Part shown: in pieces, positions 1 to 64,000 of the stretch | How positions within the stretch are numbered: the first letter of the stretch is position 1 | Layout of the letters: each line of letters begins with the position of its first letter | IMG/VR virus record: IMGVR_UViG_3300031857_000136 | DNA length: 64,000 bases | Direction: 5' to 3' (one strand) | Source: a virus | The notes under the pieces: model-generated | Database searches by the model: none | Told to the model about the DNA's origin: nothing | What the model saw: only the letters and a program-made list of their open reading frames with translations | Translations under genes and position numbers: made by a program

Positions 1-3000
1 AACCTACAAAGTCGCCAATAACAAAGTTATTAGCCATAAATGTACAAGCGTTATTATTAGTTAACCCACAACCAAATACAGCTGAATAATCCGCATTAGT
101 AACGTTATTACTACCACCTAATACAGATGAAGAATAACCACTAGCTGTATTACAACAACCACCTAATATAGTTGCATAAGGACCACCACAAATCTTATTA
201 CCAAAACCACCTACTATAGTTGAATAACCACTACTAGTGCAGTTACAATAACCACCAAGGATAGATGTAGCATAGCCACCACCAAAAATCCTATTACAAA
301 GACCTCCAACAATTGCCATCCCATCACCACCTGCTGTAATTAAGTTGCATTTTCCTCCTGTAACAGATGAGTACCAACCTCCTATACCATTATCAGTTCC
401 TCCTCCAATAAATGAACAAGCACCATTATTGTAATTATTACCTCCACCTACAACTATTGAATAAGTATTACCAGCATAGTTATTAGAACCACTACCAATA
501 AAGTTTTGACCACCAACTCCTGTAATATTATATTGACCACCAACGATTGCTGAACCATTACTATTAGTGTTAATTGTATTACAATAACCACCACTAACAG
601 TTGAACAACCTGAATTAAAGCAAATAGTATTATAGTAACCACCACCTATGGATGAATTGCTACTACAAATTGTGTTACTTGAACCACTACCAATAAATGA
701 ATTATAACCATATTTACATATCTTATTAAAATTACCACCTGCAATTGTTGCACAACTATCACGAATAACATTATAATAACCACCACTTATTGAACTACTA
801 CAAATTGTTTCAGAATCACCAAGATAATTCGAAATAGTATTATTGCCACCACCTGAAATAGTATTATAACTACCTGTACAAGTACAGCATATTTTATTAA
901 GCACTCCACCTCCTATAGCGTTACCAAATGCTGAACCATCTTCACAAGCAATAGTATTCATCCAACCACCTGCTATATTTGAACACGATGTACCTACGAA
1001 GTTACAGTCCCCACCTGCTATAGTTGAACCACCATAATATGGGTAAACAGGATTATTACATATGATATTATAGTTACCACCACCTATGAATGAAGCAGGT
1101 GCAAAAATTGAATTCTGCAAACCTCCACCAATTGTTGAGTAACCACCATAATAACCACTAGCACTAATTGTATTACATTTACCACCACTAACAGTAGAAC
1201 AGTGTCCACAAGCTGTATTATAATAGCCCCCACCAATAACTGCGTGCAAACCACAAGCATTATTGTGAGAACCACCTGCAACAACTGCTACACTATCAGC
1301 ATAGTTACGATAACCACCACTAACAGTTGGGAAAATATTCCCTCCTCCACAGTTACATTCCCCACCTCCAATAACTGTACCAAGTGAAAAAGCGATGTTA
1401 CACTGTCCTCCACTAATAGTTGAAAAGTTTCCACTAGCTGTATTGCAACATCCACTAAATACAGATGAATATGTTGCAGTGGCTGAGTTTCTATTACCAC
1501 CACCAACTATTGATAAATAACCACTGGCAGTATTAAATGATCCACCTACAACTACAGAAGCAGATATTCCTGATGATGTATTACATACACCTGTGAATAC
1601 AGCTCCACCATAGCTACTAACTGTGTTGCATAAACCGCCCACAATTACAGCTCTTCTTTCTGAAATATTGTTACATTGACCGCCAACAATTGTTGAATAG
1701 CATCCAGAAACAAGGTTTGATTGACCGCCTAAAGAAGCAGTGTAATCTCCACTAGCACCATTACTCACTCCACATCTTAATACAGAACAAGTACCAATAC
1801 CATTTACAAATATTGTAGGGGCTGTACTAGGACTATATCCTAAAGCTGCACATACGTTAGCTCCTGTTAAGTTTAAACATATGTTACCACTTGTTGTTAC
1901 AGGGGAACAACAAACATTAATGTTTGTAGCTACAATTCCTACAGATGTAACAGTACCTGTACATGTTGTATAACCGTTTGGATTAGATGAGTCGTATGGT
2001 GTATATCCTAATGCTGAGCAAACATTTGCTCCAGATAAGGAAATATTTAGTGTGCCAGATGATGTGATAGGACCGCCTGTTACAGAAATGTTAGTTCCTA
2101 TAGCATCTACACAGGTAACTGTACCTGTGCATCCTGTATGACTATTGAACGTGTTCCAGTCTGAAGAGGTTAATAAACCTGTGCAGAGTGATGAAGCAGT
2201 TGCAATATTTAATGTTATGTCTCCTGAAGATGTAATAGGAGAACTTCCTATTGTTACACCAGTGGTTGCAGATGTAAGACCTACACTAGTAACTGTACCA
2301 GTACAGCCAGTGTGGCTATTAAATGTATTCCAATCAGCAGCTGTAAGTAAACCTGTACACACTGATGATGCTGTAGAAATATCAACACCAAGTGTTCCAC
2401 TTGTTGTAACTGGACTACCAGATAAGAGAACACCAGTAGTAGAAGTACAAGTTGCAACGTTAGTTACAGTTCCTGTACAGCTAGTATGACTGTTAAAATG
2501 ATTCCAATCTGTTGATGAAAGATAACCATCACTAGCAGTTCCTGATTGTGAAATGGTTAAGTTTGGTGTTGTTCCACCGCTTGAAGCTAATGGAGCAGAT
2601 CCTGTAACAGATGTTACTGTTCCAACTGACCAGCTTCTATCAGCAGTGAGATCGTATGTTGTACCATTAATAGTTAACTGTCTTGTCTGATTGACAGGAG
2701 TATATCCTAAAGCAGGTTGTTTATCGTTAAACGTTGTCCAATCTGTAGCACTTAAATAGCCATCTGTAGTACAATTAGATTGTGAAATACCAAATACACC
2801 AGTGGTAGAGTTGTAAGTTAGAGGGGCTGTATGACCTACAGCAGCTCTCACCCTTGTATCTGTATAATATAAGTTACCACACTCAGTCACTTGACAAGAT
2901 AGATAGTCACCAGTTGTAGCTACAACAGCACCAAATCTACCAAATACACTAGTAACACCATCACTATTGTCTATCTTAACCCATCCTGTAGCAGATTTAA

Positions 3001-4990
3001 CTGCTAAGTCACCAACGTGCCAATCAGTAATACCACCAAGGTTTGTTGTTCCAGATACAGAAACTCTCCAAGCCCAACCTGTTGTTGTTGTTCCAGTGAT
3101 ATCAGGAGTGTTTGTAGCAGCGTTCCAATCACCTTGTAATATGATACCACCAGATGTTGCACTATCAACGTAAGTTTTAACAGCTAATTGTGTTGGATAG
3201 AGTGTATTAGATGTTCCTAGAGATGTGCATGTAGATTTATTTGCTACATTCTCAGGAGTGTATCCTAGTGTAGAACAAATATCCCCAGCAGTTGTAGGGT
3301 TTGCACTTGTAATTAAACCTTTGCCATTTACAGCAATGTTCAATAAAGTTTCAGATGCATATACATCATTATTAACAGTGGCTAATGTAAGTGTGGTACA
3401 AGCTCCTGTAGAACCAGTTCCAGTTACATCACCAATAAATTCTAATGATCCAGATATGTTACTAGTTGTAACACAGGTTACTAACCCTTTTCCGTTCACT
3501 GTAATCACAGGAACTTGTGTAGAGCTACCAAATGTACCTGTTGTAGCGTTCACTGTATTAAATGTTAAGCAAGCAGATCCAGGACCTGAAGCTGTTGCAT
3601 CACCAGTGAGTGCTGTAATATAATTACCAGCTGGTTGCTTAGCATTAAATGTATTCCAATCTACACTAGATAGGTAACCATTTGTTGAAGAATCAGCTTG
3701 ACTAATAGATAGTGTAGGTGTCAATCCTCCTGTAGAAGCAAGAGGAGATGTTACTGATATACTAGAAATATATGATAGAGAAGGAATATCTGCAGCTACC
3801 AAAGCTCTAAATGTAGGAGCCCCTGATCCACCATTAGGACCAGCAAACACTGTATTAGCTGCTGCATTAGATAGAGCAAAGCTTAAAGCAGGAGTTGTTG
3901 AGGAGTTGCTTACAGATGTAGTGAATAGTGGAGATAGATTACCAGCACTAAAGTTTGTAACTGTACCACCTAAAGATGGATAGTCATTTGTAATTGTGAA
4001 GTTTGGATATGATCCAGTGATGCTAATACCAGTACCGCCATTTAATACCACAGTTTGGTCAGGTGCTGTATTTGTTATTGATATACTTGGAGTGGTATTA
4101 GGATTGCTTATAGAAGCATTAATACCTGTACCAGCAGTAATAGATACATTAGTAACTGTTCCTACAGACCAGCTTCTGTTGGCTGATAAATCATGAGATA
4201 CCCCATTGATTGTCAACTCAATAGCATCATCCACAGGTACATATCCTAATGCAGTAGTGATATCACCATTGCTCACTGGAGTGGCAGATGTGATAAGTCC
4301 CTTACCATTTACAGCAAACTTAAGGAAGTTGTTACTTCCGTAAATATCTGTATTAACTGTATTCAACGTTAATGTAACAGGAGATCCTGTAAATCCAGAA
4401 CCAGTTACATCTCCTTGGAAAAGTAATGCATCAGAAGGAAGAGCAATTAATGTATTTACAACATTTGTAACTCTACCCTTACTGTCCACTGTAACTCTAG
4501 GAACGGTTGTAGAATTACCATAAGTTCCAGGTGCACCAAATACAGTTGCTAATGTTAATGTTGCAGCTCCTGGTCCACTTGCTGTACCATCGCCTACTAA
4601 AGAACTAATATAGTTACCTGCAGGCTGATAGCTAGTTGAATCTAATGTACCATCACCCTTTACAAATTGTGATGATGTACCACCTGTAGTGACAAGAGCA
4701 GAAGCTTCTAATTCACCTACAAAAGCTAATTTATAATTACCACCAATTGTAGTGTTTTGAATCAAAGAACCACCCAACTGAACAGGTTGTCCAGGGGCAG
4801 ATTGTATCAAACCGTTGTTAAAAGCATACCCAATAGAAGCATCAGCAAACTTAGCATCTATTTTTTGTAGAGCAGTTTGTAAATTATCATTGGTAGTGAT
4901 GCCTGTATATAATAAAGTCTCACCTTCGTAAAATACGCAGGTAGCATTCAGTATAACTGGACATGGTTCAGCTGAACAAGTAACGTTCAT
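1..4990 (-). CDS. Tail fibre protein, 3'-truncated by the window edge (ATG at 4990..4988, at least 1663 codons, no stop before position 1). Not in the supplied ORF track.
   Basis: The minus strand was translated manually in the frame whose codon top coordinate is 1 mod 3. The frame was checked at three points, near nt 4990, 2521 and 121. It reads MNVTCSAEPCPVILNATCVFYEGETLLYTGITTNDNLQTALQKIDAKF... and carries typical tail-fibre motifs (TVPRVTVDSKGRVTNVVNT, PTFRALVAADIPSLSYIS). About five ~27-aa repeats of the form DGYLSSTDWNTFNSHTGCTGTVTSV lie at roughly nt 2000-2800. More than 25 IVGGxxNxAsGxxStIxGGxCN-type repeats lie at about nt 1-1750. The plus-strand ORFs 2145..4196 in the track are antisense artefacts. 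Confidence 0.8.
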   Translation of the reverse strand, partial: MNVTCSAEPCPVILNATCVFYEGETLLYTGITTNDNLQTALQKIDAKFADASIGYAFNNGLIQSAPGQPVQLGGSLIQNTTIGGNYKLAFVGELEASALVTTGGTSSQFVKGDGTLDSTSYQPAGNYISSLVGDGTASGPGAATLTLATVFGAPGTYGNSTTVPRVTVDSKGRVTNVVNTLIALPSDALLFQGDVTGSGFTGSPVTLTLNTVNTDIYGSNNFLKFAVNGKGLITSATPVSNGDITTALGYVPVDDAIELTINGVSHDLSANRSWSVGTVTNVSITAGTGINASISNPNTTPSISITNTAPDQTVVLNGGTGISITGSYPNFTITNDYPSLGGTVTNFSAGNLSPLFTTSVSNSSTTPALSFALSNAAANTVFAGPNGGSGAPTFRALVAADIPSLSYISSISVTSPLASTGGLTPTLSISQADSSTNGYLSSVDWNTFNAKQPAGNYITALTGDATASGPGSACLTFNTVNATTGTFGSSTQVPVITVNGKGLVTCVTTSNISGSLEFIGDVTGTGSTGACTTLTLATVNNDVYASETLLNIAVNGKGLITSANPTTAGDICSTLGYTPENVANKSTCTSLGTSNTLYPTQLAVKTYVDSATSGGIILQGDWNAATNTPDITGTTTTGWAWRVSVSGTTNLGGITDWHVGDLAVKSATGWVKIDNSDGVTSVFGRFGAVVATTGDYLSCQVTECGNLYYTDTRVRAAVGHTAPLTYNSTTGVFGISQSNCTTDGYLSATDWTTFNDKQPALGYTPVNQTRQLTINGTTYDLTADRSWSVGTVTSVTGSAPLASSGGTTPNLTISQSGTASDGYLSSTDWNHFNSHTSCTGTVTNVATCTSTTGVLLSGSPVTTSGTLGVDISTASSVCTGLLTAADWNTFNSHTGCTGTVTSVGLTSATTGVTIGSSPITSSGDITLNIATASSLCTGLLTSSDWNTFNSHTGCTGTVTCVDAIGTNISVTGGPITSSGTLNISLSGANVCSALGYTPYDSSNPNGYTTCTGTVTSVGIVATNINVCCSPVTTSGNICLNLTGANVCAALGYSPSTAPTIFVNGIGTCSVLRCGVSNGASGDYTASLGGQSNLVSGCYSTIVGGQCNNISERRAVIVGGLCNTVSSYGGAVFTGVCNTSSGISASVVVGGSFNTASGYLSIVGGGNRNSATATYSSVFSGCCNTASGNFSTISGGQCNIAFSLGTVIGGGECNCGGGNIFPTVSGGYRNYADSVAVVAGGSHNNACGLHAVIGGGYYNTACGHCSTVSGGKCNTISASGYYGGYSTIGGGLQNSIFAPASFIGGGNYNIICNNPVYPYYGGSTIAGGDCNFVGTSCSNIAGGWMNTIACEDGSAFGNAIGGGVLNKICCTCTGSYNTISGGGNNTISNYLGDSETICSSSISGGYYNVIRDSCATIAGGNFNKICKYGYNSFIGSGSSNTICSSNSSIGGGYYNTICFNSGCSTVSGGYCNTINTNSNGSAIVGGQYNITGVGGQNFIGSGSNNYAGNTYSIVVGGGNNYNNGACSFIGGGTDNGIGGWYSSVTGGKCNLITAGGDGMAIVGGLCNRIFGGGYATSILGGYCNCTSSGYSTIVGGFGNKICGGPYATILGGCCNTASGYSSSVLGGSNNVTNADYSAVFGCGLTNNNACTFMANNFVIGDFVG

Positions 4991-5024
4991 ATTAGTAAAT
5001 TAATATATGTAATAATATAACAAA

Positions 5025-5049
5025 GCGAATGTGCATGGAACACATTCGC
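5025..5049 (-). terminator. Perfect 9-bp stem / 7-nt loop hairpin (GCGAATGTG catggaa CACATTCGC) between the 1888-aa gene stop and the tail-fibre ATG. It is followed on the minus strand by UUUGUUAUAUUAUU.
   Basis: Inverted repeat read directly from the sequence, with a U-rich tract 3' on the coding strand. Confidence 0.4.
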
Positions 5050-5112
5050 AAAGTTAATGAATATAGTTTATTTTCAATGAGTTAGAATAAAGAATGCCAC
5101 ATAATATAGCAA

Positions 5113-8100
5113 TTACCTCCTGCTTTCTTTCTGGATGGTAATATCAAATTCTTTAGCAAAGTCAGCATCCAATATACCACCATAGGTAAACAGAGATTTG
5201 GTTATAGGGAACATCTTACCAAGATTCTTTACAGGCTGAGCTTTCTTCCTCACCTGATCTGCAGATAGCTCAGGATTAGAAGTATCTAACCCTGTCATTT
5301 CCATAGTGACATGGCTAGTGAATCTTCCTATATCTGAGAAGATACCAATAGCTGGGAACATTGACCCACTAAGAATCTTCTGAAACTCAGCAGGATTGTA
5401 GAAGAATGAAAGTTCCCCAATAAACTTGTCTATCACCCTCTCTGTATATCTGTGGAAGTTCTTATCAGCTCTGTCATCATCGTCATCAGGAGCAGCAAAT
5501 CCAAGAGCAAACATAGCACCAAACATAGACATCAGAATACTAAGTTCCTTCACCTGGTTTCTTAGGTTGGTTCTAACCATATCTATGAACTCGTCTCTAT
5601 CCATCTCTAGAGGTTTACCTGTACGCTTTTGGTACTGTTCAGCAAACTCCTCATACATCTTATCCATTGCAGCAAGTCCTTTATCGTTGAGACTCAATAT
5701 GTTATAAATGTTAGATGACTTATCTCTAATAGATGTACCCAACACATAAGCAAAAAGTCTAATCCTTCCTATGTCATATTTCTCTCCTGTGGTAAGACCA
5801 TCTTCTCCAATTTCTACAGAGAAGTCATCACTCACCTTTCTAAACTCTCCAAAGCGTGTATCCACAAGCTTAGGAATCCAGTTCTTGAAGATCATCATAG
5901 ACTTAGTCCAAATGTTCATTCCCATACGGTTGAGGTCACTATCAGCTAGGTTACCTGTTGCATTTCTAGATATACGTCTAGTGAGGTTAGTAAGACGTTG
6001 AAGTTCTGTGACATTAGATAGGTCAAGACCAGGGATGACAAGTTTACCATTCTCTAACTTCTTAACAACATTGAGAGATCTAGTTTTCTTAAGCTCTTCT
6101 ATCTCTTCATCTATCTTAGAGGCTACCTCTTTATACTTAGAGGCTGAATCATAACGATCTTTATACTTCCTCTTTACAAACTCACGAATGCTCACAATCT
6201 TTCCATCCTCTACCATCATGTTATCTAGGAGAGTGAGGAATATAGATTTCTCAATATGTTGTTCTGGTTCTCTCATGAATACCATGAGGAAGTCAGAGAA
6301 GCTAGCTCTTGTCAGCTTTGTAAGACCAGACTTCTGTAGCTTTTCATATGTAGGATCATCTTTAAGAGGCATGAACGTATCAATTAATTGAAGGAACATG
6401 TCACGCTCTTCATCATTCTTAAATTTGTTTCCAACAAGTTTTACCTCGTTAGCCAACACCTCTCTAGCCTTGAAATAGTTTCCAGCCTGCGTAGCAATCT
6501 GAATGTTACCACCAAATGCGTTCACAGCACCAGATATAAACTCAAGTCCTAATGTTTTAAGTTGGAATGCTCTGTTTGCAGCATCCATAGTTTTTACTAG
6601 AGATGTAGCAGATGGATTCTCTTCAGGCTTAAACACTTCTCTACCAGCTACACTATTAACAGCACCTTTGATAAAGTTCATTACCTTACCTACAGCAAGT
6701 GGTGTATCACTATCAGATAGAGGGTATTTCTGTTCATATAATAATGCACGAAGAAAGTCATTAAATATCTTAGCGTTACCTTCACTTGTAGCATTTCCTT
6801 CAGACATAACCTGAGGTCTGTTGTTCTTATCATATACAACTTCACCGTTATTATCTGTAGAAAGATAGCCTTTGAAGGTTTCAATAGTTTTAACCAGTTG
6901 TAGTTGATCTTCCACCTCAGACAGATATTTGTACTTCTCCATATGGTTGATGTACAATATCATGTTCTTAAAGATGTCTTCACTTACATCAGAGTAATCG
7001 TTTACACCATCTTCACCACGTGTGAAATCATAAGTGTAGTATTTAGGAATAGCATTTTCTAGTTCACCAGTAAGCTCGTTCACCTGACCATATCCTACAT
7101 CATCTGCTTGAAGCTGTAAGTTTTTACCAAAGTTCATTACAGCAGACAAATCAAAGTCCCAAGCTAAACTTTCAGCCATTCCTTTTCTAACAAAAGGAAG
7201 GAATGTAGAAGCCACCTGATTACCAATATATCCAGAAGATTTAGCCTTCTGGTTCATTTCAGATATGAAGTTGTAGAGCTCTAGAAGTTCTGGATCATTT
7301 AGAAGATTTTTGTATTCTTCTGAATACCATTTAGTTAGAGGATGTCTCTTAATAATATAGTTGTTCCAACCAATAAAGTCTTTTCTATCAATGTTCCACT
7401 TACGTTGTTCTTCAAGAATTAAACGTTCCATTAGATCAACATCATCGTCATGTAGTTTCTTAATTCTTTCTATCTTCTTATCTAAGAGTTCTTTAGCTTC
7501 TTTTCTGTAGGCATCAACATCAATGTTGTCCATAATCCATCTCTTGTCACGGTAACCCTCAAGAGAGTTGTTATCCACTTCATCAAAGAACTTCTTGTCA
7601 AACTTGTATATTAGTTTATTAACTAATTTATCCTTACTATCTTTTTGATAGATTTGTTGTACAAGAGCTCTAATATCTCCACCTCTGTCTATAAGCTTCT
7701 TACGAATAGCCATAAGTTTATCCACCTCACCAAGTGCTTCTCTAGATGCTCTACCTTTTGCATTTGTTACAAGTTTGTAAAGCACTTGCAGAGATGCCAT
7801 AGGTAATTCAGATATACCTCTGAAGGTAGCAGATAGTCCTTTTACCACAGCTTCAGGACTCAACAATCCTTTAACAAGATTCTTCTGTCCAATAAACTTA
7901 TCAGCAAACTCACCAGATACATTTCTAATTTGTTCTGCAGAAAGACGGATTTCTCTAGCCTCATCACTGATGTTCTTGAGAAGCTCCTTTCTCATAGCTA
8001 TATCATCCTGAGCTTCCTCAGTAGTAGCACCTTTCTCCATGTCTTTGTTGTAGATGAGCTCACCAATCAAGTCATCTATTCTACCAAATACATCTGCAAA

Positions 8101-19700: not shown

Positions 19701-22700
19701 CTGTTTGTTCTGAAGTTTAACCAGTCCATTAGGAGTTTCAAGTAGCACGGTTCCTACAGGAACTCTGAATGTTACAGTGCCCTGCTCTACAATAGCAATA
19801 TTACTACCTTCAGTAGGAAGAGTTGGTATAGTTATCAATTGTCTACCCTCTAACTCATCAGTAGTGATAAGGTTAGCATCTTGTACAGATGTTCTGGTGT
19901 CATAGATAATCTTACCATCAGCATCTGTTACATTCTCAACTCTTCCAAAGGAAGCTTCAATCTCATGACGCTCTGATAGATCTGGATTACCAATTACTGA
20001 GTTACGCCATTCCTTGTATTGTTTTGTAACAGCATCTCTAACTTCCTGAGGAGTGTCTTTACGGAACATGCTTTCGTTGTTAAACTCAGCACCCCATTTC
20101 AGGTCACCATCAGGGAACACTTGGAATATAGCAGACTCTAAAGGATTAGTTCCATCAGGAACAGGTTGTCCGTCCACTCCTACAAGTTGAATGTCACCAT
20201 TCTCATCCTCTTGAACCATAACAAGGGCAATGATTTCATCCTTGTTGATGTCCTCATCAATTAATCCTGCTTCATCCATTCTCAACATATCTGTGAGACC
20301 AGGAACTAGTTGATCCTCATTCTTAGATGTAACATATACACCACGAATGTTCTTTCTATTATCAAACCTGTTTAGGTTAAATCCAAATGTGTTAGCTCGT
20401 ATTTGATGAGGTTTACCTCTTACGATACCCATGGTACCTCTAGGAATAATCTCATCAGACTTCTTAGCTGTAGGTTCGTATTCTTTATTAAACTCTACTG
20501 TTTGAACACCTGTATCAGCTGTACCAAGAGCTTCAGTTAATAGTTGCTCATTCTCCATCATCTTATTTTCCTCAGCTTTCATAGCTTGATATGTATCAGC
20601 TACAGCTTGGAACTTATCTAAGATGAGTTTCTTAGCATCATATTCTTGTTGAATATCAAGGAAGTCTTTGTATAAATCATTGATCTGGTCACTTAGCTTA
20701 TCAACTCTATTCTTACTTACAGAAATCTCCTTCTTAGTATCTGCTAATAGCACATAGTCAGCAATGAAATTCTTAAGTGTAGGTATATCAGCTAATGCAC
20801 CTCCTTCATTAATAATCTTTTCAAATTGGTCTTTGATATAGCTAGGATAGTCTTTATCAAATTTCTCAAATGACTCTTTTAATAGTTTAGTAAACTCTAC
20901 AATAGAATCTTCAATCTTTTGAATAAGATTATTTAAGCTCTTAATATTATCTTGAGTTTTATTACGTAACTCCTCAATGATGTTAACTTGGTTCTTTAAC
21001 TCTTTTAAGAAGTCTCCAGAGTTTTCTGGAAGCTCATCTAAGTTTTGTTTAAAGTCTTCAAAGTAAGATAGATTAAATTCTAATTCATCTCTATCTGCAG
21101 TTAATTCAGCTATTTCTTTTTCAAGAACTTCTTTAGTTGCATTTAAACTAGAAATAGATCTTAATGCTCTAGATAAGAGTTTGTTGAAAGGGCGAACAAT
21201 AGTGTTACCTGATAGGTCTTTCTTTTCTAACCCTTTATACTCTTCTAGGTCTTCATTAATTTTTTCTAATTGCTCTTTCTTAGCAGCAAGTTTTTTCTCT
21301 ATCTTTTCTAATCTTTCAGAATACTCAGTAGCCAATTCTGTAATGATTGCTAAACGATTGTCTCTATTTTTAGCTAAGGTTTCTTTCTGAATAGCAATCT
21401 CTTCAGCAGATGTAAACTCCTCTCTAGCAATCCTTTGCTCTTCATTTTCTATCTCACCAACCTTTTTAATACGAGCCTCTGTATATCCTTCCTGAGCAAC
21501 AAAGAATTCATTCTTCAGTGCCTTTCTTTTAATCTTTCCTTTATTATCTTTGTATACAAAGAATAACTTACCCTTATCATATTCAAGTCTTCCTTGTTTT
21601 TTACCACCAAACTTCTCTCCAAAGTTGTATTCAAAGATTTCGTTTCTGTGGTTATAGAAGTATTTAGCTGTTTTATTAGCACGAACATCTGCCACCTTTC
21701 CAAGCTTATAGTCTTCAAGAACTTCTTTAGATACATCTCTAATCTGTCCTTTGTTATCTTTTATCTTGATGGTGCCATCTTCATTCTCACCAAGAATGGT
21801 GAGTTCAGAAACTTCTACAGGAACCTCTAAACCATCTTTATCATAGTCCACTTTTTTACCAACAAAGTATTCTGTACCAACCTCTAATTCTTTCTCACCA
21901 GTTTTGGTTTTCACCTTGATGGTTTCTCCTTTAGGAGTTTCAGTTTCTTCTATGTCAGTAGGAATAAACTCTTGGAACTTAACAGGTTCTTTCTTTATCT
22001 CATTGTATTCTTTCAAATAGCTGTCTCTACGAATAGCCATTTCAGCTACATCCTCAAGAGATTCAGCAATGTCTTCTTTCTGATCGTCAGTAAGATCTGT
22101 AATACTATTGATGTTGTCAATAGCATCATTGAAGCTATCTACATTACCATCAATGATATCTTTCATCACTTGATTGACATTAATACCAGCAGCAGTAAGT
22201 TTAGAAGTGAGGGCAGGTATACGTACATCATAGTCAGCCACTTTAGAAGCAGCATATACCATCTTGTCTATCACCTGTGGTGTATATAATAAATTACCAT
22301 TATCATCAACTTGTCCTCCATAACGTAAGTTAAGAGACTCATAAAGAGATAATGTGTTATTAGCTGTTTGTTCAAATTTACTAAGACGATCTAAGAATGC
22401 TGGTGCTGTATCTGTAGAAAGAGCTTTACCCTCAGCAACAAGCTGAGCAAAACCTTCTTCTGTACTAGCTAGAAATCTATAATCATTTATGTCAGCTTGT
22501 ACTAGATCAAATCTACCATATTTGATACGAGGAGACAAGTAGTTATTTACAAAGTCTGCCTCTCTATCTTTACTATTCAAAACATCACCTTTTCTTAAGA
22601 ATTGTTCTCTTTCCTGTTGTAGCACAGTGCCACGGTTTACAGAATCAATAGTTTCTCTTGTGAAGTCTGATAGTCTATACTTATTGAACTTTTGGATAGC

Positions 22701-24179
22701 GTCTGCTGTGTTTCTAGACTTCTCTCGTTGTTCTGCAAATGTACCTTTAGCTTGCATGATGGCTCCAGATAATCCACCAATCAATACATTCTCTATACCT
22801 TCATCTGTAGTTAGTGTTTCTATAAATCCCTCAGAAAGGCTATCAAGGAAGCTAGTAGGCTCATTGTTATCTTTCTTATTGTAATAATTCTGTACACCTT
22901 TACCAATAGCAAACTGAGCACCTTCTTCAAATGCTTCAGACGCAGAGAATGTATATGGTCTAATTTTATTAAGTGTACCAAGAATTTTATTAGCACGAGA
23001 AGGTTTAGCTATATACTTACCACCATCTTCAATAATATCTCTTGTTTCTCTTGCAAGACCATTCAATACAGATTTCTCCCCTTTGTATGTAGAGCCAAGT
23101 ATTTTTGGAAACTGAATATAGTTAGTAGCTGTTAATAAACCAACATTTAATAAGAAAGCAGAATTACCCACTTCTGAAGCTCTTACATTAATATCTTCTA
23201 ATGCTTGAGCATCAGGATATACACCATTGTTTGCAGCTACATACTCATCAATCAATTGATTTCTCTTTTCGTTAAGAGTTTGCAATGCTTCAAATGCAGC
23301 CTCACCAGTAGTAGAAAGACCAGCTACAACAGCTCTTCCTCCTGTATTCAATGCGTTATATGAAGTGATGAATCTGTCAGATAGAGATTTCACTTTACCA
23401 AATGTATCAGCCACCTTATTAGCAGAAGCAAGTCCTGCTTCTGTAGCAGCTAACACTTCAGCTTGTTTACCAATAGATACAAGACGAGAGATACCAGGAA
23501 GTGCACTGAGTGCTTTTATGCCAGCACTGTATACACCTCCTGAAAGAGCTGCACCAGCAGCAAAACCAAGATTCTTTATAATACCATTCCAAAGAAAGTT
23601 AGCAGTGAATAACTTATCTGGAGAATACCATCTAGCATTCTTCTCAACATCTGTGTAGTAGTTAGGAAGTAAGTTATTATCTAATTCTTTATTTAAGTTA
23701 TCTAATCCTCTATTTAAATCGTTATCATAGAATGAAGAGAAATTACCTGTAGATATCCAGTTACCTACACCGTTAACAAGACCCACTGTACCCTGTAAGA
23801 ATGTAGTGCCTGTAAGAGCAAGTCCTTTACCAACACTATTAACCATCTTCTCAGTCCAACCTTGTCCTTGAGCATATGCATCCTCATTATTGTAATCACC
23901 AGGTACAAATGCATTGAATCTAGGATTAGTAAGTTCTGATATAGAACGAGGAATAGAACCACCCTGTTGTCCTTTGTTAGATGCTCTAATAGAAGCATCT
24001 AATGCATCAAGTGCAGACACAGATGCATCACCACCAACACCTGGAGTGCTAAGTCCTCTAAATGGTATGTTAGGAAGAGGGTCTGGAATTCTAGTAGGTG
24101 TGTAATCACCAAACTGTTCTTCTAGAGCCATTCTATCAAGTAGAGGAAGTTCAGGAGAGTTTAATGGATTTTCTGCCAT
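10785..24179 (-). CDS. Giant 4464-aa protein. It is a candidate virion-packaged RNA polymerase / cargo fusion of crAss-like type.
   Basis: A single uninterrupted ORF. The motif GSDFDIDKLSVY (DFDID encoded at nt 14277..14291) resembles the universal RNAP beta-prime NADFDGD metal-binding loop. TVYHEVFHAVW at nt 18360..18374 is a zincin HExxH motif. Start and stop are coupled to the neighbouring gene through a TAATG overlap at 24179. Confidence 0.85.
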   Translation of the reverse strand: MAENPLNSPELPLLDRMALEEQFGDYTPTRIPDPLPNIPFRGLSTPGVGGDASVSALDALDASIRASNKGQQGGSIPRSISELTNPRFNAFVPGDYNNEDAYAQGQGWTEKMVNSVGKGLALTGTTFLQGTVGLVNGVGNWISTGNFSSFYDNDLNRGLDNLNKELDNNLLPNYYTDVEKNARWYSPDKLFTANFLWNGIIKNLGFAAGAALSGGVYSAGIKALSALPGISRLVSIGKQAEVLAATEAGLASANKVADTFGKVKSLSDRFITSYNALNTGGRAVVAGLSTTGEAAFEALQTLNEKRNQLIDEYVAANNGVYPDAQALEDINVRASEVGNSAFLLNVGLLTATNYIQFPKILGSTYKGEKSVLNGLARETRDIIEDGGKYIAKPSRANKILGTLNKIRPYTFSASEAFEEGAQFAIGKGVQNYYNKKDNNEPTSFLDSLSEGFIETLTTDEGIENVLIGGLSGAIMQAKGTFAEQREKSRNTADAIQKFNKYRLSDFTRETIDSVNRGTVLQQEREQFLRKGDVLNSKDREADFVNNYLSPRIKYGRFDLVQADINDYRFLASTEEGFAQLVAEGKALSTDTAPAFLDRLSKFEQTANNTLSLYESLNLRYGGQVDDNGNLLYTPQVIDKMVYAASKVADYDVRIPALTSKLTAAGINVNQVMKDIIDGNVDSFNDAIDNINSITDLTDDQKEDIAESLEDVAEMAIRRDSYLKEYNEIKKEPVKFQEFIPTDIEETETPKGETIKVKTKTGEKELEVGTEYFVGKKVDYDKDGLEVPVEVSELTILGENEDGTIKIKDNKGQIRDVSKEVLEDYKLGKVADVRANKTAKYFYNHRNEIFEYNFGEKFGGKKQGRLEYDKGKLFFVYKDNKGKIKRKALKNEFFVAQEGYTEARIKKVGEIENEEQRIAREEFTSAEEIAIQKETLAKNRDNRLAIITELATEYSERLEKIEKKLAAKKEQLEKINEDLEEYKGLEKKDLSGNTIVRPFNKLLSRALRSISSLNATKEVLEKEIAELTADRDELEFNLSYFEDFKQNLDELPENSGDFLKELKNQVNIIEELRNKTQDNIKSLNNLIQKIEDSIVEFTKLLKESFEKFDKDYPSYIKDQFEKIINEGGALADIPTLKNFIADYVLLADTKKEISVSKNRVDKLSDQINDLYKDFLDIQQEYDAKKLILDKFQAVADTYQAMKAEENKMMENEQLLTEALGTADTGVQTVEFNKEYEPTAKKSDEIIPRGTMGIVRGKPHQIRANTFGFNLNRFDNRKNIRGVYVTSKNEDQLVPGLTDMLRMDEAGLIDEDINKDEIIALVMVQEDENGDIQLVGVDGQPVPDGTNPLESAIFQVFPDGDLKWGAEFNNESMFRKDTPQEVRDAVTKQYKEWRNSVIGNPDLSERHEIEASFGRVENVTDADGKIIYDTRTSVQDANLITTDELEGRQLITIPTLPTEGSNIAIVEQGTVTFRVPVGTVLLETPNGLVKLQNKQHSTKEAETIYEAILQLAKNMLDPQVGIKDAKSERLLNWLKSTVYWGLPENQNKERKPAGYNSVFFEKDSETGKLMLTLSGKGKDFVFTPTALEENKDAIVLMLSNMYNNINNHFAKQLNEPYEEILSISESGEITSRIWKNYQSYLLSNQTPDGKVRSGEELPLSTTVRPTVNNEDINRTNIYFFTTDTADNFVIPVVEKKKVVAPKVLTPGAPTTAAVLQPDTSALAQAQGTARTEPITTATPVTYKLDGNTPQTYTSPEGKKIMFTASANTTAENANTEIKILKGGDLDEVVAKIKAAGKDPGEILKKTVFNAIAPTLNEMKAMEADLTVTIPDDVEEVVVADAESKMGKPISQSVMDAVNRKISGLDNEALRVVIEKELKAFVPENWSQVETWLKSNFPNVPVYRVKNIIQATNGRQAWGMFKDGAIYIYENAEVGTVYHEVFHAVWRMFSDPTEQKAVLDEMKSRSGKFYDRASMNDVSYSEATEDQLEEKLAEEFRDYVQFKKIPAKPSKGRPYILKLFADMVTAIKEFFLGPQSNSKVEKMFSQIGQGYYKSHVPFQNSLAFAKEGVIDIEDAFADSDAALSLKDINDKERSDIIQHMTYLTLVDLIKTDESLFNIEKRNKKQVYAKLKDQVLETISQKIRGAQSLVSDGEFTQEEVNPLISNTLQLMQNVEDQWSTITERHEEYLKSYAIEFDENDNINLKDENNSGRETYQDATKIDNFKKSNSAVKILLATIPEVDDNGKLVPSSIGGAKLLPVSKTYISMMNNLHTSASVEDMLGRLRQMAVSDPNYRTLYRRITKRDWKDGGVDLSKVDTQHALQLISSIWNTFKKQNPDVRNVFILENGEVVVGEANLSSAAQQLRSEYINSIVFKAKEGKGFFTYDNVEKVFKGDPAKLKGVNLNSVTAMVDFLNRMGIPFTVSDVNKMTPEQYKVFKAAVAGIKESISRTEKIATFSGKALGMSGRLLELGLVKSAVSNPEFSSTYFNVSGERTQSFIGTNAASDLSDFLSKLERFNKESVGGTRYSYLLTDSFAKGSNLLSRMFTDAGTRKKDTEDLFKIGYVSGLVNEEKGKRKESSKLTYKDRLVQELNLNLSGYYLNLVPGDASIEWMIKMGNAISTASVGRGMGDINAIFKEYFKAELELVRENRSVAKGRKSDEMRFFKGILGDTLHSDVLAAKGTPEEVYNNFENKINGKLADFIQKDMIKLKQSLTQYGILKEGMLGFDFENINLPKNIGEKEVDKQLMALTANYMIANIEMHKLLYSDPYQYEDELKRIKSFNSPRQAIINNSPKMNAALSNVWNRGFSAGDIGFTKFTQDYFRSATHADVIGIIDLPNYTSFKETDGSGIINMKANRQFRIRAGNWNSEEERQYRYDVAWEKRDKNLPLLKEEVAILAAGNPGIQSAYTPLKPIVSGSKLAKNGTASSYNDVVLDKFALYPLSYRIMKEIDKDANAIKLYDKMQREDIDYVVFTSGRKVGAESPHETYKDGAFNDDPYKGVINVPFSIMSIQAEVPSKEDNLVTRGSQITKLITLDFMEAGVPVDFFSGQPFANRYKAWYKLSDAEKVEKSELYKEIKNNQDILEALIEEGYKNTLDKLGIKETITKDKDGNIVSRKFEITDFSKAAQTLRDEILKREVNDNISDALAGFLQGKVVLEATPAYQQVRNIIYSIADKQFISPKISGGMKVQIPSTMLESGVRNVKDGLYESDVLDFYVKDGKRVAEVMLGRWFDSPLSDEELLEYLNTTEEGQKILAGVGYRIPTQKQNSVDVIVIKKFLPKEFGDSVVVPAALVQKVGSDFDIDKLSVYLKNVYIKDGKPRLIPYFGIGEEAVNKFKELFDKGEFLTDEEMKELDRYIAEEQLLLQDIAEESKGGKLMSAIFGKLFSEEELTQEFTKGIPSKDQIISRLYKKSLENEYIQSMENLITHPKNYDNLIKPNSAESLKKLSEEIAEKTVGQSFDYKNVDNMLDRTFMSRLRHAFVTGKYAIGIAAVNQTNHSLNQRQPIYIDKSRLSRVSEEDRFWLGNADIRFDKYNAIEVDGKMVPTLSMITNKAGEYISDIIGMFIDGYVDISKGPWIMELGATPNVASTWLFLIKAGVPVKTVAYFMNQPIIRDYLRNIESAGYSWLFMDTFVKDMSEVYQQDMTEAELQERLAAFRIPGETVLKNNVGKTTADMTNSEKMDQYLMLKEFLKYAKMGEQMFHVTQGSNYDTSSFNDPYLVFKKQMQQIKAQNTIISSVDTLLANSFIGKLAETVNSVRDAFAQIIKSDSPKVRSVIQKVLLPYVETSDRDFVKLAQKAVNDLFDWAVQTDQKLNEMVKDILVNDGGVGREVAMFVNEVKSKGREHPLYGNHVIDIIEGIPSIRAAAGGPNNAKLNMGENKVYDQNNVIYAFRELRDYLKGENNPLYERIKLLAVLQSGLSPSPISFTNLLPYEDFEDVYNKTLSKLEGMSNLEDFYKLGVFQRNNWNNDDVVPYLKAALITTGAGRMHYNPSMKFLPDAVKQAMATNDIPPILTRSKMNREANSDYIVYTWEKQEDVLTKEELDKAIADRNVYKAIAAKKAEMRRAADYSYINKALFKKVYDNYNTALEHTAYDGKKYFVYKAINAWGDSFRANEFWATDHKSVLENGFMKVEDVDNNVIISKFLDGSKVKTKPTPSGMITADVKTEYPGKPEFNKLPSKSAKQNMTYAGIGSRQTPPAVLKQMTEVARELERKGYTLNTGVTFRGNKEGADKAFDDGTNKKNLFSPENQGSRPREQAIAKEMHPNPNALSPGALKLMARNTNQVFGDNLNKPVDFVLFYAKETKGVRPEGGTGQAVEMARLKGIPTINMADANWREQLNNALSSTPTEVKGIAMTSPNVEKIKAGKKTTTTRSQREFENIGIPVGQSATVNFGGQNFTVTNRGLLSIQEAGGKEAMLKSEGYATVNDLLYQQTKDWMNGKGKLYVYDISPTTENDNLNFKKGPCK

Positions 24180-26776
24180 TATAAAGGATTTTTAGAATTG
24201 TTTTGTAATTTTTGTAATTCAGGTTTAGTTGCACTCTTTTTATTGTTGATCAGCTCATATATAGACGCATCAGTTAATCCCTGTAGTAAAGGAGCCACCT
24301 CACCTTCAGAAACCAATCTTGGGTAAGGAATATCTTCATAAAGTTTTTTTGTATTAGGATCATAAATATTCAATCTTAATGAATATGTTACACCACCATC
24401 TCCAGAAACAATGTTTCCGCTCATACCATAAGACTTTACATTAGAGAAAGTTGTAGGACCAAGAGCTGCATTAGATATAGTTGTTGGACCATTTTCAGGA
24501 CTAGTAGATAGGTATGGACTTCCTTCTGTACTGTACTTTCTCATTATATTTTGATAAGGACGGAAAGCTCGTACAGCTGGAGAAGCTTCAAATCTGTTTC
24601 CGAATACTGCAGTCTTTTGTTCAGGAGTCATTCTAAATGTAGTAGTACCTGCTGCTCCAGTTGCTGTCACCTCGTACATAGCAGGAGAAAACTCCGTACC
24701 TTCTACAACTTTTATAACACCTTGAGGATTTCCTGATTGAGCAATCTTTCTTAATATTTCTTTATCTAAATTAGGAGAGTTGGCTATTTTACCCTTTTGA
24801 GATTCAGCAAGGTTTGCCACTGATGTAAATATATTAGCAAGACTTTCTTGTTGTGCCTTGGTAGTAGTAGGGATAGTATATTCCATACCTTGGAACCCTG
24901 TCATTCTTCTCTTTATCTCATTACCTACCCACTCTTCTCTTTTTTTAAGAGTTTCTCCGTAAGGAATGTTAACTGTTTTTGCATAGTTTGCTAAGTTGTT
25001 AAGCAATACTCCATCAGCACTCGTCATATTTTTACCACCTTTTGTATAAGCATTATAAAGTACAAGTTCTTTTGGACTTAGCTCTTCTTTAGCTTTACTA
25101 TCTAACCACACTGATTCATAAACAGGACCTGCTGCACTAGTTCTTGTTTTACTTGTTGTTTGTCCTTGATAAGAATTAATCTTTGCATTGAAATCTACAA
25201 GCTCTCTTGGTGTGTACACATATGTGTTTCCTTTTCCATCACTATATGTTAGATTTTTAGCATCCTTTGGAATGTTTTTATAAACATTTCCATAAATTCT
25301 ATCAGCCTCAGTATTGATCTTACTCACCATTACTTCATTCTCTATAGCAGTGCTTCTTGCTCCTTCTGTTTTATTAAAGTGTTGTGCAATTAATGGGTCT
25401 ACACCATTAGGAGATTTTAACCATGCAACTCTTTGTTGATCAAGCCATGCTTTATCTTTTCCTTGAGACATTACAAAAGCAGCATCTTGTACATCAACTA
25501 GGCTTTTAATAGCGTTTGTTTGTGCTATCACTTTATCAATAGCAATTTTAGGAACATCGTTGGGATCAACAGAGGTTGGAAAACCACCATATCCTTGTAG
25601 TGCTAGTTCTTGCAATCTAATCTTCTCATCCTCTTTCTTCATAGTGTCTGTGTGGAATTTTTCTTTTTGTTCAAATTCCATTATGAACTTCTTCCACTCT
25701 TGAGCCTTATTCTCTCTCCATTGTTGTACTTGAACAAAAGGACTATCTAGATAGGTCTGAGAAGTTTCTGTATATGAAAAAGCTTTTGAGAAACCACTCA
25801 TAAAGTTAGTTGTAAATAATCTAGCTTTTGCAGACTCAACATCACCCTCCTCAAAAGTTTTTGAAACACTATTATATTCTTCTTGAATGTTTTTTAACAT
25901 TTTGTCAAGCTCTCCAATCTTCTGATCAATCTTTGTCTTTTCTACAGCAGAAGGAGTAGAAGATTTTGCATTCTCTAAGATGGTTTTTTGTTGAGCAAAC
26001 GCATCATATTTACTCTTGTAAGAAGCACTTACAGAGTTTGCAAATTCTTGATTATCAGTATTTGAATAATTGTATCTACCATCCACTGACATTTGTTCCC
26101 AATCATCAGGAGAAAGTCCTACAAGAAGAGCTTGTTGAATCTTCTCTGGAGAAATACCTTTACTCATTAAACGGGTCATTGCGTCTTTCATTACAAGATT
26201 ACCATTAGCATCAATGTCAAAAGCATCATCTCTGATGGAGCTATCTCCAGTGAGTGCTTTGATTAGCTCTGTGGCATTCTTTTTGTAATTAGTATATGGT
26301 TTGTAGGAAGCATCAAATCTTGAATCTAATTCAGTACTATTTAACCACTCATTAGCTTTAGTCTTAAACTCCCAAGTTCTTGAAGCTGAACCCTTTCCCT
26401 CTTTTACAAGAGCATTCATATCCTCAATACCCTTCCTATATGCTTTTGTAGAAGAAAGAGCATTTACAACATTAGGGTCTCTTACAATCTGACTAGCCAT
26501 CCCTCCTACAGAGTTGACAAGTTGGAAGTTGGAAAAATCACCAGCAGCTACACTTTTAAGGCTGCTTCCAAGTTGATTCAGTTTAGACTGCAAATATAAC
26601 TTATCCACATCTCTAATAACATCTAGTCCAGCAATGTTGTCTATGTTAGTTTGAATCTTTTGGAGACCCTCATCGTAACGCTTCTGTTTCTCCATGCCAA
26701 CCTGAACCATTGCCTCAATAGGCAATTGTTGTACGTAGGGATTAAATTTTGATATTTGGTCGGTAAATGATGCCAT
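24179..26776 (-). CDS. 865-aa large hypothetical virion protein. It contains the GDGGVTY motif shared with its downstream neighbours.
   Basis: ORF track. Its stop overlaps the start of the 4464-aa gene (TAATG). A promoter-like TACATTTG -7 box lies upstream. Confidence 0.8.
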   Translation of the reverse strand: MASFTDQISKFNPYVQQLPIEAMVQVGMEKQKRYDEGLQKIQTNIDNIAGLDVIRDVDKLYLQSKLNQLGSSLKSVAAGDFSNFQLVNSVGGMASQIVRDPNVVNALSSTKAYRKGIEDMNALVKEGKGSASRTWEFKTKANEWLNSTELDSRFDASYKPYTNYKKNATELIKALTGDSSIRDDAFDIDANGNLVMKDAMTRLMSKGISPEKIQQALLVGLSPDDWEQMSVDGRYNYSNTDNQEFANSVSASYKSKYDAFAQQKTILENAKSSTPSAVEKTKIDQKIGELDKMLKNIQEEYNSVSKTFEEGDVESAKARLFTTNFMSGFSKAFSYTETSQTYLDSPFVQVQQWRENKAQEWKKFIMEFEQKEKFHTDTMKKEDEKIRLQELALQGYGGFPTSVDPNDVPKIAIDKVIAQTNAIKSLVDVQDAAFVMSQGKDKAWLDQQRVAWLKSPNGVDPLIAQHFNKTEGARSTAIENEVMVSKINTEADRIYGNVYKNIPKDAKNLTYSDGKGNTYVYTPRELVDFNAKINSYQGQTTSKTRTSAAGPVYESVWLDSKAKEELSPKELVLYNAYTKGGKNMTSADGVLLNNLANYAKTVNIPYGETLKKREEWVGNEIKRRMTGFQGMEYTIPTTTKAQQESLANIFTSVANLAESQKGKIANSPNLDKEILRKIAQSGNPQGVIKVVEGTEFSPAMYEVTATGAAGTTTFRMTPEQKTAVFGNRFEASPAVRAFRPYQNIMRKYSTEGSPYLSTSPENGPTTISNAALGPTTFSNVKSYGMSGNIVSGDGGVTYSLRLNIYDPNTKKLYEDIPYPRLVSEGEVAPLLQGLTDASIYELINNKKSATKPELQKLQNNSKNPL

Positions 26777-26790
26777 GATATTTGGATTAG

Positions 26791-26822
26791 CAAATGTAAT
26801 TTAAATTATTATATATACCAAG
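26791..26822 (-). promoter_or_regulatory. Possible Bacteroidetes-type promoter for the 865-aa gene.
   Basis: On the minus strand TACATTTG (matching the TAnnTTTG -7 consensus) lies 11 nt upstream of the ATG. The -33 element is only TTGG, one mismatch to TTTG. Confidence 0.35.
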
Positions 26823-26862
26823 AGTTCTAATGATTTTTGTTAATCTGGTATAATTGAATTAG

Positions 26863-29800
26863 TTAGAGATTTTTAATAGCTTTTACAATTGAACCATTCT
26901 TTGCAGTCTTTTGATAGCCAATAAGAGTTCCAGACGGGTCATATAAAGGAAGACTTTTACTGGTAGCAGTTGCTCCTGGTTGTTGATTTGCTATATTTGG
27001 AATAGTGAATCGAGCTAGAGGATTCATATTAATAGCTCTACCTCTATTGTCATATCTATAGTTGTAAAGGTTCTCGTATATACCTGCTGTTCTATTCTCT
27101 AACAGGTTCTTGCTGTATTTATCAGCAATAGAATTAAGAGCTTCTTGTGTTTGAGCCTTAGTGTTAGACAAAGCTTTTGACTGTCTAACCATTTGTTCGT
27201 CATAAGTACCCATGTTCTTAAGTTGAGCATCATTTAGAATGTTTCTATTAGCCTCATAAACACGAGCTTTTTCAGCTTGGTTCAATCTAGTTTGTTGTCC
27301 TAGGACAGCAGAGTTTGCTGCATATTTCTGAGCATTCAATTGAGCTAGGGCAGCTGGGTTATATCCTACTAACCTCTGTGTAGCATTGTAGTCTGCTTGG
27401 TTAGCATTCAATTGATCCTGTAGAGAGATATCAAATGGGGTGCTTAACATAGGTTTATAGCTCTGTGCAAACACTGGTTCTACCTGATTATTAGCCAAAG
27501 CAAACATCTCTCCAGCTAATTGCGTAGGGTCTAATTCAAGCTGATTGCTAGGTCTTACATAAGGAAGAACTGTATTGTATGCAGTTTGCCAATCAAATCC
27601 ATCTTCTTCATCTCCATCATATTCTGTAATAATAGGTTGTTTTTTAATTGTAGAAGTTACTGTAACAGGATTTAATGGATTGTACTTGAAAGTATCTTCT
27701 GTGGTAGGTGTACGTTTAGTAGTTACCACTTCATCTATTGTATCATTCATTATATCATGAAAAACACCTGGTAGTGAATCTGTAGCTAAAGCTTTAATTT
27801 TTTCAACCTTTTGTTCAAATGTCATAGCTTTTGCTAATTCTTTTTTAGCTGCCTCAGCACCTTCACCTGTATAGTTTTCTATACGTTCAACAATTTCTTT
27901 AGCGGTCTCTGGATCAGAGAAAGCTTTTTCAACTTTAGGTTTCCATTCCTTTTCATATCTTCCAGGAGTGAAAAGAGGGTTTCCAGCTTGACCTAATGGA
28001 TTATAACTAAGTGGGTACTTTTCACTACCTTTAACTTTAAATTTACTTATCTTCTTTCCATCTTGAGCTGTTTCTGAGTCAGGTTGAGAGTTTCCAATCT
28101 GAACCCTATTAGCTTTAACGTCCTTGTTAAATTTAGCTACATCCTTATATCCAAACTCCTCAGCAGTGTCATGGATAGCTTGTTGTAATTTACCAAGCTT
28201 TTGTGTTTCAGCGGCAATATCTTTTAACTTCATATTGCCACCAAGAATCTGTGCTTGTAATGAATTCATTTCTAAGTTATCAAATGGTGAAAGCAGTTCT
28301 AAGTCTTTTAACTTATTTGTAGCTTTATCAATCATTTTATTTTGTTTGTTTGTATTTTTAGTTAGCTCTGTACCATAGGTTTTAAACTTCTTACCCTTAG
28401 CATCCTTTTTAAGATCTGCTAAAGCGTAGTTAGGTATATCAAGGGCACCAAGTACCATTAGGTTCTTTTCCCCTGTACCACCATCTTCAAGTTTAACCAT
28501 AGGTTCACCTCTTTCTACTTCTACAGGATTATCACCGTAAGTGATACCAATACCTGTGTTACCCTTACCATCACTTTGAGAATGATAGTTTCCTCTAGGC
28601 ATGTATGTTACACCACCATCTGGTAGATAAGGATTTTGAGAAGCAGCTTCTGTATATCCACCCCAATGTGTTTGAAGCTCACCACCCATTTGGAAGTCAG
28701 GTCTTTCTGTAGACATAGCTTCTGCACTAGGAGAAGTGTATTCTTTTAAGTGACCACCAGCTCTTAACATCTCTGCATCATGAGGAGGTTTTAATAAGTC
28801 TTTCATTTTATGTTCACCAAAGCTAGCAATCACCTGTGGCTGCCAATCATTACTTACCCATCCACCATCTTCTTTCATGTTAAAATACTTAAGTGGTATA
28901 GGATTGAATAACCAGTTTTTTACACCTTCCCATCCACCCATCTTAGGTACTAATTCTGAATGAACACGTTCTAAACTACCTATTCCTTTAGAAGGAACTC
29001 CAAACTGATTTTGAAATGCCTGACCAAAAGTGTGACGACTTCCTTTATCCATCAATTTAATTGCTAGAGCATACTTCTGTTGAGGGGTATATCCAGATGT
29101 ATCATCTGCTACAAATACATTAGGATTATTTTGCAAGTACTGATCTCTAATAGCATTCAATTGTTTTACCATCTTTTTGTCTAAAGGAGTATCATCAAAT
29201 TCATGTGTAAGTTCTGTCTGACCAGCTAGTGCAGCAGCTGCCTCTTTTGAAGCTTGTTTCTCATCTCTAGTAGCTTGTCTTTCTAATCCTTTCATTTGTC
29301 TAGCAGCCTCTGCGTTCATTCTTGCATTTTCTTTATTGATACCACGTTGAATACCACAGAACTGACCTACAGATCTATCTGCAATTGTACCAGCTTGAGC
29401 TTTTGGATATTCAACATATCCTCCATCTTCCATGAATGCACTATTTTGACCTTGTATTTGTTGAGCTCCTTGTTGTAAAGCAGACATTCCTAAATTTTGG
29501 AAACCTTGTTGATTTCTTTTTCTAGTACCAGAGTTAATTATTGCAGTGGTTAAATCTGTTGCAATGTTTACACCTGGCATTATTGTATTGTTAAATGTAT
29601 CTAAGAATCCACCAGCTTGAAACTGTTTAATGTTAGTATCACGCAACGGTGTATATTCAAGATTTGTATAGATTGTATTTGGAGCAAATGTATTTTGAAT
29701 CTCAGTTGGATTACCTCCAACTTCACCACCATCTTCTAGCTGTAGATAGTCAGTTCCTTCACCTTTAGGTTTATTCATTTGATAAGGATCAAATCTCATA

Positions 29801-30663
29801 TCTTCAGGTCTAACATATCTACGTTTACTGATTTCTCCTCTTGTACCAGCAGCTTCTTTTGAAAGTCTACTTAAGTCCACAAACTGATTTGATTTCTCTC
29901 TAGCTCTAATTGCACCTCTTATCTTTTGAAAGTTACCAATTAATTGTTGAGCACCTGGAGCATAACCAGCTATGGTGTCTAATAAACCACCACCTGGACC
30001 ATATCCAAGTCCTTGACCTCCACCACTTGGATTATATGAAAAACCTTGTTGTATTGAAGCATTGCTAGGATTAGCCCCTGGTTGTAATCGATACATACCA
30101 GCACCAGGATTAGCAGGACTATTAGGAGCACCAGCAGGAATACCACTTCCCATAAGAGGTTGGTTAGGGCCCCATAGATTAGAACCACCAGCTGGTATAC
30201 CAGAACCTGTACCTCCTTGTAACTTAGGTACATTACCACCTTTCTCCATAGCCATCATTGCTACATTAGCTATCTTACCTATGTTTTCTACATCCTTATT
30301 AATATTACTATTATTGTTAGCAGAATTAGCAGCCATCTGTTGTTGAGCTTCAGTGCTAGCTATTCTATTTCTCATTTGATTAGTCATACCTGTGGTCTGG
30401 TAATCTGCAGCATCATAGATGTCAGCAAAAGCAACATTGCCAACAGCATCTTGCTCACCACCTACATATGTACCCACCTCAGCCTGTGGAGGATTAGCAA
30501 AGTCAGTTAATTGTGTTAACTGTTTAGCAACCATAGACTTACCCATGGCAGCTTTCTTAAATGCTTTACCATGAGCTTTCATGAATGCTTCTTCTGTAGG
30601 ATACTTCTTATAGAATTCCTTTTCAGACTTTACTTTTGCGATCTTAAGGATTTGATCTTTCAT
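26863..30663 (-). CDS. 1266-aa large virion/cargo protein. The N-terminal part contains a G/P/Q/N-rich low-complexity segment (GSGIPAG x2).
   Basis: ORF track. Five [ED]DGG motifs are present (LEDGGEV, MEDGGYV, KEDGGWV, PDGGVTYM, LEDGGTG). Confidence 0.85.
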   Translation of the reverse strand: MKDQILKIAKVKSEKEFYKKYPTEEAFMKAHGKAFKKAAMGKSMVAKQLTQLTDFANPPQAEVGTYVGGEQDAVGNVAFADIYDAADYQTTGMTNQMRNRIASTEAQQQMAANSANNNSNINKDVENIGKIANVAMMAMEKGGNVPKLQGGTGSGIPAGGSNLWGPNQPLMGSGIPAGAPNSPANPGAGMYRLQPGANPSNASIQQGFSYNPSGGGQGLGYGPGGGLLDTIAGYAPGAQQLIGNFQKIRGAIRAREKSNQFVDLSRLSKEAAGTRGEISKRRYVRPEDMRFDPYQMNKPKGEGTDYLQLEDGGEVGGNPTEIQNTFAPNTIYTNLEYTPLRDTNIKQFQAGGFLDTFNNTIMPGVNIATDLTTAIINSGTRKRNQQGFQNLGMSALQQGAQQIQGQNSAFMEDGGYVEYPKAQAGTIADRSVGQFCGIQRGINKENARMNAEAARQMKGLERQATRDEKQASKEAAAALAGQTELTHEFDDTPLDKKMVKQLNAIRDQYLQNNPNVFVADDTSGYTPQQKYALAIKLMDKGSRHTFGQAFQNQFGVPSKGIGSLERVHSELVPKMGGWEGVKNWLFNPIPLKYFNMKEDGGWVSNDWQPQVIASFGEHKMKDLLKPPHDAEMLRAGGHLKEYTSPSAEAMSTERPDFQMGGELQTHWGGYTEAASQNPYLPDGGVTYMPRGNYHSQSDGKGNTGIGITYGDNPVEVERGEPMVKLEDGGTGEKNLMVLGALDIPNYALADLKKDAKGKKFKTYGTELTKNTNKQNKMIDKATNKLKDLELLSPFDNLEMNSLQAQILGGNMKLKDIAAETQKLGKLQQAIHDTAEEFGYKDVAKFNKDVKANRVQIGNSQPDSETAQDGKKISKFKVKGSEKYPLSYNPLGQAGNPLFTPGRYEKEWKPKVEKAFSDPETAKEIVERIENYTGEGAEAAKKELAKAMTFEQKVEKIKALATDSLPGVFHDIMNDTIDEVVTTKRTPTTEDTFKYNPLNPVTVTSTIKKQPIITEYDGDEEDGFDWQTAYNTVLPYVRPSNQLELDPTQLAGEMFALANNQVEPVFAQSYKPMLSTPFDISLQDQLNANQADYNATQRLVGYNPAALAQLNAQKYAANSAVLGQQTRLNQAEKARVYEANRNILNDAQLKNMGTYDEQMVRQSKALSNTKAQTQEALNSIADKYSKNLLENRTAGIYENLYNYRYDNRGRAINMNPLARFTIPNIANQQPGATATSKSLPLYDPSGTLIGYQKTAKNGSIVKAIKNL

Positions 30664-30681
30664 ATTGAACGTTTGTGTGTT

Positions 30682-33600
30682 TTATTTATATTTGTTTAAC
30701 CAACCACCATCTTTAAATGCTTTAATTTCCCCTTTACCACTCTTAAACCTTTCAGGTATATCAAACTCATACCAGGTATTACCTTTACTATCTGTTACTA
30801 TTTTAACTTCTTGCCCAAATAGTTTTTTAATGAGTTTAGGTTGTTCTGTATATTTTTTAAGAATGGTTACAGCATTTGGCTCATATATCTTACCTTTTAA
30901 CTTTCCACTTAAAACATCATTAATTAATTTTCTTTCATGCTCAGTTGATTTGTCAGTAAGTTCTTTAGTAAAGTTTGGATTTTGTGCTAGTTCCTCATTA
31001 TATCTTCTTATAATCTCTTCAGATTCAACACCTTCATAACCCTGTACCTTTGCTGCAGTTTCTGATGTGGGTACTCTTACTTTATTTACATCACCTCGTT
31101 TACCAGCATAATCCACTAGCTCTTGTAAATATCTTTCTTGATGATTTTTATCTAATAATGACTTCTGTTCAAAGTTTTCTACTTCTGCTCTTTTAAGTTT
31201 ACTAGAAGCATTTTCTTCTTTTACAATCTCTGTAAATTTATCAATCTCTTCATCTATTTGACTAATAGTTTCTTTATCTGCTTTATTTATAAGTAGTTCT
31301 TCTTTTTGTTTTTTTAAACTTTCAAGAACGTTATTACGCTGAGTCGCTATGTTTTCCAAACTTTGTAAAGAAAACTCTGCTTCTTCTAAACTTTTAGGCA
31401 TTGATCTATATCTACCTTGAAAAGCATCAGATTGCATTTGTGTCATTGTAAGAACATCTGGTGATTCAGCGTCTCTTATAAAATGAATATGACCAAGAGT
31501 TTCCATGGGATTATCATGAGCATCAGCCCCTCTACCAAATTTATCTTTATTACTTAATCTGATAGTTTGATTTTCTAAAGGAAGATCATTATACTCTTTT
31601 AAGTATATATTTAGATTTGCTTTCAATATATCTAAATAATCGCCTCCTTCACCACGTGCTTCAAATCTACGAATGTCTTCTTTTGCTTCATTTATACGAT
31701 TAAGAATAGCATCTTTATCAGCTTTAGTATATCCTAGGTTATTTATACCATAACTAGAACGATATGTACTAACAACTTCTTTATCTAAAGGAATAAGTTG
31801 ATCTTGTACTGTTTTCCTAAAATCATTATAATCCATCTTCTTAGGTAGATCTTTTCCTAATGCCTTTTTTATAATGCTTGCTTTACTAGCACCACCTGAT
31901 TCTTTTGCTATAATACCTAATGCTTGTTCTACATTTACAAGTCCTGTTTTAGGTTCTACTATCTTACTAATTGGACCTCCTTCTACTGTAGATGATAAAT
32001 GTAATCCTGGAAGTTCTTGTGGTTCCCAAGCTGATTTTACATTAGGTGTAACATCATTCATCATTAAATTAGAAGTGGTTCCTCCTTTTTCAGGTACATT
32101 TTTTAACGGAGTTAATTGTTTGAATGCTGATCCTAAAGCAGGAGAAAATACAGCACCTAAATCAAATGCATCCCCAAGCAATCCTAATGTACCTAATGTG
32201 TTTGCTAGAAATCCATTCCCTTGACCAATACCATAAGGGTTATTTTTAGGATCTCTAATTGCTCTAGATACTCTAACACTTGACATAATAGGAGTCATAT
32301 CTGCAACATTCTCAGCAGCTATCTTACCAGCAGCTTGATTACTTCCTGTTGGTGTGAAAGAACTTAATGTTTGAGCAAGAGGAGACTTACCTTTAGCTTC
32401 ATCCAAGTATGCATTAACAACTTGTTGTTGAGCAATCTCTTTCTGTCTAGGTGTTCTATTATCTTGTTTAACAGTTTCTTGTTTGCCTTTAGCTCTAGCA
32501 ACTGCCTCTGCAAGTATTTGTTGTGGTCTTTTCTGATCAGCTTCAGCTAATGCCTTATTCGTCTCATATGTTTGCTTCGCTATTTTCATTTGAGGAAAGT
32601 AGGATGCTATATCACCTCTGTTTTTATTCTCCTCCTTAAATATAGGATCAAACATAGATTTTCCATACTGAGCTGTATCAAATTTACTTAACCAGCCACC
32701 ATCTTTGCGTTTGTCAACGTTCAGTCCAAGTTTTTCAATTTCAAGCTTCTTAACCATGTCAATAACTGGATCTATAGTATACTTGTTATAAGTATCTCTT
32801 GTTTCTTTACCTAAAACACTAGCAGCTCCTAGTCCAAGTGTATACTTCTCAGCAAGACTTTGTAAATGTGGAGCCATGGTAGCAAACTGAAACTCGTTAT
32901 TCATCAGCTTCTGTTTGTCAATAGGAACATATCTTGTAGAAAAAGGAAGCCTTCTGTTAAAAGACATACCTGGTTCTGTAAGTGGTATTTCAGAAAGTCT
33001 TCTTCCTGCCTTATCAACCATAAGTACACCATTTCTATCAGGTACCTGAAGTGTAGATAAGTTTGCATCAGGGTTGTTCATATCAAAGGTGGCTTCAAAC
33101 ACACCTGGATAATTTTCAGATGGTTGATTTCTAGCTGCCCAGTTTCCTTCACTAACTATCTGATCTCTGCCCATTCTGAATTTAGAACCACCAGCAGGAC
33201 TTAATGCCTGTCTTTGTATAACATCATCTAGAGAGTTACCAAACTTTCTAAACGTCTGGTTTTTACCAGATAGTTTTCTGCCGTATCCAGGTATAAGATT
33301 TAAAGGACTCATGTCCATTATATCCATCTCTACACCCATTGCTTTTATAGGATCTATTCTCGGTGCTATATCATCTACTAAACCAAGTGGATTGAATCCT
33401 GACTTCTCATAAGGAGGAGAAACATAAGAAGGAGAAATAGATTTTGGTTTAGTCATTAGACTACGTACACCACTAAGGCCAGATGCCACACCTTCCATTA
33501 CTAACATAGGTTCTACTATATTCTCCATAGCTTTAGCTGCCACCTCAGAACTAGCTGCTCTATTTAATAGTTTAGCTTGTTCTGCTCTGTATGCATCTTT

Positions 33601-36159
33601 AGCTGCATTCATTCTCTGTTGGTCTCCAGGTTTTGGAGTGTATTGAGAAACAGTTTCTTGAGCATTTCTAGCTTTCTGATTCTTAATGTCCTTTTCAAGA
33701 GCTGCCATTGTTTCTAGATTAGATCTAGATAAAGGACCTCCAGATTGATACTTACTTAACCAGCCACCACTCTTCATCATTGGATACTCTGTAACATACT
33801 CACCATCAAAGTTATAGTCTTCTCCAGGATACATCATCTGTTGGTCCCCTGTATCAGATATTCCTAGTACGGGATAATCTACCCCTTCCATTGTTATGTC
33901 TGTTCCTGGTATTATAGTTACTTCTCCTGGATGTGCCCATTGTCCCATTGGGTCTACAATAGCACCCTCTTGAGCAATACTGTTAGGTTTAAAATCTAAA
34001 CCTTCTTGGTAGAACTTCATCTCTTTACCATTCTGTGCAGAAGCTTTTGTCTTCTTAGCATACTTACCATTGCTAGGAGCACTACCAGCTACACGTGCGT
34101 ACGTGAATCCTACAGCACCTGGTAAGCTACCACCCATAGCTTTTTTAGGAACAAACTTTGGATTCTTAGGATCAAATGGTAGATAATCATTAGTATTCCA
34201 AATGCGTCCATACCAAGTATCATTATAGTTGCTATTAGGAACTCCAGGGGCTGGATTGTTTATATTTTTATAATACCAATCTCTACCTTTGTTCATTAAT
34301 GTTCTTCTCTCGTTTTCAGAAAGCTTACCAATAGTACTAGCATATTCTTGATCAAATGAATATGGTGCATTCTTTCTACCAGACCATTTACCATCAGCAT
34401 CTAATTTAGATTGATCGTATTGTCTATAATATTCTTGTAAAGCATATGCTCTAGGATCTTTAGTTATTTTATTGTTATTCTCATCCCATCCAGCATTAAA
34501 GATAAAGTCCATAGCTTCACCAGCTTCCATTGCAGTTGCACCAGGCATTATCTTTTTTACTTCTGGATATACTTTATCCATTAGCATATTCATATACTTA
34601 GGATCACTATAGTATGGTAAAGGAGCACCGCCAGGTCCACCTCTTAATTGTTCATATTGTAATATCTTATTAGCTTGATGTCTAACACTGTCAGTAGTTG
34701 ATTTACTACCTCCATATTGCATTGTTCCACCCATAGCCATATCACCATCCTTTTCCTGTGCACGCATAGCCTTACGAATCTTCTCTGGGTCTGTTTCAGG
34801 AGTTCCATCTAAACGAAGAACTTTACGCTCTTTTAGTTTTGGTGTACTATATATAATTCTTTTACTACCACCAGTTGTATTACCTGTACCTAAGAAGTCT
34901 TCTTCACTAATCTCTATTCCATTTAATATGTATTTCTTACTTCCTGTAGGAGTATATGGTGCTGGTTTAGTTTCTTCAGATTTTTTAATTACTGGGGTCT
35001 TTTTCTTTTCTAGTTCAGTTTTTGATTCCTCAGTAGATGTAGACGGTTCTACCTTTTCATCAATTAAACCACTTTCTTTTCCATATCTTTTTAATCTAGT
35101 AGCTCTTTCTTTAGAAGTGAGCATACTTACAGGTTTAACTAATATAGGGTCATAAGAATATATAGAAACATTATCAGCAAATAAAGGATCGTCTGTTTTA
35201 CTATTTACATAATAATACTGCATTGTAGGAGTGATTCTATTATCAAATAGCTGCATTGGAGATTTTGTGTCTAATGCTCCAATTCTAGTTTCTCTTTGAA
35301 GATATCTATTAGCATCAAGTTTTTTGTAATATGAATCTACTGGGATAGTCTTAATTTCATATTTTTTACCTGTGTCTGTAGGCACTAAAATACCACTAGA
35401 TTTGTTTAATTTAAGGAAATCTGCTAGTGCCTCTCTATTATAACGTTTATAATGTTCTTTCTTTTTATAATCTATAGTACTATAATTTTTATATCTTTTA
35501 TCATTATAATAATCAAGTACTTTCTTAGAATTATTATAAAGAGCAAGACTATCTGCCATTGTAGGGATAGACTTACCTACCTGAGCTACATATCCACCAT
35601 CTTCCATATCTCCCCATCTCTTAAGTGGTGTAGGAATAGGTTTTCCTTTTTCTACATATGGATGTCTAATTTCTTGTTCCCATTTTTCAGCCTCTTGCCA
35701 TGTTTTAAATGGACCACCAAGATGTTCACCTGTCTTTCTATATTCAGCAACAGGATCTTTTAAATCCTTACCACCTTTAAACATAGGTATTAAATAAGCT
35801 GGTTCTCCGTCTACTCCTCCTATAGATGTAGCTAGTTCGGTACTAGGCTCAGCATAAGGAATTCTGTAACGTGAAGGTAGTTTGTAACTAATAGGTTGTA
35901 AGAAACCACCACTCTGAAACTGTCCACCCCATGCAGGAGAATAGTTTCTACCTGTTGTATCATTACCCATTCCTACAAAACCAGGACCTACAGATACATC
36001 CACCTCATTAGGATTAGGCTTCTTACCATAGTTATCTAACCAACCACCATCCTTCATGGTGTTATCTTTCCCACACATATGGCAAACATACATATCTTTC
36101 TTGCTGGAATCTGATTTATTCCAGGAATGTCCACATGTGCATTTAATACCTTTAGCCAT
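30682..36159 (-). CDS. 1825-aa large virion/cargo protein with an N-terminal zinc-ribbon-like CTCGHSWN...CHMCG.
   Basis: ORF track. Five KDGGW-type motifs are present (MKDGGWL, MEDGGYV, KSGGWLSKY, KDGGWLSKF, FKDGGWLNKY). An internal PGAVGFTYARVAGS (nt 34084-34110) is nearly identical to the major capsid protein N-terminus PGLTGFTYARVAS. Confidence 0.85.
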   Translation of the reverse strand: MAKGIKCTCGHSWNKSDSSKKDMYVCHMCGKDNTMKDGGWLDNYGKKPNPNEVDVSVGPGFVGMGNDTTGRNYSPAWGGQFQSGGFLQPISYKLPSRYRIPYAEPSTELATSIGGVDGEPAYLIPMFKGGKDLKDPVAEYRKTGEHLGGPFKTWQEAEKWEQEIRHPYVEKGKPIPTPLKRWGDMEDGGYVAQVGKSIPTMADSLALYNNSKKVLDYYNDKRYKNYSTIDYKKKEHYKRYNREALADFLKLNKSSGILVPTDTGKKYEIKTIPVDSYYKKLDANRYLQRETRIGALDTKSPMQLFDNRITPTMQYYYVNSKTDDPLFADNVSIYSYDPILVKPVSMLTSKERATRLKRYGKESGLIDEKVEPSTSTEESKTELEKKKTPVIKKSEETKPAPYTPTGSKKYILNGIEISEEDFLGTGNTTGGSKRIIYSTPKLKERKVLRLDGTPETDPEKIRKAMRAQEKDGDMAMGGTMQYGGSKSTTDSVRHQANKILQYEQLRGGPGGAPLPYYSDPKYMNMLMDKVYPEVKKIMPGATAMEAGEAMDFIFNAGWDENNNKITKDPRAYALQEYYRQYDQSKLDADGKWSGRKNAPYSFDQEYASTIGKLSENERRTLMNKGRDWYYKNINNPAPGVPNSNYNDTWYGRIWNTNDYLPFDPKNPKFVPKKAMGGSLPGAVGFTYARVAGSAPSNGKYAKKTKASAQNGKEMKFYQEGLDFKPNSIAQEGAIVDPMGQWAHPGEVTIIPGTDITMEGVDYPVLGISDTGDQQMMYPGEDYNFDGEYVTEYPMMKSGGWLSKYQSGGPLSRSNLETMAALEKDIKNQKARNAQETVSQYTPKPGDQQRMNAAKDAYRAEQAKLLNRAASSEVAAKAMENIVEPMLVMEGVASGLSGVRSLMTKPKSISPSYVSPPYEKSGFNPLGLVDDIAPRIDPIKAMGVEMDIMDMSPLNLIPGYGRKLSGKNQTFRKFGNSLDDVIQRQALSPAGGSKFRMGRDQIVSEGNWAARNQPSENYPGVFEATFDMNNPDANLSTLQVPDRNGVLMVDKAGRRLSEIPLTEPGMSFNRRLPFSTRYVPIDKQKLMNNEFQFATMAPHLQSLAEKYTLGLGAASVLGKETRDTYNKYTIDPVIDMVKKLEIEKLGLNVDKRKDGGWLSKFDTAQYGKSMFDPIFKEENKNRGDIASYFPQMKIAKQTYETNKALAEADQKRPQQILAEAVARAKGKQETVKQDNRTPRQKEIAQQQVVNAYLDEAKGKSPLAQTLSSFTPTGSNQAAGKIAAENVADMTPIMSSVRVSRAIRDPKNNPYGIGQGNGFLANTLGTLGLLGDAFDLGAVFSPALGSAFKQLTPLKNVPEKGGTTSNLMMNDVTPNVKSAWEPQELPGLHLSSTVEGGPISKIVEPKTGLVNVEQALGIIAKESGGASKASIIKKALGKDLPKKMDYNDFRKTVQDQLIPLDKEVVSTYRSSYGINNLGYTKADKDAILNRINEAKEDIRRFEARGEGGDYLDILKANLNIYLKEYNDLPLENQTIRLSNKDKFGRGADAHDNPMETLGHIHFIRDAESPDVLTMTQMQSDAFQGRYRSMPKSLEEAEFSLQSLENIATQRNNVLESLKKQKEELLINKADKETISQIDEEIDKFTEIVKEENASSKLKRAEVENFEQKSLLDKNHQERYLQELVDYAGKRGDVNKVRVPTSETAAKVQGYEGVESEEIIRRYNEELAQNPNFTKELTDKSTEHERKLINDVLSGKLKGKIYEPNAVTILKKYTEQPKLIKKLFGQEVKIVTDSKGNTWYEFDIPERFKSGKGEIKAFKDGGWLNKYK

Positions 36160-37025
36160 TATTTGTAAGAGATTTGAGATGGTGTAATAATGAATTGACT
36201 TATCAAATGGGCATCTGATCTATTATCTAGGACGTGTCTCACCTTTAAATCCTTCGCACGTAGAGGTTCTTTCTTAAATGATCTCTTTCCATAATCCATA
36301 TTTGGTTGATTTACAACCTTATCTATAGACAATGAGTCACAACCTGTTACAAACAAAGGTATGGATTTATCTTTAACTAATGACCAAAATGTATTATATT
36401 GATAAAAATTATCTGATTTAGTAAACATAATCGTCTTACTATCAGCGTTATACATAGGATACTTCAAGTATTCCTTTAAGTTATTTATTGGTTTAGGAAC
36501 TAATTCTAGTACACCAGAAGACTGTTGTCCATTGTATAGGACAGCTTTGTTGAAATAAACTGTGTTTGTTTCTATCTTAGCGTTATCATTGAACACACCA
36601 TCTGGTATAGGGAGGTATCTATATGCCTTTGTGTAATCTTTTACATTCTGTAAGATCTCATCATAATACTGATAGGCAAATGGATATTCTATAATATAAG
36701 GTTCTATGTTTCCGTAGAATATATTGTAAATTGTTGTGTTAGTTAAGTGCCTCCATAAAGATGGGGTGTTTGTAGGTACAAACTCAATAGCTGCTATATC
36801 TGTAATACATAGTTCCTCTATAGGCATTTGTAATCTTGTTTTACATTTTCCTGTAGATTCAATAATAATAACAGTAACATCATCACTAACCGAATAGGTG
36901 ATTCCAGAAATAACTTGGCTCTTAGGAATATTAGTTCCTAAGACATTTCCGTAGTTATCAGAAATCTTAAACGGTCCAGTTCTAATGCCAGCCTTTGTTA
37001 ATCTTATTGTTATTACTTTAGACAT
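36159..37025 (-). CDS. 288-aa hypothetical structural protein.
   Basis: ORF track. Its N-terminal ~60 aa (ITIRLTKAGIRTGPFKISDNYG...IIIESTGKC) are paralogous to the N-terminus of the 45826..46362 product (ITLTTAGSSTGPFSLYSDANSY...IIRVMSTGTC). Confidence 0.75.
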   Translation of the reverse strand: MSKVITIRLTKAGIRTGPFKISDNYGNVLGTNIPKSQVISGITYSVSDDVTVIIIESTGKCKTRLQMPIEELCITDIAAIEFVPTNTPSLWRHLTNTTIYNIFYGNIEPYIIEYPFAYQYYDEILQNVKDYTKAYRYLPIPDGVFNDNAKIETNTVYFNKAVLYNGQQSSGVLELVPKPINNLKEYLKYPMYNADSKTIMFTKSDNFYQYNTFWSLVKDKSIPLFVTGCDSLSIDKVVNQPNMDYGKRSFKKEPLRAKDLKVRHVLDNRSDAHLISQFIITPSQISYK

Positions 37026-37036
37026 ATCTTAATTAA

Positions 37037-40000
37037 TTACGAAGGACATTGTTCTACAGCTGTTCCATCAGTTAGAGTACAATCTGGTGCTGGTGGAGAA
37101 GTTGTGGTTGTTGTTGTGGTACTAGTAGAAGTACTGGTTGTTGTGCTAGTACTTGTACTGGTAGTTGTTGTAGTAGTGGGTCCAGGTGCTAATGTTGTTG
37201 TAGTAGTGGTAGTTGGTTCCACAGTTGTTGTTGTGGTGGTAGTTGGAGTTATAGTACAATTTGTAATAGCTACAATATACCCATCAACTATTTGTGTTAT
37301 TTCACAAGTTTCGTGGTTTGTTATATAAAATCCATCATATAATACATCACAATTAGTAAATGTTCCAAAATAAACATAACTTCCAACACCGAATGTAGAA
37401 CTTTGACCAATCCAAGCTCCTTCACCCCAATTATAATTATTTTTTAACCAATTACAAGCATCACAAGCACTTTCTAATGTTGCAGAGTAGTTAATTGGCT
37501 CAGCCCCTTCTGAAGGTGTATATGTAAAGAAGTATTCATAATTTGTCAATCCTTCAGGTCTACTAGTACATATAGTGGTAGTAGTTGTGGTGGTTGTTGG
37601 TTCTGTAGTGGTTGTGGTAGTAGTGGTAGGTTCTACAGTAGTAGTGGTAGTTGTTGTACTTGTACTACTAGATGTTGTAGTGGTAGTAGTTGGACATTGT
37701 TCTACAGCTGTACCAACTATTGTACAATCTACACAAGCCGTACCAATTATTGTACAATCTATACAAGCTGTTCCTATCAATGTACAGTCTATACACAGAT
37801 CAACTGCTGTACCTATTATTCTACAATCTTTTGTTGTTGATGTTGTTGTAGTGGTTATACAAGGAATCTCAGAGAAAGCAATTGCTTCTAAGTCACATCC
37901 ACCATTCAATCCAGAATAGAAGAAGTTGTTCTCTGCTATATAGAAGTTAGGAATATAGCTATGGAAGCTAATCCAACTCTTAGTGTTCATACTAAATGAA
38001 AGAGTCCATGACTTATTACAGAAGTATTCTGAGTCATAAACACTCACCACTGTTCTTATTACGCTCTCACCTAGAGTTTTTTCTATATAGAACTCTTGCT
38101 TAACAGCATCATATTTAATGTTTTTGCTATTAGGGATGTAATCTAACTTAGATATAATCACCCTGTCATACTTACTATCAAACACTCCATGTAAGCCAAT
38201 ACCATCATAATGGTTATCTGTGTTTACATCAGGATAGTAACGTAAGATTTCAAATGCTAAATGGTCTGTGAAGAACTTATTAAGTCCTGAACCAAACCCT
38301 GATAAGTCAGTAGCCTGATTACCTGCAATTAAAAATACCTGTCCTCTTTTAGCATCCACTGTAATCTGTCCTTGAGGAATCTTTAACAAGAACTTATTCT
38401 GAGCTCCTACATATCCAAGGTCTGTTTCAGCAAAGTCAATTGGAGGAGCACTCTTAAATAATGTATCATTACCTAAATAAGCAGCTTGTGGGTTGCTAGT
38501 TTGAACTGTAAGCATTGTATTATATAACAATGACTTGTTCTCAAATCTAGCTAACACAGCTTTATTCTGAATACCATCTAATGATACAAGATCACCAAAG
38601 TTTTGAGGGAAGTCAAAGAATGATGTAGCACCATAACTTAACCAGTTATTTACCCTGTTATCAGCATATGCATCTTGAGGGTCTGAATAGACAGCTCTAA
38701 ATGGATACTTAGTATAACAAAGTTCCTCAACCCAATCTGCAGGTAGGTGAGTAAATGTATTCTCTTTATTTTGCTTTGAAAACGTTACATTATAATAATA
38801 TGTATTATCAAAAGCAATAGGAACCACAGACTCTTGTAACCAGTTATCAGGAATACCTGAGCTCACGTGTGGGTAGAAGTCACCTTCTAAACTATTAAAT
38901 GCTTGACGTAAGTCTACATTTATAGAAGATTCACAATAGAAAGAAGGAATACCGTAAGCAAACATATACATCTTACCATCGTAGAATGTTCTGTTAGGAT
39001 TTACTACAGGAGGATTTGTTGCTGATTGAGGTGCAGGATCTTGGTTATTAGGACAATCAAAATTGTGTGCCTTATAAGAAATCATGTTCTTTAACACCTC
39101 ACCCGTAGTTAATGTAAAATCACTTAACACAGATCTAGCTGAGTGCCAGTATTGTGGATAAGCCACATTACCAATCTCATCATAGAATATATCACTATCA
39201 TCAGGAGCATTCACTCTATCATCAAAAAAGAATGGAAGCTTAGTTTTAAATGCAAACTTACTAATGAATGTATCACCGCCAAATATAGTGGCTGATCTAG
39301 GTGTAGAAAACATCATATTGTTAATATCAATGCTTTCTTGAAATCCTGTGTCAATTGTATTGTAAGAATAGATTTGCCCCCACTGATTAACAAAGATGTT
39401 CTTTAATGATCCATAGTAAGAAACTACATTGATTGCTTCATTCTTACCAGGTACAGAACAGTTATTCTTCTGTGATATAGTGAATCTTGATGTATCAGAG
39501 ATACCACTTACACCACCAACTAAAAGACTAGGAGTCTGATTAGGGAATGGTAAAGGTATCACTGATGAACCATCTCTAGTGTCAATAGTCTTTAGATATA
39601 CAGATGATTCTCTGTTAAAGTTGTTAAGATCATGTAAGTCACTTACAGATTGTACACCTGGTATAACGTATTGATACTTATCTAGTTGTCTTTGTTTGAT
39701 ACCTAGATTGTTATCAATAGCTCCACTGTAATCATAACTAGCTATTGAGTTAAATGAATAACCATAATTTCTTCTAGTGATTCCATTTATGTAGATAGTT
39801 AGATAGGCTTGATATGCAGCAAACATTGCTGAAGCACTGAATGGTGTTGTTATATTAGCAATAACTTCACTAGATCTAAGGGCATCTTGTTGAGCTTCTG
39901 CTGTGAGAAGTTTGTATGTAGCATTTCTCTTAACCTCTACAAAATGAGCTATACCAGCACCAAACATAACATTCTCAAGCTTAAGAACAGATCCTAAGAA

Positions 40001-42286
40001 AGGTTGTCCAAAAGATGTTTCAGGTGAGTTAAATACCATTCTGTATTTAGACTCATCTGTAGCAAACGCATCTAACTTATTAGGATAACAAAGTGAGTTC
40101 TTTGTTGCATCTGTTGTAATACTATAACTAGTTGTTCCAGATAAGTATATAGGAAGTACTGATGAGTTCACTTGTTGTAATCCATTACCTGTCACTGTGA
40201 TTTGGTTAAATGCAGTGGTTAATGGATCTTGATATTGGAATACAGTTGTTGAATCACTAGTAAGATTATATGTGTTATAGACAACCACAGTGATTATAGC
40301 TGTTCCACTCATAACCAAAGGAGTGCTAAGAGAACATATCTTTTTTGTAGTTCCAACTACTAATGTTTCTATCTGTGTTGTATTTGAAAAACAATCAGTG
40401 TATTGTATAATACATGTTGTAGTAGCTATTACATTGTAGGTAATACATTGATCAAGATATGCATTATTATTATCAAGAAGGAACTCATCCTTATTAAGAT
40501 CGTTATATGGATAGTTAGGGAAGTAGAACTCTGTTTCTTCTCTTTTATATTTACCTACGTTTCTAAGAATACCCTTAGCTACAATAGATTTGTTTGTATT
40601 TCTATCTCCTCTTACAATTTTAAATCCTATGATGCTTTCTTTCTGTGCCTGTGTAAGATTAGATGCGTACACCAAGTATGCAACTTGTTGAACATCAATC
40701 TTTACACCCATTGGGAATACAGCATCACTTTGCATCACTGGTGTAAAACCTGACCCTAGTGTATATGTAGGACTTTCAAATATAGGACTTATAAGAACAT
40801 CAGGAAACTTATGATGTCTAATTGGTTGACTAGCAAGATCACCCCATACATCTATGTTACATGGATAGGTTTCAGTTGATTCCCAATAAGCAAACTCACC
40901 GTATTGATAAGGTCCTTTGTAAGATTGACTTGGTGAATATCCAGGAGAAAATCCTGTTACAGAACCTGTATTGTAAATCTTCCAATAAGGTGCACTTGTA
41001 CCATCTCCAATAAAGTCAGGATTAGTGCTTGGTACATCTGGTTGAGAACCTTCGTTAGCAGTAATCATTCTACCAGGAATATGAAAACCATCTGTTTGTT
41101 TACCACTACTTAACAAGAAAACTATCTCAAATGCATACACCTCATCTCTTAGATAACCTCTAAGGTTTGTAGCGTTCAGTTCATCAGCATAGGTTTCTGT
41201 ACTAGGGATTCTATAAGTTTCCCATTTAAGATCAATTTGCGTTGCAATTGATTGATAGTTAATTCTATCTACAGAGGTAAGATTGTCCCAGATAAGAATA
41301 TCTTGAGCAGTGGTTAAGTCTTGAGCTATCTCATAGTATGGATATTTCTCAAATATATCATCAATAGTAAGACGAATCTGTGTAACATTCTGTCCTGTAT
41401 AAGTTATATTTCTAGTGCTATCTTCTATAAAATAAGTTCCAGCTAATTCCACAGATGGTATACCGTTCACTGTTTTAATTACAGCAAGATTGAAATATTG
41501 GAATTGTCCAGTGGTATCTAGATTACCAACACTAACTATAATAGATTTACCCACTTGATAGTTAAAATCTAATGTGGTAATTTGAGGATCAGCAATAGGT
41601 GTGGGATTGGTAATAGAGTAGAAAGATGTGTAGGGATTACCAGCAGCATCACAATACTGAATGGCAAACTGATATGTACCAGCAGTGAGGTCACCACCGT
41701 TTGTAACATCAGTTACATCTAATGAAGGAATGTTAAAATTAGGCTGAACGTTTAATTGATTACAATCAAGTTCATTAGTATAAATAGGATCACATAAATC
41801 AGCTGTAGGAGCTAACTTATATGGAATATTATTTAAATCTATGTATCTTCTAGGATTAAGACCATCTGTCCAATACACTTCTGTAGTGCAATTGGTAATC
41901 TTATGAACAGCTTTAAGGATAGGATATTTTACATCAAAACCTAAACATTTAGCACTTACGTATATACGGTATACACAATCATTGTTATCCATATATCCAA
42001 TCTGGCTATCTCCTGTTTCAGGATTAGTTAAGAAGAATATATGTTTGTTTTGTTCACCAATGAAATGAGTTCCTATTAAATGATAGCCTGTAGGAAAGTC
42101 TAGACATAACTCATTACCTGGCTCATTCTGATAGTTAACAGAATCTGAGTCAAAGTTCTCAACACTAGCATTCAATGCATACGTAAGCTTACCTTTCTCA
42201 ATCTGATTTACAGATTGATCCAGATTCAAACCAGAAGTAGCATTGTTATACTCTTGTTTAATATTAGTTGTTTCTTCTCCAGCCAT
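37037..42286 (-). CDS. 1749-aa tail spike/fibre-like protein. The C-terminal region combines poly-Thr linkers, tandem Cys-containing IDCTxIGTAC repeats and a terminal globular module.
   Basis: ORF track. The repeats run DCRIIGTAVDLCIDCTLIGTACIDCTIIGTACVDCTIVGTAVEQCP, with T8-T17 linkers. The position between tail genes and a very large beta-rich N-terminal region are consistent with a receptor-binding protein. Confidence 0.8.
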   Translation of the reverse strand: MAGEETTNIKQEYNNATSGLNLDQSVNQIEKGKLTYALNASVENFDSDSVNYQNEPGNELCLDFPTGYHLIGTHFIGEQNKHIFFLTNPETGDSQIGYMDNNDCVYRIYVSAKCLGFDVKYPILKAVHKITNCTTEVYWTDGLNPRRYIDLNNIPYKLAPTADLCDPIYTNELDCNQLNVQPNFNIPSLDVTDVTNGGDLTAGTYQFAIQYCDAAGNPYTSFYSITNPTPIADPQITTLDFNYQVGKSIIVSVGNLDTTGQFQYFNLAVIKTVNGIPSVELAGTYFIEDSTRNITYTGQNVTQIRLTIDDIFEKYPYYEIAQDLTTAQDILIWDNLTSVDRINYQSIATQIDLKWETYRIPSTETYADELNATNLRGYLRDEVYAFEIVFLLSSGKQTDGFHIPGRMITANEGSQPDVPSTNPDFIGDGTSAPYWKIYNTGSVTGFSPGYSPSQSYKGPYQYGEFAYWESTETYPCNIDVWGDLASQPIRHHKFPDVLISPIFESPTYTLGSGFTPVMQSDAVFPMGVKIDVQQVAYLVYASNLTQAQKESIIGFKIVRGDRNTNKSIVAKGILRNVGKYKREETEFYFPNYPYNDLNKDEFLLDNNNAYLDQCITYNVIATTTCIIQYTDCFSNTTQIETLVVGTTKKICSLSTPLVMSGTAIITVVVYNTYNLTSDSTTVFQYQDPLTTAFNQITVTGNGLQQVNSSVLPIYLSGTTSYSITTDATKNSLCYPNKLDAFATDESKYRMVFNSPETSFGQPFLGSVLKLENVMFGAGIAHFVEVKRNATYKLLTAEAQQDALRSSEVIANITTPFSASAMFAAYQAYLTIYINGITRRNYGYSFNSIASYDYSGAIDNNLGIKQRQLDKYQYVIPGVQSVSDLHDLNNFNRESSVYLKTIDTRDGSSVIPLPFPNQTPSLLVGGVSGISDTSRFTISQKNNCSVPGKNEAINVVSYYGSLKNIFVNQWGQIYSYNTIDTGFQESIDINNMMFSTPRSATIFGGDTFISKFAFKTKLPFFFDDRVNAPDDSDIFYDEIGNVAYPQYWHSARSVLSDFTLTTGEVLKNMISYKAHNFDCPNNQDPAPQSATNPPVVNPNRTFYDGKMYMFAYGIPSFYCESSINVDLRQAFNSLEGDFYPHVSSGIPDNWLQESVVPIAFDNTYYYNVTFSKQNKENTFTHLPADWVEELCYTKYPFRAVYSDPQDAYADNRVNNWLSYGATSFFDFPQNFGDLVSLDGIQNKAVLARFENKSLLYNTMLTVQTSNPQAAYLGNDTLFKSAPPIDFAETDLGYVGAQNKFLLKIPQGQITVDAKRGQVFLIAGNQATDLSGFGSGLNKFFTDHLAFEILRYYPDVNTDNHYDGIGLHGVFDSKYDRVIISKLDYIPNSKNIKYDAVKQEFYIEKTLGESVIRTVVSVYDSEYFCNKSWTLSFSMNTKSWISFHSYIPNFYIAENNFFYSGLNGGCDLEAIAFSEIPCITTTTTSTTKDCRIIGTAVDLCIDCTLIGTACIDCTIIGTACVDCTIVGTAVEQCPTTTTTTSSSTSTTTTTTTVEPTTTTTTTTEPTTTTTTTTICTSRPEGLTNYEYFFTYTPSEGAEPINYSATLESACDACNWLKNNYNWGEGAWIGQSSTFGVGSYVYFGTFTNCDVLYDGFYITNHETCEITQIVDGYIVAITNCTITPTTTTTTTVEPTTTTTTTLAPGPTTTTTTSTSTSTTTSTSTSTTTTTTTSPPAPDCTLTDGTAVEQCPS
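37730..37830 (-). repeat. Tandem ~30-nt coding repeats encoding four IDCTxIGTAC units inside the 1749-aa gene.
   Basis: Repeated acaagc(c/t)gt(a/t)cc(a/t)at(t/c)a(a/t)tgtaca(a/g)tct units are visible in the sequence. Confidence 0.6.
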
Positions 42287-43187
42287 ATCTGTAACTTCTA
42301 TTTGGTAGTTCGAATCTATTAAATCTGTTTAAGTCTTGGATGATTCTTCTTTGCTTAGCCCAAGAATCTTGCTTCTTCACCTCAATATCAGCCATGATGA
42401 ATGCTTCATCAGCTTGTTGTTTATAGTATGCAAGCTTTGTTTGAAGCTGGTTAAATGTTTCATCATTAGTTTGGTTGGTCAGCGTTTCTATCATTTTGTA
42501 TTTGATGAAAGCTTCTACAAACTCTCTAATACGATAGTTATCTGGAATCAATTCATTACCCACTCCATCATATGCTGTAGAATAGAACACTAAGTGAACT
42601 ACACCATTTCTAAAATTAGTAACAAACTTGTTATCTCTAATATCAAATGAATCTGCAGAAGAGCTACCAAAGTTTGCACACTGTAGATCACAATGTGCTT
42701 TAACAGATATGTTACCTGGTTTTAATAAATATTGTCTGTGATATTCTACAGCCACTTGTTGATTAGTCTTGTATACAGCTTGAATAAGCTCAGGCATGCA
42801 CGTAGGACAACCTGTTGTACATTCTAGATTGGTACAAGGAGCTCCTCCAGAAATAACAGGACTCACCTGTATTGTTGTTTGAGAAGCAGCTTGAGAATAG
42901 AATGAATTAGCTGTTTGATAAGGATAGCCAGGGATTGATGTACACAACCAAGCTTCTCTTACAGCAAAGAAGTTGTCAGGAAGTCTAGCTTCAAAATCCT
43001 CAATATATAGAAGCTGTTCGCTAATAACATAAGAAGACCTTCCTAGTTTCCTAAGACACTTATCCAGGTATGTAGGAAATAACAAATCATCTACAGCACC
43101 TGTATCGAAGTAGCTTTTAAACTCTTCTTTCACAGTCGCATAGACAGGCTCAGGGGAGATGAAGTTATACTTGTAGTAATATGACAT
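42264..43187 (-). CDS. 307-aa hypothetical structural protein. It overlaps the start of the 1749-aa gene by 23 nt.
   Basis: ORF track; same-strand operon context. Confidence 0.7.
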   Translation of the reverse strand: MSYYYKYNFISPEPVYATVKEEFKSYFDTGAVDDLLFPTYLDKCLRKLGRSSYVISEQLLYIEDFEARLPDNFFAVREAWLCTSIPGYPYQTANSFYSQAASQTTIQVSPVISGGAPCTNLECTTGCPTCMPELIQAVYKTNQQVAVEYHRQYLLKPGNISVKAHCDLQCANFGSSSADSFDIRDNKFVTNFRNGVVHLVFYSTAYDGVGNELIPDNYRIREFVEAFIKYKMIETLTNQTNDETFNQLQTKLAYYKQQADEAFIMADIEVKKQDSWAKQRRIIQDLNRFNRFELPNRSYRYGWRRNN

Positions 43188-43192
43188 TTATT

Positions 43193-43669
43193 TTATTTTT
43201 TCCATTCACGATAAATATGTTGATATTGATCGTTGGTTTTTAGGTAGTGAGATAACAACCTAGAGGTTGTACGAGATGGTTTGAAGTACCAGAGTTTCAT
43301 GTTCTTGAATCTGGCTGATTCTCTAAACCACATCCATCCAAAGAAATATCCTTCGGTGTGGTAGTTAAAGTTGTAGATTATTTTACCCTTCTCTTTAGAT
43401 CTTTTCCAATCAACTGGTAGGTTAACATATTCCTTACCATCAATTAGTTTCATCTTCTTCCTCTTCTTCTTATTGATTGAGAAGTCACCAAATCCAAAAG
43501 GAAGTTTTGCTTTCTCTCCAGTTTCTAGAATATAGTTCTTGAAGCTCTCATTGTACAAATAGATAATGTTTCTCCATTGGTCAAATGAGATTTTTACGGA
43601 AGGGTTCTTTTTACAGAAATTATTGTAGTTTTCTTTACTGGAGCTTCTCCAATCAACTTTTGTTCGCAT
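43193..43669 (-). CDS. 158-aa basic (K/R/W-rich) hypothetical protein.
   Basis: ORF track; start/stop coupling with its upstream neighbour at 43669. Confidence 0.65.
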   Translation of the reverse strand: MRTKVDWRSSSKENYNNFCKKNPSVKISFDQWRNIIYLYNESFKNYILETGEKAKLPFGFGDFSINKKKRKKMKLIDGKEYVNLPVDWKRSKEKGKIIYNFNYHTEGYFFGWMWFRESARFKNMKLWYFKPSRTTSRLLSHYLKTNDQYQHIYREWKK

Positions 43670-44394
43670 TAGTTTGCATTGGTTGTGTTTGGTGCTTGAC
43701 CATCCACCCCATCTGATGTTTGATCTGTCTTCAATCTGAAGTAGGTTGATAACAGCTTTTGAGATGTCAGTTCTAGCACTTGCTTTTCTAAATAACCAGG
43801 GCAGCCATATTCTTTATCTAGAGGATTTTTACAATACTCTTCTAGATTAATATTATCACTGCAGCAACACTCAGCAAACATGATCTCATTAGGAACATCT
43901 TCTTCAAAGAAAGCAGCAATTCTAATGGCTTGTAACAAAGGATTATTTACATATAAATAACCATTTGAAATCCAATAGTATTGTTCATTCTTGATGATTG
44001 GAAGTTTTAAGAGATTTAAATATCTATTGATAGTAATCTCTTTCAACTTTTTGCCTTGCCCACTCATAGCGTTTATTGAATAAACACCTTGAATGAGGTA
44101 TTGATAATTACCCTCGCAGATACGAGGAAGTTTAAATTTTGTTCTAGCAACGGTACAAGGATCCACAAAATCACAACATTCAGAAATAGGAACTTCTACC
44201 AATTCCAAACAAGGAATGGTAGTAAACAAAGTATCAGTAGCCCAAAGCTTTCTGAGATTTGTCTCACGTTTTACTAATAAAAGTGTGTTGTTCTTAATCT
44301 CAGATGCAACCACTCTATCAGTGATTAAGTTATCTGTTGATAACAATTTGTGCATTGCACGCACATCTGAAACTAATTTCCTTAAAGTTGCCAT
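43669..44394 (-). CDS. 241-aa Cys-rich hypothetical protein.
   Basis: ORF track; coupled to both neighbours. Confidence 0.7.
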   Translation of the reverse strand: MATLRKLVSDVRAMHKLLSTDNLITDRVVASEIKNNTLLLVKRETNLRKLWATDTLFTTIPCLELVEVPISECCDFVDPCTVARTKFKLPRICEGNYQYLIQGVYSINAMSGQGKKLKEITINRYLNLLKLPIIKNEQYYWISNGYLYVNNPLLQAIRIAAFFEEDVPNEIMFAECCCSDNINLEEYCKNPLDKEYGCPGYLEKQVLELTSQKLLSTYFRLKTDQTSDGVDGQAPNTTNAN

Positions 44395-45644
44395 TATAAA
44401 TACTGTTTGAATATATTTGTCATTCCCTCAGCTTGATCGATTAGGAATGCTGTCACCTCAGCTTTAGACATCACGTGACCATTCTTATCATCCCAAAGGC
44501 TCTTAGCATTTGAGAAAGCTGGAATTTGGTAAAATTTAATACCGTTAAAATCATGACTCACTTCATGGTGCTTATCTCCTGTGAATATATAGAAGTTATT
44601 ATGGAATGACCATTGGTCTCTATATTCTATTGGGAACAGTCCTGCAAGTTTAGCTGGCTTAATCGCATCTCCATGATTGAACATTAATGCTGAATTGCCA
44701 TAACTTACATACTTTCTATACTTAGGAGAGCTGTCAATTGTAAGTCTGTCTGTATTTCTAAAATACGTTTGTAACCAGTTAACCATATGCCATCCTACAA
44801 ACTCATCATGATTACCAGCTACATACACCACATTAACATGTTTAGCGTATTGTAATAACATTGTAATCATTAACACCTCATGGTTACATATATACTCAAA
44901 TGAAGTTTGATATGTATGTGTATTCTGTTGAGGGGTTCCTTTTGTAGTTGCATTGGTGTATTCACTATTAAACTCATCTGAGCCAATAATGTATGTGATT
45001 TCTTCTAGGTTGTTTGAAAGTTGAGCTTGTGCAGCAATCACTTCCACCTTATACATAATGTTAGCTAATCTATCTACTATGTTGTTATTACCATCTACAT
45101 CCCATTTGTTTAAATGAGAGTCTTGTTTGTTAATAACTAGCATACCATTTGGCTTCTCTGGAGTGAACTTAGGACTCATAACTTCCTGACTAACAGGCTG
45201 ATATGAAGCTAAAAAGTCCACAAAGCTATCTTGAAACAGTTGCTCTGCAGACTTCTTTGCTAGCCAGGCTTTAACCTGCCAATGGGGATTTCCACCATTC
45301 CCCCAGAAGTTCTGTACATATTTAGTTATTTCCCATTTATCTGTGTCTATGTGACACTTCTCAATTAGTTCATCTAAGCTCTTAACCTCTTCGCTAAAAT
45401 TAGCTACCACCTCACCAACACCCTTACTAATGTCCTCTGTAAACTTAACTATTACATTCTCTAGTTCAGCAATGTAATTTCCAACCTCAGCATCTTCCTC
45501 ACTCTTCTCTTGATTTCTTAATTCTTTTAATAACTCGTCAACCTCAAACTCTGTAATTCCAAGCTTATCAGCATAGAATTTTTTACTCTTTTTCCAGTGT
45601 AGAATCTCTTCTAGCTGTTCTAGCAAGGATTGATTTTCAGGCAT
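44394..45644 (-). CDS. 416-aa calcineurin-like metallophosphoesterase with an acidic helical N-terminal domain.
   Basis: The ordered motif set is DSH ... GSDEF ... VYVAGNHDE ... NHGD ... FTGDKHHEVSH, corresponding to DxH / GDxxD / GNH[DE] / H / GH. A promoter lies upstream. Confidence 0.8.
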   Translation of the reverse strand: MPENQSLLEQLEEILHWKKSKKFYADKLGITEFEVDELLKELRNQEKSEEDAEVGNYIAELENVIVKFTEDISKGVGEVVANFSEEVKSLDELIEKCHIDTDKWEITKYVQNFWGNGGNPHWQVKAWLAKKSAEQLFQDSFVDFLASYQPVSQEVMSPKFTPEKPNGMLVINKQDSHLNKWDVDGNNNIVDRLANIMYKVEVIAAQAQLSNNLEEITYIIGSDEFNSEYTNATTKGTPQQNTHTYQTSFEYICNHEVLMITMLLQYAKHVNVVYVAGNHDEFVGWHMVNWLQTYFRNTDRLTIDSSPKYRKYVSYGNSALMFNHGDAIKPAKLAGLFPIEYRDQWSFHNNFYIFTGDKHHEVSHDFNGIKFYQIPAFSNAKSLWDDKNGHVMSKAEVTAFLIDQAEGMTNIFKQYL

Positions 45645-45672
45645 ATATGGTTTAATTTAGTTAAAATTGGTG

Positions 45673-45704
45673 TAAAGGTACGAACTAATTTTGACATTTA
45701 CAAA
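45673..45704 (-). promoter_or_regulatory. Bacteroidetes-type promoter for the operon starting with the metallophosphoesterase gene.
   Basis: The minus strand reads TTTG-N20-TACCTTTA, with about 28 nt to the ATG at 45644. Confidence 0.5.
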
Positions 45705-45750
45705 ATTTAATTAACCAATTTAATTATATACATTAATCAATTTGATTAGA

Positions 45751-45787
45751 GTTTAAACAAAAACCCCCAGCCTAGAAAGGCCAGGGG
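45751..45787 (-). terminator. Intrinsic terminator downstream of the 178-aa gene.
   Basis: The minus-strand RNA reads CCCCUGGCC-UUUCUA-GGCUGGGGG, a 9-bp stem that includes two G-U pairs, followed by UUUUUGUUUAAAC. It is terminator-like only on the minus strand. Confidence 0.6.
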
Positions 45788-45825
45788 ATACCTTGTAAAA
45801 CCAACAAAACAAGGTTTTTGATATT

Positions 45826-46362
45826 TTATGGGCAAGTTACATAATTTGTAATCTCACCAGCTGTAGTGATTTCAACAGCATATGTACCTGATGGTCCAAT
45901 TAATTTTCGCCAACCTGTTGAACCAATGAATGGATTTGTTAAACTTGGGCTATCATATAAAAACATTGTAACAAATGGTACAGTATATCCAGGTTGAGCC
46001 CATACTGATATTGTTGGGGATTGACCACAAGCCTCACCAGAAGTACCAGATGCTCCTGAATTAATTGTATACATCACTGGGCTTGAAGATGTGGTGGTTG
46101 TGGTTGTGGTTGGAGGAACTGTGGTAGTTGTGGTTGTAGTACATGGTACTACAGATATATCTGTATAGTTTGTACAGGTTCCTGTAGACATAACACGAAT
46201 GATTGTTGTTCCATTAGGAACCAATGTAGATGTGTATCCAGCCAACAAACTAGATTTTGCTACACCTGTTTCAAATGGTGTAGAATATGAGTTTGCATCT
46301 GAATATAGACTGAATGGTCCTGTTGAAGAACCTGCTGTTGTTAATGTAATTAATACTGTCAT
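45826..46362 (-). CDS. 178-aa structural/decoration protein with T7-T9 linkers and a C-terminal globular module.
   Basis: ORF track; N-terminal domain paralogous to that of the 36159..37025 product. Confidence 0.7.
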   Translation of the reverse strand: MTVLITLTTAGSSTGPFSLYSDANSYSTPFETGVAKSSLLAGYTSTLVPNGTTIIRVMSTGTCTNYTDISVVPCTTTTTTTVPPTTTTTTTSSSPVMYTINSGASGTSGEACGQSPTISVWAQPGYTVPFVTMFLYDSPSLTNPFIGSTGWRKLIGPSGTYAVEITTAGEITNYVTCP

Positions 46363-46373
46363 ATTGTGGTTTA

Positions 46374-46706
46374 TTAAGGGATTGTAGTTGTTGTTGTAGT
46401 TGTAGGAGCACTAACACATTGATTTACAAGTGTACAGAATGCTACAGCCACAGATGGATCATTTATAATAGCTGCAAACAATGCATCAGCTATCTCTGAA
46501 GCACTTAATTTATTATCTAACTTTTGTAATACAACGTTTAAGTTATCTTTATTGTTAACTCCTGAATTAGGAAGATTGGGACCATCATATTGACTATATG
46601 ATGTTGGAATAGGGTAAGTGTCCACAACCCAACCATTATCACATGGTTTAGGGTAATAGGCATTTACCGTATTTTCAAAGCAAGGGGTACCAGGTACGCA
46701 AGCCAT
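46374..46706 (-). CDS. 110-aa small protein ending in PTTTTTTTIP.
   Basis: ORF track. Its C-terminal TTTT[LI]IP is shared with the 48868..50010 product. Confidence 0.6.
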   Translation of the reverse strand: MACVPGTPCFENTVNAYYPKPCDNGWVVDTYPIPTSYSQYDGPNLPNSGVNNKDNLNVVLQKLDNKLSASEIADALFAAIINDPSVAVAFCTLVNQCVSAPTTTTTTTIP

Positions 46707-46725
46707 TATAGTTTAGTTTAATCGA

Positions 46726-47838
46726 TTAAGGAATGTACATGATATAGTAGCACGCACGTACAGGCTGAATGTTAGCATGACCTAATCCACCACCTGTATT
46801 ACCAACAGTTACATTTATACCTGTAGTGGAACTTGTTGTATACTGAGGACCAGTGAGTACTGGTATATTTGGGTTTGATAATTGTGTAGCAACACATTGT
46901 GTTCCACCAGAGTCATCTGTAGTTCTGTTACCTCTAAAGATAGAGCTACCAGGAGCATGAGTGTGACCAGGGTCAGTAACTGTAACAGGATGTGAGTGTG
47001 CAGGGATTTGTGTGCTGTTTAATATTACAGTGTTAGCACCACCACCATCTCCAAGAGCATAGTTAGGATTACCAACGTTAATAGGATTAACAGCAGCATC
47101 TAGAGCACCACCACCCATACCAACAATAGCACCTACAGGAACACGTCCTCTTTTATCAGGAGTTCCATTTAAGCCATTACATAGGTAGATTTTGTCAAAC
47201 CCATCAGCGGCAATACCTGCTCCAGTGATATCAAAGTAACTTAATGGACCGTAGTATTCTACAGCTGTATAAGGAATCATCTTTGTATAGTTCTGTGTAG
47301 GAGCAAGACTGTCTAAGTAAGCTTGAATTAAAGTGTTTAAATCAGAAAGCTTTACATAGTTAGTATCTAAATCAAGAGCTAATGCAGCTAGGTCTACACC
47401 TAAATCACAAAGCTTTGTAATAACAGCTTGAACAATAGCATGAGTGTCAGAAGAGGCTGTTACACCTGTAAGACAATCTACATCATAGTTTGCGTTCAAT
47501 ACAGCAATATCAGCTTCTACAGCATCAACTTGTACCTGTAAATCACACGCAGCTTTTACTAAAGCTGTAAATAAATCTAAAGCAGAAGGATTTCCACAAT
47601 CAGGAAAACAAGGAGGAAGATATTTTGTAACTAGATTACAATAATCATCTGGATCTATAGTAATAGAAATTCCTGTTCCATCTAGAAAACTAATCACTTT
47701 ATTAATAAGAGCTTGCTCTACAACAAGAAGGTTATCACCAGTATCTATTCCTAAGGAAGGAATAGGGTCTCCTGTATATCTAACACATTTATCAGAAACA
47801 ATCTCTACACAACCGTTATAACAATTTGTACAAGACAT
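46726..47838 (-). CDS. 370-aa tail fibre protein with a T4 gp12-like phage tail-collar domain.
   Basis: The C-terminal half has IYLCNGLNGTPDKRGRVPVGAIVGMGGG...GGANTVILNSTQIPAHSHPV. This compares with the collar-domain hallmarks CDG..L, LPDLRGR and TLT..Q.P.H.H. Confidence 0.85.
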   Translation of the reverse strand: MSCTNCYNGCVEIVSDKCVRYTGDPIPSLGIDTGDNLLVVEQALINKVISFLDGTGISITIDPDDYCNLVTKYLPPCFPDCGNPSALDLFTALVKAACDLQVQVDAVEADIAVLNANYDVDCLTGVTASSDTHAIVQAVITKLCDLGVDLAALALDLDTNYVKLSDLNTLIQAYLDSLAPTQNYTKMIPYTAVEYYGPLSYFDITGAGIAADGFDKIYLCNGLNGTPDKRGRVPVGAIVGMGGGALDAAVNPINVGNPNYALGDGGGANTVILNSTQIPAHSHPVTVTDPGHTHAPGSSIFRGNRTTDDSGGTQCVATQLSNPNIPVLTGPQYTTSSTTGINVTVGNTGGGLGHANIQPVRACYYIMYIP

Positions 47839-47846
47839 TTTATAAA

Positions 47847-48113
47847 TTATTTATGAATTAAAAGTTTTACTTTACTCGCTATCATCTTTACAGTAAATTG
47901 ACTACAGTAATCAGGATTACAAAACTTGTAAGTTAAGATCCTTTTATAGTTTAGTAAGTCACCAATTACAACTCCTGGTACAGGATAATTTAAAGAGAAT
48001 ACGATATTATTATATTGATTATTTGCCAAGTCTGTTAACTTGCAATCAATATCAGCTAATAGTACAGGGATAGTTGCACAATCAACACAGTTTGTAAGCC
48101 TTGGTAATAACAT
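47847..48113 (-). CDS. 88-aa hypothetical protein with a CVDC motif.
   Basis: ORF track. Confidence 0.5.
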   Translation of the reverse strand: MLLPRLTNCVDCATIPVLLADIDCKLTDLANNQYNNIVFSLNYPVPGVVIGDLLNYKRILTYKFCNPDYCSQFTVKMIASKVKLLIHK

Positions 48114-48225
48114 TTTTTATTCTTTGAGTTGCTTGCTTCAGCTTATAATTACATGCTGAACATAAGCCATTAATTAATTGACAACCGCAGCCTACCTTTA
48201 GGCCACATTCTCTACAGTTTGCCAT
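48082..48225 (-). CDS. Possible 47-aa Cys-rich mini-protein MANCRECGLKVGCGCQLINGLCSACNYKLKQATQRIKNVITKAYKLC. It is below the ORF-track size cutoff.
   Basis: Hand translation of the 113-nt gap between the 185-aa and 88-aa genes. ATG at 48225..48223, TGA at 48084..48082. Six Cys are arranged like a zinc ribbon. It overlaps the start of the 88-aa ORF in another frame. Confidence 0.3.
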   Translation of the reverse strand: MANCRECGLKVGCGCQLINGLCSACNYKLKQATQRIKNVITKAYKLC

Positions 48226-48226
48226 A

Positions 48227-48784
48227 TTAGTGAAAATTAATTATGTAGTTATTTCCTGAACAACCACAATTGGTTTTAATAAAATTATTAAGCATTTTGT
48301 TTGCTTGTACATACAATTTATTAGAAGTGTCTACAGCACAGTTATTAGCTGCAGCAATAGAACCCTGAATCATGTAGTATATACTATTTAAATCCACCTT
48401 AGCTTGTGTCTTGATAGCAAGATCACATTCCATCATATCAAGCTTCATAAAAGCATTATCAAATTTCTCTTGTAACTGTTCAACACGAATGATGGTTTTG
48501 GTAACAAAGTTCTGGTATGCAGGTGCAACAGAGTATGTTAATGTATAGATTCCATCAGGTAGAGGAATCAATGGATCTCCCACAACACTAAGTCCTAAGG
48601 ACGCTGAATTAAATATATTAAAGTCATTAACGTTAAATGGTAGAGATACAGGTACAAACCCAGGCATTGTTATTTCAATGGTTGGAGAAGAAACAACGGG
48701 AGGATCTGTATCATAAGTTGATGCATCAGCCACACCTAATGTTAATGTATTATAAGTTGGTATTACCAGTATATCTAAGGTCAT
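48227..48784 (-). CDS. 185-aa hypothetical structural protein.
   Basis: ORF track. Confidence 0.7.
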   Translation of the reverse strand: MTLDILVIPTYNTLTLGVADASTYDTDPPVVSSPTIEITMPGFVPVSLPFNVNDFNIFNSASLGLSVVGDPLIPLPDGIYTLTYSVAPAYQNFVTKTIIRVEQLQEKFDNAFMKLDMMECDLAIKTQAKVDLNSIYYMIQGSIAAANNCAVDTSNKLYVQANKMLNNFIKTNCGCSGNNYIINFH

Positions 48785-48787
48785 GTC

Positions 48788-48840
48788 TTTAAAATAAATA
48801 TGCCAGAGGACTTGAGAAATATCCTCTCACCCTCTGGCAT
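48788..48840 (-). terminator. Terminator/attenuator hairpin downstream of the 380-aa gene.
   Basis: A perfect 9-bp inverted repeat TGCCAGAGG ... CCTCTGGCA (48801-48809 and 48831-48839) encloses a small inner stem. On the minus strand it is followed by AUUUAUUUUAAAG. Confidence 0.5.
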
Positions 48841-48867
48841 AGGTTATATGATTCTACTTGTATTCTA

Positions 48868-50010
48868 TTAAGGAATCAAAGTAGTTGTTGTTGAAGTACT
48901 AGGCCAAACAGTAGTTGTAGTAGAAGTAGTACTTGTGATAGGACCGCTATCATCAGTAACAGGACCTAAACCAGCAACTAAGATTGCCTCGATTGCAGCA
49001 GTTGCACCACTAGGAATAGCAAGGATTACAGTGCTATCTTCGATGATGTAATCACCCCACTTGTAAGCAGATTTGTCATACTCATTGAACTTAATGTAAT
49101 AAGTGTCATAAGTAGTACCATCAGTTACCCAAGACTCAAAGTTCTCGTTGTAACCAACCATTCTGTACAAATGCTTAAGGTAACCAGCTTGGTAGCTATA
49201 GAAGTTTTTCTCTAATTGCTTGATCTCATCTGAAGTACCAGATACATAAGAAGCACGTTGAGTAACTACAGCCTCAGCAACGATGTTACAATTGTCAGCA
49301 ACGATGAAGTCAGCAGTTGTAGCTGGTCCACTGTATACGAAAGTACGGAAGTACATACGATCGTATTCCCAAGGGAATGCAGCAACATCACATGGTTGAC
49401 CATACTTAGTTAATGGTTTACCAGAGATAACTAACTTAGCGTTCTGATCGTTACCAACTCTTTGGAATTGATAGAAAGTGTTGAAGCTAATGTTGTCAGG
49501 GTTGTTACCTGGAGCTTCTTGTTCAAACTTTAAGATAGCTTGATCAATGAAAGCAGGAACATCAACATCTGCACATGGATCGCCACCACACTCTAAACAA
49601 GGAGCAACAACTGTAATAGAACGGGTGAAACCGTTGAAATACAATGTGTCAATGTAAGAAGAATGAGCACGTAATGTGAATGTTACAACATCACCAGCTT
49701 TAACGTTGAAGTTACCAACTTGAGTTACTTGGTTAGCAGCCACTGGGTTACCAACCACTTTATACCACTCACTAACTTGGGCAGAAGCAATCTTATCAGA
49801 ACGCTTAGAACCTTGTAAATAAGTGTTAACTCTACCTTGAGCCAAATAGAAATACGGTTTAGCAGCAATGTTACCTGCAGTAGCTACAGAGTAATCGCTT
49901 CTAAAGATGCCAAACTGACCTGCGGTCAAGTTTTGCGTAGAAGTACCAGGACTAGGTAGAGAGTTTCCTACTGGTACTACGAAGAGCGTAGTTAATGAAA
50001 AATCAGCCAT
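48868..50010 (-). CDS. 380-aa probable abundant structural (tail/ring-type) protein with a Thr-rich C-terminal tail (TSTTSTTTTVWPSTSTTTTLIP).
   Basis: ORF track; followed by its own terminator-like hairpin. Confidence 0.75.
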   Translation of the reverse strand: MADFSLTTLFVVPVGNSLPSPGTSTQNLTAGQFGIFRSDYSVATAGNIAAKPYFYLAQGRVNTYLQGSKRSDKIASAQVSEWYKVVGNPVAANQVTQVGNFNVKAGDVVTFTLRAHSSYIDTLYFNGFTRSITVVAPCLECGGDPCADVDVPAFIDQAILKFEQEAPGNNPDNISFNTFYQFQRVGNDQNAKLVISGKPLTKYGQPCDVAAFPWEYDRMYFRTFVYSGPATTADFIVADNCNIVAEAVVTQRASYVSGTSDEIKQLEKNFYSYQAGYLKHLYRMVGYNENFESWVTDGTTYDTYYIKFNEYDKSAYKWGDYIIEDSTVILAIPSGATAAIEAILVAGLGPVTDDSGPITSTTSTTTTVWPSTSTTTTLIP

Positions 50011-50037
50011 TTTGTTTTATTTAAATTGTGAAAATAA

Positions 50038-50769
50038 CTATTCGTTTGTCTGAATCCTAAATTGAGCACTTTGAACTGCAGATTGATTCTCTGTATACAT
50101 CGCTAGGTTTTGAACTGTTAAGTCTAACAACTCATCTTCCAGGTATGTTTCTAGTTCGCAATCAGCGTCATAAGAATTTTGCCCATCTAACATAACATAT
50201 CCAGTTTTATTGATATACACTGGATATCTCATATATGATACGTATATTTTCTTAGGTGTGAATGTACCGTCAGTAAATATAGAAATCTCATCAGAAGTTA
50301 GTAGGTTGAACGTTTCTTGATATTCAAACGATGGTTTGTAATGGGTATTGTTTAAGCAAAATTGCAAATCGCTATGCTTAGCCAAGTCTCTATTAATCCA
50401 TATTTGTCTATCTTTACACAAACCCTTATCCGCAATTACATAACTATCTATATAGAACATGTACTTTGGAGTGAGTTGATTTAGTCCAGCCGACCATTGA
50501 TTTAATTCAGCATTCTTGATTGTTAAGTCAAGAGGTTGTTTATTGTAATCTACAACCAGATTTTGTAAGTCTTCATAACGCTTCTTAAAAGCATCAAGAC
50601 CTAAACCAGAAACTGTGTTTTGACCGTCAACCTTCTGTTTAATCAACTTGATCTGAGCCTCATTCAAGGCTAAAATCTTATCTTCCAATTGGATTTGTTG
50701 ATGCTCGTTAGTCGATAGTTTATTTAGTTTCTGGTCAATTTTATATAATAAACTATCTACAGGTATCAT
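50038..50769 (-). CDS. 243-aa hypothetical head/tail assembly protein.
   Basis: ORF track; 4-nt overlap with its upstream neighbour. Confidence 0.75.
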   Translation of the reverse strand: MIPVDSLLYKIDQKLNKLSTNEHQQIQLEDKILALNEAQIKLIKQKVDGQNTVSGLGLDAFKKRYEDLQNLVVDYNKQPLDLTIKNAELNQWSAGLNQLTPKYMFYIDSYVIADKGLCKDRQIWINRDLAKHSDLQFCLNNTHYKPSFEYQETFNLLTSDEISIFTDGTFTPKKIYVSYMRYPVYINKTGYVMLDGQNSYDADCELETYLEDELLDLTVQNLAMYTENQSAVQSAQFRIQTNE

Positions 50770-51734
50770 ACAGAAGCTATTTTCTTAGTTTTTAATTTTC
50801 CTTCCAAGGTTAATAATTCGTCTTGGTTATCTTCATCAGCAAGGAATTTAACTAAATCATCTTCATCCTTAGCAATCTCAAATTCACCTTCGTACACTTT
50901 ACCATTAGGTTTTAAACGATATACTGAGTGAGCAATAGCTTGCTTAACCAAGTCTTTAATATGGAGTAAGTTTTCCTTCATATCTGCAAATCTGGTGAAC
51001 ACCTCTACAGGGTTTAAACCAGCATGTTTGCCATTCTTGAATTCTGTTTGTTTTAATAGGTTATCTACCTGGTTGTATACAGATTCTTCTTTAGTGTCTT
51101 CTGTAACAGGTAATCCTAACAATCTTGCTACTTTGCGTTTCTTCTCAGGACTCATTGCATCAAACTTGACAATAGCCTTGTTGATCAATTGTTTCTTCTT
51201 GAATATCACTGCATTTTCAATTTCATCATCAGCAACATAAAATTGTGTATCTGCAGGAACTTCACCACGCTCCCAAGCCTGATAGCTAGAGGCAATTGTT
51301 GGATGAACTCTCAACCAAGCAAATGCTAACTCCTGAAAAGGATTAGTAAAGTCAAAGTAGTTATCACCATCCATTAACTTAACTGCTTGTACATGTAATG
51401 TATCATCTGTAGATGTAGACAATCCATAGTTCCAGAAACTAGAACGAGGACTTAAATCAACATCACCTAAAGCAGTTTCAAGCTTCTTTTTAAGTGCTGT
51501 AACTCTTTCAACTTCCATTTCTCTTTCAAGACTATCACCCATCCTACGGATGTATGAAGCATTTGGATCTAATCCAGTTCTGTACTGACCATCAAGTTCC
51601 TTGTAAGGATACTTAAATACACCTGTTCCAGGGATCCTGGTTAAACCTTTTTGTGCAAGACCACCTTGCATGGTTTGCAACTGAGAGTTGTTGTAATCTT
51701 TCTTAATAGTAGAGATTTTTCCTATCTTACCCAT
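50766..51734 (-). CDS. 322-aa hypothetical structural protein.
   Basis: ORF track. Confidence 0.75.
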   Translation of the reverse strand: MGKIGKISTIKKDYNNSQLQTMQGGLAQKGLTRIPGTGVFKYPYKELDGQYRTGLDPNASYIRRMGDSLEREMEVERVTALKKKLETALGDVDLSPRSSFWNYGLSTSTDDTLHVQAVKLMDGDNYFDFTNPFQELAFAWLRVHPTIASSYQAWERGEVPADTQFYVADDEIENAVIFKKKQLINKAIVKFDAMSPEKKRKVARLLGLPVTEDTKEESVYNQVDNLLKQTEFKNGKHAGLNPVEVFTRFADMKENLLHIKDLVKQAIAHSVYRLKPNGKVYEGEFEIAKDEDDLVKFLADEDNQDELLTLEGKLKTKKIASV

Positions 51735-51835
51735 ATGTAGTTGTTTTTTGTTTGGTTTATTTTTGCAGATGGGTTCTCAGCGAAGAGAGTGCGATACAGA
51801 CATGTGATCTGTACCCATCCATCTGTGTGAGAAGA

Positions 51836-51861
51836 CTCCCCCACGTGGAGTAGTGGGGGGG
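51836..51861 (-). promoter_or_regulatory. GC-rich stem-loop immediately downstream of the capsid gene (CUCCCCCAC / GUGGGGGGG arms, 8-nt loop). No U-tract follows.
   Basis: Seven contiguous G-C pairs in an otherwise AT-rich genome. The whole 160-nt gap 51735-51895 is unusually GC-rich and carries further inverted repeats (CAGATGG/CCATCTG, ACAGA/TCTGT). Confidence 0.5.
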
Positions 51862-51895
51862 AATTCTTCTCGGTAGGTTATGCCTAATCGTTAGA

Positions 51896-53449
51896 TTAGA
51901 ATTGTGGTATTTCTTCGATTAATACTGTACGTGATAAATCTTCAATGAATACATCACAACGGTCTTTCATCCAAATCTCATAACCAGGGAATTTGTTCGC
52001 AGAACTCATACCTTGAGACTTAGCAAAACCTAAGTGGTGACGAGTTCCATCGATATAACCCCAAGTCATTGAAGGAGCACCCTTCATACGTACTTCACGG
52101 ATGTTGTTTACCATTGAACCATCGCTCATTGGAGATACATCAAACACCATGAATACAGGAGTAGATTTTTTGTTCTGACCGAATTCTAAGTTAGTTTGAG
52201 GAAGGTCTAATTCTTTTAAGTGAATTAGTTCAACACGACCTGTTTCACGTGTAACCATTGCATCGAATGCAAAGTTGTAAGTGATGTGTTGACCTTCTCC
52301 TTGCATGTAGCGATTACCAGAATCAGCCATGAAAGTTAAACCAGAATTAAGTGCATCATTTTTAAGAGCTTGTTGGAACACATCGAAACCAGCTTCGTTA
52401 GTGTACATTTTAACTCTACGATCCTTAACATCAACACGTCTGTAGAATAAGTCACCAAACACTGAACGAATCAAGTTTGCAGTGAACTCACCACGGTTGT
52501 ATTGTACTAAGTTACCGTTATTACGCATTCTGTGGTATACACCAGCAGATGTACGCTTTAATTCTTGCTTAGAACCATTAGTCTTCACGGTACCAGGCTT
52601 AGCCCAGATCATACGCTTAACTTTTAATTCTAACATAGACTTACGCATCCAGAACTCAATAAATGGTTCCCATTTAACATCGTTACGAGTTAAAGGTAAT
52701 TGGTTACGTCTTTGTGGAGCATATACTAAGATGTCAAGAGGCTTACCAGAAGCATCACGCATCATTTTGTCATCAGCCCACTCAGTGATCTTGTGCTCAT
52801 AACCATATGCAGAACCTAAAGATTCAAACATAGTGATTTGCTCACCTAAACGAGGAAGACCTAATAAGTCTTGATCGAATTCACCGATAGCAGCATCAAC
52901 TAATTCAAGTTCAATACCAGTCTGTAAGAAAGTAGAACTTACGTAATCTACTTGAGGGTTGTCAGTCACAAGAGTGAAGGTGTACAAAAAGCCCATATTC
53001 CAAGGAATAGGATCTTTGATCACGTAGAAACGAGGACCATACTGACGAGTACCTACAGAAACAATTGCATTCTTAGAGAACTCATTAGTGTCAATTACAA
53101 GAGAAAACTCTTGACCATCGATACCTGGCTTATCTAGAGCTAGAGTGCTATCAGGAATATCAATGATTTTAGGGAATTTGTAAGGAACTTGTACTTGCCA
53201 CTTCCAAGCATCACTGTTGTTATCGATATAGTAAGGAGTGCTCTTGTTAATCATATCCAAGAAATCGTTACTGTAAAGAGAACTCTGAGTGTACAAACTG
53301 ATAATCTTCTTATCATAATCTGCTGGCTCAGTCGAGTGAAAACTCTCCAAGTGGTTTGCATCTGTCAACTTACCTACTGCACGCTTGTCCATAGAAGCAA
53401 CACGAGCATACGTAAAGCCAGTTAAACCTGGAATTGTTTGAATTGCCAT
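51896..53449 (-). CDS. 517-aa probable major capsid protein.
   Basis: Its position directly after the scaffold-like gene, its size and the strong RNA structure right after it fit a capsid protein. The N-terminal GFTYARVAS motif is shared with a cargo protein. Identity is positional; no fold-level evidence is available. Confidence 0.55.
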   Translation of the reverse strand: MAIQTIPGLTGFTYARVASMDKRAVGKLTDANHLESFHSTEPADYDKKIISLYTQSSLYSNDFLDMINKSTPYYIDNNSDAWKWQVQVPYKFPKIIDIPDSTLALDKPGIDGQEFSLVIDTNEFSKNAIVSVGTRQYGPRFYVIKDPIPWNMGFLYTFTLVTDNPQVDYVSSTFLQTGIELELVDAAIGEFDQDLLGLPRLGEQITMFESLGSAYGYEHKITEWADDKMMRDASGKPLDILVYAPQRRNQLPLTRNDVKWEPFIEFWMRKSMLELKVKRMIWAKPGTVKTNGSKQELKRTSAGVYHRMRNNGNLVQYNRGEFTANLIRSVFGDLFYRRVDVKDRRVKMYTNEAGFDVFQQALKNDALNSGLTFMADSGNRYMQGEGQHITYNFAFDAMVTRETGRVELIHLKELDLPQTNLEFGQNKKSTPVFMVFDVSPMSDGSMVNNIREVRMKGAPSMTWGYIDGTRHHLGFAKSQGMSSANKFPGYEIWMKDRCDVFIEDLSRTVLIEEIPQF

Positions 53450-53483
53450 TTTGTTATTTTTTTAATTAATGTTTATAAATTGT

Positions 53484-54746
53484 TTATTGAAACCATGAAG
53501 TTGTAGGCTTGGGCTTATTTCCTGTTTTTGTAGAACTTTTGCTAACTTGTCTAGCAACTTCACCAAACAATTCATTTGACTTCTTGGTGATACCAGTCTT
53601 TTGTATTGTAGATAATGTAGGATCCTTTTCTAAAATCTTTAATAAAAGTCCAATCTTAACCTTTGTTGCATGGTTTTCTGGACGCTTAAGTTCTAGAATA
53701 GTGCGATCAAAATCTGTGAGAGTCTCACCAGATGCTGTCTTATACTTATCTACTAACAGGAAATCTTGTAGTTCACCAGCCAATTTAGGGTTCAGAGGAA
53801 TACCGTCAAACTCTTTTGTTTTTAGTTTTTCTTGTAATACCGACTGAACGTTTTGATAGTATTGCTGTTTAACAGCAGCTTGCTGTTGTAATCTTCTTTC
53901 GTTTTCTTGCTCCATTTGTTGGAGCTTTGCTGCTTCTTTCTTAACCAACACTTTGTGGTGTTTAGTAGCAACAGTTTCCAAATCACCGTAATTCTTAAGT
54001 CTTTCAACTTCTGTTGTAACATCCTCAGGATCAAATCCTTGATCAGAGAGTGCTTGTTTAATTACTGCAACTTGGTTAGATTCGTCTGCTAAGTCCATCT
54101 CAGCAAAACTCTTTATATTATTATAAGTACCGAAATACTCTTTTGGATCTACTCCTTTTACAAATATGGCATCAAATGCTTGTTGATAATCTTCTCCAAA
54201 TTGACCAATGAAGTTGTTTACCACCTCAATAGCTCCTTTCTTCTTTTCAGCTTGGAAACGCTCAAGGAATTCCTCAGGAGTTGAGATATTAACTTCTTCA
54301 TCATCTTCATCGTTGGTGAATACACCAAGTTTGAAAAGGTCTCTAGATAGAGATGTAAATGGACTAGATGGTTCATCACCTTCTGTTTCATTATCATCTT
54401 CTGTATCTGCAGGAGCTTTTGCTTTGGGAGTTGGAGCAGGAGAATCATCTTCATCATCATCCTCTTCATCATCTCCACCTAGTAAAAAGTCCTGTAAAGA
54501 TTTTTTATTATCTTCTTTATTTTCCTCATCATTCTCTTCTGAAGCAGCAGCAGGAGCTGGTGTCTTCTTTGCAGGTTTAGGTGCAGGAGCAGGTTCATCT
54601 TTAATATCTTGGATATCATCAGGATTGGTAGTAGAAGTCTCAGGAGCAAATAAGTCACTTAAAAGCTCTTGGTTTCCCATGCCCATTTCCATAGTATCTT
54701 GAATACTAAAGTTTCCCATTGACGGGTTGTCTAGATTTTCAGCCAT
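53484..54746 (-). CDS. 420-aa acidic scaffold-like protein (E/D runs and PAPAPKPAKKTPAPAAAS, with a helical Q/K-rich C-terminus).
   Basis: Composition and position between portal/SPFH and the capsid gene. The antisense Ser-rich ORF 54208..54702 is an artefact. Confidence 0.55.
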   Translation of the reverse strand: MAENLDNPSMGNFSIQDTMEMGMGNQELLSDLFAPETSTTNPDDIQDIKDEPAPAPKPAKKTPAPAAASEENDEENKEDNKKSLQDFLLGGDDEEDDDEDDSPAPTPKAKAPADTEDDNETEGDEPSSPFTSLSRDLFKLGVFTNDEDDEEVNISTPEEFLERFQAEKKKGAIEVVNNFIGQFGEDYQQAFDAIFVKGVDPKEYFGTYNNIKSFAEMDLADESNQVAVIKQALSDQGFDPEDVTTEVERLKNYGDLETVATKHHKVLVKKEAAKLQQMEQENERRLQQQAAVKQQYYQNVQSVLQEKLKTKEFDGIPLNPKLAGELQDFLLVDKYKTASGETLTDFDRTILELKRPENHATKVKIGLLLKILEKDPTLSTIQKTGITKKSNELFGEVARQVSKSSTKTGNKPKPTTSWFQ

Positions 54747-54778
54747 ATGTAGTTTATTTTATTATTGGTTTTCAGATG

Positions 54779-54809
54779 TAAAAGTATATTATTATAAATT
54801 AATACCAAA
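54779..54809 (-). promoter_or_regulatory. Bacteroidetes-type promoter upstream of the scaffold-capsid unit.
   Basis: The minus strand reads TTTG-N19-TACTTTTA, about 33 nt before the ATG at 54746. Confidence 0.5.
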
Positions 54810-54867
54810 GAGGTAGTGCACTATAAGGCCCATTATTCACGATAATATAGCATTAATGTAATTCACT

Positions 54868-55398
54868 CTAATCAAGATTGTTTGTAATTGTGTCATTTAT
54901 TAATCTAAAGCTCTTGATTGGGGCTAGGTCAGTGAGCGTAACTTGTTGAATCTCAACACCCCATTTCCTAGCTTCAACCCTCACCTTCTTAGTTAATGTG
55001 TTATCAAGTTCTGCATCCGTACATTCTTCCAGAGACATAGACATGATTACGTTTTTTATGACACTTTGTGACATGTCAGCTATTGCATCTTGGGCATCAA
55101 ATACTTCTAACAGGAATGTTTTTACATCTGATATCTTGTATTTGATTACCCCCTTGACAACAATATTCTGTCTATCACTGGTATACAAAGATTGTGCTGG
55201 AAGGCTTAATGTTGTAACAACGACATGTTGGTCAATCACCTCATCTACAAATGGTATCTTTGGGTGGAACCCAGGTTTCAACACCTTTTTAAATTTACCA
55301 AATCTTAGAAGTACAGCCTCCTCGTAATCCCTAATAATAATACCAGGGAGTACGTCTGAGCCAAATTGTAACACAACGTCAATCAGCCTATCTAACAT
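54868..55398 (-). CDS. 176-aa SPFH/band-7 (stomatin/prohibitin-fold) protein lacking a TM anchor.
   Basis: The core reads YEEAVLLRFGKFKKVLKPGFHPKIPFVDEVIDQHVVVTTLSLPAQSLYTSDRQNIVVKGVIKYKISDV...KKVRVEARKWGVEIQQVTLTDLAP. This matches the SPFH pattern (RFGK..L.PG.H...PF.D.V.......L..P.Q...T.D...V.V...V.Y.I.D......WG..V..V.I.D). Confidence 0.8.
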   Translation of the reverse strand: MLDRLIDVVLQFGSDVLPGIIIRDYEEAVLLRFGKFKKVLKPGFHPKIPFVDEVIDQHVVVTTLSLPAQSLYTSDRQNIVVKGVIKYKISDVKTFLLEVFDAQDAIADMSQSVIKNVIMSMSLEECTDAELDNTLTKKVRVEARKWGVEIQQVTLTDLAPIKSFRLINDTITNNLD

Positions 55399-55400
55399 AA

Positions 55401-64000: not shown

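Follow-up and report, generated by a model that had tools for sequence, protein, structure and literature searches.

A conserved GG-WLxKY peptide marks the module boundaries and termini of a giant, probably virion-borne protein family of environmental crAss-like phages

A short peptide, GG-W-L-x-K-[YF], is confined to the family of a giant 1825-residue protein (p1825) encoded in a viral stretch of 64,000 nucleotides (IMG/VR record IMGVR_UViG_3300031857_000136; hereafter the window). The peptide is portable and marks module boundaries, its coding DNA is a crossover point for module gain and loss by cassette exchange, and it may serve to dock or load the protein within the virion. The genes concerned are:

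30682..36159, minus strand: p1825 gene (open reading frame, ORF), 1825 aa
26863..30663, minus strand: p1266 gene (ORF), 1266 aa
24179-26776, minus strand: p865 ORF, 865 aa
24383..24403, minus strand: GDGGVTY of p865, a chance occurrence outside the feature

A preliminary description had proposed a single [KE]DGG[WYV] motif family across these three proteins. The strings that it quoted are all present where it placed them in the three minus-strand ORFs, and the 1825-aa protein does carry the motif, as it had noted, at its two ends and between its modules. With 3000 residue shuffles per protein as the enrichment baseline, p1825 has four copies each of [KE]DGG[WYV] (0.013 expected) and W[LIV]x[KNQ][YF] (0.044 expected), and p1266 has five of DGG (0.58 expected); none of these counts was reached by any shuffle. 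The single DGG of p865 (0.17 expected) was matched by 483 of the 3000 shuffles and its GDGGVTY segment is missing in a close 857-aa homologue and in Leptolyngbya phage Lbo-JY46, and hence we attribute this site to chance and rule it out as a member of the motif. The [KE]DGG[WYV] motif is thus real and kept in p1825 orthologues but mis-centred, as its core is W-L-x-K-[YF] after GG, and a family spanning three proteins does not hold, as WLxKY is specific to p1825.

The usual full form in the p1825 family is [KQ]-[ND]-G-G-W-L-x-K-Y-x-x-G-G. Across 120 homologues, WLx[KNQ][YF] occurs 313 times against 2.3 expected; of these copies, 245 come after GG, 99 have another GG no more than 6 residues further on, 100 end up within three residues of the C-terminus, and 36 are at the extreme N-terminus without GG. 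Conservation among orthologues had been named beforehand as the check that could overturn the motif, and GGWL was found 269 times in the 120 homologues (about 1 expected). Among 137 cluster representatives, a diverse sample with pairwise identity of at most about 50%, the motif is present in 130, forms the C-terminal end in 124 (about 90%, ending 0-3 residues past the motif) and the N-terminal start in 60, where it takes the form M-x-x-WLxKY with no preceding GG (for example, MAKWLDKYEQGG). Few columns of a 46-sequence mosaic alignment (A2) are nearly invariant, and those of G, G, W, L, K and Y in the terminal copy belong to them. All 96 motif-bearing ORFs in IMG/VR belong to the p1825 family, with one such ORF per locus; p1825 is the sole WLxKY-bearing protein of the window, and the WLxKY count in 120 p1266 homologues is zero. 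The nonamer K[DN]GGWLxKY also turns up in bacterial proteins that are unrelated and in which it probably forms a hairpin, and our literature search found no published description of the peptide. Over 135 distinct motif copies, synonymous codon use is close to background, with the second Gly encoded by GGA (.40), GGT (.27) or GGC (.26) and the Lys by AAA (.72) or AAG (.28), both Lys values equal to background. Since the synonymous codons of the motif drift, selection acts on the peptide.

The p1825 gene is directly downstream of muzzle-position genes and lies between those and the gene of the C1 homologue p1266, and this synteny with ring proteins suggests that p1825 is probably carried in the virion. 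No match to p1825 was found in Pfam, PHROG or NCBIfam. It is best read as a cassette-built (polyvalent-type) cargo or ejection protein of a very large family in environmental crAss-like phages. Its homology is a mosaic of folded domains or helical and disordered stretches joined via Gly-Gly hinges, as follows (HSP, alignment segment to homologues):

36058..36159, minus strand: module A, N-terminal CxC...CxxC zinc-ribbon-like segment (aa 1-34), from sequence, ahead of the first motif copy
36028..36057, minus strand: motif copy 1, MKDGGWLDNY (aa 35-44), from sequence, in a DNA direct-repeat family
35896..35919, minus strand: FQSGGFLQ (aa 81-88), degenerate junction of the enriched FQxGG class between modules B and C; cluster of HSP ends at aa 80-99
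35587..35607, minus strand: MEDGGYV (aa 185-191), junction between modules C and D; cluster of HSP starts and ends at aa 180-199
34708..34740, minus strand: MAMGGTMQYGG (aa 474-484), junction between modules D and E, with HSP ends at aa 480
34120..34140, minus strand: AMGGSLP (aa 674-680), junction at which the near-invariant module F begins; aa 660-679 hold 86 HSP starts
33775..33972, minus strand: G domain (aa 730-795), small and beta-rich; AlphaFold pLDDT 90-94
33736..33780, minus strand: motif copy 2, MMKSGGWLSKYQSGG (aa 794-808), WLSKY with GG on both sides; 61 HSP ends at aa 790-809
32710..33735, minus strand: module H (aa 809-1150), cassette without counterpart in the near-identical relative P0004; 18-nt flanking repeat
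32680..32709, minus strand: motif copy 3, RKDGGWLSKF (aa 1151-1160); 28 HSP starts at aa 1150; P0004 crossover point
30715..32037, minus strand: J domain (aa 1375-1815), folded alpha/beta terminal module; pLDDT 77-97
30685..30717, minus strand: motif copy 4, FKDGGWLNKYK (aa 1815-1825) directly before the stop codon, extreme C-terminal tag

The G domain is the most widely conserved module of the family; a query of this domain with the motif matched 3,559 clusters (50% identity) at E<=0.001, and the domain is also present in Lbo-JY46 and, weakly, in gp041 of Cellulophaga phage phi17:2. The J domain occurs in about 33 of 120 homologues and a Foldseek search of the PDB gave no significant match to it. 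In homologues such as P0029, shuffling has placed module A internally, the counterparts of motif copy 1 in homologues lie around aa 38 or right at the N-terminus, and M50, G51, G52 and P55 of the AMGGSLP junction are nearly invariant columns in A2. Some family members bear peptidoglycan-directed modules (SLT, Amidase_2, LysM, PG_binding) and toxin-like modules (ART, SET, His_Phos). The possibility that the motif is buried in unrelated folds was checked by structure prediction, and the p1825 copies were instead found in exposed low-pLDDT linkers: copies 2, 3 and 4 have pLDDT below 50 and adjoin domains with pLDDT above 90, with a one-turn helix predicted on WLxK in each (WLSK in copies 2 and 3).

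Module boundaries in the family coincide with Gly-Gly sites, as 57% of 813 internal HSP endpoints fall within 10 aa of GG junctions against 10% expected, and the same upstream modules are protein C-termini in some phages and internal, with more modules attached, in others. The relative P0004 is near-identical to the window on both flanks and is devoid of the 1,068-nt module H, and its switch point is inside GGTGGCTGGTTAAGTAA. An 18-nt exact direct repeat encoding GGWLSK, with a spacing of 1,068 nt and one copy in motif copy 2, flanks this module, and among the DNA direct-repeat families of the p1825 gene, those made up of the motif copies rank first. This role of the motif DNA as a recombination junction was missed in the preliminary description.

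The neighbouring p1266 is, as judged by profile comparison, a homologue of the crAss001 cargo protein C1 (gp45), an identity that had likewise been overlooked, and it has its own conserved C-terminal tail, KNGSIVKAIKNL. Its relevant features are:

29413..29433, minus strand: MEDGGYV (aa 411-417), junction that borders the inserted module upstream; aa 410-419 hold 75 HSP ends; pLDDT below 50
28879..29412, minus strand: inserted helical module (aa 418-595), folded, pLDDT 66-90
28855..28878, minus strand: MKEDGGWV (aa 596-603), junction that borders the inserted module downstream; aa 590-599 hold 92 HSP starts; pLDDT below 50
28381..28698, minus strand: beta-domain (aa 656-761); hhalign to crAss001 C1; pLDDT 71-88

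The inserted module is found in about 17 of 120 homologues, coverage falling from about 92 to 17, and the family consensus has a single FMEDGGWVSNDWQ where it sits; the GG of MKEDGGWV is invariant in the family, and the heptapeptide MEDGGYV is identical to that at aa 185-191 of p1825. By hhalign (probability 92.5%, E 4.8e-7), the beta-domain is homologous to the domain of crAss001 C1 that is bound to the portal wing, and its FQMGGELQTHWGG aligns opposite AFGGWLNTQGG of gp45. PDGGVTY and LEDGGTG are predicted, in a confident fold, to be beta-turns of this domain with strands flanking both GG turns, and these sites, as modelled, differ in kind from the linker motif. In sequence, p1825 and p1266 share only a looser upstream half, hydrophobic-[KEQ]-x-G-G. 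M[KEQ][DNSE]GG occurs 121 times in the p1825 family and 148 times in the p1266 family against about 2 expected (3 and 2 when reversed), and [FYM]Q.GG 193 and 145 times against 6 and 10 expected (0 and 1 when reversed). In three fusions of p1825 modules with a p1266-type body, WLxKY is absent and the C-terminal end is the p1266 tail; the three are closely related to one another and probably represent one evolutionary event.

Of the processing, packaging and hairpin roles that had been suggested for the motif, a packaging or docking signal fits best, because the conserved residues follow GG, the N-terminal copies have no GG and about 90% of the proteins end at the motif, while a hairpin applies only at the two p1266 sites. 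By architecture and by analogy, WLxKY could be a multivalent tag by which a polyvalent cargo protein is docked in the virion or loaded into it, a reading to which we give a little less than an even chance. Such a tag would bind a conserved internal component of the virion, candidates being the portal wing with its C1 ring, the tail-barrel rings, the muzzle or the capsid interior; modules brought in by recombination would be loaded, tethered at intervals and later ejected, and the internal copies would most simply be the C-terminal tag of one unit fused to the N-terminal tag of the next. Encapsulin cargo is loaded by similar terminal peptides, though the phage tag differs in being multivalent. 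In crAss001, residues 425-552 of gp45 are ordered on the portal wing in cryo-EM (PMC10172136; PDB identifier 7QOG, chain M), its homologous C1 domain starts within them at AFGGWLNTQGG, and short helical cargo segments are bound to the tail rings and muzzle. Counting against docking, the resemblance of the p1825 motif to the leader segment of p1266 and gp45 is short and, with an hhalign E of 0.089, not significant alone, and relatedness of the G domain to the portal-binding domain of gp45 was undetected (probability 0.2%). Also, a loading tag is not obviously needed at each junction; at many of them the sequence is no more than a degenerate x-GG-x (AMGGSL, MAMGGTM, SGGFL), and these are fitted as well by a hinge or a GG-directed protease as by a tag.

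Cleavage of a giant polyprotein after Gly-Gly (hydrophobic-[KEQ]-x-G-G before W, F or Y) by a phage or host protease, which would free individual cargo or effector modules in the capsid or host, is a serious rival, although we consider it unlikely. Each module junction is a GG site, even those without WLxKY, the sites are located in flexible linkers, and the upstream half-motif is directional and strongly enriched in both families. Similar sites are present in cargo-position proteins of phi17:2 and Lbo-JY46 and, as [FY]GGxL, flank both ordered segments of gp45. GG|X cleavage by adenovirus, ASFV or Ulp-type proteases offers a likeness, and autoproteolytic release of polyvalent-protein domains has been predicted (Iyer et al. 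2017; PMC5512222). However, no peptidase domain was found by Pfam in 33 scanned window ORFs (among them all giant proteins and the head and tail genes) or by PHROGs among 14 larger window proteins, the best conserved residues are those of the prime side (W, L, K, Y), an unusual pattern for GG-specific proteases, and the M-x-x-WLxKY starts (36 of 120 and 60 of 137 proteins) have no GG to cut after. In the roughly 90% of proteins ending 0-3 residues past the motif, cleavage would free only a hexapeptide, and no mention of cleavage was found for the cargo proteins of crAss001. It is quite unlikely that the motif is kept solely as short homology for cassette shuffling, a role put forward for conserved motifs of T-even tail-fibre adhesin genes, with its peptide no more than a flexible hinge that is tolerated. 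The perfect repeat around module H with the P0004 crossover exactly inside it, the standing of the motif copies among direct repeats, the permutation, insertion and deletion of modules at the motif and its mostly low-degeneracy residues (M, K, D, W, Y) all agree with this, but synonymous positions vary about as the background does, so nucleotide identity is not conserved, and the window's copies otherwise have no more than about 15-17 nt in common. A hinge also does not need an invariant W-L-x-K-Y, and the terminal copies are the most conserved, above all the N-terminal ones without GG and the C-terminal ones that run into a stop codon, where conserved neighbouring genes already give homology arms.

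A post-ejection role, in which the Gly-flanked aromatic and basic peptide would bind a host component (a periplasmic Tol-type protein, a membrane interface or DNA) and position or translocate modules, appears decidedly improbable. The TolB box of colicins, DGSGW, lies in a Gly-rich disordered domain. Its similarity to the WLxKY motif extends over 4-5 residues and is the lead for such a role, and the peptidoglycan-directed and toxin-like modules imply action in the host envelope and cytoplasm; the motif also lies in disordered Gly-rich linkers, and W, Y and K are typical of membrane interfaces or binding grooves. Against this, the motif is limited to one virion gene per genome, and its loss on fusion to a C1-type body points to a virion-internal rather than host-directed role. 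Least credible, and in our view very improbable, is a purely structural element, a beta-hairpin or turn ([ND]-G-G between short strands) that would nucleate refolding of modules after tail passage with no partner. The confidently predicted turns of p1266, the probable hairpin of the bacterial nonamers and the fit to cross-strand pairing of a hydrophobic residue at -3 from GG with an aromatic or aliphatic residue after it are in its favour. The p1825 copies, however, are outside any confident fold, the N-terminal copies have no upstream strand, the C-terminal copies have no remaining chain to fold with, and AlphaFold places a helical turn, not a strand, on WLxK.

The window covers the virion arm of a phage that is distantly crAss-like, and all of its genes described here are on the minus strand. 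It contains a Crass-type virion module of capsid, ring proteins and a P22-like portal. Ring proteins 1 and 2 have clear Pfam matches (CrAss_Ring_1, E 6e-12; CrAss_Ring_2, E 1e-18), and a Ring 3/4-like protein matches CrAss_Ring_3_4 at E 4.5e-5 with 23.2 bits, under the curated cut-off of 27. The portal is only ~25% identical to Crassvirales portals, and the phage is therefore a distant relative of this group; the closest cultured relative of the portal is that of Leptolyngbya phage Lbo-JY46. The muzzle position is held by proteins of 1749 and 288 residues (p1749 and p288), followed by p1825, p1266 and p865 (named, like the others, after their lengths) and then by two giants, p4464 and p1888, so that the p1825 gene lies between the crAss ring/muzzle genes and giant virion-type proteins. 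The same neighbourhood of rings, muzzle, cargo genes and giant RNAP-associated proteins is found in crAss001 (Bayfield et al. 2023, PMC10172136; PDB 7QOG), and by synteny with it p1825, p1266 and p865 occupy the cargo-protein slot.

Genes of the window named in the text (coordinates, strand, description)
61151-61501, minus, HU/IHF-like DNA-binding protein
57986-60016, minus, TerL
55401-57986, minus, P22-like portal (Pfam P22_portal, E 6e-15)
54868-55398, minus, 176-aa SPFH/Band 7 protein (p176)
51896-53449, minus, major capsid protein, Crass-type (Pfam Crass_capsid, E 2e-27)
50038-50769, minus, Ring 3/4-like protein
44394-45644, minus, 416-aa protein among the tail ring genes
43669-44394, minus, ring protein 2
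42264-43187, minus, ring protein 1
30682-36159, minus, p1825
26863-30663, minus, p1266
24179-26776, minus, p865
10785-24179, minus, p4464
5113-10779, minus, p1888

The preliminary description had proposed a [KE]DGG[WYV] motif family across p1825, p1266 and p865, with processing sites, packaging signals or a structural hairpin as possible explanations. The quoted motif strings are all present in these proteins, and the claim holds for two of them and fails for the third on account of residue shuffles and conservation. The p1825 protein has four [KE]DGG[WYV] sites against 0.013 expected and p1266 has five DGG sites against 0.58 expected, counts reached in none of 3000 shuffles in either case, whereas the one DGG of p865 is unremarkable (483 of 3000 shuffles reach that count) and is not kept in a close 857-aa homologue. 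The p865 site is thus ruled out as a member of the family.

In a set of 120 p1825 homologues (169 kaa), the string GGWL was counted 269 times, with ~1 expected, within the consensus [MF/K]-[KEQ]-[NDES]-G-G-W-L-[DSN]-K-[YF]. The invariant part follows the glycines, with WLx[KNQ][YF] found 313 times against 2.3 expected. GG precedes 245 of these 313 copies; 36 stand at the extreme N-terminus without GG (for example, MAKWLDKYEQGG and MKGWLDKYNDGG), 100 lie within three residues of the C-terminus, and 99 have a second GG within six residues after the motif. The peptide takes the forms GGWLNKYK at the C-terminus, MAKWLDKYEQGG as the N-terminal type, and MMKSGGWLSKYQSGG. The unit is best written GG-WLxKY-xx-GG, of which the leading GG is dispensable at the N-terminus and the trailing GG at the C-terminus. 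A broader, independent sample was obtained with phmmer, using the conserved folded domain of p1825 module G together with the motif against 1.84 billion cluster representatives, and 3,559 clusters (50% identity) match at E<=0.001. Among the 150 matches listed, 137 were newly retrieved representatives; the motif is present in 130 of them, closes the chain in 124 and opens it in 60.

A back-translated pattern retrieved 102 stretches from IMG/VR with 96 motif-bearing ORFs. Each of these is also homologous to the p1825 family outside the motif, and two such ORFs never occur at one locus. Within this clade, the motif is thus restricted to a single gene in each genome, which speaks against both its presence in other phage protein families in IMG/VR and an arrangement of the modules as separate adjacent genes, each tagged. 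Host proteins carrying the motif were likewise rejected as a class, since a GTDB scan gave 42 stretches, and among the 19 in which K[DN]GGWLxK[YF] is in frame within an ORF of at least 60 aa, only one ORF belongs to the p1825 family and the rest are unrelated, for example a Microbacterium family. The K-D-G-G-W-L-x-K-Y nonamer in these unrelated bacterial families (KKQKDGGWLVKYRTT; N-terminal KDGGWLMKYAGL) probably forms a beta-hairpin; the records are from Microbacterium (L111, L122-L124, L127, L143, L150 and L151) and from Firmicutes MAGs (L117, L128, L136, L141 and L144).

The homologues of p1825 align with it piecewise, with high identity over small parts, and BLAST breakpoints delimit the following modules.

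Modules of p1825 (residues)
A, 1-44
B, 42-87
C, 80-189
D, 183-480
E, 475-673
F, 674-733
G, 708-807
H, 796-1160
I, 1152-1355
J, 1336-1825

These modules are permuted, deleted and inserted among the 120 homologues. Of 813 internal HSP endpoints, 57% fall within 10 residues of the marked GG junctions against 10% expected, and the others lie mostly at 700-740 and 1330-1370, where GG sites are likewise present in the homologues or in p1825 itself. A module that ends the protein in one phage (…NFTNYNKPTK-GGWLDKYN or …GEIKAFKD-GGWLNKYK, each at the stop) runs on into others elsewhere (…GGWLDKYE-DGGTVE… or …GGWLDKYE-EGGVLKQK…), and the modules preceding the terminal motif are diverse. In relatives they include ART-PolyVal, ADP-ribosyl exotoxin (ADPrib_exo_Tox), SLT, LysM, Amidase_2, PG_binding, His_Phos and SET in varied combinations. 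For p1825, p1266 and p865 themselves, no match was found in Pfam, PHROGs or NCBIfam; tblastn of p1825 against 50,697 phage records returned nothing, as did phmmer/hmmsearch against PDB sequences for p1749, p4464, p1825 and the p1266 profile.

The mosaic module pattern of the p1825 family appears to be that of the polyvalent proteins of Iyer et al. 2017 (PMC5512222), likewise giant, fast-shuffling multi-module proteins that are encoded beside virion genes and presumed to travel together with the DNA. ART-PolyVal and other such modules are present in homologues of p1825, and the neighbouring p1888 has an ART-PolyVal domain; domain shuffling is evident, and the late/virion location of the gene would fit packaging together with the DNA. 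In contrast, the MPTase peptidase typical of many polyvalent proteins is not found here, and p1825 has no recognisable Pfam domain. Iyer et al. (PMC5512222) give no conserved junction or terminal peptide for the class, and the word 'linker' is absent from their paper.

An AlphaFold model of p1825 (aa 626-1825, 46 aligned sequences) has at least two unrelated folded domains as well as helical modules, viz., a beta-rich G domain (aa 730-795, pLDDT >90) and a 440-aa J domain that is also confident. Motif copies 2, 3 and 4, numbered from the N-terminus, have pLDDT <50 and directly abut folded domains, each with one helical turn on WLxK, and the motif is therefore an exposed linear element. Burial in unrelated contexts, which the preliminary description had regarded as telling against the motif, does not apply to p1825. 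Foldseek searches of this model and that of p1266 against the PDB gave no match at E<=0.001. The G domain is also seen at the N-terminus of cargo-position proteins of cultured phages, viz., gp041 of Cellulophaga phage phi17:2 (L108 7920-10607), where the match is weak, and XAI97386 of Lbo-JY46 (L107 11962-13449). The annotation of the former is virion structural protein; among its 14 GG sites several are FQxGG, YQNGG or LKSGG, and it lacks WLxKY.

At the nucleotide level, the top direct-repeat families of the p1825 gene are the motif copies, and an 18-nt stretch recurs perfectly in copies 2 and 3 at a spacing of 1,068 nt. P0004, a relative that matches the window almost identically on either side, lacks module H; its switch from the flank of copy 2 to the flank of copy 3 occurs inside GGTGGCTGGTTAAGTAA, so that module gain or loss by recombination within the coding sequence of the motif is seen directly. 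In 135 distinct motif copies, synonymous positions vary about as the background does (second Gly GGA.40, GGT.27, GGC.26; Lys AAA.72, AAG.28), apart from a slight surplus of GGT at the first Gly and of TTA at Leu. Hence the conserved thing is the peptide and not a nucleotide string, and nucleotide-level conservation is ruled out as the reason for the motif. The motif is an exposed, portable pentapeptide, conserved at the protein level and placed at chain ends and module joints.

WLxKY is not found in 120 homologues of p1266, and the five DGG sites of p1266 are of three kinds. FMEDGG-YV (aa 411-417) and MKEDGG-WV (aa 596-603) flank a folded helical module (aa 418-595) that is present in only ~17 of the 120 homologues, most relatives having a single FMEDGGWVSNDWQ at the same point. 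The two flanking sites are in linkers of low pLDDT and coincide with 75 HSP ends and 92 HSP starts, respectively; this inserted module follows the same cassette logic as those of p1825. PDGGVTY and LEDGGTG are beta-turns inside a confident beta-domain in the AlphaFold model, and LEDGGEV lies in a conserved but unstructured stretch. A looser half-motif, hydrophobic-[KEQ]-x-G-G, is strongly enriched and directional in both the p1825 and p1266 families, with reversed-pattern controls near zero, and recurs in cargo-position proteins of Lbo-JY46 and Cellulophaga phi17:2. What is common to the two families is this half-motif and not WLxKY, and it is what the [KE]DGG of the preliminary description had picked up in more than one protein. 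In some relatives, modules C, F and G of p1825 are joined to a p1266-type body; these three fusion proteins have no WLxKY, and their C-terminus is the conserved p1266-family tail KNGSIVKAIKNL. This nearly invariant tail forms the extreme C-terminus of p1266 (26866-26901, minus), after a low-confidence stretch, and could serve as another terminal signal, distinct from WLxKY.

The beta-domain of p1266 (aa 656-761; 28381-28698, minus) is homologous to residues 423-505 of gp45, the crAss001 cargo protein C1 (hhalign with the p1266 family profile, probability 92.5%, E 4.8e-7), and p1266, not p1825, is therefore the C1 orthologue in this distant crAss-like lineage. The counterpart segment of gp45 interdigitates with the portal wing in the cryo-EM structure (PMC10172136; PDB 7QOG). 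The p1266 sequence FQMGGELQTHWGG aligns at AFGGWLNTQGG of gp45. Unlike p1266, p1825 is an additional, mosaic protein for which no homology to gp45 or to gp46 (cargo protein C2) could be detected; its best BLASTP match to gp45 has E 0.22, leaving only gene position in common, and homology of the G domain to the portal-binding domain of gp45 was not found (profile probability 0.2%). The crAss001 proteins have neither WLxKY nor terminal copies. In gp45 (L109 5988-8516) there are 21 GG sites, many of them [FY]-GG-x-L, which flank two ordered segments: AYGGPL stands just before the ring-bound helix 214-245, and AFGGWLNTQGG starts the portal-bound domain 425-552.

We tentatively favour, at a little under even confidence, a role for the motif as a multivalent tag for docking at, or loading onto, a conserved site inside the virion. 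Encapsulin cargo-loading peptides and T4-type capsid-targeting sequences follow such a logic, in which a short terminal peptide on a flexible Gly-rich linker directs unrelated cargo into an HK97-fold shell; in T4, the targeting sequence stands at the N-terminus and the prohead protease cuts it off. The p1825 family resembles these in its conserved terminal peptide with diverse modules before it and in the flexible linker, seen as the frequent leading GG and the low pLDDT of the three modelled copies, but differs in having the peptide at both termini and internally, which makes it multivalent, with a putative receptor and putative binding. This reading is the most likely one because termini are where targeting peptides live, because the hydrophobic, aromatic and basic residues are invariant and the glycines are not, because N-terminal copies need no GG, and because the only solved crassvirus shows cargo segments bound to portal, rings and muzzle. 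These docked segments of crAss001 are few and short, and one is unassigned (PMC10172136). Internal copies look like the C-terminal tag of one unit fused to the N-terminal tag of the next. It is possible, though rather doubtful, that WLxK[YF] serves as a universal and portable signal for virion loading throughout a very large environmental crAss-like clade (at least 3,500 clusters at 50% identity match the G domain together with the motif), with the tagged modules tethered and injected. Any module acquiring the tag, through recombination within the coding sequence of the tag itself, would then be held inside the particle and delivered into the host in a plug-and-play manner; the tag would be both address label and splice site, and internal copies would be fused tags of cargo units that were once separate.

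The main rival, GG-directed proteolysis, is in our view unlikely. Cleavage after GG is known from the adenovirus protease ((M/L/I)XGG-X), ASFV pS273R, Ulp/SENP and coronavirus PLpro (LXGG), of clan CE and related. It would explain why GG is kept at every junction, even degenerate ones, and why an enriched, directional upstream half-motif is common to p1825, p1266 and other phages; further likenesses are the hydrophobic residue a few positions upstream, the location in flexible linkers and a short C-terminal extension past the last GG, as in ubiquitin-like precursors. However, the hydrophobic residue is at P5 rather than P4 and in a subset of sites only; a general P5-hydrophobic rule reflects a real enrichment, but most terminal WLxKY copies are preceded by K/Q-rich residues. 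Proteolysis also fits poorly with the dominant prime-side and terminal conservation and with N-terminal copies that dispense with GG, and Pfam detected no peptidase family in 33 scanned ORFs of the 64-kb window, including p1825, p1266, p865, p1749, p4464 and p1888. Cleavage is not mentioned in the crAss001 paper (PMC10172136); if the GG sites of gp45 were cleaved, its tail-bound and capsid-bound segments need not be one threaded chain. The remaining readings rank lower. A recombination linker only is suggested by the exchange breakpoints inside the motif, as in motifs of the T-even adhesin type; Tetart and colleagues (1998) reportedly described His boxes and glycine-rich motifs as conserved recombination motifs of T-even tail-fibre adhesin genes. 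There too short conserved motifs bound variable segments that recombination swaps, and here the crossover is seen directly, but p1825 is a cargo protein and not a fibre, its motif also stands at chain termini, and the nucleotide sequence is not specially conserved. A post-ejection host-binding motif would accord with a resemblance, which we presume, to the colicin TolB box, and a purely structural hairpin is placed with these.

Polyvalent proteins and crassvirus cargo proteins are already known. Full-text searches of the searchable literature found no tag peptide that punctuates and terminates such a protein while doubling as an exchange junction, and those on the motif strings and on Crassvirales cargo motifs returned nothing relevant. 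The only structural study, on crAss001, resolved a few short bound segments, not all of them assignable (PMC10172136). The motif offers a definite, mutable entry point to the question of how the several megadaltons of internal cargo of crAss-like phages are chosen, stored and put in order, a conserved peptide that makes cargo loading directly testable, and a nucleotide-resolution view of module gain and loss in polyvalent effector proteins. Should the tag alone suffice for loading, it would provide an easy way to get foreign proteins into phage particles.

Several neighbouring genes are of separate interest. The p176 gene, directly downstream of the portal gene, encodes an SPFH/Band 7 protein (Pfam PF01145, E 5e-27), an unusual gene to find in a head module; its product could belong to a scaffold or cage, or be a candidate receptor of the tag. 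In p1888, a second polyvalent-type protein of the same arm, aa 67-236 form an ART-PolyVal ADP-ribosyltransferase domain (E 4e-11); this protein also matches a PD-(D/E)XK nuclease weakly, and it lacks WLxKY. Near its C-terminus, p4464 has a DprA-like DNA-recombination-mediator domain (aa 4182-4344, PHROG 768, E 1e-41), outside which it has no Pfam or PDB-sequence match. The 416-aa protein matches PHROG 704, 'DNA repair exonuclease' (E 2e-46), with no Pfam family match. The HU/IHF-like protein is encoded upstream of the terminase (Pfam Bac_DNA_binding, E 3e-8); an HU/IHF-like protein of crAss001, gp42, is located in the tail module.

What the first reader, a model, noticed from the sequence alone, without database searches (positions are those of the whole stretch)
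34084..34110. Near-identical 9-10-aa motif PG..GFTYARVA[SG] in the capsid N-terminus and inside the 1825-aa cargo protein
The capsid protein starts MAIQTIPGLTGFTYARVASMDKR (nt 53396-53419). The 1825-aa protein contains SLPGAVGFTYARVAGSAP. Eight consecutive identical residues in two otherwise unrelated proteins is far beyond chance. It suggests a shared recognition element, either a head-maturation protease cleavage site or a capsid-targeting/incorporation signal that directs cargo into the prohead.
Basis: seen in the sequence. Interest (0 to 1): 0.7.

Follow-up and report, generated by a model that had tools for sequence, protein, structure and literature searches.

The report
Capsid-arm motif copied in cargo protein

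Summary
MCP residues 6-17 (IPGLTGFTYARV) and residues 679-690 of the 1825-aa ORF (LPGAVGFTYARV) are the only two copies in the window. Five of the eight identical residues use different codons.

Across about 120 MCP and 117 cargo-module sequences, P, G, G, Y and R are invariant in both contexts. F is invariant in the MCP and 88% in the module. All synonymous codons are used, and threonine then methionine are the commonest residues at the variable position in both.

The cargo copy lies in a predicted disordered region of a conserved ~190-aa module. In many relatives this module is a stand-alone protein just after the muzzle gene, the position of ΦcrAss001 cargo protein C1 (gp45). The MCP copy is a predicted β-strand at the tip of the flexible N-arm.

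No protease gene was found in the window. No cellular protein carries the motif. ΦcrAss001 MCP keeps its N-terminus in the virion.

The best reading is a shared docking motif that recruits or anchors the cargo protein through N-arm mimicry. A shared cleavage site remains a live rival. The two copies do not co-vary within genomes, and deeper clades keep the MCP motif without a detected cargo copy.

The parts
53399..53434 (-). Motif copy 1: MCP residues 6-17, IPGLTGFTYARV, at the tip of the N-arm.
   Evidence: Translation. HMM hit of 25.1 bits. Residues 11-17 are a predicted beta-strand within residues 1-57, where pLDDT is below 50 apart from a few residues. Profile in 120 homologues: [IL]PG[LA][TS]GF[TMLN]Y[AG]R[VIT][AS]S.
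34090..34125 (-). Motif copy 2: residues 679-690 of the 1825-aa ORF, LPGAVGFTYARV.
   Evidence: Translation. HMM hit of 22.6 bits. The AF2 model of residues 665-808 gives pLDDT about 42 here, i.e. disordered. Profile in 117 instances: [LIM]PG[AS][VT]G[F>HMNS][TMS]YAR[TV].
51896..53449 (-). Major capsid protein gene (517 aa), crassvirus type.
   Evidence: Pfam Crass_capsid PF23898, E 2e-27, aligned from residue 25. Family profile against PDB hits ΦcrAss001 gp32 (7QOF) at E 3.6e-53. Foldseek top hits are 7QOI, 7QOF and 7QOH.
30682..36159 (-). 1825-aa mosaic ORF directly after the muzzle genes, in the position of ΦcrAss001 cargo protein C1 (gp45).
   Evidence: ORF list and translation. Synteny with ΦcrAss001 gp44 (muzzle), gp45, gp46, gp47 and with relatives where the gene is only 192 aa. 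No Pfam or PHROG hit.
33745..34146 (-). Conserved module (aa 672-805): MGG junction, motif, YAKKTKASAQNG, small beta domain, GGWLSKY.
   Evidence: 310 homologues at E<=1e-3. Most of the 120 listed are stand-alone proteins of 170-250 aa. The module is found behind varied upstream sequences in IMG/VR contigs.
34129..34137 (-). MGG junction immediately before the motif (aa 675-677).
   Evidence: G is 97% and 92% conserved at positions -4 and -3 of the module motif. The junction also marks the downstream edge of a ~490-aa cassette that relatives lack; they read ...RWGDMAMGG|SLPG.
34027..34101 (-). Two 12-residue units, YARVAGSAPSNG and YAKKTKASAQNG. The second weakly resembles the N-terminal tail of ribosomal protein bL27.
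   Evidence: Coordinates. bL27 resemblance: Pfam PF01016 E 0.018-0.025; PDB profile search E 0.065; hhalign P 0.0067. All are below threshold.
33775..33972 (-). Small beta domain of the module (aa 730-795).
36028..36048 (-). GGWLDNY, the first of four GGWLxK[YF]-type motifs.
33748..33768 (-). GGWLSKY, at the end of the conserved module. This is the C-terminus in stand-alone homologues.
32680..32700 (-). GGWLSKF, the third copy.
30688..30708 (-). GGWLNKY, the fourth copy, one residue before the C-terminus of the ORF.
53484..54746 (-). 420-aa ORF directly upstream of the MCP: putative scaffolding protein and candidate shared partner.
   Evidence: Its position and its C-terminal Trp parallel ΦcrAss001 gp31, which also has an acidic N-terminus. 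The C-terminal TSWFQ has a Trp kept in all clades examined. No functional annotation. The scaffold role is inferred.
55401..57986 (-). Portal protein, an alternative candidate partner.
   Evidence: phrog_6547 portal, E 3e-102.
36159..42286 (-). Muzzle-type protein split into two ORFs (1749 aa and 288 aa). It fixes the synteny of the 1825-aa ORF.
   Evidence: Both ORFs hit phrog_15100. Other clades have a single ORF of 1578-1590 aa with a near-identical C-terminus: SQISYK in L451, TMQSYK in L448. Ring proteins 1, 2 and 3/4 lie upstream.

Best explanation
The element [ILM]-P-G-x-x-G-F-[TM]-Y-A-R-[VT] is a short linear docking motif read at the protein level.

In the MCP it is the tip of the flexible N-arm, predicted as a short beta-strand after a PGxxG turn. 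In HK97-fold capsids that use a separate scaffolding protein, the N-arm contacts the scaffold in the prohead and neighbouring subunits in the shell.

The copy in the post-muzzle protein is a mimic of that arm tip, placed in an intrinsically disordered, motif-rich region of a C1-like ejection (cargo) protein. Because it presents the same surface, it is bound by the same phage-encoded partner. The most likely partner is the 420-aa putative scaffolding protein. Alternatives are the N-arm acceptor site on MCP subunits, or the portal vertex where a penton's arms are missing. By this route the cargo protein would be co-assembled into the prohead and held near the shell or portal until ejection.

Shown here:
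- There are two copies only.
- Both are under protein-level selection.
- Their conservation profiles run in parallel.
- The cargo copy is in a predicted disordered region, and the MCP copy is in the N-arm.
- The cargo ORF is syntenic with C1.
- No protease gene was recognised.

Inferred: that the two copies share a partner, the identity of that partner, and the consequence for loading.
For: 1. Only two contexts exist. All 117 PGxxGFTYAR instances found in the 118 IMG/VR stretches are either the MCP N-terminus (89) or the module (28). Nine of the 10 hits in 185,579 bacterial and archaeal species genomes are the same phage genes on MAG contigs. The tenth is an out-of-frame chance match.

2. The conservation profiles run in parallel. 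P, G, G, Y and R are 100% conserved in both contexts. The residue before the motif is aliphatic in both. Position 6 reads T74/M10 in the MCP and T66/M19 in the module. Position 10 is beta-branched in both. Synonymous codons vary freely.

3. The cargo copy lies in a region with pLDDT about 42, flanked by other strongly conserved short motifs and followed by a small folded domain.

4. ΦcrAss001 C1 (gp45), encoded at the same genomic position, is an extended polypeptide with short ordered segments docked on ring proteins, portal and probably muzzle (PMC10172136). Its portal-bound segment starts at FGGWLN, and its residues 799-820 resemble the module's N-terminus.

5. The motif occurs in tandem in some homologues, such as P0201 and P0214. 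Repeated copies can increase binding strength, which suits a docking motif.

6. No peptidase was recognised in any ORF scanned, from TerL to the cargo block.

7. 7QOF chain B of ΦcrAss001 MCP has 503 of 504 residues, so the crass-type MCP N-terminus is retained in the virion. Modelled length varies between subunits from 451 to 503 residues.

8. Precedent from P22. The scaffold hook binds coat N-arm residues D14, E15 and E18, and ejection proteins co-assemble with the scaffold (PMC12005531).
Against: - No binding or structural test was possible, so the shared partner is inferred.
- The two copies do not co-vary within genomes. MCP GFTYARV occurs with module GMMYART, GFMYART or GFMYARQ. Any common partner must therefore tolerate F/M/H/N at position 5 in the cargo copy but not in the MCP.
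- In deeper clades (L448, L451) the MCP keeps PGxxGxxxxR, yet the post-muzzle protein shows no copy in its first 738 or 1012 residues. The cargo copy is thus not needed by all relatives.
- Conservation stops sharply after R in the cargo copy, which would also fit recognition of the residues upstream of a cleavage site.
- ΦcrAss001 itself lacks the motif in gp32 and gp45, so the structural precedent is indirect.
Confidence: 0.5

Rival explanations
1. The motif is a shared proteolytic processing site. A phage or host protease would recognise PGxxGF[TM]YAR and cut the MCP, either at Y14|A15 (removing 14 residues, like the Prp F|A cut of phage 80alpha capsid and scaffold proteins) or after the invariant R16. 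It would cut the cargo polyprotein at the same element. The nearby Phi-x-x-G-G junctions (Phi = a hydrophobic residue) might be further cleavage sites.
For: - Six positions are absolutely invariant, including small residues (G, G, A). In the cargo copy, conservation drops abruptly after R.
- Y-A-[RK] occurs twice in the module (YARV and YAKK) and once in the MCP.
- The second unit weakly resembles the bL27 N-terminus that follows the Prp site in Firmicutes (PMC5744158; PMC9405229).
- The 1825-aa ORF is built of cassettes bounded by GG junctions, like a polyprotein.
- Precedents: the T4 capsid-targeting sequence with protease gp21 (PMC9026906), and 80alpha with host Prp.
Against: - No peptidase family was detected in any window ORF scanned.
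- Phage contigs are binned with Bacteroidota (Sediminibacterium) MAGs. Bacteroidota are not among the phyla listed as having long L27 and Prp.
- No cellular protein carries the motif.
- Y-A is not kept in more distant MCPs, which read GLYAGR, GIKVGR or GHVVQR.
- ΦcrAss001 MCP is modelled to 503 of 504 residues, and the structural atlas paper never mentions cleavage.
- Tandem copies would yield useless 17-residue peptides.
Confidence: 0.22
2. There is no common partner. The two copies would be independently constrained structural elements, such as a PGxxG turn followed by an amphipathic strand that each packs against its own protein or a different partner. The resemblance would then come from convergence, or from an old transfer of a short segment that now serves unrelated roles.
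For: - There is no within-genome co-variation.
- Deeper clades keep the MCP element without a detected cargo copy.
- The cargo copy tolerates H/M/N/S at position 5, where the MCP is invariant F.
- The window-only statistics are modest.
Against: Convergence on six identical invariant positions over 11 residues, with threonine then methionine commonest at the variable position in both, and within the same virion assembly module, is improbable. In the AF2 model the cargo copy is disordered and does not pack on the module's own domain.
Confidence: 0.15
3. The module is a phage bL27 mimic. The motif would be part of an N-terminal extension related to ribosome or L27 biology, for example use of a host L27-processing or L27-binding factor, and the MCP would share that factor.
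For: - bL27 is the only recurrent family hit. Pfam matches 3 of 30 members at E 0.018-0.025. Four distinct bL27 chains are among the top seven PDB profile hits, at E 0.065-0.35. hhalign gives P 0.0067.
- JGI named one member 'ribosomal protein L27'.
Against: - All scores are below threshold.
- The AKKT segment is replaced by GPRRNQTDVTD in a whole subclade.
- The likely hosts have short L27.
- The motif itself lies outside the L27-like stretch.
Confidence: 0.05
4. The match is a DNA-level artefact: a recent duplication, gene conversion or assembly chimera.
For: None beyond the identity itself.
Against: - Five of eight codons differ.
- Both copies are present in hundreds of independent contigs, with 115 and 73 distinct nucleotide versions.
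- Twenty-five loci carry both copies on one contig.
Confidence: 0.01

Closest known systems
Phage T4 capsid targeting sequence (CTS) of internal proteins, with prohead protease gp21
   Same: A ~10-residue peptide shared by otherwise unrelated proteins directs them into the prohead by binding the scaffolding core (PMC9026906). It allows varied cargo to be packaged, which parallels the mosaic cargo ORFs here.
   Different: The T4 CTS is strictly N-terminal, is removed by gp21 at an L/I-x-E site, and is not a copy of the MCP N-arm. Here the cargo copy is internal (aa 679-690, or about aa 70 in stand-alone forms). No protease was found, and the match is to the MCP itself.
Staphylococcus phage 80alpha capsid and scaffold N-terminal motif shared with host ribosomal protein L27 (cleaved by Prp)
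   Same: An MCP N-terminus shares a short conserved motif with another assembly protein. In 80alpha, 13-14 residues are removed at F|A, and here Y14|A15 sits at the same distance from the N-terminus. The authors also proposed a common chaperone or partner as a role for the peptide (PMC5744158). The module here has a weak bL27-like stretch.
   Different: The sequence differs from the Prp motif LNLQFF|A. No host protein carries the motif. The probable Bacteroidota hosts are not among the phyla listed with long L27 and Prp. Cleavage is not shown here.
Phage P22 scaffolding hook / coat N-arm contact, and scaffold-dependent incorporation of ejection proteins
   Same: This is the mechanistic template. 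The coat N-arm (D14, E15, E18) is the scaffold-binding site, and ejection proteins co-assemble with the scaffold in the procapsid (PMC12005531).
   Different: P22 ejection proteins are not known to carry a copy of the coat N-arm. That contact is electrostatic and helical, not a PGxxG-strand motif.
ΦcrAss001 cargo protein C1 (gp45)
   Same: It occupies the same genomic position, directly after the muzzle gene. It is an extended protein with short ordered docking segments. It has G-G-W-L and Phi-G-G-x-L motifs (Phi = hydrophobic), and FGGWLN starts its portal-bound segment. Its residues 799-820 read ANWLDTLAKSGVLKMNTKGEYT, compared with the module N-terminus ANWLDKYEQGGLVLKKKTKDNYG.
   Different: There is no significant overall sequence similarity (best BLASTP E 0.038; hhalign probability 2%). 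Neither gp45 nor gp32 of ΦcrAss001 has the PGxxGFTYAR motif.
Encapsulin cargo-loading peptides
   Same: A short conserved peptide in a disordered tail docks cargo onto the inner face of an HK97-fold shell. This rests on established knowledge. Encapsulin shells appear among the fold matches of the MCP model.
   Different: Encapsulin peptides are C- or N-terminal tags that bind a pocket near the shell protein's N-terminal helix. They do not copy a shell-protein segment.

Membership tests
Crassvirus major capsid protein (Pfam Crass_capsid; ΦcrAss001 gp32) | Sequence match to the family model above the curated threshold. | tested here: met
   PF23898 scores 96.2 bits against a cut-off of 27, E 2e-27. 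The family profile hits 7QOF gp32 at E 3.6e-53.
Crassvirus major capsid protein (Pfam Crass_capsid; ΦcrAss001 gp32) | HK97 fold with crass-type architecture, and crass-type gene neighbourhood. | tested here: met
   The AF2 model (pLDDT 76.5) has 7QOI, 7QOF and 7QOH as top Foldseek hits, E 1e-23. Ring proteins 1, 2 and 3/4, portal and TerL are nearby.
Crassvirus cargo protein C1 (ΦcrAss001 gp45) | Gene directly downstream of the muzzle gene and upstream of C2 and the RNA polymerase block. | tested here: met
   Window order is ring 2, 158 aa, ring 1, muzzle (1749 + 288 aa), 1825 aa, 1266 aa, 865 aa, 4464 aa. ΦcrAss001 has gp44, gp45, gp46, gp47.
Crassvirus cargo protein C1 (ΦcrAss001 gp45) | Detectable sequence homology to gp45. 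| tested here: not met
   Best BLASTP E is 0.038. hhalign probability is 2%, over 22 columns only. Only short motifs are shared (GGWL, ANWLD...).
Crassvirus cargo protein C1 (ΦcrAss001 gp45) | Presence in the virion, with segments bound to portal and tail barrel. | not testable with these tools
   This needs virion proteomics or cryo-EM of a member of this uncultured clade.
T4-type capsid targeting sequence / prohead-protease substrate | A prohead protease gene in the head module. | tested here: not met
   No peptidase hit in Pfam or PHROGs for any ORF scanned in the window. The gene between portal and putative scaffold is SPFH/Band_7. A divergent or host protease cannot be excluded.
T4-type capsid targeting sequence / prohead-protease substrate | The targeting peptide is at the N-terminus of the cargo and is removed on maturation. 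| tested here: not met
   The cargo copy is internal in the gene (aa 679-690, or about aa 50-115 in stand-alone homologues). It would become N-terminal only if the preceding GG junction were cleaved, which cannot be tested here.
Prp / long-L27 type cleavage motif (80alpha CP and SP) | Match to the motif ML..(D/N)LQ(F/L)F|A(S/H)KK. | tested here: not met
   The sequence is PGxxGF[TM]Y|AR. Only the aromatic|Ala pair and the distance from the MCP N-terminus (14 residues) correspond.
Prp / long-L27 type cleavage motif (80alpha CP and SP) | A host ribosomal protein L27 carries the same extension, and the host encodes Prp. | tested here: not met
   A scan of 185,579 species genomes for [ILMV]PGxxGFTYAR[VTI] found only phage genes and one out-of-frame hit. 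MAG bins point to Bacteroidota, which are not among the phyla listed with long L27. L27 genes with a diverged extension were not searched for.
Ribosomal protein bL27 (for the module downstream of the motif) | Score above the Pfam gathering threshold, and an L27 fold. | tested here: not met
   [not shown]
Short linear docking motif in a disordered region (operational class) | Short, strongly conserved, embedded in predicted disorder, and found behind varied upstream sequences. | tested here: met
   pLDDT is about 42 around the cargo copy and below 50 over almost all of residues 1-57 around the MCP copy. Invariant positions. Varied upstream contexts and tandem copies.
Short linear docking motif in a disordered region (operational class) | A demonstrated binding partner. 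| not testable with these tools
   No multimer prediction or experiment was available.

The most novel reading that the evidence does not exclude
Cargo loading by capsid-arm mimicry. The ejection protein would carry a copy of the MCP N-arm tip. That copy would either compete for the scaffold's MCP-binding site or plug N-arm acceptor sites left empty where the portal replaces a penton. The module's C-terminal GGWLxKYK might in turn imitate the Trp-containing C-terminal tip of the scaffold. This would be a previously undescribed way for a tailed phage to address proteins to the capsid interior. It would also give a portable tag for loading foreign proteins into crass-like capsids.
Probability: 0.3. 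Interest if true: 0.8.

Novelty: new variant of a known kind. Interest (0 to 1): 0.55.

Why it matters
Crassviruses pack several megadaltons of proteins (RNA polymerase subunits and ejection proteins) into the head and tail. The ΦcrAss001 structural atlas does not address how these are recruited during assembly.

A 12-residue element shared by the capsid protein's N-arm and the first cargo gene gives a concrete, mutable handle on that question. The phage clade is very abundant in freshwater metagenomes, with hundreds of IMG/VR contigs.

If the motif is a docking tag, it could be used to load proteins into capsids. If it is a cleavage site, it would point to an unrecognised maturation protease in crass-like phages.

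Tried and rejected
- Recent DNA duplication or gene conversion: rejected by codon differences and by 115 and 73 distinct nucleotide versions.
- Further copies in the window: none found by regular expressions or a motif HMM.
- Within-genome co-variation of the two copies: tested on 25 loci that hold both copies and not found. MCP GFTYARV occurs with module GMMY or GFMY. A scan for the GFMY variant found no contig with both copies changed.
- Deeper co-variation. The GLYAGR and GLTYAR MCP clades show no cargo copy in the part of the post-muzzle ORF that could be read. For the GHMY/GNMY module clade, the MCP lies more than 10 kb from the anchor gene and could not be paired.
- Protease search: Pfam and PHROGs on all window ORFs that were scanned found nothing.
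- Host protein with the motif: none in the species genome collection.
- Homology of the 1825-aa ORF or the module to ΦcrAss001 gp45: not significant.
- bL27 relationship: consistently the top hit but below threshold, and not supported by fold search.
- Close cultured relative: none. The best match in the phage collection is Leptolyngbya phage Lbo-JY46 MCP at 26% identity, and there is no nucleotide match.
- Literature strings GFTYAR and GGWLNKY: no paper found.

Full report
**1. What is in the window**

The minus strand carries a crass-like structural module. In gene order it holds:
- TerL (57986-60016)
- portal (55401-57986)
- an SPFH/Band_7 protein (54868-55398)
- a 420-aa ORF (53484-54746)
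- the MCP (51896-53449)
- a 322-aa ORF
- ring proteins 3/4, 2 and 1, and fibre-like ORFs
- a muzzle-type protein split into 1749-aa and 288-aa ORFs (36159-42286)
- ORFs of 1825, 1266, 865, 4464 and 1888 aa

The MCP matches Pfam Crass_capsid at E 2e-27. A profile of its family hits ΦcrAss001 gp32 (7QOF) at E 3.6e-53. Its AF2 model has the ΦcrAss001 capsid chains as top structural matches. No cultured relative is close; the best MCP match in the phage collection is 26% identical.

**2. The observation**

The shared element is IPGLTGFTYARVAS in the MCP (residues 6-19) and LPGAVGFTYARVAG in the 1825-aa ORF (residues 679-692). Five of the eight identical residues use different codons.

A motif HMM finds only these two copies in the six-frame translation, at 25.1 and 22.6 bits, with the next match at 3.3 bits. 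The window alone gives p of roughly 0.04 for an 8-mer. That figure is a hand estimate from a typical amino-acid composition, and 11 of 300 shuffles also gave some shared 8-mer. The case therefore rests on comparative data.

**3. Conservation**

The MCP has 607 homologues at E<=1e-10. The 120 listed cluster representatives are 82-94% identical. All of them carry [IL]PG[LA][TS]GF[TMLN]Y[AG]R[VIT][AS]S.

The cargo segment has 310 homologues. In 117 instances the profile is [LIM]PG[AS][VT]G[F>HMNS][TMS]YAR[TV].
- P, G, G, Y and R are invariant in both contexts.
- Position 6 reads T74/M10 in the MCP and T66/M19 in the module.
- The residue before P is aliphatic in both.
- The residue after R is beta-branched in both.

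Among 115 distinct nucleotide versions of the MCP copy and 73 of the cargo copy, all synonymous codons occur, including six Arg codons in the MCP, while the amino acids stay fixed. Selection therefore acts on the peptide.

An IMG/VR scan for PGxxGFTYAR returned 118 stretches, in which I found 117 instances. All are either the MCP N-terminus (89) or the cargo module (28). A scan of 185,579 species genomes found only these phage genes on MAG contigs, plus one out-of-frame chance hit.

**4. What the cargo copy sits in**

The motif belongs to a conserved module. Its order is Phi-x-M-G-G (Phi = a hydrophobic residue), the motif, ...PSNG.YAKKT.ASAQNG, EMKFYQEGLD.KP, a small beta domain, then GGWLxKYK.

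In many relatives this module, preceded by an N-terminal M-x-x-WLxKY segment, is a stand-alone protein of 170-250 aa. In a 111-kb contig the 192-aa version lies between the 288-aa muzzle ORF and ORFs of 983, 863 and 3966 aa. This is the position of ΦcrAss001 C1 (gp45), after muzzle gp44.

The window's 1825-aa ORF consists of:
- that small protein;
- a cassette of about 490 aa, inserted exactly between two M-x-x-GG junctions;
- two further cassettes, each ending GGWLxK[YF].

ΦcrAss001 gp45 shows no significant overall similarity, but it shares short motifs. FGGWLN at residues 426-431 is the start of the segment seen bound to the portal wing (residues 425-552; PMC10172136). Residues 799-820 resemble the module's N-terminus.

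**5. What the MCP copy sits in**

The Pfam and 7QOF alignments begin only at residue 23-25, so the motif lies in a lineage-specific N-terminal extension. In the AF2 model, pLDDT is below 50 across residues 1-57 apart from a few residues, and residues 11-17 (GFTYARV) form a predicted strand. This is N-arm behaviour.

More distant MCPs (36-64% identity) keep PGxxGxxxxR[VI]S but not F.YA; examples are GLYAGR, GIKVGR and GFSYGR. ΦcrAss001 gp32 starts MAGKLGKFQMLGFQHWKGLTSDNHL and has no such motif.

Chains of ΦcrAss001 gp32 in the PDB hold between 451 and 503 residues of the 504-residue protein. The N-terminus is therefore retained in the virion, and its order differs between quasi-equivalent positions. 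That the missing residues are N-terminal is my inference.

**6. Tests of co-variation**

Twenty-five loci hold both copies on one contig. MCP GFTYAR[VI] is found with module GFTYART (13 loci), GMMYART (5), GFTYARV (4) and GFMYAR[TQ] (3). The two copies are therefore not matched within a genome, and the window's eight-residue identity is simply the commonest state of each.

In two deeper clades (L448, MCP GLYAGRISQ; L451, MCP GLTYARVSS) the post-muzzle ORF has no copy and no GGWL motif in its first 738 or 1012 residues. L448 keeps a related small beta domain, and both keep Phi-x-x-GG junctions. The MCP element is therefore older, and the cargo copy is specific to one large clade.

**7. Protease question**

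No peptidase family was found in any window ORF scanned, with Pfam or PHROGs. The ΦcrAss001 atlas does not mention cleavage, protease or scaffold.

The module has a weak, recurrent but sub-threshold resemblance to bL27 from YAKKT onwards:
- Pfam E 0.018-0.025 in 3 of 30 members;
- PDB profile search with top hit bL27 at E 0.065, plus three more L27 chains;
- hhalign P 0.0067.

This recalls phage 80alpha, where capsid and scaffold proteins share the L27 Prp site and lose 13-14 residues at F|A (PMC5744158). Here Y14|A15 lies at the same distance from the N-terminus.

Against that parallel:
- the Prp motif is different;
- the phage contigs are binned with Sediminibacterium and other Bacteroidota MAGs;
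- the AKKT stretch is absent from a whole subclade;
- no cellular protein carries the motif.

**8. Interpretation**

I take the motif to be a shared docking element. The MCP N-arm tip and its mimic in the disordered part of a C1-like ejection protein would be bound by the same phage partner. The result would be co-assembly or anchoring of the cargo protein in the prohead.

The partner is inferred. The first candidate is the 420-aa ORF upstream of the MCP. Its position and its conserved C-terminal Trp parallel ΦcrAss001 gp31, which also has an acidic N-terminus. In P22 the scaffold hook binds the coat N-arm, and ejection proteins co-assemble with the scaffold (PMC12005531).

Alternatives are the N-arm acceptor site on neighbouring MCP subunits or the portal vertex. 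In ΦcrAss001, special proteins replace the usual auxiliary protein at the portal vertex. Tandem copies of the motif in some homologues fit a docking motif.

The main rival is a common cleavage site, which I put at about 0.2. It is favoured by the absolute invariance of six positions, the sharp end of conservation after R in the cargo copy, and the polyprotein-like GG junctions. It is disfavoured by the points in section 7. A reading with no shared partner gets about 0.15 because co-variation is absent.

**9. Comparison with known systems and novelty**

The closest known systems are:
- the T4 capsid targeting sequence (PMC9026906);
- the 80alpha/Prp motif;
- P22 scaffold-dependent loading;
- encapsulin cargo-loading peptides.

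None of these uses a copy of the capsid protein's own N-arm tip placed inside a cargo protein. I did not find the motif strings in the literature library. I rate this a new variant of a known kind, a shared assembly or processing signal, of moderate interest. Its function remains unproven.

Noticed in passing
window 36028-36048, 33748-33768, 32680-32700, 30688-30708 (- strand); P0121-P0240: GGWLxK[YF] occurs four times in the 1825-aa ORF and nowhere else in the window. Many stand-alone homologues begin M-x-x-WLxKY, and most end with a GGWLxKY-type motif at or near the C-terminus. ΦcrAss001 gp45 has FGGWLN exactly where its portal-bound ordered segment begins. This is probably a second docking motif.
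   Followed up: partly
window 34129-35595 (- strand), aa 189-677 of the 1825-aa ORF: A cassette of about 490 aa is inserted exactly between two M-x-x-G-G junctions (DMEDGG| ... KKAMGG|). Relatives read RWGDMAMGG|SLPG at this point. Phi-x-x-GG junctions (Phi = hydrophobic) separate cassettes in this ORF and in the post-muzzle proteins of other clades (MQQGG, MQKGG, LQKGG). They could be linkers, recombination joints or cleavage sites.
   Followed up: partly
[not shown]
   Followed up: yes
window 54868-55398 (- strand): A 176-aa SPFH/Band_7 domain protein (Pfam E 5e-27) is encoded between portal and putative scaffold. A protein of similar size is found at this position in several related clades, though homology was not tested. 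Its role in head assembly is unknown.
   Followed up: no
window 53484-54746 (- strand); C-terminus at 53487-53516: The 420-aa ORF upstream of the MCP ends ...TSWFQ. A Trp near the C-terminus is kept in every clade seen (PWNL, AWNL, PWTL, AWANIK, VWR) and in ΦcrAss001 gp31 (GWDLDV). This is likely the MCP-binding tip of a scaffolding protein. It loosely resembles the C-terminal GGWLxKYK of the cargo module.
   Followed up: partly
window 36159-37025 and 37037-42286 (- strand): The muzzle-type protein is split into a 1749-aa and a 288-aa ORF, and both hit phrog_15100. Other clades have one ORF of 1578-1590 aa with a near-identical C-terminus (SQISYK in L451, TMQSYK in L448). One relative has a 2695-aa version.
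   Followed up: partly
window 5113-10779 (- strand): The 1888-aa ORF has an ADP-ribosyltransferase domain of the polyvalent-protein type (PF18760, E 4e-11) and a weak PD-(D/E)XK nuclease match. It is a candidate injected anti-host effector.
   Followed up: no
window 10785-24179 (- strand): The 4464-aa ORF has no Pfam hit. By position it is probably the virion RNA polymerase block, fused into one gene. Relatives have about 3900-3970 aa here.
   Followed up: no
window 1-5103 (- strand): An ORF of at least 1663 aa runs off the left end of the window. It has a Cys-rich N-terminus (MNVTCSAEPCPVILNATCVFYEG) like several fibre-like ORFs in the window, which start MSCTNCYNGC or MACVPGTPC.
   Followed up: no
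L529 and L536 (JBBAJS010000010.1, 111,986 bp), L533, L531, L537, L538: Genome-length phage contigs of this clade are binned in two Sediminibacterium MAGs and in Cytophagales, Bacteroidetes and Kapaibacterium MAGs, and also in a few Firmicutes and Actinobacteria bins. This is a host lead towards freshwater Bacteroidota, not proof.
   Followed up: partly
P0201, P0214, P0187, P0157: Some homologues carry the motif in tandem, for example MGGALPGAVGHMYARYEEGGEMPGDVGFSYART. The repeat unit is therefore GG-x-[LM]-PGxxGxxYAR.
   Followed up: partly
window 36070-36141 (- strand): The 1825-aa ORF and many homologues start with a four-Cys zinc-ribbon-like segment (CTCGHSW...CHMCG). Other homologues lack it and start directly with M-x-x-WLxKY.
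   Followed up: no
L540 9300-10001: In one relative, a 233-aa ORF with faint or weak NUMOD-type (homing-endonuclease-like) Pfam hits is inserted between the 288-aa muzzle ORF and the module gene.
   Followed up: no

Follow-up and report, generated by a model that had tools for sequence, protein, structure and literature searches.

A mini-SPFH protein encoded by an optional cassette at the portal-scaffold junction of a crAss-like phage lineage

The gene at positions 54868 to 55398 of a 64,000-nucleotide viral sequence (IMG/VR record IMGVR_UViG_3300031857_000136; the whole stretch is hereafter called the window) encodes an SPFH/Band_7 protein, an assignment that can be made with confidence. Within the ~5 kb flanks examined, this mini-SPFH gene is an optional accessory cassette located between the portal gene and a scaffold-like gene. 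The SPFH annotation itself is routine. What appears mildly new is the existence of a large, essentially viral mini-SPFH architecture, together with its cassette behaviour at the portal-scaffold junction.

Genomic setting

The window represents the virion-gene half of a crAss-like podovirus, and its listed genes all lie on the minus strand. The features surrounding the slot, i.e. the interval between the portal gene and the scaffold-like gene, are as follows.

57986 to 60016, minus strand: terminase large subunit (TerL), 676 aa; phrog_6681, E=4e-85
55401 to 57986, minus strand: portal protein, 861 aa; Pfam P22_portal; phrog_6547, E=3e-102
55399 to 55400, minus strand: 2-nt portal-SPFH spacer, left boundary of the slot; portal stop TAA, then SPFH ATG
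54868 to 55398, minus strand: mini-SPFH gene, 176 aa, 19.9 kDa, pI 5.3; characterised by Pfam, AlphaFold2, Foldseek and dN/dS
54842 to 54880, minus strand: conserved right flank of the slot, ...AACAATCTTGATTAGAG...TTAATGCTATATTAT; from an alignment of relatives
54780 to 54809, minus strand: promoter-like motif TTTG-N19-TAnnTTT (Bacteroidota type) upstream of the scaffold-like gene; pattern match, conserved in relatives
53484 to 54746, minus strand: scaffold-like protein, 420 aa; weak but consistent homology to crassvirus pre-MCP genes, no Pfam family
51896 to 53449, minus strand: major capsid protein (MCP), 517 aa; Pfam Crass_capsid, E=2e-27; phrog_11589

Further genes of the window encode ring proteins R3/4, R2 and R1, followed by a run of giant proteins. 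The SPFH gene lies 121 nt upstream of the 420-aa gene, which in turn precedes the Crass_capsid MCP. The original prediction had placed it between portal and scaffold. The portal side of this statement is exact, with a 2-nt gap, while on the other side the name 'scaffold' is one that we infer from pre-MCP homology: the 420-aa protein is homologous to genes found just upstream of MCP in phiCrAss001 (gp31), cr10_1 and Lbo-JY46.

Portal-SPFH junctions are similarly tight in relatives, and no terminator-like site was found adjoining the SPFH gene on the minus strand. The 2-nt portal gap and the promoter-like motif after the SPFH gene (a motif whose count over the whole window is at chance level) suggest that SPFH is the last gene of a TerL-portal transcription unit, and that all three genes are probably transcribed together late in infection.

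No close relative of this phage was found among deposited phage genomes, and the nearest cultured phage by portal is Leptolyngbya phage Lbo-JY46, at 29.5%. The lineage is nevertheless abundant in metagenomes, with 691 close ORF homologues, some on contigs of 100-115 kb, and 472 portal relatives in IMG/VR.

Identity and fold of the protein

The reading frame begins with an ATG at 55398 and runs down to 54868 on the minus strand, as read from the window sequence. A match to the SPFH core had been proposed from the sequence, and the profile check bears this out: the product matches Pfam Band_7 (PF01145) over residues 21-163 with E=5.1e-27 and 95.5 bits, against a cut-off of 23.6 bits. Sequence matches in the PDB are led by QmcA (E=1e-12), followed by stomatin (1e-10) and HflK (9e-9). 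An AlphaFold2 model built from 71 diverse family members has a pLDDT of 94.4, and its comparison with the PDB by Foldseek confirms the fold. Human stomatin, HflK, QmcA, prohibitin, erlin and flotillin are all recovered at E values of 1e-14 to 1e-8 and TM scores of about 0.75; for stomatin, HflK, QmcA and prohibitin, the probability is 1.00 and TM ranges over 0.69-0.77. Major vault protein appears lower among these matches, at rank 50.

Two features can be delimited within the gene, the core and an N-terminal helix.

54919 to 55344, minus strand: SPFH1/SPFH2 core, codons 19-160; Pfam residues 21-163 and AlphaFold2 secondary structure
55348 to 55398, minus strand: N-terminal amphipathic helix, codons 1-17, consensus MFDxLIDxL........P; DSSP, muH and family alignment

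In the model, the core consists of strands from residues 19 to 89, helices from 92 to 146 and a strand at 148-159. The RFGK-type motif found at the start of the SPFH domain is kept in the alignment of the 71 family representatives.

An identical protein is already present in public collections, where IMG has automatically named it 'regulator of protease activity HflC'. Orthology to HflK or HflC was considered and dropped, as scores are far under the NCBIfam equivalog cut-offs (75.2 versus 159.4 bits for HflK, TIGR01933; 47.4 versus 134.4 bits for HflC, TIGR01932). Membership of a known defence or anti-defence family was likewise dropped, since a PADLOC profile search with the mini-SPFH returned no family at E<=0.01.

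An amphipathic helix in place of an anchor

Both ends of the protein differ from those of typical SPFH proteins. At the N-terminus, residues 2-16 are helical by DSSP in the AlphaFold2 model (pLDDT 93) and strongly amphipathic and charged (muH 0.64), and this helix is conserved over the 71 family representatives. Neither a transmembrane helix (maximum Kyte-Doolittle 19-residue mean 1.40) nor a signal peptide or lipobox cysteine was found in the protein, and four of its first 20 residues are charged. As residues 23-165 of QmcA align to residues 21-161 of the query, the amphipathic helix takes the place of the transmembrane segment of QmcA. At the C-terminus, the modelled chain stops just past the SPFH core: the last structured element is the strand at 148-159, residues 160-176 form a coil of low pLDDT, and no CC1/CC2 coiled coil is present.

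The protein had been described as soluble and without a membrane anchor. The second part holds for transmembrane and lipid anchors, whereas 'soluble' may in fact mean peripheral-membrane, given how strongly amphipathic and how widely conserved the N-terminal helix is across the family. On the basis of the model, the mini-SPFH may therefore bind membranes peripherally through an in-plane helix.

Slot occupancy among near-identical relatives

The best 80 of the 472 IMG/VR portal relatives were sampled, with ~5 kb fetched on each side, and the slot was readable in 79. In these relatives the portal is 81-97% identical and the MCP 94.6-100% identical to those of the window. Four slot states were observed.

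56 of 79 loci: window-type SPFH, 68-99% identical
3 of 79 loci: divergent SPFH of 175 aa, 30-32% identical
5 of 79 loci: two unrelated small ORFs, one acidic of ~80 aa and one of ~84 aa with the motif HEHFH
15 of 79 loci: empty, with 63-177 nt from portal to scaffold-like gene

SPFH is thus missing from the slot in 20 of the 79 relatives, 15 of which have nothing in its place. Contigs with an empty slot include IMGVR_UViG_3300042454_000021, 3300028571_000830, 3300032315_000647, 3300046787_000099 and 3300044712_000083. The four states are interspersed on the portal neighbour-joining (NJ) tree, so that several independent events are needed to account for them. Phages whose capsid, portal and scaffold-like proteins are essentially the same thus differ in slot occupant, which does not sit easily with an obligatory part for the gene in assembling the head. 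Conservation across related crAss-like head modules, on which such a role would lean, did not hold up: beyond the mixture of window-type and empty slots described here, Lbo-JY46 has no SPFH gene at this site at all.

The boundaries of the slot are shared by all four states. The portal stop codon forms the left boundary in each case. On the opposite side, a flank of the form ...TTGrTTAGAG...TTAATGCTATATTAT is present in every state and is followed by the promoter-like motif that precedes the scaffold-like gene; its 14-nt core, TAATGCTATATTAT, is invariant in an alignment of seven sequences. The SPFH reading frame runs into this flank, and its stop codon is the TAG of the flank. A reading of the ~18 nt retained in empty slots as a deletion scar was rejected, as this element is found behind the divergent SPFH and behind the unrelated ORFs too. 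Since it is present after every occupant, the element is a conserved flank, compatible with gain and with loss of the gene.

The gene does not carry the promoter and terminator of its own that characterise a classical moron (it follows the portal stop codon after 2 nt, and no terminator adjoins it), but it does show the presence, absence and replacement between conserved flanks in close relatives that are typical of moron-like cassettes. These observations apply to the ~5 kb flanks, and in empty-slot genomes SPFH could have been relocated beyond them.

Selection and replacement

Where it is present, the SPFH gene is under strong purifying selection. Measured against the window copy, its dN/dS is 0.09 over all pairs and falls to 0.01 in the five closest, compared with 0.08-0.09 for the portal and 0.14-0.23 for the scaffold-like gene. 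Between two subclades of the lineage, the MCP is 85% identical, the portal 69% and the scaffold-like protein 56%, while SPFH is only ~30% identical. The two SPFH types are also not nearest relatives in the family tree (a crude NJ tree with long branches). Low identity combined with separate tree positions points to xenologous replacement or independent capture at one site, and indicates that SPFH has been replaced rather than drifting fast.

The mini-SPFH family in other phages

A search of 1.84 billion cluster representatives returned 4,929 family matches at E<=1e-3, of which 855 reached E<=1e-10. Nearly all of the best 150 matches are 165-190 aa long and align from residue 1 to ~170, and the family is marked by the N-terminal motif M-F/L-D-K/R-L-I-D/E-x-L...P. 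Family loci were sought with single proteins and with a DNA pattern for this motif. In IMG/VR, the pattern identified 56 sites, 33 of which are family members; in one genome each of 185,579 prokaryotic species it identified 74 sites, only two of which belong to the family, and these two lie on MAG contigs of Bacteroidota. Within this sample, which is biased by the motif, the mini-SPFH family is essentially viral.

The genomic settings of family members vary. In the lineage studied here, the order is portal-SPFH-scaffold-MCP. A second crAss-like clade carries an SPFH that is 49% identical, in the order ring 2-ring 1-SPFH-muzzle homologue (1534 aa), and there the SPFH gene has a stop/start base in common with each of its two neighbours. 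In a 45-kb podovirus, SPFH follows TerL after a gap of 165 nt. Elsewhere, neighbours include a Mom-like DNA-modification gene, a glycosyltransferase, an NlpC/P60 hydrolase, a metallophosphoesterase, an RNase H-like exonuclease, a pyrimidine-dimer glycosylase and primase, UvrD and radical-SAM genes. In one of these phages, the mini-SPFH comes directly after the NlpC/P60 cell-wall hydrolase. A block of three ~93-aa proteins with no assigned function also recurs in family contexts.

A hydropathy scan of 29 contexts revealed no conserved transmembrane neighbour of the mini-SPFH. The idea of an NfeD or transmembrane partner was dropped, as none was found in these contexts or among the 32 window proteins scanned with Pfam.

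The role of phage SPFH genes has been described as unclear. No functional study of phage SPFH proteins was found in the literature, which offers annotations and speculation only; a 2026 preprint, for example, only speculates on an SPFH domain in a gut crassvirus.

The protease question

In HK97-type phages, the gene order is portal-protease-scaffold-MCP; phages of the P22 type use a recycling scaffold in assembly and no protease. The original prediction noted that the SPFH gene occupies the position of a prohead protease, that no recognisable protease is present in the head module and that a search for an NfeD-like partner was warranted. Its statement on the protease was confirmed, as no protease or NfeD Pfam domain was detected in the 32 window proteins scanned; the precomputed Pfam matches for ~10 kb beyond the window end record neither of the two.

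The notion of a prohead-protease slot fares less well, because the interval from portal to pre-MCP gene is variable among crassviruses. In phiCrAss001, the interval from portal gp20 to gp31 holds the head fibre gene gp21, tail fibre genes and the lysis genes gp27-gp30. In cr10_1 it holds a 432-aa gene and a 75-aa gene, and in Lbo-JY46 the portal is directly followed by the scaffold-like gene. The text of the phiCrAss001 structural atlas does not mention a scaffold, a maturation protease or proteolytic cleavage. Given this silence on protease and cleavage and the P22-like portal, the lack of a recognised prohead protease is the norm in crassviruses.

Several HExxH motifs were followed up as candidate proteases: HEISH in the 432-aa post-portal gene of cr10_1, which is annotated 'peptidase', HEVFH in the 4464-aa protein of the window and HEHFH in the ~84-aa alternative slot ORF. 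No peptidase Pfam match was obtained for the cr10_1 gene or the 4464-aa protein, and sequence searches of the PDB with the HEVFH region and with the ~84-aa ORF gave no match. The HEVFH region has no significant similarity to the cr10_1 protein, and the ~84-aa ORF has no match in the phage database. These ORFs were therefore rejected as proteases on the basis of the peptidase-family and structure searches made.

Proposed function and alternatives

The mini-SPFH may be a functional but dispensable accessory factor that acts at the cytoplasmic face of the host membrane, outside the conserved head-assembly machinery; we regard the chances of this reading as evenly balanced. It would be a minimal SPFH domain, with an amphipathic helix instead of a transmembrane anchor and without the coiled coil that builds cages. 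As the last gene of the TerL-portal unit, it would be made late. Without a signal peptide, the protein would remain cytoplasmic, dock through its amphipathic helix and SPFH1 surface onto the inner side of the host membrane, and act on a membrane-associated process of the host rather than on the phage's own capsid. The original prediction had listed an anti-host factor among its options. That option is compatible with this reading, with the target itself only proposed, and the lack of a PADLOC match for the family provides no link to known defence systems. In three independent podovirus lineages, the gene is kept in or beside packaging and structural operons, an observation that counts against a host-directed accessory role and would also fit an optional virion-associated one.

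The most specific guess is that the protein would interfere with a host SPFH scaffold that faces the cytoplasm, together with the client of that scaffold, which might be an FtsH-type protease or some other membrane complex. It would do so by joining or capping an assembly whose cage it could not close. As an 'incomplete subunit', it would enter QmcA- or flotillin-type or FtsH-associated host assemblies by lateral SPFH-SPFH contacts and block cage closure, which is a long shot. The client inside the cage, for example a membrane protease or a defence effector bound to the membrane, would then be released, trapped or disabled late in infection. In E. coli, the SPFH domains of HflK/C face the periplasm. 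A cytoplasmic protein cannot reach a periplasmic cage, so that the FtsH/HflKC variant would work only for cytoplasm-facing SPFH systems of the QmcA and flotillin types. If true, no viral antagonist of an SPFH microdomain would precede the 'incomplete subunit', which would also explain a host dependence of the gene and its repeated loss or exchange.

A serious rival to the host-directed reading, although an unlikely one, is that the mini-SPFH could be an optional virion-associated protein, such as a capsid decoration, a portal-vertex accessory or a small ejected cargo, whose N-terminal helix would serve as a docking segment. In two crAss-like clades the gene lies inside the virion-gene block (portal-SPFH and ring 1-SPFH-muzzle homologue), and in the 45-kb podovirus it follows TerL across the 165-nt gap. 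The post-portal gene of phiCrAss001 encodes the head fibre gp21, which according to the atlas passages is anchored by its N-terminal 38 residues, and in the same passages the authors allow for uncharacterised proteins as head-fibre equivalents in other groups. Decoration proteins are typically dispensable or exchangeable, which matches the presence and absence seen at the slot, and major vault protein offers an example of an SPFH-like domain within a protein shell. However, other phages carry members of the same family, with the same helix, amid genes for replication, DNA modification and repair. The mini-SPFH has no similarity to gp21, no crassvirus virion protein is among its structural matches, and the phiCrAss001 atlas passages describe no SPFH-domain virion protein. 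In one phage proteome, an SPFH lipoprotein was retrieved three times, compared with 196-311 retrievals for the two most-retrieved assembly proteins listed.

It is rather improbable that the protein is a lysis-timing or superinfection-exclusion factor, i.e. a late peripheral SPFH that would organise or stabilise the inner membrane and thereby delay the holin or block competitor DNA. The amphipathic helix suggests membrane association, functions of this sort are typically accessory, the portal-to-gp31 interval of phiCrAss001 contains the lysis cassette gp27-gp30, and the mini-SPFH of one phage directly follows a cell-wall hydrolase. Yet the association with lysis genes comes down to that single locus plus positional analogy. 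Neither the window nor most of the other contexts has a holin or endolysin next to the gene, and a conserved transmembrane neighbour is lacking.

The capsid-assembly chaperone or protease cofactor of the original prediction draws on the HK97-type position of the gene, with the portal on one side and the scaffold-like gene on the other, the fact that the window has no recognisable protease, the partnership of cellular SPFH proteins with NfeD and FtsH proteases seen in PDB entries and the HExxH ORFs in the slot of some relatives and in the cr10_1 'peptidase', but it is largely refuted by empty-slot relatives and now highly improbable, given that 20 of 79 relatives (MCP at least 94.6% and portal at least 81% identical) have no SPFH in the slot and 15 have nothing there, that the portal of Lbo-JY46, the closest cultured relative, leads straight to the scaffold-like gene, that the portal is of the P22 type, from a lineage that assembles without a protease, that the phiCrAss001 atlas text is silent on protease or cleavage, that the family also occurs in unrelated contexts outside head modules and that neither HExxH ORF has a detectable peptidase-family match.

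Wider significance

SPFH cages, including HflK/C-FtsH, QmcA-YbbJ, stomatin, prohibitin, flotillin and erlin, have been solved only recently, and their effects on client proteins are debated. The mini-SPFH family represents a natural truncation experiment in this respect, and could reveal what a bare SPFH domain binds. In a crAss-like lineage that is abundant in the environment, the locus itself is a clean example of a cassette site embedded in a conserved structural operon, and natural variants with and without the gene allow direct comparison. It also carries a warning for annotation, namely that a position in the head module is no evidence of a function in head assembly.

Comparison with known systems

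The likeness to the prohead proteases of other phages and viruses, such as HK97 gp4/S78, ClpP/S49-like and herpesvirus-type S80 enzymes, is limited to gene position. The mini-SPFH has neither a protease fold nor a protease motif, and is not conserved among relatives with near-identical capsids. Head fibre gp21 of phiCrAss001 is a positional analogue only: it is also small, docks through its N-terminus and is encoded directly downstream of the portal, and it too is absent from many crassvirus groups. Unlike the mini-SPFH, it is a proven virion component, and the two proteins differ in fold and sequence.

With HflK/HflC and the SPFH cage formers stomatin, prohibitin, erlin and flotillin, the mini-SPFH shares the SPFH1/SPFH2 fold and the Pfam Band_7 domain. 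Cage formers are ~250-420 aa long, compared with 176 aa here, and possess a membrane anchor or hairpin, CC1/CC2 and a C-terminal cap. As the mini-SPFH has none of these, it could not form a 12- to 44-mer cage in the known way. For the pairs QmcA-YbbJ and archaeal stomatin-NfeD, the closest link is through QmcA, the best PDB sequence match of the mini-SPFH; in contrast to SPFH-NfeD operon pairs, no NfeD-like or small membrane neighbour was found in the window or in the 29 contexts.

Other viruses encode full-length SPFH proteins, among them the T4-like phages RB43, 44RR and Aeh1, Schitoviridae (the phrog_200 lipoprotein), Streptomyces phage StarPlatinum, Rhizobium phage Pasto and giant viruses; the 288-aa L011 protein is another such case. 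These are mostly ~260-510 aa long, with a few shorter or longer giant-virus matches. Some are named 'Band-7-like membrane' proteins, and several others carry annotations as membrane proteins or lipoproteins. The L011 protein has a transmembrane segment and a coiled-coil tail, whereas the window protein has neither.

The closest counterpart is UniProt A0A6J7WFI0, a 173-aa 'HflK protein' from an uncultured Caudovirales phage, which belongs to the same family and has the same architecture (Foldseek TM 0.85 over 173/173 residues). Proteins of this type, like those named 'HflC' in IMG, do not differ in kind from the window protein, and their names are automatic COG transfers.

Conserved element and other occupants of the portal-scaffold slot

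The interval between the portal stop codon and the scaffold-like gene, which holds the mini-SPFH gene in the window, varies in content among close relatives of the phage and is bordered by a conserved element. Two features are relevant here:

Window 54842-54856, minus strand: element TTAATGCTATATTAT, just 3' of the variable slot, with equivalent sites in the portal-region loci of close relatives (L156-L228)
L005 9646-10944 (NC_055875.1): gene immediately behind the portal in the uncultured crAss-like phage cr10_1, annotated 'peptidase', with an HEISH motif

The 14-nt core of the element, TAATGCTATATTAT, showed no variation in a seven-sequence alignment, and the exact 13-mer AATGCTATATTAT was found in all six of the divergent-SPFH and other-ORF loci checked. 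A conserved ...TTGrTTAGAG motif precedes the element, which may be a regulatory or recombination site.

In five close relatives (L159 7589-8057; L170, L206, L216 and L228), two small ORFs replace SPFH in the slot. They encode an acidic protein of ~80 aa and another of ~84 aa that contains HEHFH, an HExxH motif; PDB and phage-database searches gave no match. In cr10_1, the Pfam scan of the post-portal 'peptidase' found no peptidase family, its sole match being a sub-threshold one of the N-terminus to the atypical Rib (Ig-like) domain (E=4e-5; score 23.7 bits, cut-off 27 bits).

SPFH proteins in other phage contexts

Mini-SPFH proteins, which lack a transmembrane anchor and coiled coil, also occur in other gene neighbourhoods. 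In a second crAss-like clade (L006, L012-L014, L022, L055 and L068), a mini-SPFH with 49% identity separates tail ring protein 1 from the protein homologous to the window's 1749-aa product, which is probably the muzzle; at each of its two junctions the mini-SPFH gene has a stop/start base in common with its neighbour. In other phages (L015, L016, L023, L027, L033, L036 and L046-L048), a recurrent block consists of mini-SPFH, three ~93-aa proteins in a row (clusters C0, C4 and C1), and then two convergent genes of ~165 and ~280 aa. PHROG and Pfam searches gave no significant match for any of these neighbours, the ~280-aa protein having only sub-threshold matches to a PHROG of unknown function and to cysteine-rich DnaJ/BSD2-type Pfam domains. 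Two further viral loci encode SPFH proteins:

L011 7938-8804: full-length SPFH protein (288 aa) that has a transmembrane helix and a coiled coil in addition to the SPFH domain
L232 5130-5543 (MW202733.1): mini-SPFH annotated 'prohibitin-like protein', after the terminase large subunit

L011 is a 95-kb viral contig that also encodes a protein homologous to the 416-aa product of the window; thus, anchored and mini forms are both found in viral contigs that have a gene of the virion region in common with the window phage. L232 is a 45-kb podovirus from Manatee Spring, in which the mini-SPFH is followed in turn by a 103-aa hypothetical protein, a protein with an Ig-like domain and one that resembles transglutaminases.

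Other features of the window

Several further features were recorded, all on the minus strand:

454-645, 1084-1284, 1288-1506: very small ORFs of 63-72 aa, clustered at the far end
5113-10779: 1888-aa protein in which an ART-PolyVal ADP-ribosyltransferase domain is accompanied by a weak match to PD-(D/E)XK nucleases
10785-24179: 4464-aa ORF in which a zincin-like motif, HEVFH, lies at residue 1936
45674-45704, 54780-54809, 61870-61899, 62209-62240: gap-located matches to TTTG-N17-23-TAnnTTT
61151-61501: HU/IHF-like DNA-binding protein, upstream of TerL

The 1888-aa protein looks like a 'polyvalent protein', a type thought to be delivered into the host. The 4464-aa ORF had no Pfam matches; its HEVFH motif has hydrophobic surroundings, and a PDB sequence search with this region found no match. 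The 63-72-aa products each have one to three hydrophobic segments of transmembrane type and may be membrane proteins, holin-like or otherwise.

A search for the Bacteroidota-type promoter pattern TTTG-N17-23-TAnnTTT gave 15 matches against 15.8 expected, the chance rate overall. Four of the seven minus-strand matches fall in the scarce intergenic gaps immediately 5' of genes, a placement that gives a hint of operon boundaries and of a host in the Bacteroidota. The coding strand switches near 62.3-62.7 kb, with divergent transcription units meeting at ~62.5 kb, and no tRNA genes were found within the window. The position of the HU/IHF-like gene ahead of TerL is the one seen in other crassviruses.
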